From Clostridia bacterium (GTDB lineage: Bacteria; Bacillota; Clostridia; Christensenellales; Borkfalkiaceae): a DNA stretch of 33,926 bases. Shown piece by piece: positions 1-33,926 of this stretch. Each line of letters starts with the position of its first letter. The first letter of the stretch is position 1. A program made the position numbers and the translations under genes. The stretch lies in NCBI GenBank assembly GCA_017501125.1, contig JAFVXN010000131.1:1-33926 (forward strand). Reading direction: 5' to 3'. The notes under the pieces are model-generated. The model saw nothing but the letters and a program-made list of their open reading frames with translations. It was not told where the DNA came from and made no database searches.

Positions 1-1007
1 CCCAAAGAGGGCTCGACGACGTAAGGGACGTATCTTTCGTTCGTCACGGGATCGACATAGTCGATAGGCTTGCCGCATTCCTTCGCGTGTTGCGAAAGGT
101 CGTAGTCGGTACGATCGGCGATACCCCAAAGTTCACCCCAACCGAAAGCGAAGTTGTACTCAAAATCGGTGGTCGCCTTGGAGTAGAAACAAAGTTCCTC
201 GGGGCTGTGGTCGCGGAGGTGAAGATTTTCCGCCTTCATGCCGAGAGACAACAGCCAGTCGCGACAGAAATCCTTCCAGTAAGCGAACCACTCAAGGTCG
301 GTGCCAGGTTTGCAGAAGAATTCCAGTTCCATTTGCTCGAATTCGCGCACGCGGAAGATAAAGTTGCCGGGCGTGATTTCGTTGCGGAAAGATTTACCGA
401 TTTGACCGATACCGAAGGGCACGCGCATACTGGTAGAACGCTGTACGTTGGCGAAGTTCACGAAGATACCTTGCGCCGTCTCGGGACGGAGGTATACGGT
501 ATTGACGCTGTCTTCCGTGACCCCTTGGAAGGTCTTGAACATCAGGTTGAATTTTCTAATGGGGGTAAAGTCGCTGTTGCCACAGATAGGGCAGGCGATT
601 TTCTTTTCTGCGATGAAGGCTTCGAGGGCGTCGTTATCCATACTCTCCACCTTGACGTCGAGGCCGTGTTTTTCCACGTATTTTTCGACGAGGGAATCCG
701 CACGGTGGCGGGATTTACAGGACTTGCAGTCCATCAAAGGGTCGGAGAAACCGCCGAGGTGTCCCGAGGCTTTCCATGTGCGAGGGTTCATCAAAATCGC
801 GCAATCCAGCCCCGTGTTGTAGGGGTTTTCTTGTACGAATTTTTTCCACCACGCTTTTTTCACGTTGTTTTTCAGTTCTACACCCAAGGGGCCGAAGTCC
901 CAGGTGTTGGCGAGCCCGCCGTAAATTTCACTGCCTGGAAAGATGAACCCTCTGTTCTTGCAAAGGGATACTAATTTTTCCATCGTCACTGCTCTTTTTT
1001 GTGCCAT
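1..1007 (-). CDS. glyQS: Glycine--tRNA ligase (alpha2 GlyQS type), N-terminal ~335 codons; the C-terminus lies beyond the left window edge
   Basis: Edge-truncated, so it is absent from the ORF track. My reverse-strand translation from the ATG (CAT at 1005-1007) reads [54 protein letters not shown]...[37 protein letters not shown], a typical GlyQS N-terminus and class II core. AGGAG (1014-1018, - strand) lies 6 nt before the ATG. The + ORF at 87..974 is its antisense shadow. Confidence 0.9.
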
Positions 1008-1037
1008 GATTTTCTCCTTAGAGGTTAATACCGCTCT

Positions 1038-1066
1038 ATTATAACCCTTTTTTGACTTTTAGTCAA
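1038..1066 (-). promoter_or_regulatory. Sigma-A type promoter of glyQS
   Basis: On the - strand: TTGACT (1066-1061), 17-nt spacer, TATAAT (1043-1038). The predicted start near 1031 leaves only ~24 nt of leader. Confidence 0.65.
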
Positions 1067-1089
1067 CTGTTTATATAAGGCAAATATCG

Positions 1090-1129
1090 AAATAATTCGC
1101 TCGTTTTTGCGTCGTGCGTCGAGCCTTGT
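1090..1129 (+). repeat. Possible degenerate or deleted copy of the intergenic repeat family
   Basis: AAATAATTCGC (1090-1100) matches the family 5' word AAATACTTCGC at 10 of 11 positions. CGTCGAG (1117-1123) is directly followed by CCTTGT (1124-1129), two family words brought together. The central hairpin is missing. Confidence 0.3.
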
Positions 1130-1321
1130 GGATAGAAAGGGGTAGGGCAGGTACGACTTTAATTAAAAAGGGGTACCCGTGTACGGGTTGAAAATCGGTG
1201 AGAAAGACCCTTGCCGGCACCAAAGTCGAAAAACCCGCCTTTTTATACGCTAAAATGCGACAAAAAAATTAAAATTTTTTTCAAAAAGCCCCGCCGAACG
1301 ATTCCCCTTTTTGAATTTATA

Positions 1322-1330
1322 TGTTATAAT
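1322..1330 (+). promoter_or_regulatory. Candidate extended -10 promoter for fhs-glnS
   Basis: TGtTATAAT at 1322-1330, 36 nt before the fhs ATG. There is no good -35 (TTCCCC at a 17-nt spacing). Confidence 0.4.
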
Positions 1331-1366
1331 TAGTGAGTACAATAATTTACGCGCGAGAGGAGAACT

Positions 1367-3022
1367 ATGCTTTCGGATATCGAGATAGCAAAGGCTGCAA
1401 AATTACAAGACGTACGCGACGTGGCGAAAAAACTCCGTTTGCAAGAGGACGATTTGCACCTGTTCGGTAAGTATATGGCAAAGATTAATCTGCCGAAAGA
1501 CGCACCGAGAAAGGGAAAACTTATCCTGCTTACGGCGATCAACCCCACCTCGTCTGGCGAGGGCAAGACGACGGTATCCATCGGGCTTGCGGACGGAATG
1601 TCCCGTCTTGGCAAGAGGGTGTGTCTGGCGTTGAGAGAGCCTTCGCTCGGCCCCGTCTTCGGTATGAAAGGGGGTGCTGCGGGCGGTGGTTATGCACAGG
1701 TGGTGCCGATGACGGAGATCAACCTGCATTTCACGGGCGATATGCACGCCATCACAGCCGCCAACAATTTGCTGTGTGCCCTTTTGGACAACCATTTATT
1801 CCGCGGCAACGCGTTGAAGATACGTCCAGAGACCATTTGTTTCCACCGTTGTATGGATATGAACGAGCGTGCGCTCATCAATATCACCGTCGGGCAAGAG
1901 GGCAAAGGGGTAGAGAGAAAGGACCACTTTGACATCACGGCTGCCAGCGAAATTATGGCGGTGCTCTGCTTGGCGACGGATATTCCCGACTTGAAGAGAA
2001 GGCTGGGCAATATTATCGTGGGGCAGAACGAATCGGGCGATTTCGTCCTTGCAAAGGATATCCCTGGTGCGGTAGGGTCGATGGCGGTGCTTTTGCAAGA
2101 GGCGATGAAACCCAACCTCGTCCAGACGCTGGAGGGTACGCCTGCGATTATCCACGGCGGACCCTTTGCCAACATCGCACACGGTTGCAACAGTATTCAG
2201 GCGACGTACGCGGCGATGAGTCTTGCCGATTACGCCGTGACGGAGGCAGGTTTTGGTGCCGACCTCGGCGCGGAAAAATTCCTCGATACGAAGTGTAGGG
2301 TCGCTGGGATAGAGCCCGATTGCGTCGTCATCGTTGCGACGGTCAAGGCACTCAAATTACACGGCGGGGCTAAGAAAGAGGTCCTTTCCCAAGAGGATTT
2401 AATTTCCCTCGAAAAGGGTATGCCTCATCTTCTCAAACATATTGAAAACATCAAAAACGTATACAAAAAGCCCGTCCTCGTCGCGATGAACCGCTTTGCG
2501 ACGGACACGCAGGCAGAGACGGATTTCGTCATTGACGCGGTCAAGAAAGCGGGCTCGACTGCGGTGTTTACCGACGTGTTCTTGAAAGGCGGCGAAGGCG
2601 GTATCGCCTTAGCGCAAGAGGTTATCAAGGCTTGTGAAATACCGTCGAAGATGGAATACGCCTACGACTTAGATGCGCCGATTGCCAAAAAAATCGAAGA
2701 CATCGTGACGAAAATTTACGGTGGCAAAGGGGTGAATTTCTCGCCCGAGGCGCGCCAAAAGATGCAGACCCTTCAAGAGAAAGGCTACGGAAACTTGCCC
2801 GTGATTATCGCCAAGACGCAGTATTCGCTCAGCGACGACCCCAACCTTATCGGCAGACCTACGGGCTTTACCGTTGAGGTGCGCGACGTCGAACTTCGCG
2901 GTGGCGCAGGGTTTATCGTGGCGATAGCAGGAAAGATTCTATTGATGCCAGGGCTGGGGGTACACCCTGCTGCGGAAAAGATAGACTTGACCGACGACGG
3001 TCAGATCGTAGGGTTGTTCTAA
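1367..3022 (+). CDS. fhs: Formate--tetrahydrofolate ligase
   Basis: 551-aa ORF beginning MLSDIEIAKAAKL, with the nucleotide-binding PTSSGEGKTT loop. Full-length Fhs architecture. GAGAGGAG RBS before the ATG. Confidence 0.95.
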   Translation: MLSDIEIAKAAKLQDVRDVAKKLRLQEDDLHLFGKYMAKINLPKDAPRKGKLILLTAINPTSSGEGKTTVSIGLADGMSRLGKRVCLALREPSLGPVFGMKGGAAGGGYAQVVPMTEINLHFTGDMHAITAANNLLCALLDNHLFRGNALKIRPETICFHRCMDMNERALINITVGQEGKGVERKDHFDITAASEIMAVLCLATDIPDLKRRLGNIIVGQNESGDFVLAKDIPGAVGSMAVLLQEAMKPNLVQTLEGTPAIIHGGPFANIAHGCNSIQATYAAMSLADYAVTEAGFGADLGAEKFLDTKCRVAGIEPDCVVIVATVKALKLHGGAKKEVLSQEDLISLEKGMPHLLKHIENIKNVYKKPVLVAMNRFATDTQAETDFVIDAVKKAGSTAVFTDVFLKGGEGGIALAQEVIKACEIPSKMEYAYDLDAPIAKKIEDIVTKIYGGKGVNFSPEARQKMQTLQEKGYGNLPVIIAKTQYSLSDDPNLIGRPTGFTVEVRDVELRGGAGFIVAIAGKILLMPGLGVHPAAEKIDLTDDGQIVGLF

Positions 3023-3048
3023 AAACAACCGTTTAGAAAGGAAGAATT

Positions 3049-4683
3049 ATGGAAAATATAGAAGCAAGCAACTTTATCGAACAAATCGTCATCGACGATT
3101 TAGCGGCGGGGAAGATTAACGAGGTGCAGACCCGTTTCCCTCCCGAACCCAACGGCTATTTGCATATCGGGCACGTCAAGAGTATGCTCGTCAACTTCGG
3201 TACGGCGAAGAAATTCGACGGCAAGTGCAATCTTTTCTTCGACGACACCAACCCCTCCAAGGAGAAGACGGAATTCGTCGACGCAATCCGCAAAGATATC
3301 GAGTGGATGGGCTTTTCGTGGGCGAAGGAAGTGTACGCCAGCGACTTTTTCCCCGTCATCTACGAGTACGCGGAAAAACTCATCTTAGACGGCAAGGCGT
3401 TCGTATGCGATTTGTCGCCCGAAGAGATTTCTGCGACGCGTGGCACCCTCAAAGAGGGTGGCAAGGAGAGCCCGTACAGGAATCGTAGCGTAGAGGAGAA
3501 CTTGACCCTCTTTAGAGAGATGAAGGCGGGTAAGTATCCCGACGGGAGCAAGTGTTTGCGCGCAAAAATCGATATGGCGTCGCCCAACATGAACATGCGC
3601 GACCCCGTCATCTACCGTATTTTGCGTAGCACCCATCACCGCACGGGCGATACGTGGTGCATCTACCCTATGTACGACTACGCACATCCTATCTGCGACT
3701 ATTTGCAGGGTGTGACGCACTCCCTTTGCACGTTGGAGTTCGAGGATCACCGTCCCCTGTACGACTGGGTGGGTATCAACCTCGGCTTTGAACCCAAGCC
3801 TAGACAGATAGAATTCGCTCGACTTGCTATCACCAACACGGTTATGAGCAAGCGTTATCTTAAAAAACTCGTGGAAGAAAATCACGTCCACGGCTGGGAC
3901 GATCCCCGTATGCCGACGGTGACGGGGCTTAGGAACCGTGGCGTTCCCCCCGAAGCGCTGATTGATTTTTGTACGAAAATCGGCGTCGTTAAAGCCAACT
4001 CCGAGTGTCAGTTGTCCTACCTTGAGGCGTGTATCCGCGACAATCTCAACGCCAACGCAGAGAGGGCGATGGCGGTACTCGAGCCGTTGAAGGTGACGAT
4101 TACCAACTACGAGGGTAGCGAGCAGTTGTCGACGGCGTTGCACCCGTTGAAACCCGAACTTGGCGAAAGACCTTTGGCTTTTTCGGGCACCGTCTATATC
4201 GACAAAGCCGACTTCTCCCTCGACCCTCCTCCCAAGTATCAGCGGTTAAAACTCGGCGGCTACGTGCGTCTTAAGAACGCGTACATCATTCGTTGCGACG
4301 AGGTCGTACAGGACGACAAGGGCGAGGTAGTCGAACTCAAATGCACTTACGTTCCCGAGAGTAGATCCTCTTGCGATACGAGCGGTATCAAAGTCAAAGG
4401 CACCATTCAATGGGTAGACGCGGCGACGGGCGTGCCTGCGGAGATTCGCAAATATTCCTATCTTTTGAAGGATGCGGAATACGCAGGGCAGGACTTTGGC
4501 GAGCGTATGAATCTGGACAGCGAAACCATCTATCATGGCTACGCGGAGCCTTATCTGGCAGAGAGCGCTAACGAGAGCAGATTCCAGTTGATGCGCGTCG
4601 GCTATTATAAAAAATGCGTCGACGAAAAGGGTGGGCTCGTACTCAGCGAGATAGTCTCCCTCAAAGATAATTTCAATAAGTAA
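3049..4683 (+). CDS. glnS: Glutamine--tRNA ligase
   Basis: 544 aa. TRFPPEPNGYLHIGH (HIGH motif) and VMSKR (KMSKS variant), plus a GlnRS-type C-terminal anticodon-binding region. Starts 26 nt after fhs with an AAGGAAG RBS. Confidence 0.93.
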   Translation: MENIEASNFIEQIVIDDLAAGKINEVQTRFPPEPNGYLHIGHVKSMLVNFGTAKKFDGKCNLFFDDTNPSKEKTEFVDAIRKDIEWMGFSWAKEVYASDFFPVIYEYAEKLILDGKAFVCDLSPEEISATRGTLKEGGKESPYRNRSVEENLTLFREMKAGKYPDGSKCLRAKIDMASPNMNMRDPVIYRILRSTHHRTGDTWCIYPMYDYAHPICDYLQGVTHSLCTLEFEDHRPLYDWVGINLGFEPKPRQIEFARLAITNTVMSKRYLKKLVEENHVHGWDDPRMPTVTGLRNRGVPPEALIDFCTKIGVVKANSECQLSYLEACIRDNLNANAERAMAVLEPLKVTITNYEGSEQLSTALHPLKPELGERPLAFSGTVYIDKADFSLDPPPKYQRLKLGGYVRLKNAYIIRCDEVVQDDKGEVVELKCTYVPESRSSCDTSGIKVKGTIQWVDAATGVPAEIRKYSYLLKDAEYAGQDFGERMNLDSETIYHGYAEPYLAESANESRFQLMRVGYYKKCVDEKGGLVLSEIVSLKDNFNK

Positions 4684-4750
4684 TCGAAGGCAATTAAAAA
4701 CTAAATAAACATTCGTTATCTTTCGAGACGGATAAGTCAAGGAGCGTTTT

Positions 4751-5935
4751 ATGGAGATAGGAACGGTAACGGCGACTCTGCCGTTATACGTGCTTGGCTT
4801 AGTCGCAGTAGTATCCTGCGTCTTTGGCACCGTAAAAAGTTTCACGAAAGTTAAACATAACGGGTTAGTATGGGCGGCGGCAAGCGGCATCTTCTTGATT
4901 TTAGTCAAGTTGCTGATAGAGAATCGCGCCCTCGCCTCCTTGCCCGTTTTTCGATCTTGGCAACCTAACGTAGTTAATTTTATCGTCGCAATCGTGGTGA
5001 TAGCCCTTTCGGTATTTTTGTCCGTGGGTACCTTCGCTACGGTTAGACTGGCGCTGTCGGCGTCGAAAAATAGACGCCTTGCGCGCGTGGCGGAAAAGGT
5101 GGCGGAAGAGGACGGAGAGAACGTAGTAGGCGAGCCTCCGTTAACCGTCGTCGACGATTCTCCGCACCCTATCGGCCGTATCTTCGGCGGTGTGGCGGCG
5201 ACTTTCAACGCGCTTTCCGTGGCGATAGCGCTCTTCGTGCTCGTCTTGCTCGTGCTGCACGCGACGCCCCTAAAAGAGGGCGCGCTTGCCGATTTTTACA
5301 CCCAAGGCGCGACGGGCGCAGCGTGGTCCTTTTTGCATAAGTACGCCCTAGATTTGTTCGTGATTGCCTACGTGGCGTTCATGGTCCGCAAGGGCTTTGA
5401 GATAGGCTTTTTGGAGGTCTTGCGAAGGACGATTGTTTTCGTCGGGGCGTGTATCGTCCTCGTCGGTCCGTTTTTGTGGCTGTTTTCGCCGAGGTCTGCG
5501 GAAGGGACGTTCGCGTTTTGGGGCAATTTCGGTGAGGCAATCGGCGCGTGGCTGTTTGGCGCTACGGACGGAACTATGCCTTTGGCTGTCGGCGTGATTA
5601 TCGGCAAGATAGCGATAGGCTGTCTGTTGGCGGCGGTGGGTTGCGTCCTCGTCGTATCCGTCAACTGGTTGATGAAAAGGTTCGTCTGTTTCGTCGGCGA
5701 CGTCAAGGCGCTAAGCGTTGCGGAAAGGATTTTGGCGACGGCGATATTTTTTATCTTTGCGCTGTCCGTAGTCTTCGTGTTGTCCGCTATTTTTTACGCC
5801 TTTCATTATTACGGCGTCTTCGATATCCACGTTTTTTTCGCCCCGTCCTCGCCACTCAATTCCGCCTTCTTCGGTGCGTGCGAGCAGTGGCTAAACCCTA
5901 TATTCGAACAAGTCGCCCGACTGTTGGGCTCATAA
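4751..5935 (+). CDS. Multi-pass integral membrane protein, function unknown
   Basis: 394-aa ORF with about 9-10 hydrophobic segments and one charged loop (RRLARVAEKVAEEDGENV). AAGGAG RBS. I recognise no family motif. Confidence 0.7.
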   Translation: MEIGTVTATLPLYVLGLVAVVSCVFGTVKSFTKVKHNGLVWAAASGIFLILVKLLIENRALASLPVFRSWQPNVVNFIVAIVVIALSVFLSVGTFATVRLALSASKNRRLARVAEKVAEEDGENVVGEPPLTVVDDSPHPIGRIFGGVAATFNALSVAIALFVLVLLVLHATPLKEGALADFYTQGATGAAWSFLHKYALDLFVIAYVAFMVRKGFEIGFLEVLRRTIVFVGACIVLVGPFLWLFSPRSAEGTFAFWGNFGEAIGAWLFGATDGTMPLAVGVIIGKIAIGCLLAAVGCVLVVSVNWLMKRFVCFVGDVKALSVAERILATAIFFIFALSVVFVLSAIFYAFHYYGVFDIHVFFAPSSPLNSAFFGACEQWLNPIFEQVARLLGS

Positions 5936-5937
5936 CC

Positions 5938-5962
5938 AAACGGACCATAAGGTCCGTTTTTT
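5938..5962 (+). terminator. Intrinsic terminator
   Basis: AAACGGACC-ATAA-GGTCCGTTT followed by more T residues, immediately after the stop at 5935. Confidence 0.8.
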
Positions 5963-5987
5963 AACAAAATCAAAAGGAGAAAAACGT

Positions 5988-6443
5988 ATGAAGAGGATCA
6001 TGTTCGTATGCCACGGCAACATTTGCCGATCCCCGATGGCGGAATTCGTGATGAAAGATTTGGTCCAAAAGGCGGGCAGGGAGAAGGACTTTTTTATTGC
6101 CTCGTCCGCCGTGTCCGCGGAGGAGATTTGGGGAGAAGTGGGCAATCCCGTCTATCCGCCCGTAAAGAGGTTGCTTGCAGGGCTAGGGATATCCTGCGAG
6201 GATAAGCGCGCCACCCAACTTCGCTACGAAGACGGGGACAGGTACGACCTTTTCCTTTGTATGGACGATAGCAACCTCGTCAAAGCAAAGCGGATTTTGG
6301 GTGCGAAAAACGCCGAAAAATGTCAAAAAGCGCTCGCAATCGTAGGCGAGAGTCGGGACGTAGCCGACCCGTGGTACACGCGTGATTTCGACGCGTCCTA
6401 TCGGGATATTCTGCGCGTCTGTGAAAAGTTGTTAAAGGACTAA
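5988..6443 (+). CDS. Low-molecular-weight protein-tyrosine phosphatase family protein
   Basis: 151 aa. N-terminal CHGNICRS (the CX5R P-loop) at residues 8-15 and a DPWY acid loop near the C-terminus. AAGGAGA RBS. Confidence 0.88.
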   Translation: MKRIMFVCHGNICRSPMAEFVMKDLVQKAGREKDFFIASSAVSAEEIWGEVGNPVYPPVKRLLAGLGISCEDKRATQLRYEDGDRYDLFLCMDDSNLVKAKRILGAKNAEKCQKALAIVGESRDVADPWYTRDFDASYRDILRVCEKLLKD

Positions 6444-6453
6444 TCGTCGGCGG

Positions 6454-6484
6454 TTGACTAAAACCCTTCTTTTTTGCATACAAT
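6454..6484 (+). promoter_or_regulatory. Candidate promoter for the ferritin-like gene
   Basis: TTGACT (6454-6459), then TGcATACAAT around 6475-6484. The spacer is 18-19 nt, which is long. Confidence 0.4.
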
Positions 6485-6512
6485 GATAAGGTGCAATAAA
6501 AAGGAGGGGACT

Positions 6513-7787
6513 ATGAATCCGTTTTTAGAAAAGCCTATATCTATCGAAAAATCTTTGCAAAACTGGAAGGAACTGTATCCGCGCCCGTACCACAAAATGG
6601 AGGTGGACCCGTACACCAAGACGAGGATTATCCTTATGAACGGGACGGAGTTCGAGGCGAACTGGTTTTCCCATCAACTTGCCCGTCACACCTGTGACAA
6701 CGACCTGCGCCGTGACCTTTCGCTGGCGCGTATGGTGGAAAAGCAGCAGCAACTCAAGATTTCGCTGTTAAAGCCTGCGAACGAAAGCGCGCTGGAACAC
6801 ACGATCGGCTACGAGCAACTTGCCGTCGATTTGACGGCGGAACTTGCCAAGCGTGAAAAGGATTGCGACGTCAAAAAGGCGTTGGATTTTGCCTTGCTGG
6901 AAGACTTTGACCACTTATATCGCTACGCCAACCAGTTGGAGATGGAGCAGGGCGTTATCGCCGAGAGGCTGGTGGGTGGCTACACGGAGATTATGCCAGG
7001 GCGACCCACGATTGCGCATCACAGATTCCCCAAAGACAACGTCAAGAGGTGTATTAATTCCAAGACTGCGGATAAGCAAACGGTACTGGCGACCCTTATT
7101 ATCACGGCGGCAGAACAGCAGACGATGAACTATTATATGAATATCACCAACTTCGCGCGCAACGATATGTCGCGGAAGTTGTACGAGGAGATAGCGCTCG
7201 TAGAAGAGGAACACGTCACGCAGTACGAAAGTTTGCAAGACGCAGGCGCGACGTGGTTGGAGATGCTCCTTTGGCACGAGTATACGGAGTGCTACCTTTA
7301 CTGGTCCTGCTACAAGACGGAGACCTGCGACTATATCAAGGCGTTGTGGCTCCAGAACCTCGAGATGGAGATTGCGCACCTGCACAAGGCGGCGGAACTC
7401 CTCAAAAAATACGAAGGGAAGGAGTGGCAGGAGGTTATCCCCGACGGCAATTTCCCCAAGCCTTTGTCCTTGCACGAGAACATCGAATACGTGCGTGAGA
7501 TTTTAGCCACGACGGTGCAGTATACGGGCGTGAAAGAGGGGTACGAGAATATCGACGACCTGCCCGACGACGCCACCTTCTTCAACTATCAAAAACAAAT
7601 CAACCCCACGGCGTGTATCGTACCCTCTCACGGAGTAATCGACGCGCATATCCGCCATTGTGGAAAAGACTACCGCTACGAAGTAGCGGAGAATCCCGTC
7701 AAAGCCCTCCGCTCCCGTCAGTGTGACAATACGACGGTGGGGATAGTAAAGGGGGTGGCAAAGAGCACGGGCTTTACCTGTAATTAA
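6513..7787 (+). CDS. Ferritin-like / di-iron-carboxylate type protein, function unknown (424 aa)
   Basis: Start moved to the ATG at 6513, which has an AGGAGGGG RBS (the track ORF starts at 6474). Several E..E/ExxH-type helices: TEFEANWFSH, LEDFDHLYRY, VEEEHVTQYE, EMEIAHLH. I cannot name the family precisely. Confidence 0.75.
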   Translation: MNPFLEKPISIEKSLQNWKELYPRPYHKMEVDPYTKTRIILMNGTEFEANWFSHQLARHTCDNDLRRDLSLARMVEKQQQLKISLLKPANESALEHTIGYEQLAVDLTAELAKREKDCDVKKALDFALLEDFDHLYRYANQLEMEQGVIAERLVGGYTEIMPGRPTIAHHRFPKDNVKRCINSKTADKQTVLATLIITAAEQQTMNYYMNITNFARNDMSRKLYEEIALVEEEHVTQYESLQDAGATWLEMLLWHEYTECYLYWSCYKTETCDYIKALWLQNLEMEIAHLHKAAELLKKYEGKEWQEVIPDGNFPKPLSLHENIEYVREILATTVQYTGVKEGYENIDDLPDDATFFNYQKQINPTACIVPSHGVIDAHIRHCGKDYRYEVAENPVKALRSRQCDNTTVGIVKGVAKSTGFTCN

Positions 7788-7804
7788 GGGTTTTTCTTCT
7801 TATA

Positions 7805-7890
7805 GGCTTCGCAATACTTCGTCGAGGCTCGCTTGCGTACTACCTGTACGCGCGCTTGCTTCTCCTTGTCTTGCTCGCCTCTAAAAAGAA
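7805..7890 (+). repeat. Intergenic structured repeat, unit A1 (type 1)
   Basis: GGCTTCGCAATACTTCGTCGAGGCTCGCTTGCGTAC-TACCT-GTACGCGCGCTTGCTTCTCCTTGTCTTGCTCGCCTCTAAAAAGAA. Starts 17 nt after the stop at 7787. Shares family words with units at 7902, 9119, 9888, 15498 and 23944. Confidence 0.9.
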
Positions 7891-7901
7891 AAGGGTGGAA
7901 G

Positions 7902-7988
7902 GGCTTCGCAATACTTTGTCGAGGCTCGCTTGCGTACTACCTGTACGCGCGCTTGCTCTCTTCTTGTCTTGCTCGCCCCTAAAAAGAA
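7902..7988 (+). repeat. Intergenic structured repeat, unit A2 (tandem to A1)
   Basis: Same unit 97 nt downstream of A1. It differs at only a handful of positions, including one 1-nt indel. Confidence 0.9.
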
Positions 7989-8014
7989 AGCAATTCCTAT
8001 GAAATTTTTGACAA

Positions 8015-8042
8015 ATACCGTCGTGATTTTTCACGGCGGTAT
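8015..8042 (+). terminator. Strong hairpin, possible terminator of the ferritin-like transcript
   Basis: ATACCGTCGTG-ATTTTT-CACGGCGGTAT: 11 bp with one G.U. It is followed by CTTTAC, so the U-tract is poor. Confidence 0.4.
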
Positions 8043-8043
8043 C

Positions 8044-8072
8044 TTTACAAACGGGCAGAAGTTTGCTATACT
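8044..8072 (+). promoter_or_regulatory. Promoter of the nitroreductase gene
   Basis: TTTACA (8044-8049), 17-nt spacer ending in TGc, TATACT (8067-8072). Confidence 0.6.
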
Positions 8073-8113
8073 ATATTAAAAAGATACGCCCACGCGCGTA
8101 TAAGGAGAAAGAG

Positions 8114-8638
8114 ATGAACGAAACTTTGCGTACCATTTTAGAAAGACGTAGCGTCAAAAAATACAAGCCCGACCCCGTCGCAAAAGACTTGATCGAGCAG
8201 GTAGTGGAGGCGGGTACCTTTGCCGCAACGGGCAGGAACCTGCAATCCCCGATTATCATCGCCGTCACCAACAAAGCGGTGCGTGACGAACTCTCCCGTA
8301 TCAACGCCGAGGTAATGGGCGCAAGTGGCGATCCCTTCTACGGCGCGCCCTGCGTGCTCGTCGTCCTCGCCGACAAATCAGTGTCGCGCAACTATATCTA
8401 CGACGGCTCCCTCGTGATGGGCAATCTTATGCTGGCGGCGACCTCGCTGGGGCTTGGTAGTTGCTGGATTCATCGCGCAAAGGAAACGTTCGAGTTGCCC
8501 GAAGGCAAAGCGCTCTTGAAAAAACTCGGTATCGACGGGGATTTTGAAGGAATCGGCAACTGTGTCATCGGCTATGCCGATTGTCCGCAACCTGAGGCAA
8601 AGCCCCGCAAGGAAAACTGGGTGTATTTTGTAGAATAA
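8114..8638 (+). CDS. Nitroreductase family protein
   Basis: Start at the ATG 8114 with an AAGGAGA RBS (the track ORF starts at 8063). MNETLRTILERRSVKKYK is the typical nitroreductase N-terminus. 174 aa. Confidence 0.88.
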   Translation: MNETLRTILERRSVKKYKPDPVAKDLIEQVVEAGTFAATGRNLQSPIIIAVTNKAVRDELSRINAEVMGASGDPFYGAPCVLVVLADKSVSRNYIYDGSLVMGNLMLAATSLGLGSCWIHRAKETFELPEGKALLKKLGIDGDFEGIGNCVIGYADCPQPEAKPRKENWVYFVE

Positions 8639-8686
8639 GCAATCCAAAATTTCCCAAAATAATTTTAACTTTTTTTGCATAACCTA

Positions 8687-8715
8687 TTGACAAGCCTAAT
8701 TCGATATGCTATTAT
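8687..8715 (+). promoter_or_regulatory. Promoter of the superoxide reductase gene
   Basis: TTGACA (8687-8692), 17-nt spacer ending in TGc, TATTAT (8710-8715). Confidence 0.65.
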
Positions 8716-8753
8716 TTAATTAGGATTGAATATCAATAAAGGAGAATGAATTG

Positions 8754-9113
8754 ATGAAAGTATACGTTTATTTATGTGAAAAATGCGGTAAGGCAGTAGT
8801 TTCCACGCACGAACTCAACGTGGAGGGATACAAACTGTTAGAGGCAGGCACGACGGATGCGGCGGTGGAAAAACACGTCCCCGTGGTGGAAAAGAGATGT
8901 GGCGAAATCAAGGTTAGCGTCGGCTCCGTTATGCACCCTGCAACGGCAGAACACTATATCGAGTGGGTGCTCCTCGTCTCCGACAACGGCTACCAACTCA
9001 AATATATCCCCGTAGGGCAAGAGGCGGTGGTAAGTTTCCGTCTGGGCAAGGGCGAAAAACTGCAAGAAGTCTACGCTTATTGCAATCTTCACGGTCTCTG
9101 GAAAGCCGACTAA
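8754..9113 (+). CDS. Superoxide reductase (desulfoferrodoxin/neelaredoxin family)
   Basis: Centre II ligand motifs are present: EKHVPV, MHPATAEHYIEW and YCNLHGLW. The N-terminal segment has only one CxxC (CEKCG) and lacks the second Cys pair of a desulforedoxin-type centre I. ATG at 8754, 8 nt after AAAGGAGA. Confidence 0.88.
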   Translation: MKVYVYLCEKCGKAVVSTHELNVEGYKLLEAGTTDAAVEKHVPVVEKRCGEIKVSVGSVMHPATAEHYIEWVLLVSDNGYQLKYIPVGQEAVVSFRLGKGEKLQEVYAYCNLHGLWKAD

Positions 9114-9118
9114 TCTGC

Positions 9119-9236
9119 CTATAAAATACGTCGCAATACTGCGTTGCGCTCCGTGCCGCTTTGCTTGCGTACGAAAAAGTACGCTCCCGTCAGCGGTACT
9201 CGCGCGCCTTGTCTTGCTTGTATTTTCCTACGGCAG
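9119..9236 (+). repeat. Intergenic structured repeat, unit B (type 2)
   Basis: CTATAAAATACGTCGCAATACT...GTGCCGCTTTGCTTGCGTAC-GAAAAA-GTACGCTCCCGTCAGCGGTACTCGCGCGCCTTGTCTTGCTTGTATTTTCCTACGGCAG. Starts 5 nt after the stop at 9113 and is followed by TTTTT. Confidence 0.9.
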
Positions 9237-9271
9237 TTTTTATGTGAATAATTTAATTTAAGAGGGTAATT

Positions 9272-9877
9272 ATGGACAAAAAGGCGATGTACAAATTGTC
9301 GTACGGGCTTTTCGTACTGACGGTCAACGACGGCAAAAAGGACAGTGGCTGTATCACCAATACGGTGATGATGATGACGGACAATCCTTGCAGGATAGTG
9401 GTTTTCGTCAACAATGCTAACTACACGGCGGAGGTCTTGAAAAAGACGGGCGTGTTCAACGTGTCCGTCCTTGCCGAGAGTGCGCCCTTCGATTTGTTCA
9501 AGCGTTTCGGTTTTCAAAGCGGTCGCGACGTGGACAAATTCGCGGATACAAAGTATCCGCGCGCAGAGAACGGGCTCCGCTATATCGACGAAAACGCCAA
9601 CGCGCTGATTAGTGCGAAAGTGGTGGATAAGTACGATTACGGCACGCATACCTTGTTCGTTGCCGAGGTGACGGACGCCGTCACGCTCTCTGAGGAAAAC
9701 AGCGTGACCTACGCCTATTATCAAGAGAATATCAAGCCCAAGGCAAACGCCCCCAAGGAAGAGGGCAAGGAAAAGTGGGTTTGTTCGGTATGCGGCTACG
9801 TGCACGAAGGACCCCTGCCTGAGGATTTTGTATGTCCTTGGTGTAAACATCCCGCCTCTGATTTTGTCAAAGCGTAA
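9272..9877 (+). CDS. Flavin reductase-like domain fused to a C-terminal rubredoxin (high-molecular-weight rubredoxin type)
   Basis: 201 aa. N-terminal flavin-reductase-like domain (YGLFVLTV...GCITNTV). C-terminal WVCSVCGY...CPWCKHP carries the two CxxC pairs of rubredoxin. Confidence 0.85.
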   Translation: MDKKAMYKLSYGLFVLTVNDGKKDSGCITNTVMMMTDNPCRIVVFVNNANYTAEVLKKTGVFNVSVLAESAPFDLFKRFGFQSGRDVDKFADTKYPRAENGLRYIDENANALISAKVVDKYDYGTHTLFVAEVTDAVTLSEENSVTYAYYQENIKPKANAPKEEGKEKWVCSVCGYVHEGPLPEDFVCPWCKHPASDFVKA

Positions 9878-9887
9878 AAATCAAAGA

Positions 9888-10068
9888 CGCATACTCGGCA
9901 CTATACTTCGTCGAGGTGCGTTTTTTGTTTGCTTGCGTACGCCTTAGTACGCGCGCTTCACAAAAAACTTCTCTCCTCGTCTATCACCAAGTCTTCGTCT
10001 TTGAGGGTGATGAGGATGCATCGTCGGTACTCGCGCTCCTTGTTTTGCTCGTATCTTCGCCTTTACCG
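9888..10068 (+). repeat. Intergenic structured repeat, locus C (one full type 1 unit plus a truncated second unit)
   Basis: CGCATACT..ACTTCGTCGAGGTGCGTTTTTTGTTTGCTTGCGTAC-GCCTTA-GTACGCGCGCTTCACAAAAAAC..CCTCG, then ..GTCTTCGTCTTTGAGGG...GGTACTCGCGCTCCTTGTTTTGCTCG. Starts 10 nt after the stop at 9877. Confidence 0.85.
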
Positions 10069-10081
10069 TATGATTAAATAT

Positions 10082-10114
10082 AAAACAGCGTAGGACAAAG
10101 CCACGCTGTTTTTT
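10082..10114 (+). terminator. Intrinsic terminator downstream of the rubredoxin-fusion gene and repeat C
   Basis: AAAACAGCGT, an 11-nt loop, then ACGCTGTTTT followed by TT. Confidence 0.7.
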
Positions 10115-10197
10115 CTTTGTGTAATGAAGATGATTTAAGGCAAAAAAGTCTTTTTTTGTCGAAAAGAAAAAATTGCCAAAAAGCACCGTAAAATAAC

Positions 10198-10226
10198 TTG
10201 ACAAGCCTTTTATAACTTGTTATAAT
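10198..10226 (+). promoter_or_regulatory. Consensus sigma-A promoter of rpsU
   Basis: TTGACA (10198-10203), exactly 17 nt, TATAAT (10221-10226). Confidence 0.8.
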
Positions 10227-10276
10227 CAGTAGCGTACTTGAAAAATAATGCGGTTGGCAAAGGAAGGTGAAAAAGG

Positions 10277-10453
10277 ATGTCCACGGTAAAAGTAGGCGAA
10301 AACGAGAACGTTGAAAGCGCCCTTCGTCGTTTCAAGAGAAAGTGCTCTCGCGACGGTATCATCGGCGACTTGAGAAAGAAAGAATTCTACGAAAAACCTT
10401 CCGTTAAGAGAAAGAAAAAATCGGAAGCCGCAAGAAAAAGAAGTAGAAACTAA
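10277..10453 (+). CDS. rpsU: 30S ribosomal protein S21
   Basis: Not in the track (58 codons). My translation is [75 protein letters not shown] region lies upstream. Confidence 0.92.
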
Positions 10454-10460
10454 TCAAGAG

Positions 10461-10487
10461 AACTCACGCAAAACGCGTGAGTTTTTT
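10461..10487 (+). terminator. Intrinsic terminator of rpsU
   Basis: CTCACGC-AAAAC-GCGTGAG followed by TTTTTT. Confidence 0.85.
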
Positions 10488-10558
10488 CTTTGCAAAAATT
10501 CTCCTTTTCGGGGCGTTTTTGTCGAAGAAAATCTAATAAAAAAGGAGGGGGTCGAAAG

Positions 10559-10960
10559 ATGACGGAGCGTAAAAGTTGCAGTTTGAAGGAGTACTCTCGC
10601 GCGGCGAAAGACCGTATCAAAAAGGGCTTTTGGGAGGACTGTCAAAAGGGGTACGACAGGAGCCTTTCCAAGGCAAAGGAACAGGGCGTCAACGAAAGCA
10701 AAGCAGGGCGGTATTTCAAAAGCAAGGTCGAAGGGCAGATCGCAGGCGAAAAGGAAGACGACTTTTATCTAAAAGTCAAACGGTTGATTTTGACAGAGGG
10801 CGAGGTCAGCGACGCGATAGGCAGATTGACGGACAAGCCCTATTACGACACGCTCACTTACGAGGAAAAACAGCGCTACACCCTCTCTTTGAGCGAGCGT
10901 TATCTGCGCGCCCTTGAGCGCTTTAGAAAGGAGTGCGAATTCGACGACATCAGCGGCTGA
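10559..10960 (+). CDS. Hypothetical protein (133 aa, Lys/Glu-rich, no recognisable motif)
   Basis: ATG at 10559, 7 nt after AAGGAGGGGG. The track ORF start at 10490 lies inside the rpsU terminator and is rejected. Confidence 0.55.
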   Translation: MTERKSCSLKEYSRAAKDRIKKGFWEDCQKGYDRSLSKAKEQGVNESKAGRYFKSKVEGQIAGEKEDDFYLKVKRLILTEGEVSDAIGRLTDKPYYDTLTYEEKQRYTLSLSERYLRALERFRKECEFDDISG

Positions 10961-10989
10961 TATAGGTGCTTAAAAAAAGGGTGAAACAC

Positions 10990-11018
10990 TTGCCTTTTTA
11001 TAGCCGTTGTGGTATAAT
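10990..11018 (+). promoter_or_regulatory. Promoter directly abutting the pcrA start codon
   Basis: TTGCCT (10990-10995), 17-nt spacer, TATAAT (11013-11018). The pcrA ATG starts at 11025, 6 nt after the -10 box. Confidence 0.55.
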
Positions 11019-11024
11019 AAAAAT

Positions 11025-13454
11025 ATGAGCGAAACGAAAGAAATTCTGGACAAATTAAACGAGGAACAGTTGGCCCCCGTCTTACAGACGGAAGGGCCTG
11101 TTTTGGTACTTGCTGGGGCGGGCAGTGGCAAGACGCGCGTGCTCGTCTCCCGTATCGCCTATCTCGTCGACGAGAAGGGGGTAAATCCTGCAGGGATACT
11201 CGCCATCACCTTCACCAACAAAGCGGCTGGCGAGATGAAAGAAAGGTTGTTCGGCGTCGTGCCGACTAGGGATATGTGGGTGTCCACCATTCACAGCATG
11301 TGCGTACGCATTTTGCGGGACTTTGCCAAAGAGGCAGGCTTAGAAAAAAACTTTTCGATATACAGCGAGACGGAGCGCAACAACGTCCTCAAAAAATCCT
11401 TTCAGGAGTGCGGTTTTGAAGACGAGAACCTCTTAAAGAGTGCAAAATACCACGTCGGCAACGCCAAGATGCTCGGCTATTCTCCCGAAAGATACGCGGA
11501 GGAATTCGCAGGGGAAAGAGACATCGAGGACGTGACGAAGATTTACGCGCGCTATCAAAAGCACCTGCGTGAAAACAACGCGCTCGACTTTGACGATTTG
11601 CTGAGCGAAACGCGCGATTTGCTCGCTAAGAACAAAGAGGTGCTCGAATACTTATCGGGTAGATTCCGCTATATTTTGGTGGACGAGTTCCAAGACACCA
11701 ACGCGGTGCAATACGAGATTATCAAGATGCTTGCCACCGTCCACGGCAACCTGTTCGTAGTAGGGGACGACGACCAGTCGATATACGGCTGGCGTGGCGC
11801 GAAGATTGAGAACATTTTGCACTTCGAAAAGGATTTTAGGGACGCGAAGGTTTTCAAGTTGCAACGCAACTACCGCTCCACGAAACAAATCTTAAACCTT
11901 GCCAACACCGTGATAAAGAACAACGGCAGGCGCAAGGAAAAGACCCTCTGGACGGAGAACGAGGAGGGGACGAAACCCAGATTGCACGAGGCGGACGAGG
12001 AGAGCGGCGAGGCAAGATACGTCGCGCAGACGATCGTCTCTTTGAGACGGCAGGGCTATCAATACAAGGATTTTGCGGTGCTGATGCGTCTCAACGCTTT
12101 GACCCGCTCCTTCGAGCAAGAATTCTCCGCGGACGGGATTCCTTTCAAGGTCTTCGGTGGCTTTAAGTTCTACGAAAGAAAGGAAATCAAAGATTTGCTC
12201 GCCTATTTGCGCCTTATCGCCAACCCGTTCGATAGCGAGGCGGCGGTGCGCATCATCAACTTCCCCAAGCGTGGCATCGGTGCCAAGACGGTGGAGGCGT
12301 TGATCCATTACGCCAACGAAACCAACTCCTCCGTCTACGACGCGTTGTTCGAGTTGGACGAAATCGGCTTTACGGGCGCGACCCGTCAAAAATTGGAGAA
12401 CTTTGCCACCCTCGTCAACAAGTGGATAAAAGACAGCATTTCCCTGTCCGTGGACGAGTTGGTCAAGAACATCGTTGCGGATACGAATATGCGTCTCGTA
12501 TACGGCGACGATAGCGACGATAGCCTCAACAAACTCGCCAACATTGACGAATTTATCAACGCCGTCGACGAATTTTGCAGGCTGAATCCGCAGGCGACCC
12601 TCGTCGATTATTTGGCGCAGGTCACCCTGTCTACGGATACGGACGAGATGGACGAGAGCGACTACGTGACGCTGGCGACCATTCACGCGGTCAAGGGGTT
12701 GGAATTCCCTTGCGTGTTCATCGTCGGCTTAGAGGAAAATATTATGCCCGTCTCTCGCGCCTCGTCCAGCGATACGGATTTGGAGGAGGAGAGAAGGCTG
12801 ATGTACGTCGCCATCACGCGCGCTAAGGAGTATCTTTGCCTCACCCGTAGCAAGTCGAGATTCCTCTACGGCAAAAGGGAACTCACGGGCAGGTCGCGCT
12901 TTATAAAAGAACTCGCCTCTGCCTTGGATATGCCCAAGGAAAAACCCCGTTACGGCGGTGGATACAATAGTGGCTACGGCGGCTACGGCAATAGCGGTAG
13001 GTATCGCGATTCGTCGGGCGACGACGATTTTTACAGTGAGAGCAATTACGGCGCGGCGCGATTTGGCGGCGGTAGCGGTGGCTATGGTGGCTACAACAAA
13101 TCCTCCTACGGTGGATACAACGGTGGCTATAACAAGTCCTACGGCGGCTACGATAGGCGCTACGACGAGGAGAGTTATAACAGATACTCGCCAGCCAACC
13201 CTAGCGTCTACGGCGGGAAGAAGGACAGTGGCGTCGCCTACGGGGGTAGTACCTCGTTCAAGCCGAAGGCGGAAAAGAGCGTCGACGTCTCCGTCTTTAA
13301 GGTGGGCGTGAGGGTGTCGCACGCAAAATTTGGCGACGGAATGATTGTCGGCGTGCACGGTGCAGGCAACAACACGATCGTGGACGTGGCGTTCACGGGA
13401 TACGGCATCAAGCAACTTTCGGCGACGATTGCGCCGCTTAAAATCATAGGATAA
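11025..13454 (+). CDS. pcrA: ATP-dependent DNA helicase PcrA/UvrD (superfamily 1) with an expanded Gly/Tyr-rich linker
   Basis: Helicase motifs AGAGSGKT, DEFQDTN, VGDDDQSIYGWRGA, TIHAVKGLEF and EEERRLMYVAITRA. C-terminal Tudor-like domain FKVGVRVSHAKFGDGMIVGV. The start is set at the ATG 11025 (MSETKEILDKLNEEQ) because the N-terminal length then matches PcrA. Confidence 0.93.
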   Translation: MSETKEILDKLNEEQLAPVLQTEGPVLVLAGAGSGKTRVLVSRIAYLVDEKGVNPAGILAITFTNKAAGEMKERLFGVVPTRDMWVSTIHSMCVRILRDFAKEAGLEKNFSIYSETERNNVLKKSFQECGFEDENLLKSAKYHVGNAKMLGYSPERYAEEFAGERDIEDVTKIYARYQKHLRENNALDFDDLLSETRDLLAKNKEVLEYLSGRFRYILVDEFQDTNAVQYEIIKMLATVHGNLFVVGDDDQSIYGWRGAKIENILHFEKDFRDAKVFKLQRNYRSTKQILNLANTVIKNNGRRKEKTLWTENEEGTKPRLHEADEESGEARYVAQTIVSLRRQGYQYKDFAVLMRLNALTRSFEQEFSADGIPFKVFGGFKFYERKEIKDLLAYLRLIANPFDSEAAVRIINFPKRGIGAKTVEALIHYANETNSSVYDALFELDEIGFTGATRQKLENFATLVNKWIKDSISLSVDELVKNIVADTNMRLVYGDDSDDSLNKLANIDEFINAVDEFCRLNPQATLVDYLAQVTLSTDTDEMDESDYVTLATIHAVKGLEFPCVFIVGLEENIMPVSRASSSDTDLEEERRLMYVAITRAKEYLCLTRSKSRFLYGKRELTGRSRFIKELASALDMPKEKPRYGGGYNSGYGGYGNSGRYRDSSGDDDFYSESNYGAARFGGGSGGYGGYNKSSYGGYNGGYNKSYGGYDRRYDEESYNRYSPANPSVYGGKKDSGVAYGGSTSFKPKAEKSVDVSVFKVGVRVSHAKFGDGMIVGVHGAGNNTIVDVAFTGYGIKQLSATIAPLKIIG

Positions 13455-13463
13455 GGAAAGGTT

Positions 13464-15407
13464 ATGGACGAACAAAGACGGATTACCGACAAGTTAAACG
13501 AGTGGGCGCATCAGTACTACGTGCTGGACAATCCCACCGTGTCGGACAAGGAATACGACGCGCTGTACGACAGGCTAAAAGCGCTGGAGGCGGAGAGCGG
13601 CGTCGTCTTTGACGACAGCCCGACGAGAAGGGTGGGCGGCGAAGTGCTCAAAGGCTTCCAAAAACACGACCATATCGCAAGGCTGTACAGTCTGGACAAG
13701 GCGACGACGAAAGAGGAGTTGTCCGCCTTTCTTACGCGCGCGCAAAAGGCGGCGGGTAAAACGCCTACGTGCACGGTAGAGTATAAGTTCGACGGGCTGA
13801 CGGTTTGTTTGACGTACGACAAGGGCAAATTCGTACGGGCGACGACGCGAGGCAACGGCAAGACGGGCGAGGACGTGACGGCGCAGGTGCTGACGATTAA
13901 ATCCTTCCCTTTGAAGATATCCTACCAAGGCACGTTGGAGGTGCGTGGCGAGACGGTGATTAGATTGTCCGTGCTGGATAAGTATAACGAAAGCGCGGCA
14001 GAGCCACTCAAGAACGCGCGCAACGCGGCGGCAGGCGCTATCCGCAACCTCGACCCGAAGGTGACGCAGGCAAGGAAACCCGATATCTATTTTTACGACG
14101 TCAACTACCTTTCGCAAGGGGAGGAGATGTCGCAGATAGCGGCGCACGATTTCTTGGTCGCGGAAGGGTTTAAGGTATTCCCGTATTTTAGGGTGTGCAA
14201 GGACGAGGCGGCGTTGTTCGACGCCATCGACGAGATAGAAAGGCAGAGAAAAGAGATAGACGTCCTGACGGACGGCGCGGTCATCAAAATCGACGAAGTC
14301 GCCGTGCGTGAGGATATGGGCTACACGGACAAATTCCCCCGCTGGGCAATCGCCTACAAGTTCGAGGCGGAGGAGGTGACAACCCTCTTAAAAGGGGTAA
14401 TTTGGCAGGTGGGGCGCACGGGCAAACTCACGCCGCTTGCGCTACTCGACCCCGTCGATTTGGGTGGGGCGACGGTATCGAGGGCGACCCTCAACAACTA
14501 CGGCGATATCGTGAGAAAGGACGTCAAAATCGGCTCTCGCGTGCTGGTGAGAAGGTCCAACGAAGTTATCCCCGAAATCCTCGGCGCGACGGAACATTAC
14601 GCGGAAAGTAGAGAGGTGGAAAAGCCGACCGTATGCCCCTATTGCGGGCAAGATTTGCAAGAAATCGGCGCGCACCTTTTCTGTCCCAACCGCGATTGCG
14701 TGCCTAGGTTGGTGGCAAAACTCGACCACTTCGCAGGGAAGAACGCGATGGATATCGAAGGATTTTCGGAGAGCACCGCGACCTTGCTCGTCGAGAAGAA
14801 AGGGGTGAAAAATTTTGCCGATTTGTATGCGCTTCGTGCGGATGATTTGCAGGATTTGGAAGGGTTCAAAGACAAGAAAATCGGCAACTTGTTGTCGGGG
14901 ATTGAAAGGAGCAAACAAGCGCCTTTGGACGCCTACCTTTTTGCAATCGGCATCGACGGCGTAGGCAGGGTAGCGGCGAAGGATTTGGCAAAGAAATTCA
15001 AAAGCGTCGACGGGCTGAAAGGCGCGACGGAGGCAGAACTCGTCGCGATGGAAAACGTAGGCGAAATCACGGCGAAAGGGATCGTCTCCTATTTTGCGGA
15101 CGAGGACAACGCCCTGCAACTGGCAAGGCTCAAAGAGATCGGGATAGATCCCGTCTGGGCGGAAGAAGAAAAGGCAGGGATATTCTTAGGCGAGGCGGTC
15201 GTTTTGACGGGCACGCTGGAAAAATTCAAGCGTAGCGAGGCGCAAAAACTCATCGAAGAAAGGGGCGGCGAGGTGCTCTCCTCCGTGACGGCAAAGACGA
15301 CGCTGGTCGTCGCAGGCGAGGCGGCAGGGAGCAAACTGGACAAGGCGAAAAAACTCGGCGTCAAGGTAATCGACGAGGCGGAGTTCGTCGCGATGCTGGA
15401 TAAATAA
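13464..15407 (+). CDS. ligA: NAD-dependent DNA ligase
   Basis: 647 aa. Adenylation motif EYKFDGL, a Cys4 zinc finger (CPYCG...CPNRDC), HhH repeats and a C-terminal BRCT domain (VVLTGTL...). It sits in the conserved position downstream of pcrA. Confidence 0.95.
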   Translation: MDEQRRITDKLNEWAHQYYVLDNPTVSDKEYDALYDRLKALEAESGVVFDDSPTRRVGGEVLKGFQKHDHIARLYSLDKATTKEELSAFLTRAQKAAGKTPTCTVEYKFDGLTVCLTYDKGKFVRATTRGNGKTGEDVTAQVLTIKSFPLKISYQGTLEVRGETVIRLSVLDKYNESAAEPLKNARNAAAGAIRNLDPKVTQARKPDIYFYDVNYLSQGEEMSQIAAHDFLVAEGFKVFPYFRVCKDEAALFDAIDEIERQRKEIDVLTDGAVIKIDEVAVREDMGYTDKFPRWAIAYKFEAEEVTTLLKGVIWQVGRTGKLTPLALLDPVDLGGATVSRATLNNYGDIVRKDVKIGSRVLVRRSNEVIPEILGATEHYAESREVEKPTVCPYCGQDLQEIGAHLFCPNRDCVPRLVAKLDHFAGKNAMDIEGFSESTATLLVEKKGVKNFADLYALRADDLQDLEGFKDKKIGNLLSGIERSKQAPLDAYLFAIGIDGVGRVAAKDLAKKFKSVDGLKGATEAELVAMENVGEITAKGIVSYFADEDNALQLARLKEIGIDPVWAEEEKAGIFLGEAVVLTGTLEKFKRSEAQKLIEERGGEVLSSVTAKTTLVVAGEAAGSKLDKAKKLGVKVIDEAEFVAMLDK

Positions 15408-15451
15408 CCCTAAAAAGTGGCAAAACCCACGAAGAAAAGGGGGCTACGCAC

Positions 15452-15480
15452 TTGAAATTTAGAAAAATCTTTGCTATAAT
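15452..15480 (+). promoter_or_regulatory. Near-consensus promoter of the yicC-gmk-rpoZ transcript
   Basis: TTGAAA (15452-15457), 17-nt spacer ending in TGc, TATAAT (15475-15480). Confidence 0.75.
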
Positions 15481-15497
15481 AGCAAAGTAAAGCAGTG

Positions 15498-15614
15498 CTT
15501 ATAAAATACTTCGCAATACTTCATTGTGTTTTGTGCCGATTTGGTCGTGTGCGTCCAAGTACACTCCCTTCATCAGTACTCGCGCCTTGTCTTGCTTGTA
15601 TTTTTTGACGGCAG
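15498..15614 (+). repeat. Intergenic structured repeat, unit D (type 2), located in a 5' leader
   Basis: CTTATAAAATACTTCGCAATACT...GTGCCGATTTGGTCGTGTGC-GTCCAA-GTACACTCCCTTCATCAGTACTCGCGCCTTGTCTTGCTTGTATTTTTTGACGGCAG. The 3' module matches unit B except for a CG indel. Confidence 0.9.
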
Positions 15615-15655
15615 ATTGCTTAACGTTAATTAACCGCCTCCAAGGAGAAAAGATT

Positions 15656-16534
15656 ATGCTTAGCATGACGGGATACGGAAAAGGGGAATTTGAGTTAGAC
15701 GGGATTACGCTGACCTGCGAGATGCGTTCGGTCAACAATAGATATTTGGACGTCGTTATCAAGTGTCCTCGCATTTTCACGGCGTACGAAGAGGTTATAC
15801 GCGCCACCATCAAAGAGAAGATGACGAGAGGGCACGTCGACGTGTTTATTTCCTACAAGGACAAGCGTGAAAAGCCGACTAATTTGGCGGTGGATTTGTC
15901 CGTGGCGACGGCGTACGTAATGGCGTCGCAAAGCCTCAAAGACGCCTTCCCTTATCTTACGGACGACGTCACGCTGACCAGCCTTATGCGCTACCCCGAC
16001 GTCCTTCGACAAGAGGAAGACGTGGCAAGTGCGGACGAGAGTATGATAACCGCGCTCAAAGGTGCGTTGGGGCTTGCGATAGACAACCTCAATAGTATGC
16101 GCGCCGTCGAAGGGGAGAAACTGAAGGCGGATATGTTATCGCGCGTAGGCGAGGTGGAAAGGCTCGTCAATTGCCTCAGCGAAAGGGCGCCTATGGTCGC
16201 TAAGAACCACCGTGAAAAACTGGCGGCAAAGATTAAGGAATATTTGGGCGAGGCACAGGTGGACGAGAGCCGTATCCTGACGGAGGCGGCAATCTTTGCG
16301 GATAAGAGCAACGTTGACGAGGAGTTGACGAGACTGTATAGCCATATCTCACAATTCCGCGACATTTGCAAAGAAAAGATCGTGGGCAGAAAACTCGACT
16401 TTTTGGTGCAGGAATTCAACCGCGAGGCGAACACGACTTGTTCTAAGAGCAACGACGTGGAAGTGACGAGATTAGGGCTCGCGCTCAAGAACGAGATTGA
16501 AAAAATCCGCGAGCAAGTGCAGAACGTGGAGTAA
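15656..16534 (+). CDS. yicC: YicC family protein (stress-induced endoribonuclease family)
   Basis: Start at the ATG 15656 after AAGGAGAAAAG. MLSMTGYGKGE N-terminus and a C-terminal GRKLDFLVQEFNREANT motif. The track ORF start at 15524 runs through repeat D and is rejected. Confidence 0.9.
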   Translation: MLSMTGYGKGEFELDGITLTCEMRSVNNRYLDVVIKCPRIFTAYEEVIRATIKEKMTRGHVDVFISYKDKREKPTNLAVDLSVATAYVMASQSLKDAFPYLTDDVTLTSLMRYPDVLRQEEDVASADESMITALKGALGLAIDNLNSMRAVEGEKLKADMLSRVGEVERLVNCLSERAPMVAKNHREKLAAKIKEYLGEAQVDESRILTEAAIFADKSNVDEELTRLYSHISQFRDICKEKIVGRKLDFLVQEFNREANTTCSKSNDVEVTRLGLALKNEIEKIREQVQNVE

Positions 16535-16537
16535 GCG

Positions 16538-17098
16538 ATGAGGAACGTATTGATGATAGTGTCCGGACCTTCGGGCGTCGGCAAAGGTACGCTCGTAAAG
16601 AGGTTGATTAAAGAGCGCGAGGACGTGACCGAGTGCGTCACCTGTACGACGCGTGCGCCGAGGGCTGGCGAGGTTCACGGACGGGAATATTTTTTCCTTA
16701 GCAAAGAGGAGTTCGAGAGACGGATACAAGAGGACGGCTTTTTAGAATACGACAAGCATTTCGACAACTACTACGGCACGCCAAAGGCGTTCGTGGAAGA
16801 GACGCTTAAAAGTAAGTCGGTGGTGCTGGAGATTGACGTCGTCGGCGCACTCAACGCAAAAAAGGTGTATCCCGACAGCGTGCTCGTGATGATAGCGCCC
16901 CCGTCGAAAGAGGTGCTTGCCGCAAGGCTGAGGGGCAGGGGCACGGAGACGGACGAGGAGATAGCGCGTAGGCTTTCGAGGCTGAATTACGAATTGTCAC
17001 AACAAGACAAGTACGACCACGTCCTTATCAACGACGACTTGGAGACGGCGTATAACAATTTGTGCAACTTATTAGACGAAGAAAAAAATAAACAATAA
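16538..17098 (+). CDS. gmk: Guanylate kinase
   Basis: 186 aa with the SGPSGVGKGT P-loop, in the conserved position before rpoZ. Confidence 0.93.
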   Translation: MRNVLMIVSGPSGVGKGTLVKRLIKEREDVTECVTCTTRAPRAGEVHGREYFFLSKEEFERRIQEDGFLEYDKHFDNYYGTPKAFVEETLKSKSVVLEIDVVGALNAKKVYPDSVLVMIAPPSKEVLAARLRGRGTETDEEIARRLSRLNYELSQQDKYDHVLINDDLETAYNNLCNLLDEEKNKQ

Positions 17099-17116
17099 AC
17101 GGAAAGGAGAATAAAT

Positions 17117-17335
17117 ATGGTAAACGAACCTGCAGTAGACGTTTTGATTAGAAAATTGGGCACGGACGAAGAACCGATTAGCAGATATGCGCTGTGCACC
17201 GTCGCATCTAAACGCGCAAGACAAATTTTGGAGACGGAAAGAAACGCTTCCGTTCCTTCCAACACGAAAGAGAAGGAACTTTTGACTGCGTGCAAGGATA
17301 TCGCGGACGGAAAAGTAATCATCGCGAAGGACTAA
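17117..17335 (+). CDS. rpoZ: DNA-directed RNA polymerase subunit omega
   Basis: 72 aa. ISRYALCTVASKRARQI is the conserved omega core. AAAGGAGA RBS. Confidence 0.9.
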   Translation: MVNEPAVDVLIRKLGTDEEPISRYALCTVASKRARQILETERNASVPSNTKEKELLTACKDIADGKVIIAKD

Positions 17336-17342
17336 TATCGCG

Positions 17343-17373
17343 TTGCCCCGATTATGTCGGGGCAATTCGTTTT
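17343..17373 (+). terminator. Hairpin with a partial U-tract after rpoZ (terminator or attenuator before priA)
   Basis: TTGCCCCG-ATTATGT-CGGGGCAA followed by TTCGTTTT. Confidence 0.55.
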
Positions 17374-17388
17374 GCAAGAGGGGTATAG

Positions 17389-19563
17389 ATGATAGCGGAA
17401 GTAATCGTGGATATTGCCACGGGTGCGACGGACAGGATATTCGATTATCTTTGTGCTGACGATACGGTAATCGGCAGCAGAGTTCGCGCGCCCTTTGGCG
17501 GTAGGACGCTTTGCGGATTCGTCATCGGCACGAAGGAAACGTCCACCTTCCCTGCGGAGCGACTGAAAAAAGTAATCCCTTGCGAGGACGGCTTGCCCGC
17601 CCTGACGGGGGAGTGTCTTTCGCTCGCGAAAAAAATCGCGCGTCGCTATCGTGTACCGCTCGCCTCCTCGCTTAGGCTGTTTTTGCCTGCCGAGATGCGG
17701 ACGGGCAAGGTCAGGGAACTGACGAAGAACTACGCGAGCCTGTGCGTGCCTTTTGCGGAAATCAAATTGCCGAAATCGGCAAAGAACCAACTCGCCGTCG
17801 CGCAATATTTAGAGGCGCACGGGGAGACGGAGTGCGCCTATCTCAACAACTTGTACGCAGGTGGCGTTGCGGCTCTGGAAAAGAAGGGGTACGTCAATAT
17901 CGTCAAAAAACAAGTCCTGCGCAACCCCTACGACGGGGTGGAAGGGGAAGACGTCGCGCGCACCCTCTCGCCCGAGCAGGCGGCGGCAATCGCCGAGATA
18001 GAAAGGGACGATAGGACGGTGCAACTGTTGCACGGCGTCACGGGCAGTGGCAAGACGGAGGTGTATCTTCGCCTCATCGCCGACAGCCTTAGACGTGGGA
18101 AATCGGCGATCTTTTTAGTCCCCGAGATATCCTTGACGCCGCAGATGCTCTCCCAACTCCGCGCCCGTTTTGGGCGCAACGCCGCGATTTTGCACAGCGG
18201 TCTTTCCGCGGGCGAACGATTTGACGAGTGGTGGCGGCTGAGAAGTGGCGAGGCAAAGATAGCCATCGGCGCGAGGAGTGCGATATTTGCTCCGTTGGAA
18301 AATTTGGGCGTCGTCGTAATGGACGAGGAACACGACTCCTCTTATCATAGCGAGACGTCGCCGAGATACTCCACCTTCGAGATAGCGCGCCTTCGCGCTA
18401 TGCACAGCGGTTGCAAGTTGGTGTTGGGCAGTGCGACCCCCTCCGTCGACACCTTTTTGAAGGCGAGGGAAGGGGAATACAATCTTTTGCCGATGAAGAC
18501 GCGCATCAACGGAAAACCGTTGCCTGAGATTACCATCGTGGATATGCGCCGCGAGGTGCGCAGGGGGAATCAAAGCAACTTTTCCGCCACCTTAAAAGAG
18601 GAACTGGCAAAGTGCCTAGAAAGCGGCAATCAGGCGATACTTTTCCTTAATCGCAGAGGGTATTCCCAGACGGTAGTCTGCAAGGAGTGCGGCTACGTGG
18701 CAAAGTGCCTTTCCTGCGACGTTTCCTTGACCTATCACCGCGCGGAAGATTGTCTTAAATGCCACTATTGCGGCACGAAATACAACGCCCTTTCCGCCTG
18801 TCCAGAGTGCGGTGGGACGAAACTCACCTACGCAGGCACGGGTACGCAAAGGATTGCGGCGGAACTCAACAAACTATTCCCCGAGGCAAGAATTTTGCGT
18901 ATGGACAACGACACGACGTCGGGCAAGGAAGGGCATCTAAAAATCATCAAAGAATTCGGTGAGAAGAAAGCGGATATTTTGGTCGGTACGCAGATGATTG
19001 CCAAAGGGCACGATTTCCCTGCCGTCACGTTGGTGGGGATATTAGACGCGGATATGAGCCTACACTTTGCCGATTATAGGAGTGGGGAGCGAACTTTCCA
19101 ACTCATCACGCAGGTATCGGGTAGGAGTGGCAGAGCCAAGGAAAAGGGGAAGGTCGTCTTGCAGACGTACGACCCCGAGAACGAGGTTTTGCGCTACGCC
19201 ACGGCGTACGATTACGAGGGTTTTTTCGACAACGAAGTATCTCTGCGCCGAGGGGCGATGTACCCGCCTTTTTCCAAGATCGTGCGCGTGCTCGTCACCA
19301 GCGAAGACAGCGAAAAAGCGATTGCAACGCTTAAGGACGTCTACGTCGCGCTGGAAAAGATTTACGAGGCGCACACCTCCGCATTCCTCTTTTTCAACAA
19401 GATGAGCGCGCCTATTAAAAAGATACAGAACAAATACCGCTATCAGGTGCTGATGCGGATTATTGATACGAAGATATTGCAAGAGATTTACGACGCCTGT
19501 GCCGAGGCGGGGCGGAGAGAAGTTAGCGTGACGGTGGAAGAAAATCCTGTCAATTTAAGTTAA
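17389..19563 (+). CDS. priA: Primosomal protein N' (replication restart helicase PriA)
   Basis: 724 aa. GVTGSGKTEVY Walker A, MDEEHD motif, and a Cys-rich zinc insert (CKECGYVAKCLSCDVSLTYH...CHYCG...CPECG). Confidence 0.94.
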   Translation: MIAEVIVDIATGATDRIFDYLCADDTVIGSRVRAPFGGRTLCGFVIGTKETSTFPAERLKKVIPCEDGLPALTGECLSLAKKIARRYRVPLASSLRLFLPAEMRTGKVRELTKNYASLCVPFAEIKLPKSAKNQLAVAQYLEAHGETECAYLNNLYAGGVAALEKKGYVNIVKKQVLRNPYDGVEGEDVARTLSPEQAAAIAEIERDDRTVQLLHGVTGSGKTEVYLRLIADSLRRGKSAIFLVPEISLTPQMLSQLRARFGRNAAILHSGLSAGERFDEWWRLRSGEAKIAIGARSAIFAPLENLGVVVMDEEHDSSYHSETSPRYSTFEIARLRAMHSGCKLVLGSATPSVDTFLKAREGEYNLLPMKTRINGKPLPEITIVDMRREVRRGNQSNFSATLKEELAKCLESGNQAILFLNRRGYSQTVVCKECGYVAKCLSCDVSLTYHRAEDCLKCHYCGTKYNALSACPECGGTKLTYAGTGTQRIAAELNKLFPEARILRMDNDTTSGKEGHLKIIKEFGEKKADILVGTQMIAKGHDFPAVTLVGILDADMSLHFADYRSGERTFQLITQVSGRSGRAKEKGKVVLQTYDPENEVLRYATAYDYEGFFDNEVSLRRGAMYPPFSKIVRVLVTSEDSEKAIATLKDVYVALEKIYEAHTSAFLFFNKMSAPIKKIQNKYRYQVLMRIIDTKILQEIYDACAEAGRREVSVTVEENPVNLS

Positions 19564-19574
19564 AGGAGAAGGTT

Positions 19575-20027
19575 ATGGCAATTCGTAGCGTAGTACAAAA
19601 CGGGGACGAAGTCCTCCGCAAAAAATGTTTTCCCGTCGAGGAATTCGACGAAAAATTGTGGCAACTTTTAGACGATATGAAAGAGACGGTCATCAAAGAG
19701 GAAGGGGCAGGTCTTGCCGCGCCTCAGGTGGGGGTATTGAGACGGGTAGCCGTCGTCAACGTCGACGAGGGGTATTTTGAACTCATCAACCCCGTCATCA
19801 TCGCCCAAAAAGGGGAACAAACGGGGCTGGAAGGGTGTCTTTCCGTGCGCGGTATGCAAGGGGAGGTCTCCCGTCCGCAAAAGGTAAAATTCACCTATTA
19901 CGACAGGAACGGCAACAAGTGTTTGGGGATGGCGAAGGGCTTTTTTGCACGCGCCGTCTGTCACGAACTTGACCACCTCGACGGCGTGTTGTATATTGAC
20001 AAAGCGAAGAATATCGAAAGGGTATAA
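19575..20027 (+). CDS. def: Peptide deformylase
   Basis: 150 aa with the GAGLAAPQVG, EGCLS and HELDH motifs. Confidence 0.95.
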   Translation: MAIRSVVQNGDEVLRKKCFPVEEFDEKLWQLLDDMKETVIKEEGAGLAAPQVGVLRRVAVVNVDEGYFELINPVIIAQKGEQTGLEGCLSVRGMQGEVSRPQKVKFTYYDRNGNKCLGMAKGFFARAVCHELDHLDGVLYIDKAKNIERV

Positions 20028-20030
20028 TCT

Positions 20031-20969
20031 ATGAAAATTCTCTATGCAGGCACCCCTGATTTTGCCGTCGCACCCCTGAAAGCGTTGGTGGAGGCAGGCC
20101 ACGAAGTGGTGGGGGTCGTCACCCAAACGGACAAGCCGCAAGGCAGAAAAAATATTTTGACACCGCCACCCGTAAAAGTGGCGGCGCTCTCCCTTGGTTT
20201 GCCCGTCGTGCAGTACGAGAGAATCAAGACGGAGGTGGACGGGTTGTCCGCCTTTGGCGCCGACGCGATGGTGACCTGTGCCTACGGGCAGATTCTCACC
20301 CAAGAGGTGCTGGACGTCTTCCCTAAGGGGGTGTGGAATATCCACGCAGGGCTGTTGCCGAAGTATCGTGGCGCGTCCCCTATCCAGAGCAGTATTCTCG
20401 CGGGCGAAAGGGAGACGGGCGTATGCATTATGCGTACGGAACGAGGTCTTGACACGGGGGATATCCTACTCGTTAAAAGGACGGAGATTACGCCCGAGGA
20501 GACGTACGGAGAACTTTCCGCGAGGCTCTCTCTTATCGCGGCAGAGGCAATCGTTGAAGGGATTGCGGCGATAGAAAAGGGCGGATACACCCTTGAAAAG
20601 CAGGGCGAAGAAGGGGTCGGCGTCGTCAAAAAAATCGAAAAGGAAGCGGCGAAGATGGACTTTTCCATGACAGCGAAAGGGCTCGTCGATCTGGTACGCG
20701 CTTTCAATCCCGCGCCCGTGGCGTACGCGATTTTAGAGGGCGCAAAAATTAACGTATATCGGGCAAAAATCGCCGTTATGCAAGAGGAATATGCCGTGGC
20801 AAAACTCGGCGAAATCGTGTGTGATTCTCCCAAAAAAGGGTTGCTCGTGCGCTGCGCCGACGGGGTGATTGCGCTGACGGAGTTGCAGCCTGCAGGTGGT
20901 AAAAAAATGGACGCCGCCTCTTTCCTCAACGGTAGAAAAGCGCAAAAGGGGCAGGTGTTTACATGGTAA
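20031..20969 (+). CDS. fmt: Methionyl-tRNA formyltransferase
   Basis: 312 aa. HAGLLPKYRGASPIQ motif. Follows def by 3 nt. Confidence 0.94.
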   Translation: MKILYAGTPDFAVAPLKALVEAGHEVVGVVTQTDKPQGRKNILTPPPVKVAALSLGLPVVQYERIKTEVDGLSAFGADAMVTCAYGQILTQEVLDVFPKGVWNIHAGLLPKYRGASPIQSSILAGERETGVCIMRTERGLDTGDILLVKRTEITPEETYGELSARLSLIAAEAIVEGIAAIEKGGYTLEKQGEEGVGVVKKIEKEAAKMDFSMTAKGLVDLVRAFNPAPVAYAILEGAKINVYRAKIAVMQEEYAVAKLGEIVCDSPKKGLLVRCADGVIALTELQPAGGKKMDAASFLNGRKAQKGQVFTW

Positions 20970-22201
20970 GCAATCCCGTCTACGACCCCTATCAAATTCT
21001 ACAAAAAGTATACGGCGAAAAGGCGCACTTAAAGCAGGCGATTGCGGACGTTTTTATTGAGGAACAGTACCGCTCGCGCACGGTCAAGATATGCTACGGC
21101 GTGTTGGAGAACAACGACTATCTCGATTATTGTCTGCGCTTTTACGCGCCTAAGGCGCCAAAACTCGCCGTGCGCATCCTCTTAAAGATTGCGCTGTATA
21201 TGCTCCTGTATATGGGCAAGAAAAGGTATATGGTCACCGATTGCACCGTCGAGATTTGCAAGAAGTTAGGCAAGAGCGGTGTCAGCGGTTTCGTCAACGC
21301 GTTTTTGCGCCGTTTCAACGAGGACGAGGTCAAATCCTCCCTTCTAAAAGGAGTGGAGGGCGAGGCGATTCTTTGTGCCTATCCTTTGCCTTTTTATAGG
21401 CGTCTTAAAAGGGAATACGGCGACAGGGCAAAGACGATTGCTTTGGCGAAATCTTCTGGCGTGTCCGTCCGTTTTGCCTCCGCCAAGGCGGCGGAAAAAT
21501 ACGCCGATAAAAAGGGCGTTGAAACCCCTTTTAAGGGCAACGTCATCTACGAGAATTTCGTCCGCGACGAGGGATACGACGAGGGGGAATACACTTTCCA
21601 GTCGGTGGGGAGTATTGCCATTTGTGACGTGGTCGACCCCTGTGAAAAATTGCTAGACGCGTGTGCGGCACCTGGTGGAAAATCGGTGCTCCTCTCCCAA
21701 AAATGCACCGCCGTGACCGCTTGCGAATTGCACGATCACAGGGTGCGTTTAATCGAGCAGTATTTTGCTCGTATGGGGGTGAAGAACGCCACGGCTATGC
21801 AGGCGGACAGCAGTGCGTTCAATCCCGATTTTGAAGGGGCGTACGACGGCGTGCTTTGCGACGTGCCTTGCAGTGGCTACGGTACGGTGACGGAGAATCC
21901 CGACGTCAAATTATTCCGTGTGGAAGAGGATATGGGCTCGCTCAAAAAAGCGCAGGCGGCAATCTTGAAAAATTGCGCGAAATACGTCCAGAAAGGCGGC
22001 GCGCTGTACTACTCCACCTGTTCCCTTTTCGAGGAGGAAAACGATAGCCAAATCGGCAGATTTTTACAGGAAGTCGAGGGCTTTGAGGTGGAGTCGATAG
22101 ACAGCCCCTTGCCGCACGACAAGAAAAAATACGGGCTTCAATTTTTGCCTGATATCGCCTACGGTGCGGGCTTTTACGTATGTAGGTTGAGAAGAAGATA
22201 A
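20963..22201 (+). CDS. rsmB: 16S rRNA (cytosine-C5)-methyltransferase RsmB
   Basis: 412 aa. NusB-like N-terminus and methyltransferase motifs DACAAPGGKS, DVPCSG and STCS. Overlaps the fmt stop by 7 nt (ATGGTAA). Confidence 0.9.
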   Translation: MVSNPVYDPYQILQKVYGEKAHLKQAIADVFIEEQYRSRTVKICYGVLENNDYLDYCLRFYAPKAPKLAVRILLKIALYMLLYMGKKRYMVTDCTVEICKKLGKSGVSGFVNAFLRRFNEDEVKSSLLKGVEGEAILCAYPLPFYRRLKREYGDRAKTIALAKSSGVSVRFASAKAAEKYADKKGVETPFKGNVIYENFVRDEGYDEGEYTFQSVGSIAICDVVDPCEKLLDACAAPGGKSVLLSQKCTAVTACELHDHRVRLIEQYFARMGVKNATAMQADSSAFNPDFEGAYDGVLCDVPCSGYGTVTENPDVKLFRVEEDMGSLKKAQAAILKNCAKYVQKGGALYYSTCSLFEEENDSQIGRFLQEVEGFEVESIDSPLPHDKKKYGLQFLPDIAYGAGFYVCRLRRR

Positions 22202-23256
22202 TGATAGGGATTTTGCAAGATTTTTCCAAGGCGGAATTAGAAAATTTAATAGCCGAAATGGGCGAGAAAAAATTCCGCGCGGCACAACTTTTCGAGGGGT
22301 TGACGCAGGGAAAAAAAGTGAGCGAAATCACCTCGTTGTCCAAGTCTTTCAAAGAGAGACTTTTAGAAGGGTACGAAGACGCGCCGATTACGATCGAGCA
22401 GGAATATCACTCTAAAGACGGCACGAAAAAATATCTTTTCCGTCTTGCCGACGGGCACCTGATCGAAGGGGTGCTGATGAAGTACAAATACGGCTACACG
22501 CAATGCGTGTCGACGCAGGTGGGGTGTCGTATGGGTTGCAAGTTTTGCGCCTCCACGTTGGGCGGGCTTATCCGCAACCTTTCCGCGGGCGAAATCCTTG
22601 CCCAAATCACCCTCGTCAACGCCTTGCATAAGGAGGAAAAATCGGGGGATAGCAAGGGCGCAAGGGCGGTCACCAACGTCGTGCTTATGGGCAGTGGCGA
22701 ACCTTTGGACAATTACGACAACGTCGTCAAATTCCTTCGGTTGATTACGGCGGAGGAAGGCTTTGGAATGAGCGCGCGGAATATCTCTCTTTCCACCTGT
22801 GGGATAGTGCCTAAGATGTACGCTTTGGCGGAGGAAAATTTGCCCGTCAACCTCACCGTTTCCCTGCACGCGACGACGGACGAGGAAAGGGTCAGGACGA
22901 TGCCGATTGCCAAGGCGTATAAGATAGCGGACGTCTTGAAAGCGTGTGAAAATTACTTTGCGAAGACGGGCAGAAGATACTACTTCGAGTACACGCTAAT
23001 TGACGGTGAGAATTGCGACGAGGAGCACGCAAAACGGCTGATAGACCTACTTAAAGGCAAGCCCTGTCACGTCAACCTTATCCGCCTCAACGAGGTCAAG
23101 GAAAGGTCGCTTTCGGCGGCGACGGACAAGAAGGCGTACCGTTTTTTGGGGATGTTGGAAAAGGGCGGACTCTCCGCCACCTTGCGTCGCCAAATCGGCG
23201 TCGATATAGGTGGTGCCTGTGGACAACTCCGCGCCGATTATTTACAAGAGAAATAA
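22201..23256 (+). CDS. rlmN: 23S rRNA/tRNA (adenine-C2)-methyltransferase RlmN (radical SAM)
   Basis: 351 aa. CRMGCKFC (CX3CX2C) cluster motif and MGSGEPL. TAATG overlap with the rsmB stop. Confidence 0.93.
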   Translation: MIGILQDFSKAELENLIAEMGEKKFRAAQLFEGLTQGKKVSEITSLSKSFKERLLEGYEDAPITIEQEYHSKDGTKKYLFRLADGHLIEGVLMKYKYGYTQCVSTQVGCRMGCKFCASTLGGLIRNLSAGEILAQITLVNALHKEEKSGDSKGARAVTNVVLMGSGEPLDNYDNVVKFLRLITAEEGFGMSARNISLSTCGIVPKMYALAEENLPVNLTVSLHATTDEERVRTMPIAKAYKIADVLKACENYFAKTGRRYYFEYTLIDGENCDEEHAKRLIDLLKGKPCHVNLIRLNEVKERSLSAATDKKAYRFLGMLEKGGLSATLRRQIGVDIGGACGQLRADYLQEK

Positions 23257-23275
23257 CCTTTATAAGGAGTAAAAT

Positions 23276-23929
23276 ATGAAAGAAATCAAGATTGCGCCGT
23301 CCATATTGTCGGCGGACTTTTCCAAGATGGGCGAGGAGGTAATCTCGCTGGAAAAAGCGGGCGCGGATATCATCCATTGCGACGTGATGGACGGGGTGTT
23401 CGTCAACAACATCACCTTCGGTATCAAGATGGTAGAGGATCTTAGGAAGGTGACCAAATTGCCTCTCGATTGCCACCTTATGATAGTCAATCCCGAAAAA
23501 TACGTGGAGAGGTTTGCCAAGGCGGGCGCGGATATTATCACCGTCCACTACGAGGCGTGCAAAGAGGGTTTGAAAGACACCTTGCAACGCATCAAAGATT
23601 GCGGTGTAAAATGCGGCGCGGTCATCAATCCCGACACTCCCGTCGAGAAGATTAAAGACGTGATTCCTATGTGTGATATGGTGCTGGTGATGAGCGTTTT
23701 TCCTGGTTTTGGCGGTCAAAAATTTATCGTCGACGCCCTTGATAAGTTGCGTCAGGTTAAGGCGATTATTGAGGCGTGTGGCAAGGATATCGACCTGCAG
23801 ATAGACGGTGGCGTAGGGATAGACAACGTAGCCGCAGTCAAAGAGGCAGGCGCCAACGTAATCGTCGCGGGTAGTGCGGTCTTTAAGGCGGAGGATCGTG
23901 CGGCTACTATAAGCGCCTTAAAATCCTAA
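23276..23929 (+). CDS. rpe: Ribulose-phosphate 3-epimerase
   Basis: 217 aa. Motifs APSILSADF, HCDVMDGVFVNN and MSVFPGFGGQKF. Confidence 0.95.
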   Translation: MKEIKIAPSILSADFSKMGEEVISLEKAGADIIHCDVMDGVFVNNITFGIKMVEDLRKVTKLPLDCHLMIVNPEKYVERFAKAGADIITVHYEACKEGLKDTLQRIKDCGVKCGAVINPDTPVEKIKDVIPMCDMVLVMSVFPGFGGQKFIVDALDKLRQVKAIIEACGKDIDLQIDGGVGIDNVAAVKEAGANVIVAGSAVFKAEDRAATISALKS

Positions 23930-23943
23930 AAGCCGTATATGCG

Positions 23944-24044
23944 GCGCGATACGGCGTCGAGGTGCGTTGGTTGCTTGGTCGCGTACGTCTAAGTACGCTC
24001 CCGTCACAACCGCCTTCTCTCCTTGTCTCGCTTGCATCTACGCC
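23944..24044 (+). repeat. Intergenic structured repeat, unit E (type 1)
   Basis: GCGCGATACGGCGTCGAGGTGCGTTGGTTGCTTGGTCGCGTAC-GTCTAA-GTACGCTCCCGTCACAACCGCCTTCTCTCCTTGTCTCGCTTGCATCTACGCC. Starts about 14 nt after the rpe stop. Confidence 0.85.
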
Positions 24045-24060
24045 TTTTACATAGTATAAA
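24032..24060 (+). promoter_or_regulatory. Candidate promoter whose -35 lies in the 3' end of repeat E
   Basis: TTGCAT (24032-24037), 17-nt spacer, TATAAA (24055-24060). Confidence 0.5.
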
Positions 24061-24086
24061 ATTTCCGTATGGAAAAGGAGGAAAAA

Positions 24087-24275
24087 ATGATGAAAAAAGA
24101 GAACAGATTCGTCGTGATACATAAGGAAGGCACGACGTGGAAAAACGAAGGGATAAGACAGTTGCTCGTCGACAAAGAGACGGGAGTCACCTACCTTTGC
24201 TGGTTGTCTGGCTACGGCGCGAGTTTGACACCGTTGTTGGATACGGAAGGCAAGCCGATCATCACCAAACTATAA
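24087..24275 (+). CDS. Small conserved hypothetical protein (resembles the DUF6440-type small Firmicute proteins)
   Basis: MMKKENRFVVIHKEGTTWKNEGIRQLLVDKETGVTYLCWLSGYGASLTPLLDTEGKPIITKL. AAGGAGG RBS 5 nt before the ATG at 24087; the adjacent ATG at 24090 is also possible. The family assignment is from memory only. Confidence 0.6.
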   Translation: MMKKENRFVVIHKEGTTWKNEGIRQLLVDKETGVTYLCWLSGYGASLTPLLDTEGKPIITKL

Positions 24276-24280
24276 AAACA

Positions 24281-24307
24281 AAAAACGGGCATAAAGCCCG
24301 TTTTTTT
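24281..24307. terminator. Bidirectional intrinsic terminator
   Basis: AAAAA-CGGGC-ATAAA-GCCCG-TTTTTTT: A-run and T-run flank a GC stem. Confidence 0.8.
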
Positions 24308-24331
24308 GTCAATAAAATAGTGGTACACGCG

Positions 24332-24359
24332 AAAAAAGGCTGCCCCGAAAGGGACAGCC
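24332..24359 (-). terminator. Intrinsic terminator of rpmB
   Basis: On the - strand: GGCTGTCCC-TTTC-GGGGCAGCC (9 bp including one G.U) followed by TTTTTT. Confidence 0.85.
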
Positions 24360-24385
24360 GTAATTCCTTTAAGAAATAGCCGTCA

Positions 24386-24568
24386 TTAAACGCGTTCTGC
24401 CGTTTTGAGGCATCTTGCGCAAACGTATCCGTTGACTTCCTTGCCGTTTTCGACGTAAGAAACCTTTTGAACGTTTACTTTGAAGGTTCTTCTCGTTTTA
24501 CGGTTGGAGTGGCTTACGTTGTTGCCGGACGCTTGACCTTTCCCACAAATGCTGCATACTCTGGACAT
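24386..24568 (-). CDS. rpmB: 50S ribosomal protein L28
   Basis: [60 protein letters not shown] (60 aa). GGAGGTG RBS before the ATG at 24568. The 153-aa track ORF is an upstream read-through extension. Confidence 0.93.
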
Positions 24569-24646
24569 ATTAACACCTCCGCTTTTTGCGATAAATTTAC
24601 TTAAGTTAGTTTGCGATTTTTCCCCTCGGGCGAAAACAGCAATAAT

Positions 24647-24675
24647 AATATAGCAAATATTTAGGGAAAAATCAA
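24647..24675 (-). promoter_or_regulatory. Promoter of rpmB
   Basis: On the - strand: TTGATT (24675-24670), 17-nt spacer ending in TGc, TATATT (24652-24647). Leaves a leader of about 70 nt. Confidence 0.55.
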
Positions 24676-24735
24676 TCAAAATCAAGGCGAAAAAGGCAAA
24701 AAATAAAAAAATATTTACTAATTTTAGGAAAACAC

Positions 24736-24764
24736 TTGCTTTCGCGCGAGAAATGTTGTAAAAT
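24736..24764 (+). promoter_or_regulatory. Promoter of the asp23-yloV unit, divergent from rpmB
   Basis: TTGCTT (24736-24741), 17-nt spacer, TAAAAT (24759-24764). Confidence 0.55.
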
Positions 24765-24788
24765 AAAAAGGTAAATTGGAGAAGTATT

Positions 24789-25139
24789 ATGTCGGTAAAT
24801 ACCAGCAACGCATACGGAAAAATTTCAATATCCGATTTGGCGATCACGAAGGTGGCGTCCCATACCGCGATGGAAAGTTACGGCATCGTGGAGATGGTTT
24901 CGCGCCGTTTTACGGACAGCCTTGCGGAATTATTGAAAAAAGATACGGGCGGGAAAGGCGTGAAGATTACCACGTCTGGCAATAGGATTTACATCGACGT
25001 ATACGTCGTGATTAAGTACGGCGTCTCCATCGTTGCGGTGGCGGAGTCTTTGAAAGAGGCGGTCAAGTACAAGGTGGAAAGGTTCACGGGTATGATCGTC
25101 GAGACCGTTAACGTCAACGTCATCGGGGTCAAATTATAA
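24789..25139 (+). CDS. Asp23/Gls24 family envelope stress protein
   Basis: 116 aa. [23 protein letters not shown] and [15 protein letters not shown] are typical of Asp23. It is in the conserved pairing with the DAK2 protein downstream. Confidence 0.88.
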
Positions 25140-25244
25140 GCAGGCGGACACCGCCTTATACGCGCGCAGGGGCGCGCACAATCACACGCTTTGCAGTCGG
25201 CAATTTTGCCCCCTTAACTACTACTGATTAAAGGAGCATATCAT

Positions 25245-26888
25245 ATGCAAAAAACGATAAATAGCACCGAATTTCGTAAGATGATTCTTGTGGGTGCAAA
25301 GGCTTTAGAGAACAATCGCGCCAAAGTTGACGCGCTCAACGTATTCCCCGTTCCCGACGGAGATACGGGTACCAATATGTCCTTGACGATGCAGTCGGCG
25401 GTCCGCGAGATTACCGCTTGCACCTCCAACGCTTTTATGGAGGTCTGCGACGCCGTCTCTAAAGGCGCCCTCAAAGGCGCAAGAGGCAACTCCGGCGTTA
25501 TCCTTTCCCAGATTTTGCGCGGTATCTGTGCAGTTTTGAGAGAGTGCGGGGCAGAATTTGACGTAAAAACCTTCGCGAAAGCGATGGAAAACGGCACGAA
25601 AGTTGCTTACGGTGCCGTGGCTGTACCCAAAGAAGGTACGATTTTGACCGTCGTTCGTATGATGAGCGAACACGCCGTTAAGGTGGCGGGCAAAAAGAAA
25701 ACTTTTGAAGAATTCTTCGCGGAAGTCATCGACGCGGGCGAAAAAGCGCTTGCTTTGACGCCGGAACTTCTCCCCGTCTTGAAAAAAGCAGGCGTCGTAG
25801 ACAGCGGTGGCGTCGGTTTGATGACGATTATCAAGGGCTTTGCCTCCGTCATCACGGGCGAAGAGGTGGCTGACGTCGACACGGAAGTCGCCGAACAAGC
25901 CCCTACGGACGATTTTGGCGACAATTCCGATATCATCAATCTCGATTTGGGCGAAATTCAATTCGCGTACTGTACGGAATTCTTCATCATCAACCTCAAA
26001 AAGAGCACGACGCTGTCCGATATCGACAGATTGCGTGAAAAACTCCTCAATTTGGGCGACTCCGTCATCTGTATCGGCGATCTCGACCTCGTAAAAGTGC
26101 ACGTCCACACCAACCAACCTGGCAAGGCACTCACCTACGCGCTCGAACTTGGCGAACTTGACCGTCCTAAAATTGAGAATATGCTCGAACAAAACCGTCA
26201 ACTTCGTGCCAAAATGGAGGCGGAGAAGAAGGAAATGGGTATGCTTGCCGTCTGTGCAGGGCAAGGTCTTGCTGAGATTTTCAAAGATTTGGGCGTAGAC
26301 CGCGTCATTGAAGGGGGTCAAACGATGAACCCCAGCGCGGACGATATCGCAACGGCGGCGCAACGCATCAACGCGGAACACATCTTCATCTTCCCCAACA
26401 ACAAAAACATCATCTTGGCGGCGGAACAAGCAAAGGATTTGGTGGAAAATCGTACGATTCACGTAATCCCTACCAAGAACGTACCTCAAGGCTTTGCGGC
26501 GGCGCTCGAATTCAACCCTGAGGCTAGCGCGGCTGAGAACAAAATCAATATGTTGCACGCCCTCGAGAACGTAAAAGCGGGTCAGGTCACTCACGCTGTC
26601 CGTGACACCTCCCTCAACGGTTTCTCCATCAAGGCTGGCGACATCATCGGCTTGGACGACAAGAAGATTTTGGCTAAGACGAAGTCTGTCGACGATACGG
26701 TACTCAAACTCATCGAAAAGATGAAAGAGGAGTTCCACCAAGTCATCACCCTCTACTACGGCGAGGACGTAAAAGAGGAAGAGGCGGAGGCGCTTTGCGC
26801 GAAAATTGCAGAGCAGTATCCCGATTGTGACGTCGATTTCCATCGTGGCGCACAGCCTGTATACTTCTATTTCATCTCTTTGGAATAA
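25245..26888 (+). CDS. DAK2 domain-containing protein YloV
   Basis: 547 aa. DALNVFPVPDGDTGTNM signature and a DegV-like C-terminal half. The 512-aa ORF on the opposite strand is an antisense shadow. Confidence 0.92.
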   Translation: MQKTINSTEFRKMILVGAKALENNRAKVDALNVFPVPDGDTGTNMSLTMQSAVREITACTSNAFMEVCDAVSKGALKGARGNSGVILSQILRGICAVLRECGAEFDVKTFAKAMENGTKVAYGAVAVPKEGTILTVVRMMSEHAVKVAGKKKTFEEFFAEVIDAGEKALALTPELLPVLKKAGVVDSGGVGLMTIIKGFASVITGEEVADVDTEVAEQAPTDDFGDNSDIINLDLGEIQFAYCTEFFIINLKKSTTLSDIDRLREKLLNLGDSVICIGDLDLVKVHVHTNQPGKALTYALELGELDRPKIENMLEQNRQLRAKMEAEKKEMGMLAVCAGQGLAEIFKDLGVDRVIEGGQTMNPSADDIATAAQRINAEHIFIFPNNKNIILAAEQAKDLVENRTIHVIPTKNVPQGFAAALEFNPEASAAENKINMLHALENVKAGQVTHAVRDTSLNGFSIKAGDIIGLDDKKILAKTKSVDDTVLKLIEKMKEEFHQVITLYYGEDVKEEEAEALCAKIAEQYPDCDVDFHRGAQPVYFYFISLE

Positions 26889-26934
26889 GGTATATTTATA
26901 AAATTAAAGGGTATAATTATTCATAAGTAAAAAG

Positions 26935-26962
26935 CGGGCGGAGAGAGGTTTTCTTCCGCCCG
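26935..26962 (+). terminator. Candidate terminator after yloV
   Basis: CGGGCGGA, a ~12-nt loop, TCCGCCCG, followed by ATTTCC (weak U-tract). Confidence 0.4.
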
Positions 26963-27005
26963 ATTTCCATAAAAAACAAAGATTGCGATAAAGGAGGGTA
27001 AAAAT

Positions 27006-29015
27006 ATGCGCTTGTCTGCGATAAAGAGCATAGGCGAAAGACGCGAGAAAGATTTTGCGCGCCTTGGCGTGAACAGCGTGGAAGATTTGCTCTCTTTTTA
27101 TCCGCGCGCCTATCTGGATCTAACCCAGCGCTCCCTGTTGAAGGGCGCGTATCACAACGACGTCGTGCTCATCGCCTGCGAGGTGTTGCGCTTGGCACCC
27201 GTCTACTACGGTGGGCCGAAGAAGACGGTGAAGGCGTATTGTAGCCAAGACGGCTATCCTTTCACCGCCGTATGGTTCAATCAGCCGTACGTGGCGCAAA
27301 AACTGCAACCAGGTAGTTATTTATTCTACGGACGGGTGCAAAATAAGTTTGGGCAGGTCACTTTGGTCAATCCCACCTTCGAGCCGCTCGATAGGACGAG
27401 GAACTTGCAGGGGATTATCCCCGTGTATCCTCTTTCGGGAGGGCTCACGCAAAAGGTGGTGAGGGGTGCGGTGCGCGAGGCGTTGCGCCTTGTCGAAAGG
27501 CAATCCGTCCTCCCTTTTCCTATTCAAAAGAAGTACAACTTTTCCTCGCTGACCTCGGCGCTCTATAAGGTTCACGCGCCGAAAACTCTCGACGAGATCT
27601 CCGTCGGCGCAGAGCGTATCGCCTTGGAGGAATATTTCGTCCTCCTCTCCGCTTTCCAGTTGATAAAGGGCGGAAAAGAGAACGTAAGAGTGCATAAATA
27701 TACATCGACGGCGACGGCGGTTAAGGAGTTCGCGACGCGCTTTCCCTTCGAGTTTACGGACGGGCAAAAGAAGGCGGTTAACGAAATCTACGAGAATCTT
27801 CGCGCGCCCGTCGTGATGAATAGGCTTGTGCAAGGGGACGTCGGTAGCGGTAAGACAGCGGTGGCGCTGTGTGGGATTTTTATGGCGGTCGACAGCGGTT
27901 ATCGTGCGGCGTATCTATCCCCGACGGAGGTGCTGGCGGAGCAAAACTACGCCCTTTTGCAAAGATATTTCCCCGACAAAAAGGTGGGGTACTTGGCTGG
28001 TGGTATGACGGCGAAGGAAAAGAAGGAGATGAAGGCGCGCATAGCCGCAGGCGAGATAGATATCGTGTGTGGCACGCACGCAATTTTGCAGGCGGACGTC
28101 GTGATCCCCGATCTTTCCTTTATCGTGTGTGACGAACAGCACCGCTTTGGCGTGGCGCAACGCAACGCCCTCTCCGAAAAAGGGGTTTGCGTCGATACGC
28201 TGGTCATGAGTGCGACGCCCATCCCCCGTACGTTGTCTTTGATCGTCTACGGAGATCTTGACGTGACGACGATTACGGACAAGCCCAAGGAGAGGCAGGA
28301 GATTGCCACGTCCATTATTCCTCAATCCCGCTACGGCGATATGTTAGATTATATTGCGCGGGAGACGAAGGCGGGCAAGCAGGCGTATTTCGTCTGCCCT
28401 AAGATAGAAGACGACGACGGCGAGGGGAGCCTCATCAGCGTTAAGGAATTGTACGAAGAACTCTCCGATAGGTTGCCGTCTACCCGTCTTGCTCTTCTCC
28501 ACGGCAAGATGAAGGAGAAGGAAAAGGCGGAGATTATGGCGGATTTCAAGGCGGGCAAGACGGACGCACTCGTCTCGACGACGGTCATCGAGGTCGGCGT
28601 CGACGTGCCCAACGCCACGATTATGGCAATCTACAACGCCGAGAGGTTCGGTCTGTCCCAGTTGCACCAGTTGCGAGGCAGGGTAGGTCGCGGCGCGGAA
28701 AAGAGTTATTGTTTTTTGCTGGTGGGTAGCGAAACGCCCGAGGCGAAGGAAAGATTGACGGCTTTTAAGGGCACGACGGACGGTTTTGCCATCGCAGAAA
28801 AGGACCTTGAGATGCGTGGCGGTGGCGACTTCTTAGGCACCAGACAATCGGGCAAAATGCTGGGCGAGATTAAGAATTTACGCTACGGTATGCAGACGGT
28901 GCTCGCGGCGAAGCGGCTTTGCGAAGAGGCGTTTTCAGGCGGGTACGATTTGACCGATTTGAAAGCGGCGGCGCTCAAAAAATACGAGTCCTTAAAGGAC
29001 GTCGTACTCAACTAA
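27006..29015 (+). CDS. recG: ATP-dependent DNA helicase RecG
   Basis: 669 aa. N-terminal wedge/OB region and helicase motifs GDVGSGKT, CDEQHRFG and QLHQLRGRVGRG. Confidence 0.95.
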   Translation: MRLSAIKSIGERREKDFARLGVNSVEDLLSFYPRAYLDLTQRSLLKGAYHNDVVLIACEVLRLAPVYYGGPKKTVKAYCSQDGYPFTAVWFNQPYVAQKLQPGSYLFYGRVQNKFGQVTLVNPTFEPLDRTRNLQGIIPVYPLSGGLTQKVVRGAVREALRLVERQSVLPFPIQKKYNFSSLTSALYKVHAPKTLDEISVGAERIALEEYFVLLSAFQLIKGGKENVRVHKYTSTATAVKEFATRFPFEFTDGQKKAVNEIYENLRAPVVMNRLVQGDVGSGKTAVALCGIFMAVDSGYRAAYLSPTEVLAEQNYALLQRYFPDKKVGYLAGGMTAKEKKEMKARIAAGEIDIVCGTHAILQADVVIPDLSFIVCDEQHRFGVAQRNALSEKGVCVDTLVMSATPIPRTLSLIVYGDLDVTTITDKPKERQEIATSIIPQSRYGDMLDYIARETKAGKQAYFVCPKIEDDDGEGSLISVKELYEELSDRLPSTRLALLHGKMKEKEKAEIMADFKAGKTDALVSTTVIEVGVDVPNATIMAIYNAERFGLSQLHQLRGRVGRGAEKSYCFLLVGSETPEAKERLTAFKGTTDGFAIAEKDLEMRGGGDFLGTRQSGKMLGEIKNLRYGMQTVLAAKRLCEEAFSGGYDLTDLKAAALKKYESLKDVVLN

Positions 29016-29033
29016 TATCACGATTATAGCAAG

Positions 29034-29064
29034 ACAGCCTTCCTTTTTTGGAAGGCTGTTTTTA
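29034..29064 (+). terminator. Intrinsic terminator of recG
   Basis: ACAGCCTTCC-TTTTTT-GGAAGGCTGT followed by TTTTT. Confidence 0.85.
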
Positions 29065-29194
29065 TTCGTAAATTCGTACATGGTATGGGTAAAACGGTCA
29101 AAATCCCACAAAAAACCCGCAAAAAAGACAAAAAGCGGCTATGTGTAAGAGGTATAATTGCCCTTGGCAAGGATTGCTTGGAGAGGACGGAAAA

Positions 29195-29965
29195 ATGGCA
29201 AGAAGGATAGTTTTTACGGGTGGAAAGGGTGGCGTAGGCAAGACGACGGTATGTGCGTACTTGGCGGCAAACCTCGCTAAAAAGGGCGCACGAGTGCTAA
29301 TCGTCGACGCAGATTTTGGGCTGAATAACGTCGACGTGGTATGCGGGGTGGAAGGGAACAACGTCTACGATCTTATCGACGTAATCGAGGGTAAATGCCG
29401 CGCAAAACAAGCGCTGATTAGGCACCCCGATTACCCTACCTTATACATATTGCCGAGCAACCGTTCTTCGCCTGAAAGGTACGTTTCTCCGCAGGCGTTG
29501 AAGGTGGTGCTGGACGGGCTGGAAGGGAATTTTGATTTTCTATTTATCGACAGTCCCGACGGGGTGGAGGCGGGCTTTCACCGTGCGGTGGCTTGCGCGA
29601 AAGAGGGGATCGTCGTGACCACGCCGCACATCACTTCGCTTCGTGACGCAGATAAGGCGATAGCCCTGCTTAGCAGTTATCGGTTGGAGTCGGTGTCTCT
29701 CGTCGTCAACAGGGTGCGAGGCGACAAGGTGTTATCGGGTGATAGTCTGTCGCCCGAGGAGATTGCCGAATTGCTTGCCATACCCTTGATAGGGGTAATC
29801 CCTGAGACGGATAGGTTGGACGGAGGTGCATACGACGACGGGGGCAAGCCGTTTCGATTGCTAGCGACGGGGCTGGTTTCGGGGAAAAAGCGTATCTTTG
29901 ACGCAACGAAAAAATATCGAGGGCTACTGGGCGCTATCAGCCGCGCCGTAAGGAAAAGTCTATGA
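29195..29965 (+). CDS. minD: Septum site-determining ATPase MinD
   Basis: Start at the ATG 29195 (MARRIVFTGGKGGVGKTT, a deviant Walker A). DADFGLNNVD and VYDLIDV motifs. C-terminal amphipathic tail RGLLGAISRAVRKSL. The track start at 29141 is rejected. Confidence 0.88.
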   Translation: MARRIVFTGGKGGVGKTTVCAYLAANLAKKGARVLIVDADFGLNNVDVVCGVEGNNVYDLIDVIEGKCRAKQALIRHPDYPTLYILPSNRSSPERYVSPQALKVVLDGLEGNFDFLFIDSPDGVEAGFHRAVACAKEGIVVTTPHITSLRDADKAIALLSSYRLESVSLVVNRVRGDKVLSGDSLSPEEIAELLAIPLIGVIPETDRLDGGAYDDGGKPFRLLATGLVSGKKRIFDATKKYRGLLGAISRAVRKSL

Positions 29966-30192
29966 ATATGAGCGAAGAATTTAGCCGTGCATACGGCGTT
30001 TTGCAGGCGGATAAAGCGCCGATGGGCGAGGGGTGTAAATCGCTCGTTTTGCAGGATTTGGCAGAGAAGTTTTCTCAATATTTTGATTTGGCTAGCCCCC
30101 CTAAGATGACGATCAAAGAAAAAAAGGGGAAGACGGTAGTAGAGATTACCTTCGAGGCGGAGCGCGTCAAAAAATTCAACGTGATTAAATAG
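29962..30192 (+). CDS. minE: Divergent MinE-like cell division topological specificity factor (tentative)
   Basis: 76 aa. ATGA overlap with the minD stop. YGVLQADKA..LVLQDLAEKFSQYFDL..VVEITFEAERV loosely parallels the MinE pattern (..LILIHDRA..ILKVISNYVEI..). The call rests on position and size. Confidence 0.5.
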   Translation: MNMSEEFSRAYGVLQADKAPMGEGCKSLVLQDLAEKFSQYFDLASPPKMTIKEKKGKTVVEITFEAERVKKFNVIK

Positions 30193-30208
30193 CGTAAAAG
30201 GCGACGAA

Positions 30209-30244
30209 AAAGCGGTGGGCTTATAGCCCACCGCTTTCACTTTT
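30209..30244. terminator. Bidirectional terminator between convergent genes
   Basis: AAAGCGGTGGGC-TTATA-GCCCACCGCTTT (12-bp stem). There is a clean U-run on the - strand read (TTTTTCG) and an interrupted one on the + strand. Confidence 0.8.
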
Positions 30245-30252
30245 ATTAATTA

Positions 30253-30831
30253 TCAAAAGAAAATTTCCGTATCGTCGTTGTTTTGCGTGCCGTCCAGCCT
30301 GCCGGAATAAGCGTCGTTTTCCAGTCTTTCCATATCGCGGGCGAATTCGTCTGCGACCTTTTCGATGGCTTTCGTCGTGCGGTATTTGACGTATTTATAC
30401 AGCGAATAGATAAGTTCCTTTGCGTAGATGAATACGAGCAAAATGCACGCGAAAATCATAGCGATAATCGACCAAGCGTCCGTCGACTGATTGACGATTG
30501 TGACCGTCAAAACGAAGAGAAGAGTGACGCTGATAAGGCGCAGGGCGATACGTGCGATCTGCGCGATAGAAAAGGTGGCGCGAAGAAAGACGTTGTTTTT
30601 GTCCATCAAGAGGTGCTTGATAAAGGAAAAGACGGTCAAAAGGATAAACACGAGGCACTCGACGCCGAGGACTGCGAGCAAGGCTATGCTGACGGCGATA
30701 TCCGTGTGCGTGAAGGCAACGACGGCGCCGAAAGCGACGTACGCCAAAAAGCAGACGGCTTTGAATAAAAGCCACGCGTGTTTAATAGATTTTACGGTGC
30801 CGTAAGTGGCGTCGATAAAATAATCCCACAT
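30253..30831 (-). CDS. Integral membrane protein, function unknown (192 aa)
   Basis: About 5 hydrophobic segments and an acidic C-terminal tail. AGGAG RBS that overlaps the stop codon of the upstream acyltransferase gene. Confidence 0.65.
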   Translation of the reverse strand: MWDYFIDATYGTVKSIKHAWLLFKAVCFLAYVAFGAVVAFTHTDIAVSIALLAVLGVECLVFILLTVFSFIKHLLMDKNNVFLRATFSIAQIARIALRLISVTLLFVLTVTIVNQSTDAWSIIAMIFACILLVFIYAKELIYSLYKYVKYRTTKAIEKVADEFARDMERLENDAYSGRLDGTQNNDDTEIFF

Positions 30832-30843
30832 AGGGTCAAACTC

Positions 30844-31974
30844 CTATAGATTGGTGTAGTAGTGCCCGTCTTCGTACTTATAATGTTCGTCCATAATCCG
30901 TTGATTTTCTTCCTCGTCCTTGATGCCGACGGCGTGCATAATCGCCATACGCGCTTGGTTGGTGAGTTCCTCGACGGCGACGCGTTTTTCCTTCGTCTTG
31001 TCGGGCCAAATAGGCGGACAAATATGGACGGTGACGTAGGGGTGTTTCTTATGCCAGAGCCTAGAGAGACCCGTACGTTCGCGGAAGGAATAGCCGATAG
31101 GGACGATGGGTCTGTCGTACTGATAGGCAAAGGTCGCCGCCCCCTTTTTGAAAGGACGAATAGGCACGTAATAGTACCAAAGCCCCGTTTCGGGATAGAT
31201 GTGCATCCACTTATTGCGTTTGTTGTGTTTTAAGATGTCGTCGATAAAATTATAGAATTTACGGAAGGTGGTCTTATCTTCGGGGATAGGCACGACGCCA
31301 GCCATCGAAAAGAGCCCGCCGAACTTAGAATAGATGATTTTGCCCCAGGCAGGTACGTTGGGAACGCCCATGCGCATAGACGCACACAGCGCAACGTAGT
31401 CCCACAAAAAGACGTGGTTGCTGACGGTGATAAACCCTTCTTTTTTCAGCCGTTTCATATACGGCTTTAGGTTTTTTCTACCTTCGACTTTGAGATGATA
31501 ACGGATACGGCACAAGGGGAAAGCAATGAGATAGAAGATGATCTTAAAGAAGAATTGCCCGATCTTAAAGAGAAACCCCGTCAAGGAGTTGTAATATTTC
31601 TTGTCTAGTTTGATTTTTCTCTTTTTCTTGACCTCGATGATCTGTTCGTCGGTGTTTTTGGGGAAGACGAAGGGGATATTCGGGATAAAGACGTCGCCCT
31701 GATTGACGCCACCGCCCATATCTTTTTCCAGTTCCCTCTTTTCTTTTCGGAATTGCTTGGTTTTTTCCCAATCCGCCTTTCTTTCCTCTTCCGCTCTTTT
31801 CCACTCCGCCTTTTTCTCTTCGCGAAGTTGTCGCTTCGCTGCCTGTCTTTCCAGCAGTTTCGCCTTTCGTGCCTCTTTTTTGGACAAAGGCACCGTGGAG
31901 GAGATTTCGTCACAAAGGGGCGCCGATTGCGTCTCGGTAATCAATTCAGTTGTTTCTTTCGTGACTTCTTCCAT
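30844..31974 (-). CDS. Lysophospholipid (PlsC-type) acyltransferase family protein with a long charged N-terminal extension
   Basis: 376 aa. HX4D motif in VSNHVFLWD and a downstream ..VVPIPEDK.. block. The first ~150 residues are Lys/Glu-rich (KKEARKAKLLERQAAKRQLREEKKAEWKRAEEERKADWEK). Confidence 0.75.
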   Translation of the reverse strand: MEEVTKETTELITETQSAPLCDEISSTVPLSKKEARKAKLLERQAAKRQLREEKKAEWKRAEEERKADWEKTKQFRKEKRELEKDMGGGVNQGDVFIPNIPFVFPKNTDEQIIEVKKKRKIKLDKKYYNSLTGFLFKIGQFFFKIIFYLIAFPLCRIRYHLKVEGRKNLKPYMKRLKKEGFITVSNHVFLWDYVALCASMRMGVPNVPAWGKIIYSKFGGLFSMAGVVPIPEDKTTFRKFYNFIDDILKHNKRNKWMHIYPETGLWYYYVPIRPFKKGAATFAYQYDRPIVPIGYSFRERTGLSRLWHKKHPYVTVHICPPIWPDKTKEKRVAVEELTNQARMAIMHAVGIKDEEENQRIMDEHYKYEDGHYYTNL

Positions 31975-32127
31975 CGTGGTCCTTATCCTTTATCGGCGCA
32001 AACAGCGCATACAAAAAAATTATAGCATATAAGACGGCAATTCGTCAATGATTTTACAAAAATTTTTATCCCTTTGTCGAAAGGGAGGCGCTGGAAAATT
32101 TTCTTTTAAGAAAAATCCGCCATAACA

Positions 32128-32156
32128 TTGACTTTTTTGCTCTGGTTTGCTACAAT
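32128..32156 (+). promoter_or_regulatory. Promoter of the DUF1846 gene
   Basis: TTGACT (32128-32133), 17-nt spacer ending in TGc, TACAAT (32151-32156). Confidence 0.7.
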
Positions 32157-32186
32157 AGTAAGGATAGAAAAAGGACGGACGTACCA

Positions 32187-33650
32187 ATGAAGAAACTCGG
32201 ATTCGACAACAAGAAATATCTGTCTATGCAGAGCGAAAATATCCAGCAGAGGATTGATTCGTTCGGCGGGAAGTTATATCTGGAGTTCGGCGGAAAATTA
32301 TTCGACGATTACCACGCGTCAAGGGTATTGCCTGGGTTTGAGCCCGACAGCAAGATTAAAATGCTGTTAAAACTTAAAGATATCGCGGAGATTTTGGTCG
32401 TCATCAGCGCCAACGATATCGAGAAAAATAAGTACAGGAGCGATCTTGGCATCACCTACGACGTGGACGTACTGCGTCTTTTGGACGTCTTCAAAAAGCA
32501 AGGTCTTTTCGTCGGCGGGGTGGTAATGACGATGTATCGTCCTCAGCCTCAGGTCGACTCGTTTATCAAGCGTCTCAGCCTTTTGGGTATGCCCGTGTAT
32601 AAGCATTACGCCATCGAAGGCTATCCCTCCAACGTCCAAAAAATCGTCAGCGAGGAGGGCTATGGGAAGAACGAATACGTACCCACGACAAGGCGTCTCG
32701 TCGTCGTGACGGCGCCAGGTCCTGGTAGCGGTAAAATGGCGACCTGCCTTTCGCAACTCTATCACGAGAACAAGCGTGGCGTCAAGGCAGGGTATGCGAA
32801 ATTCGAGACCTTCCCTATCTGGAATTTGCCTTTGTCTCACCCCGTCAACGTAGCGTACGAGGCGGCGACTGCCGATCTTAACGATGTCAATATGATAGAC
32901 CCGTATCATATGGAGGCGTACGGTCAATTGTCCGTCAACTACAATAGAGACGTAGAGATCTTCCCCGTCGTCAACGCGACTTTCGAAAAAATCTGGGGCT
33001 CTTCTCCCTATAAGTCGCCCACCGATATGGGCGTCAATATGGCAGGATTCTGCATCGTCGACGACGAGAAGTGCAGAGAGGCGTCCAAGGCGGAGATTAT
33101 CCGCAGATACTACGCCGCGATGTGTGAGGCGCGTACGGGCAGGGTAGGCAAGGAAGTCGTCGCAAAGATAGACTTGCTTATGCAAAAGATGGGCATCTCG
33201 GTAGCCGATAGAAAACCCGTTGCGGCTGCCCTTGCAAAAGCCGAAGAAACGGGCGCCCCTGCAACGGCGATGCAACTTGCCGACGGCAGGATCGTAGTCG
33301 GTAGGACGGGCGATTTGCTTGGCTCTAGCGCGGCGTGCCTTATCAATGCGTTGAAGGCGCTCGGCGGGATTGACGATAGGATTCAACTCATCTCCCCTAC
33401 GGTCATCGAGCCTATTCAACGCCTGAAAGTGGGGCACATGGGTAGCGTCAATCCCCGTTTGCATACGGACGAAGTGTTGATTTCGCTGGCGATTTGCGCG
33501 GTGACCAACCCTACGGCGGCGCTTGCGATGGAGCAACTGGAAAAATTGCGCGGTTGTGAGTTGCATTCCACCGTCATTTTGTCCGCGACGGACGAAAAAA
33601 CGCTCAAGCGGTTAGGACTTAGGATAACCAACGAGCCTAAAAAAGAATAA
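32187..33650 (+). CDS. DUF1846 (UPF0371) family protein
   Basis: 487 aa. The N-terminus GFDNKKYLSMQSENIQQRIDSFGGKLYLEFGGKLFDDYHASRVLPGFEPD is characteristic of this family. Confidence 0.85.
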   Translation: MKKLGFDNKKYLSMQSENIQQRIDSFGGKLYLEFGGKLFDDYHASRVLPGFEPDSKIKMLLKLKDIAEILVVISANDIEKNKYRSDLGITYDVDVLRLLDVFKKQGLFVGGVVMTMYRPQPQVDSFIKRLSLLGMPVYKHYAIEGYPSNVQKIVSEEGYGKNEYVPTTRRLVVVTAPGPGSGKMATCLSQLYHENKRGVKAGYAKFETFPIWNLPLSHPVNVAYEAATADLNDVNMIDPYHMEAYGQLSVNYNRDVEIFPVVNATFEKIWGSSPYKSPTDMGVNMAGFCIVDDEKCREASKAEIIRRYYAAMCEARTGRVGKEVVAKIDLLMQKMGISVADRKPVAAALAKAEETGAPATAMQLADGRIVVGRTGDLLGSSAACLINALKALGGIDDRIQLISPTVIEPIQRLKVGHMGSVNPRLHTDEVLISLAICAVTNPTAALAMEQLEKLRGCELHSTVILSATDEKTLKRLGLRITNEPKKE

Positions 33651-33688
33651 ATCGTGGGGTGCTGACGCACCCCTCAAAAGTGCAGGTG

Positions 33689-33723
33689 TATCGAAGCGGT
33701 CATAACGAGGCGGTCTTGAAAAC
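33689..33723 (+). pseudogene. Orphan 5' fragment of tRNA-Ser(UGA): D-arm through anticodon loop
   Basis: The 35 nt TATCGAAGCGGTCATAACGAGGCGGTCTTGAAAAC are identical to 33880-33914 of the tRNA gene 191 nt downstream. Identity stops inside the anticodon arm. There is no acceptor stem or 3' half. Confidence 0.7.
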
Positions 33724-33796
33724 TTCCTTCGTCTGTTTATGTAATTTCTTAAAAGCCCTTGATTTTATTGGGTTTTTCGCATCATCGGATGCACTT

Positions 33797-33821
33797 TGCG
33801 AGAAGCCTTTCTCGCAGTTTT
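33797..33821 (+). terminator. Candidate terminator upstream of the tRNA promoter
   Basis: TGCGAGAA-GCCT-TTCTCGCA followed by GTTTT. Confidence 0.45.
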
Positions 33822-33834
33822 CTCGCAAATTTCC

Positions 33835-33863
33835 TTGACTTGGATCAAGGTGTTTGATATAAT
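33835..33863 (+). promoter_or_regulatory. Consensus promoter of tRNA-Ser
   Basis: TTGACT (33835-33840), 17 nt, TATAAT (33858-33863). The tRNA 5' end lies 10 nt downstream of the -10 box. Confidence 0.75.
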
Positions 33864-33872
33864 TTCATATGT

Positions 33873-33926
33873 GGAGAGTTATCGAAGCGGTCATAACGAG
33901 GCGGTCTTGAAAACCGTTTGGGGATC
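33873..33926 (+). tRNA. tRNA-Ser (anticodon UGA), 5' 54 nt; truncated by the window end
   Basis: GGAGAGT acceptor arm, 3-bp D stem TCG/CGA with a long D loop (class II tRNA), and anticodon arm GCGGT-CTTGAAA-ACCGT with UGA at positions 34-36. GGTCTTGAAAACC matches bacterial tRNA-Ser(UGA). Confidence 0.8.

Follow-up and report, generated by a model that had tools for sequence, protein, structure and literature searches.

Seven repeat units at five intergenic sites

The window, that is, the whole 33,926-nt stretch of clostridial DNA analysed here, carries seven related units at five intergenic sites. All are on the + strand, each forms a long imperfect hairpin, and the words common to them occur far above chance. 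Unit A1 (7795–7889; 69.9 bits with covariance model R1; RNA fold -30.6 kcal/mol, z -4.1) begins 8 nt past the stop codon of the ORF at 6474–7787 and has a short form without the middle helix. Unit A2 (7892–7987; 48.2 bits) is 98% identical to A1 across 56 nt and follows it with a period of 97 nt, junction sequence replacing its 5' outer arm. The tandem arrangement reported in the initial annotation stands, but the two units represent one 97-nt tandem duplication and not two independent insertions.

Unit B (9118–9232; 97.6 bits; fold -48.6 kcal/mol, z -4.9) is located between a desulfoferrodoxin-family gene and a flavin reductase-rubredoxin gene, and its hairpin closes at 9115/9236, directly before TTTTT. 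Unit C (9884–10064) is found downstream of the flavin reductase gene and upstream of a terminator-like hairpin at 10082–10112, and is supported by R1 (61.4 bits for 9884–10001), by a repeated 3' end and by its fold. It had been called composite, which is correct, the detail being a single full unit (9884–10001) with an additional internal hairpin at about 9974–10017 and a second 3' end at 10034–10064. Unit D (15497–15610; 76.6 bits; fold z -2.3) has a compensated apical stem, GTGTGC...GTACAC in place of GCGTAC/GTACGC, and is part of the yicC leader (start codon 15657). A promoter-like TTGAAA-17-TATAAT site outside the repeat (15452–15480, + strand; matching at 11 of 12 positions and extended by TG) lies 16 nt upstream, so D belongs to a 5' leader and is not a post-stop copy. 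Unit E (23930–24046; 99.2 bits) separates rpe (stop codon at 23929) from a DUF6440 gene (24069–24275), and its box 2 (see below) is a compensated pair, GCGATAC/GTCTCGC.

Reading of the sequence confirmed the words quoted in the initial annotation at their positions, as well as the ORF stops at 7787, 9113, 9877 and 23929. Exact copies of TCGCAATACT are found four times (7809, 7906, 9131 and 15511), on the + strand only, where shuffles predict 0.10. CTTGTCTTGCT is likewise exact four times, with single-mismatch versions in C (10039) and E (24022); allowing up to one mismatch gives eight matches in the window against 0.49 expected, two of which (5240 and 17001) are within ORFs and unrelated to the repeats. 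GCGTAC-N5/6-GTACGC is present five times (expectation 0.00). A repeat search further paired B with D (78% over 90 nt) and C with E (77% over 100 nt). The six R1 matches, with E-values from 1e-10 to 1e-26, are the only ones in the window and are confined to a single strand. As noted before, the units are without ORFs, the window holds no transposase or integrase, and no clear target-site duplication was seen around the window copies.

Structure and strand asymmetry

The anatomy is given on the complement of the sense strand, where pairing is best. The outer stem, which is variable, is followed by box 1, where AGAnnC pairs with GnnTAT around a G.A mismatch, then by a purine-rich internal loop, by box 2, where GCAAGAC pairs with GTATTGC around a second G.A mismatch, by variable helices, and finally by a conserved apical hairpin, GGGAGCGTAC-loop-GTACGTGACC. 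The boxes are 10–11 nt and near-invariant in Clostridia, Beta- and Gammaproteobacteria and Fibrobacter. Unit length is 90–125 nt in the window, against about 150 nt for a proteobacterial subtype, and each unit folds into one long hairpin.

Pairing was assessed in 40 Clostridia-type copies, where 95.3% of the cells are paired, compared with 75.3% after shuffling and 21–45% when the partners were slid, and two-sided changes were found at 19 of 29 pairs. The stem sequence varies from copy to copy and compensatory changes preserve the pairing, and the purines of the internal loop and the loop nucleotides are conserved. The arms are inverted repeats throughout, although their outermost 6–12 nt vary among copies and yet remain complementary. 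Such variation of the outer stem, seen in the Clostridia-type copies, is not typical of the terminal inverted repeats that transposases recognise.

In 118 of 128 copies folding favours the complement of the sense strand, with a mean advantage of 8.5 kcal/mol. On that antisense strand G.U pairs outnumber A.C mismatches by 55:12, 130:9 and 183:50 in three alignments, counted on structures that were themselves predicted on the minus strand. That copies lie mostly in sense and retain pairing on the antisense strand is unexpected, and it is testable. Three units of the window (B, D and E) are exceptions, their sense strand being the better folder.

A U-tract directly 3' of the hairpin is not a family feature: a T-rich stretch follows 12 of 125 copies and an A-rich stretch 16 of 125, and in the window TTTTT follows unit B only. 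An intrinsic-terminator-like repeat of the SPRITE type was therefore rejected.

Distribution, position and orientation

Genomes were scanned with a strict pattern, TCGCAATACT-N40-70-CTTGTCTTGCT, which was found at no fewer than 120 genome loci in several phyla; the hosts among the matches listed include Christensenellales and other Clostridia, Gallionellaceae, Arenimonas, Uliginosibacterium and Fibrobacter. A covariance-model search gave 127 matches over 576 kb of matching loci, frequently in head-to-tail arrays, and none in unrelated loci of gut Clostridia totalling 508 kb. The latter set comprises metagenome loci with relatives of the window's flavin reductase, 51–62% identical, and serves as a negative control, not as a set of orthologous sites. 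Density in the window is seven units in 34 kb. The initial annotation had allowed for an artefact confined to this contig, which the occurrence at these loci contradicts.

No match to Rfam 15 was obtained for the whole window at gathering thresholds, and a permissive search (E ≤10) over 7780–10120 gave two weak, unrelated matches, both outside the units, in agreement with the initial annotation, which recognised no named leader or riboswitch in the consensus. Searching the literature by sequence words returned primers only, and the element was not found in the papers that could be searched. Blastn of the element against E. coli genomes and plasmids, and the strict pattern run against viral contigs, gave no match. 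As far as Rfam and the searched literature go, the family is undescribed, as the initial annotation suspected; it looks ERIC-like and is not confined to this genome.

Copies are sense to both neighbouring genes in 52 cases and antisense in 6, with 20 copies between convergent and 7 between divergent genes, and the model starts at a median of 11.5 nt downstream of a stop codon. The sense orientation and stop-codon proximity first noticed in the window therefore hold for the whole family. Where the neighbours follow the local gene majority, sense outnumbers antisense by 35:1, as against 4:3 where they oppose it; since this majority is a crude proxy for replication and the numbers are small, the outcome as to transcription versus replication is suggestive only. 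The genes beside the copies are functionally unrelated to one another.

Evidence for mobility

At the Sideroxydans dapF/DUF484 junction one genome locus carries a copy (L116) and another is empty (L026). Similarly, def and fmt are separated by a copy on a “Ca. Scatosoma” contig (L034) and by a spacer of 3 nt in the window. The presence or absence of the element alone between the same two genes is unlike integron attC sites. In a fixed frame, 7 of 18 proteobacterial copies are flanked by direct repeats of 4 nt or more, whereas 1.5 were expected and the maximum in 2000 shuffles was 6; they include ATGA, TTGA and TAAT and lie outside the GGnnnCC ends. In the Clostridia-type copies, those of the window included, no convincing or consistent target duplication was found. 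Automated calls of ends and duplications are unreliable for this subtype, because the A/T-rich flanks lengthen the predicted hairpin.

The family is thus small, non-coding and multi-copy, and differs in presence between related genomes, as MITEs do. Neither a transposase nor a parent element of full length was found, with pattern scans able to span at most 600 bases between the ends, and all-against-all clustering of 731 ORFs of the loci revealed no protein family (transposase, integrase or reverse transcriptase) enriched beside the copies. Copies are also found at matching positions in diverged genomes, namely after the desulfoferrodoxin gene in both the window and locus L057. Such copies may reflect retention by selection rather than recent movement.

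Relationship to ERIC

ERIC, also known as IRU or RU-1, is the 127-bp enterobacterial repetitive intergenic consensus, a MITE of Enterobacterales and Vibrionaceae, and has been used as a typing target for decades. The initial annotation had excluded ERIC, but it is the nearest described family: the models find each other, and the apical hairpin and strand asymmetry are common to both. Enterobacterial sequences were left out of the training set of R1. Nevertheless, in enterobacterial loci R1 placed an ERIC copy first in 5 of 5 cases, at full length and on the same strand, with weak scores (15–24 bits) and roughly calibrated E-values (2.6e-5 to 0.015). Conversely, an ERIC model (R3) run on the window had its best match in unit E (18.5 bits, E 0.005), with units B and C at 6–7 bits. 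A model of the beta-type copies (R2) reached ERIC only at E 0.004–0.7, and under default filters was too narrow to match it. Furthermore, the strand asymmetry recurs in ERIC, where 6 of 7 copies fold better on the complement of the corresponding strand.

Comparison with a published ERIC sequence (PMC2759123) revealed an apical hairpin, GTCACNTAC...GTANGCTCC, common to both families, and the apical GTCACTTAC-loop-GTAAGCTCC of ERIC is identical to that of some Clostridia copies. The aligned blocks are CTGCGTT, CCTTG.CT.GC and AACTCGAAT..TTT.G.G. Both are long imperfect palindromes of about 90–150 nt without coding capacity, intergenic, beside or between co-directional genes, and present in tandem or multiple copies. 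ERIC is a co-transcribed MITE that duplicates TA and whose RNase E effect depends on orientation (PMC3184786, PMC2229807); its termini are TATAC...GTATA (PMC2229807). In the present family, 4 nt are duplicated by the proteobacterial subtype, and a clear duplication is missing from the Clostridia subtype. ERIC does not conserve box 2 (GCAATAC/GTCTTGC), the hosts of the present family are Clostridia, Beta- and Gammaproteobacteria outside the Enterobacterales, and Fibrobacter, and the element is without a blastn match in E. coli. Judged by these alignments and model scores, the units look like distant relatives of ERIC as the closest described family, and the family is probably a further member of an ERIC-like MITE superfamily.

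Comparison with other repeats

Correia/NEMIS of Neisseria, RUP of S. pneumoniae and bcr1 of B. cereus, which were compared with the family by their descriptions, are also small, non-coding, hairpin-forming and multi-copy, as well as intergenic and co-transcribed, with flanking duplications in A/T-rich targets, but each is restricted to one genus or species group. A Correia terminal-repeat variant, ...aatcaggacaa (PMC5039591), resembles the family's ...AAGCAAGACAA, which is a lead only, coming from a comparison of 28-nt terminal variants.

REP/BIME sequences with their RAYT (TnpA-REP) transposases are likewise abundant extragenic palindromes after genes, with a hairpin read by structure and used single-stranded. 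REPs are described as 20–40 nt long, headed by GTAG or CGTC, and as alternating in orientation within BIMEs (PMC3733652). The family units are 90–150 nt and form head-to-tail arrays on a single strand, CGTC precedes box 2 in part of the copies only, and no Y1 transposase was seen; length, arrays and partial CGTC led us to reject this identity. Integron attC sites share more: variable sequence and length with a conserved fold of two boxes, an unpaired spacer, mismatches and a variable tip, a bottom strand that folds better, and a location directly after ORFs in one orientation. This identity was also rejected, as the RYYYAAC/GTTRRRY boxes are missing from the family, with no AAC/GTT at the hairpin base, there is no integrase in the window, and the neighbours belong to housekeeping operons. 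BRE, the Betaproteobacterial repeat element of Bordetella, is about 90 bp, intergenic and arranged in tandem arrays, but its sequence (69% G+C, of the form TTTTTTGGCCGCGGGCCGCCCAAGGC...) is unrelated and the family's words are missing from the published list (PMC3110155).

Proposed origin and alternative explanations

The units are probably non-autonomous, MITE-like hairpin-forming mobile DNA from a widespread superfamily, in which ERIC/IRU is the nearest member described so far. A candidate transposase would move the element in trans, with landing in A/T-rich sequence at gene ends, where duplication of the stop codon or of an ATGA junction would leave both neighbouring genes intact. Copies would then persist mostly in one orientation, and those of the window would be part of their neighbours' transcripts, forming hairpins in 3' UTRs, between cistrons or in leaders. 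By analogy with what has been reported for ERIC in Yersinia, these hairpins would most plausibly affect mRNA processing or decay.

An alternative that we regard as unlikely is a site working as folded single-stranded DNA, like attC or the hairpins of REP and IS200/IS605, where an enzyme would read the bottom-strand hairpin through the two boxes, mismatches and purine-rich loop, and fork orientation would set activity or stability. The better folding and G.U excess of the antisense strand point this way, the latter being counted on minus-strand predictions, as does a conserved structure with variable stem sequence and conserved internal-loop purines. The dependence of the sense bias on the local gene majority hints at a replication-linked component, with the caveat on proxy and numbers given above. 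The 4-nt duplications of the proteobacterial subtype, however, point to a staggered double-strand cut, and to our knowledge HUH transposases and attC recombination leave no flanking duplications. The AAC/GTT triplets are missing at the hairpin base, and there is neither an integrase or Y1 transposase by the window copies nor an enriched family near copies elsewhere. A more specific form is equally speculative: that the mismatched boxes and purine-rich loop of the antisense strand could be the recognition site of one conserved candidate single-stranded DNA enzyme, making the family, ERIC included, an attC/REP-like cross-phylum site. If so, replication-fork orientation would decide whether a copy stays, and the family would give a lead to the enzyme behind ERIC movement, which has long been missing.

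It is also improbable that the units are cis-acting structured RNAs under selection and no longer mobile, whose hairpin in the mRNA, within 3' UTRs and spacers between cistrons, would direct processing, protect against exonucleases or bind a conserved RNA-binding protein. Sense bias, post-stop and intra-operon placement, the many compensatory changes with conserved loop nucleotides, the matching-position copies and the sense-strand folding of B, D and E would fit, and the orientation-dependent mRNA effects of ERIC set a precedent (PMC2229807). The earlier reading as a sense-strand RNA element is right about orientation, but is weakened by the antisense strand being the better folder across the family. 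The neighbouring genes share no function, occupied and empty sites and flanking duplications exist, copies are dense and in tandem arrays, no U-tract follows the hairpins, and Rfam holds no matching family. Chance similarity or an assembly artefact of this contig can be dismissed as virtually impossible, refuted by word counts greatly exceeding shuffles, by the R1 E-values in the window and by at least 120 genome loci in independent assemblies.

Near-invariant boxes across phyla imply that mobile elements as small as the one proposed here cross phyla or are very old, and the wider host range offers many more genomes for a search for the partner enzyme by co-occurrence. In Christensenellales MAGs, copies should be masked or annotated, as they can give rise to spurious ORFs, to breaks in the assembly and to false calls of non-coding RNA. 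Copies are dense within the housekeeping operons of gut Christensenellales.

Repeat units in the window

The words quoted for the repeats in the initial annotation were all found at their positions, at counts far over chance. In the window, TCGCAATACT matched four times (0.10 expected from shuffles), CTTGTCTTGCT with up to one mismatch eight times (0.49 expected) and GCGTAC-N5/6-GTACGC five times (0.00 expected), while a repeat finder paired A1 with A2, B with D and C with E. A covariance model of Clostridia-type copies (R1), trained on 40 such copies and zero enterobacterial sequence, located exactly six places holding seven units in the 34 kb and nowhere else. The E-values ranged from 1e-10 to 1e-26 and all matches were on a single strand, in agreement with the seven sense-oriented units already proposed. 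The earlier finding is real and well described, and three of its details are corrected here. Units A1 (7795-7889) and A2 (7892-7987) are tandem, as stated, and more precisely constitute a 97-nt tandem duplication. Unit C (9884-10064) is composite: an extra hairpin lies within one unit, whose 3' end is duplicated. Unit D (15497-15610) is a repeat as claimed, and its location is the yicC leader, 16 nt downstream of a strong promoter-like site.

Nearly all genes of the window, a housekeeping region of Firmicutes type, are on the + strand. The gene order is fhs, class I Glu/Gln-tRNA synthetase, nitroreductase, the desulfoferrodoxin-family gene, the flavin reductase-rubredoxin fusion, pcrA, ligA, yicC, gmk, priA, def, fmt, rsmB, rlmN, rpe, asp23, fakA and recG. 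DNA identity to syntenic contigs of Ca. Scatosoma is 65–76%, and the DNA probably derives from an uncultured Christensenellales bacterium. An exception to the noted association of long spacers with repeats is the 290-nt gap between gmk and priA (17099-17388), which is without a repeat unit and probably contains a small gene under the 80-aa ORF cut-off. No transposase or integrase was found in the window, as had been noted.

An oxidative-stress-linked trio of small adjacent genes at 8115-9877, encoding the nitroreductase, a 120-aa desulfoferrodoxin-family protein and the flavin reductase-rubredoxin fusion, is bracketed by units A, B (9118-9232) and C. One Ca. Scatosoma contig (L057) carries three tandem copies 3' of its desulfoferrodoxin-family gene.

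Distribution of the family

A pattern scan with TCGCAATACT-N40-70-CTTGTCTTGCT over 185,579 species-representative genomes matched at least 120 loci, where we estimate about 8 chance matches. The hosts among the matches listed include Clostridia (Christensenellales, Christensenellaceae, Ca. Scatosoma, Ca. Coproplasma, other gut Clostridia MAGs and two Clostridium isolates), Gallionellaceae (Sideroxydans, Gallionella and Sideroxyarcus), and furthermore Uliginosibacterium, Arenimonas, Motilimonas and Fibrobacter. The repeat family is large and found across several phyla. Searching the Clostridia and Fibrobacter loci (576 kb) with R1 gave 127 copies, frequently arranged head to tail in twos or threes, and within a locus nearly always on the same strand. 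As a negative control, 80 metagenome loci (508 kb) encoding 51–62% relatives of the flavin reductase of the window gave 0 copies; R1 is therefore specific, and the family patchy among gut Clostridia.

Hairpin structure and strand asymmetry

Every unit forms one long imperfect hairpin (fold z-scores between -2.3 and -4.9). In box 2 the two conserved words GCAATAC and GTCTTGC are paired, leaving a fixed U.C mismatch on the sense strand, and in unit E (23930-24046) the pair is compensated as GCGATAC/GTCTCGC. Farther out is box 1, ATAnnC with GnnTCT, also with a U.C mismatch, and the two boxes are separated by an asymmetric internal loop. The outer stem beyond box 1 differs in each copy, and the interior consists of variable helices together with a conserved apical hairpin, GGTCACGTAC-loop-GTACGCTCC. 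Despite the differences between stems the pairing is kept: among the 40 Clostridia-type copies, 95.3% of cells pair versus 75.3% when shuffled and 21–45% in a slid-partner control, and both partners have changed in 19 out of 29 pairs. In the proteobacterial subtype the hairpin is about 150 nt long and has 52 pairs. Some Gallionellaceae copies contain nested insertions of about 47–55 nt in one hairpin arm, the 5' arm in L002, L033, L108 and L113 and the 3' arm in L069 and L096; these apparently represent subfamilies or small secondary insertions.

Independent folding of the two strands gave the complement of the sense strand as the more stable in 118 of 128 copies, on average by 8.5 kcal/mol; units B, D and E of the window are exceptions, with a slightly more stable sense-strand fold. 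Where the sense strand has U.C mismatches and the UCA/CU loop, the complement has G.A mismatches, tandem G.A/A.G and a G.U pair. Paired columns read on the complement favoured G.U over A.C by 55:12, 130:9 and 183:50, in structures that were themselves predicted on the complement, and the outer stems show the same excess in an alignment and structure derived from the sense strand. Judging from established mutation patterns, deamination, whether of the non-template strand or the lagging-strand template, would give the opposite bias.

Pairing is thus kept for the most part on the strand antisense to the genes, which argues against a simple sense-RNA element.

Comparison with ERIC and other repeats

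A search of the repeats against Rfam 15 gave no match, consistent with the initial annotation. The same annotation did not recognise the consensus as ERIC; our models point to a distant relationship with it. Alignment with the ERIC (RU-1) sequence from PMC2759123 revealed a common apical hairpin, GTCACTTAC-loop-GTAAGCTCC, identical to that of some Clostridia copies, a CTGCGTT block in the 5' arm and a CCTTG.CT.GC block in the 3' arm; ERIC and the proteobacterial subtype furthermore have in common a AACTCGAAT..TTT.G.G block in the 3' arm. Against loci from E. coli, Rahnella, Citrobacter, Salmonella and Serratia, R1 placed the ERIC copy top in all five, at full length and on the same strand (E = 2.6e-5, 5e-5, 7e-4, 5e-3 and 0.015), and the model of the proteobacterial copies (R2) did so, weakly, in four of the five. 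Conversely, a model of seven ERIC copies (R3) gave unit E as its top match in the window, in the same orientation (18.5 bits, E 0.005); these scores are modest and their calibration rough. The strand asymmetry is the same in six out of seven ERIC copies.

Since the scores are modest and roughly calibrated, conservation of box 2 does not extend to ERIC and the flanking duplications of the two differ, we would, from sequence comparison, call the family a distant relative of ERIC within a superfamily and not ERIC proper. The family is not a new kind of element; it appears to be a relative of ERIC-type MITEs, previously unnamed and unusually widespread.

Other candidates were considered. The lack of AAC/GTT boxes and the context ruled out attC, and size, head motif and array orientation ruled out REP/RAYT. 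The BRE of Bordetella has an unrelated sequence, and one Correia terminal-repeat variant partially resembles the family.

Insertion, orientation and possible role

Comparison of related genomes is consistent with mobility. At the Sideroxydans dapF/DUF484 junction one genome has a copy, whereas in the other the genes overlap with no element; the DUF484/xerC copy is common to both. In a Ca. Scatosoma contig a copy immediately follows the stop codon of def, at a position where def and fmt are 3 nt apart in the window. Copies of the proteobacterial subtype end in a fixed frame, GGnnnCC...GGnnnCC, and just outside it 7 of 18 copies have direct repeats of at least 4 nt (TTAT, TTTA, ATAA, TTGA, ATGA, TTAA, TAAT); 1.5 would be expected, and none of 2000 shuffles gave more than 6. 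In several of these cases the left repeat takes in the upstream stop codon and the right repeat the downstream ATG. Duplication of an ATGA-type junction on insertion would leave both neighbouring genes intact, and would explain the residence of the element inside operons. For the Clostridia subtype no duplication was demonstrated, as variable outer stems and A/T-rich flanks defeat automatic end-finding. None of the protein families beside the copies was enriched.

In the Sideroxydans dapF-DUF484-xerC operon (L116 4219-5147; L026 533-2787), the intercistronic spacers are essentially the element alone.

By a crude ORF-based gene call, 52 copies between co-directional neighbours are sense and 6 antisense in the Clostridia and Fibrobacter loci (13 and 4 in the proteobacterial subtype), with 20 (6) between convergent and 7 (6) between divergent neighbours. 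The median distance from the upstream stop codon to the model start is 11.5 nt, and taken as a class the copies have no U-tract after their hairpins. The sense to antisense bias drops from 35:1 to 4:3 where the neighbouring genes oppose the local gene majority, which hints at a replication-linked component, although the numbers are small and the local gene majority is a crude proxy.

ERIC itself has been described as a MITE whose ends are TA; it is transcribed together with the neighbouring genes and influences mRNA decay via RNase E in an orientation-dependent manner (PMC3184786, PMC2229807). Taken together, we think the family is probably a non-autonomous mobile hairpin element, which would be moved in trans by a putative transposase, insert into A/T-rich sequence at gene ends and be kept mainly in one orientation. 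The copies in the window would then be co-transcribed as 3' UTR, intercistronic or leader hairpins, and any effect on mRNA may, by analogy, be as reported for ERIC. Two serious alternatives, each of which we consider unlikely, are that the repeats are sites acting as folded single-stranded DNA or, marginally less likely, a selected cis-acting RNA.

Additional features of the window

A 50-nt direct repeat distinct from the family is present at 33674-33723 and 33865-33914, in the non-coding tail 3' of a DUF1846 gene. The two copies are 88% identical and 191 nt apart, and the second is preceded by a TTGACT...TATAAT promoter-like sequence, as judged by eye; the repeat had no match in Rfam at E up to 1. 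Within the pcrA/uvrD ORF (11007-13454), DNA repeats (TACGGCGGTGGATAC...) at 12951-13167 encode a Gly/Tyr-rich insert, an unusual low-complexity stretch that separates the helicase C-terminal domain from the PcrA tudor domain.

Follow-up and report, generated by a model that had tools for sequence, protein, structure and literature searches.

The hairpin-forming repeats to which the element reported here can most closely be compared are the REP/BIME and ERIC/IRU palindromes, the BOX, RUP and SPRITE elements, the attC sites of integrons and the MIRU units. Where a REP hairpin lies no more than 15 nt from a stop codon, ribosomes stall and less protein is translated, and only ~11% of the REPs predicted in E. 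coli are located within 15 nt of a stop (PMC12306157), while BOX, RUP and SPRITE are known to cluster and to insert into one another (PMC10969869). Integron attC sites are imperfect palindromes that are recognized by their structure and have conserved unpaired bases. ERIC sequences have been reported to alter mRNA stability. For the Christensenellales-like gut Clostridia, no described repeat was found.

The window considered here (the whole stretch of DNA that was analyzed, 33,926 nt) contains an interval, 9912–9979 on the + strand, which a preliminary description had flagged as a stacked hairpin. It forms the core of a single copy belonging to a palindromic repeat family that had not been described before, with units 105–130 bases long; the carriers include uncultured gut Clostridia.

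Copies in the Window

Exactly six copies of the family were found in the window (34 kb) by the covariance model R1, all of them on the + strand and scoring 54.6–108 bits, with the best minus-strand score in the same window being 20.5; the pattern CTCCTTGTCTTGCTYG, when at most three mismatches are allowed, matches seven times, always on the + strand, versus 0.46 matches expected. The units grouped as one repeat family in the preliminary description do, therefore, belong together, and every sequence and stem quoted there is present where it had been placed, including the inner stems of copies C (GCGTAC/GTACGC) and D (15547–15564) and the pair CGAGG (9912–9916)/CCTCG (9975–9979). When folded on the + strand as single sequences and compared with shuffles, the window copies are more stable (z of −2.7 to −5.5). 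The copies and the features belonging to or adjoining copy C are as follows:

7792–7895, + strand: copy A1 (R1 79.3 bits; fold z −3.4)
7899–7984, + strand: copy A2 (R1 54.6 bits)
9115–9239, + strand: copy B (R1 89 bits; fold z −3.3; Pfam run on the neighbors)
9881–10064, + strand: copy C, a rearranged composite (R1 72.7 bits)
9912–9979, + strand: the flagged interval, an inner part of copy C
10082–10112, no strand assigned: canonical bidirectional intrinsic terminator, downstream of copy C and outside the element
15494–15616, + strand: copy D (R1 82.2 bits)
23927–24052, + strand: copy E, full-length (R1 108.1 bits; fold z −4.4)

Copy A1 is a short form without the middle helix P5 and begins 4 nt past the TAA (7785–7787) of a 437-aa ORF (6474–7787), with copy A2 being its tandem duplicate (core 98% identical, spacing 97 nt). 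Copy B begins 1 nt past the TAA (9111–9113) of the desulfoferrodoxin gene, between this gene and that of a flavin reductase/rubredoxin (start at 9272), and copy D is located in the yicC 5' UTR, just 3' of a sigma-70-like promoter (15452–15480). The first three bases of copy E are the rpe TAA stop codon itself (23927–23929), which pairs with a UUA near 24047–24050. Copy C, with its onset 3 nt past a TAA (9875–9877), consists of a main body (9881–9982), the 3' core of which has decayed (CCTCGTCTATCACC), a 42-nt insert (9983–10024) and a second 3' half of the B type (10025–10064), which bears the partner of the outer helices; a partial family match covers 10023–10068 at this 3' part. The apical helix P6 of copy C is formed by 9935–9940 and 9947–9952 around a loop at 9941–9946, and its P5 by 9920–9927 and 9961–9968. 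Identity among the dispersed copies of the window is 65–78%, none of them being near-identical, so that no recent burst seems to have taken place here.

Rfam 15 returned no match at the gathering score anywhere in the window, nothing over a copy at E ≤ 10 (7700–10500) and nothing at E ≤ 1 in the actinobacterial loci introduced below; no tRNA or tmRNA was found. Protein coding on the minus strand was considered as well and rejected, as a by-eye translation of copies B and E placed the conserved blocks in different frames, with stops.

Extent of the Family

A total of 209 matches were collected in 137 public loci from Christensenellales-like Clostridia, the density in the loci being 0.88 extra copies per 10 kb, and clear members are also present in high-GC Solirubrobacterales (soil Actinobacteria), with the core being conserved across two phyla, Bacillota and Actinomycetota. 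One matching genome is labeled Christensenella sp. (L057), a genus that includes cultured strains. The initial pattern scan was too loose, about 100 of its 120 loci representing chance matches, and the real members were recovered by nhmmer; comparison loci with rpe were gathered through Rpe homologues, the exact Rpe protein of the window having no match. As a MAFFT alignment of all 183 copies resulted in a poor RNAalifold structure, the structure statistics were drawn from diverse 80-sequence alignments (sets A2 and A3) instead. No match was found by blastn in PLSDB (plasmids) or INPHARED (phages). A single IMG/VR contig (L241) corresponds to metagenome contig L191, the two being identical over an 8.8-kb overlap.

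Fold and Covariation

Every copy folds as one long imperfect hairpin of ~105–130 nt, in which P2 (UAUAYAC/GUAUCUC, where U.C mismatches are fixed), P3 (GCAA.AC/GU.UUGC), the UGYGUY/YCCUU internal loop and the apical P6 (GG-UCR-CGUAC-loop-GUACG-YUCC) make up the conserved core, and helices P1, P4 and P5 are variable in sequence and covarying. The earlier claim of a stacked hairpin kept by compensatory substitutions is borne out by the family: over a 27-pair structure, 92.0% of the cells are paired versus 71.3% in shuffles, and double changes are seen in 481 cells versus 168, with none of the 500 shuffles reaching the observed values and slid controls pairing in only 22–52% of the cells. The 27- and 39-pair structures agree, pairing overall amounting to 87–92% of the cells versus ~70% in shuffles, with 481–542 double changes. 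Nearly all copies share one fixed set of asymmetric mismatches, every conserved mismatch being pyrimidine-pyrimidine on the + strand, and orthologous copies are 98% identical where their flanks are 90% identical and 94% identical where these are 74% identical.

As to the particular stems proposed in the preliminary description, the inner (P6) and the middle (P5) ones were recovered with covariation support in 80 copies, P5 being absent in A1 and A2. The outer stem, CGAGG/CCTYG, was not confirmed: the partner it gives to the 5' arm is CCUUG, a word conserved as unpaired, and the covarying helix, P4, sits 4 nt further in (e.g., GAGG/CUUC in copy E). Similarly, of the supposedly conserved single-stranded word TCCCGTC(A), conservation is limited to UCCC, the CC of which is paired with GG, and the extent of 68 nt proved too short, since a single hairpin that includes two more outer helices spans the whole 105–130-nt unit. 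A local mini-hairpin in the 5' arm (CGCA-AUAC-UGCG), possible in about half of the copies and showing no covariation, was not adopted.

The wobble pattern, an excess of G.T on the + strand, had been taken as a sign of a sense-strand RNA; this excess is seen in the window copies but fails for the family. Among the 80 diverse copies, G.U:A.C equals 60:44 (p = 0.14), and extending the structure to 39 pairs turns the ratio in favor of the minus strand, to 80:133 (p = 3e-4), with 80:94 being obtained once one pair is left out of the 39, an excess on the minus strand being, by the account of the preliminary description itself, what removes the strand argument. The pair adjoining the apical stem is G-C in 40 copies, A.C in 39 and G.U in none, and RNAfold predicts the minus strand to be more stable in 126 of the 156 unique copies, the mean difference being 4.7 kcal/mol. 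The + strand is expected to be the transcribed one, as the element is co-oriented with the upstream gene and begins at its stop codon. The near-balance of G.U and A.C fits maintenance at the DNA level at least as well as an RNA function, and the data do not establish that the hairpin is preserved by way of a sense-strand RNA.

Anchoring at Stop Codons

Gene context was derived from a crude ORF caller, with Pfam corrections at the sites that were checked. Upstream genes run in the direction of the element in 145 cases and against it in 17; at co-directional sites, 88 copies are in sense versus 5 in antisense (two of the latter being gene-calling errors, L172 and, by position, L169/L226, and two being real, L054 and L146), and convergent sites outnumber divergent ones 28 to 6. 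The 5' end of the element is a median of 4 nt away from the upstream stop, with the median distance to the downstream start being 184 nt, and in 86 of 141 copies, the stop codon has its first base between −17 and −26 relative to the CGCAAUAC anchor; in convergent regions, the stop codon is always abutted by the 5' end of the element and never by its 3' end. TAA accounts for 82% of the adjacent stops versus 63% for other genes (p = 2.5e-4), and on each of the 35 multi-copy contigs (no longer than 20 kb), all copies share one orientation. The upstream genes are unrelated and without a common function, the association with any one gene family or pathway not being constant; the neighbors are housekeeping genes (pcrA, ligA, yicC, rpe, rpsQ-rplN, queA, secA, hslV), some copies sit between overlapping genes, and others lie inside operons, such as those between S17 and L14 (L172), yicC and gmk (L205) or dfx and flavin reductase (window copy B).

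A conserved type of intrinsic (Rho-independent) transcription terminator might be suspected from the placement at gene ends, from the outer helix of the commonest subfamily, which has an A-tract/GC/U-tract make-up (UAAAACGC...GCGUUUUA), and from the 68 of 155 copies (44%) whose 3' flank has a run of at least four T. The other 56% have no T4 run, though, no terminator-like feature is called on the + strand at any of the six window copies, and terminators between S17 and L14, yicC and gmk or overlapping genes would be polar on essential genes; moreover, copy C is followed by a separate canonical terminator, so that the element itself is not the terminator there, and 25 of 136 copies have one within 175 nt. 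The T-run counts, terminator calls and operon contexts led us to reject this reading for the family as very improbable.

No part of the element varies more than its outermost helix, P1, which is often host-derived: in about a third of the copies, the outer helix pairs with the last codons of the host gene itself, at least 6 coding nt being paired in 38 of 102 copies versus 16 of 102 after shuffling of the 3' flank. The 5' arm of the queA copies is made of the native QueA C-terminal codons, and 10 of 11 positions in the 3' arm are complementary to these. Stop codons enter the outer helix as TAA/UUA, TAG/CUA or TGA/UCA (the last of these in L117) and lie wholly within the helix in 26 of 91 MFE folds.

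This tailoring of the outer helix to each host gene, different stop codons included, together with the strict sense orientation and helix onset at the stop codon, speaks for a host-functional cis-acting RNA module, whose core (pyrimidine-rich internal loops, YCCUUG among them, and the apical GUAC hairpin) would bind a conserved RNA-binding protein or RNase, and whose locus-specific outer helix, enclosing the stop, would report on or control termination, ribosome recycling or the decay of the upstream cistron, with mobility being secondary. The better conservation of orthologous copies than of the flanking coding DNA, the core common to Bacillota and Actinomycetota and the fixed asymmetric mismatches are in line with such a module, yet A.C is accepted no less often than G.U, or even more often, meaning that the sense strand is not favored, and it is the sense strand that gives the less stable fold. 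Full enclosure of the stop in only 26 of 91 folds, copies in a 5' UTR (copy D), in antisense (L054, L146) and in degenerate tandem arrays, upstream genes sharing no function and the fact that no partner protein was identified further count against the module, which we consider doubtful.

Gain, Loss and Probable Mobility

Copy D is present in the window and in a close relative, L245, and absent at the same site in two others, L242 and L248, with other presence/absence pairs being L205 versus the window, L180 versus L144/L196 and L171 versus L165. Arrays of 2–4 copies are found at 33 of 168 sites; in L245, a strain with a 99% identical Rpe, an A-type copy is nested inside an E-type copy, twice. 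Copies 95% identical to each other are located behind hslV (L156/L150/L222) and behind secA (L187), and the copy behind the yafQ toxin gene (L174) bears the last nine queA codons, while queA itself is missing from the 6 kb. Among internal inserts, the largest measure ~40–130 nt, and degenerate tandem arrays are also seen. TA/TAA occurs at both junctions in L171 versus L165 and in L205 versus the window, pairs that are 67–81% identical and A/T-rich, and is only suggestive of a target-site duplication. No terminal inverted repeats were found at the true ends, the conserved inverted blocks GCAAUAC/GUCUUGC lying ~20 nt inside, and a search of ~1.6 Mb of loci for a parent insertion sequence revealed no split copy with a kb-sized insert.

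No transposase or integrase was found beside the arrays (Pfam on the ORFs around those of L013 and L237 revealed only housekeeping and HTH genes), which weakens the reading of the element as a single-stranded DNA hairpin site for a structure-specific enzyme, be it an HUH/Y1 transposase of the IS200/IS605-RAYT type or a tyrosine recombinase with an attC-like substrate. Under this reading, the replication fork and not transcription would set the orientation, and the covariation would reflect the needs of the enzyme in folded DNA; G.U being about as frequent as A.C, conserved extra-helical or mismatched bases that recall strand-selective features of attC and IS608 ends, the single orientation on each of the 35 multi-copy contigs and the attC-like habit of following stops in sense orientation and forming arrays would all agree with it, and by our estimate, 2–5 antisense copies among 93 co-directional sites would be close to what a leading-strand gene bias of ~80% gives. 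What makes it quite unlikely nevertheless, besides the missing enzyme genes, is that the flanks are core housekeeping genes and a ribosomal operon rather than cassettes, that the attC boxes RYYYAAC/GTTRRRY are absent by inspection of sets A2 and A3, that there is one long hairpin instead of separate left-end and right-end hairpins, and that only the 5' end abuts the stop codon in convergent regions, which ties the polarity to the gene.

Discussion

We lean, if only slightly, towards a non-coding dispersed imperfect-palindrome repeat of the REP/BIME, ERIC, BOX or MITE-like kind that constitutes a family of its own: the copies counted in the window and the loci occupy many unrelated intergenic sites, form hairpins and show presence/absence polymorphism. 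Such a repeat would spread through a copy mechanism, and its arms probably stay complementary either because the hairpin is under selection or because one arm of the quasi-palindrome serves as a template for correcting the other, the latter of which would yield “compensatory” changes without any RNA-level selection. When transcribed along with the upstream gene, the element is expected to give a sense RNA that folds into a long hairpin from the stop codon onward, and, by analogy with stop-proximal REP and ERIC, two effects seem likely: it may act as a 3'-5' exonuclease barrier or an endonuclease processing site, which would alter the relative stability of the upstream versus downstream cistrons, and it may interfere with terminating ribosomes, which would have to melt P1–P2.

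What counts against the dispersed-repeat reading is that no transposase beside the arrays, no terminal inverted repeats and no clear target-site duplication came to light, that the window has no near-identical dispersed copies, and that REP, ERIC and Correia elements are far less biased in their orientation. Conservation of the core across two phyla, unusual for selfish repeats, counts against it as well and points to a specific conserved partner. A bolder, and in our opinion unlikely, proposition would be a cross-phylum “stop-codon clamp”: the core would serve a putative conserved protein, and the outer helix would be written in situ against the host codons and stop, either coupling the fold to translation termination or serving a new structure-specific DNA recombination/insertion system in Gram-positive bacteria. 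If so, the in-situ generation, at the 3' end, of the 5' flank in inverted form would be an unusual insertion/repair signature.

Regardless of which of these readings is favored, a large, cleanly defined hairpin-repeat family is added for the poorly studied Christensenellales-like gut Clostridia, along with a working covariance model for its annotation. A word of caution is due as well: when a DNA repeat is palindromic, strong covariation alone is no proof of an RNA structure under selection, as the balance of G.U and A.C together with the host-coded outer helix makes DNA-level arm-to-arm correction an alternative source of the covariation.

When set against the known systems, the family is similar to ERIC/IRU (~127 bp; an imperfect palindrome forming one long hairpin) in size, in its transcribed intergenic or 3'-UTR sites, in size variants arising by internal indels and in a structure kept among diverged copies, whereas ERIC are unrelated in sequence, occur in both orientations without stop-codon anchoring and are confined to Enterobacteria and Vibrio, the present family being found in Clostridia and Thermoleophilia. 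Integron attC sites (57–141 nt; Vibrio VCRs ~125 nt) are likewise imperfect palindromes placed directly after stops in sense orientation, structure-recognized and arranged in arrays, but their R''/R' core sites (RYYYAAC/GTTRRRY), integrase and cassettes have no counterpart here, as judged by inspection and from the neighbors, and the outermost helix, the most conserved part of attC, is the least conserved one here. MIRU are also intercistronic in operons, gene-oriented, in contact with the upstream stop and present in tandem copies, and differ in being direct tandem units of 40–100 bp with small ORFs for translational coupling and not long hairpins. The BOX, RUP and SPRITE elements of Streptococcus pneumoniae share the modular build, with a conserved outer and an optional or variable middle module, to which the short form without P5 and the nested copies are parallels, and are dissimilar in sequence, without stop anchoring or an orientation lock, each being restricted to one genus.

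REP/BIME, finally, are extragenic palindromes of 3' UTRs and intercistronic spaces with clustered copies, too, and the spacing of stop-proximal REPs (no more than 15 nt) is that of the present family, in which the median distance to the stop is 4 nt, as compared with ~11% of E. coli REPs lying within 15 nt; REPs are, however, 20–40 nt long, face alternating directions in a BIME and are associated with RAYT transposases, whereas the present unit is a single hairpin of 105–130 nt with one-way copies and no RAYT beside the arrays. Near-absolute one-way anchoring at stop codons, host coding sequence in the stem and a core shared by two phyla are atypical of REP/MITE elements, and if these three features reflect function, termination-coupled mRNA control or a new hairpin-specific recombination would be directly testable.

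The six copies in the window

The window is bacterial chromosomal DNA, with its genes running almost without exception along the + strand (nitroreductase, desulfoferrodoxin, flavin reductase-rubredoxin, rpsU, pcrA, ligA, yicC, gmk, priA, def, fmt, rpe and others). All sequences quoted in the preliminary description are present where it placed them, and the interval it flagged (9912-9979) is the inner portion of copy C, one of six repeat copies, all intergenic and all on the + strand.

Copies of the element in the window
7792-7895, +, copy A1
7899-7984, +, copy A2
9115-9239, +, copy B
9881-10064, +, copy C
15494-15616, +, copy D
23927-24052, +, copy E

A covariance model trained on unrelated copies scored these at 54.6-108 bits, the top minus-strand score being 20.5 bits, and its scan of the window found no seventh copy. 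Each unit folds more stably than its dinucleotide shuffles (z -2.7 to -5.5), and the hairpin, previously drawn over 68 nt, is a single long imperfect one spanning the entire 105-130-nt unit. Copy C is a rearranged composite, in which a main body with a decayed 3' core is followed by a 42-nt insert and then by an additional B-type 3' half that pairs with C's outer 5' arm.

Anatomy and covariation

The anatomy was derived from two alignments (A2 and A3, not to be confused with copy A2) of 80 diverse copies.

Parts of the element, outermost to apical
P1: 7-12 bp, variable
P2: UAUAYAC/GUAUCUC, fixed U.C mismatches
P3: GCAA.AC/GU.UUGC, nearly invariant, fixed U.C
Internal loop, P3-P4: UGYGUY facing YCCUU
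P4: 4 bp, variable
P5: variable, optional (missing from A1, A2 and a 104-nt size class)
GG/CC: between P5 and the pyrimidine loop
3x3 pyrimidine loop: UCR/YUC
P6: CGUAC-(5-7)-GUACG

In the 27-pair structure, 92.0% of cells are paired (71.3% in column shuffles) and 481 carry double changes (168 in shuffles), values reached by 0 of 500 shuffles, with slid partners pairing at 22-52%; the 39-pair structure behaves likewise (86.7% versus 69.9% paired; 542 versus 187 double changes). The compensatory changes proposed from sequence alone are thus borne out, and, because pairing is far above both shuffles and slid controls, so are the inner and middle stems. The outer stem (CGAGG/CCTYG) had been misplaced, as it uses the conserved unpaired CCUUG and lies one register off the covarying P4, and of the supposedly conserved single-stranded word TCCCGTC(A) only UCCC is conserved, half of it being paired.

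The wobble pattern, which had been taken to indicate a sense-strand RNA, is symmetric or, if anything, leans to the minus strand. The G.U:A.C ratio in the family is 60:44 (p=0.14), becoming 80:133 with extended pairs, or 80:94 minus one pair; next to the apical stem, 40 copies have a G-C pair and 39 an A.C. The conserved mismatches, all Y.Y on the + strand, become R.R or G.U when read from the minus strand, which is also the more stably folding one in 126 of 156 copies (mean margin 4.7 kcal/mol), so these observations together give no pointer to a sense RNA. Pair 62/78 is CG in 49 copies and UA in 31, with no other state, intermediates being very rare. Such rarity would be expected if few events had been amplified by copying, and also under arm-to-arm DNA correction by quasi-palindrome template switching, an established mutation type in which one arm serves as template for correcting its partner.

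Anchoring to the upstream stop codon

The polarity of the element appears to be set by the upstream gene and its stop codon, not by wobble. Gene context rests on a crude ORF caller, with Pfam used to verify the calls of consequence. The gene upstream shares the element's orientation in 145 cases and opposes it in 17; of the co-directional sites 88 are sense and 5 antisense, and convergent sites number 28 and divergent ones 6, the stop-abutting end in convergent regions always being the element's 5' end. Among the antisense calls (L numbers are handles of the public loci searched), that at L172 was an ORF-caller error, the true genes being rpsQ and rplN with the element between them; L169 and L226, judged from position only, are probably shadow-ORF errors, and L054 (ilvD-leuC) and L146 (clpP-clpX) are real.

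A similar 512-aa antisense shadow ORF lies in the window (25305-26843, -) opposite a DAK2/FakA-like gene of nearly equal length (25245-26888, +); it was ORFs of this sort that misled the simple caller into false antisense calls.

The median gap between the upstream stop and the element's 5' end is 4 nt (interquartile range -3 to 84), and that to the downstream start 184 nt. The first base of the stop codon falls 17-26 nt ahead of the CGCAAUAC anchor in 86 of 141 copies, therefore within the first P1 bases or just 5' of P1, and adjacent stops are enriched in TAA (82% versus 63%). In the window the distances are 4 nt (A1), 1 nt (B), 3 nt (C) and -3 nt (E); copy D, in the yicC 5' UTR downstream of the promoter, is the exception.

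The outer helix is often written from the host gene. In queA copies from three genomes, the P1/P2 5' arm consists of native QueA C-terminal codons (..GAT GAT GAT TGT ATA A), the alignment reaching the last position of the QueA Pfam profile, with 10 of the 11 positions of the 3' arm CAATCCTCATC complementary to it. At L174, a queA-type element including the last 9 queA codons sits behind a yafQ toxin gene with no queA within 6 kb, which indicates that this helix was built at queA and then copied elsewhere. Pairing of 6 or more coding nt with the 3' flank is seen in 38 of 102 copies (16 of 102 with a shuffled flank); perfect 9-12-bp helices of this kind occur at L182, L108 and L153, and stop codons have matching 3' partners (TAA/UUA, TAG/CUA, TGA/UCA). 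Predicted MFE folds have the helix starting at the stop codon, with ~0.25 of bases paired upstream of it and 0.5-0.6 downstream.

The intrinsic terminator reading was rejected: none of the six window copies is terminator-like on the + strand, a T4 run is found in only 44% of copies, copies separate S17 from L14, yicC from gmk and dfx from its partner gene, and also stand between formerly overlapping genes, and a separate canonical terminator stands downstream of copy C. Such a separate terminator lies within 175 nt of the element in 25 of 136 copies.

Two neighbouring features of the window may be recorded here. The rpsU gene (10277-10453; ribosomal protein S21 by by-eye translation) forms a tidy monocistronic unit with a perfect TTGACA-17-TATAAT promoter bearing a TG extension (10198-10226), a bidirectional terminator upstream (10082-10112) and its own terminator downstream (10461-10483). 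Between copy A2 and the nitroreductase promoter, an A/T-closed hairpin, ATACCGTCGTGATTTTTCACGGCGGTAT (8010-8045), is probably the true terminator of the upstream ORF; the terminator scan made no call there.

Family size and spread

Scanning GTDB genomes with a loose pattern yielded chiefly chance matches, after which nhmmer retrieved genuine members at 13 loci (Christensenellales, Christensenellaceae, Christensenella sp., Ca. Scatosoma, Ca. Caccopulliclostridium and "Clostridia" MAGs); a strict pattern of 25 specified bases yielded at least 120 matches in metagenomes. The family comprises at least 209 matches at 137 loci among the matches listed, 144 of the 209 sharing less than 80% mutual identity. 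By the model, two Solirubrobacterales MAGs (high-GC Actinomycetota) hold clear members (L026, 51.9 bits; L117, 37.8 bits), and metagenome contig L138, of 46% G+C overall, carries two copies at 61-63% G+C. All of these have the same conserved blocks as the rest of the family, including the 5' block CGCAAUACUGCGUC, which was absent from the search pattern. No match was found in Rfam 15, PLSDB or INPHARED, and literature searches returned no published description of the element.

Gain, loss and arrays

Copy D occurs in the window and in L245, whose Rpe is 99% identical, and is missing from the corresponding interval between promoter and RBS in L242 and L248; several further orthologous sites likewise have the element in one genome and lack it in another. 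Downstream of rpe, the window has one full copy and L245 two tandem composites, in each of which an E-type copy encloses a short A-type one, and the cargo that follows differs. Of 168 sites, 33 are arrays of 2-4 copies, often including partial ones, and 95%-identical copies stand behind both hslV and secA. No transposase was seen among the ORFs around the L013 and L237 arrays examined with Pfam, nor, in about 1.6 Mb of loci, was any kb-sized insert found splitting a copy. Orthologous copies share 98% identity with flanks at 90%, or 94% with flanks at 74%, and copies of 93-95% identity have flanks at only 51-66%; purifying selection, conversion and recent transfer are all compatible with these figures.

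When L245 10655-12350 is set against window 23930-24275, L245 has a glycoside hydrolase family 4 gene directly after the array and the window a DUF6440 gene, the rpe element site coinciding with a gene-content change between strains of 99%-identical Rpe. At L171 (~3700-3742, minus strand), TTATAAGCGGCTTCTC adjoins a full copy and resembles P2-5' fused directly to P2-3', possibly the footprint of an interior-deleted copy. A subfamily (L133, L160, L235, L237) always has an extra small hairpin, CCGTTCTTTRACGG, just past the element's 3' end, and occurs in arrays that reach four or five copies (L237 1207-1786).

Other repeats in the window

The window ends inside an apparent tRNA-Ser(UGA) gene (33865-33926, by eye; GGAGAGTTATCGAAGCGGTCATAACGAGGCGGTCTTGAAAACCG...), downstream of a TTGACT-17-TATAAT promoter; ARAGORN reported no tRNA in the window. 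A 50-nt, 88%-identical copy of its putative 5' half (repeat D14, 33674-33723), 191 nt upstream, may be a duplicated tRNA fragment or the scar of an attachment site. Degenerate tandem repeats at 12951-13167 (GGCGGTGGATACAAYRGTGGCTAC...; families D7 and D10), within the C-terminal part of pcrA before the Tudor domain, encode, by eye, a Gly/Tyr-rich low-complexity linker.

Comparison with known systems

The evidence fits best with a new family of dispersed hairpin repeats, similar in kind to REP, ERIC and BOX. The element would be co-transcribed as a hairpin starting at the upstream stop codon, its likeliest effects being those of a 3' barrier or processing site, or interference with terminating ribosomes. 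ERIC-type hairpins provide a precedent for such effects. Assignment to REP/RAYT, classical MITEs, attC sites, terminators or any Rfam family was rejected, as the element lacks defining features of each. Something more specific, either an RNA module coupled to translation termination or a substrate for a DNA enzyme specific to hairpins and so far unrecognised, is a less likely but genuine possibility. Stop-proximal REPs are a precedent for the proposed stop-adjacent effects (PMC12306157). Compared with repeats of the REP/ERIC/BOX kind, the single-orientation anchoring to stop codons, the host-coded outer helix and a core common to two phyla are unusual.
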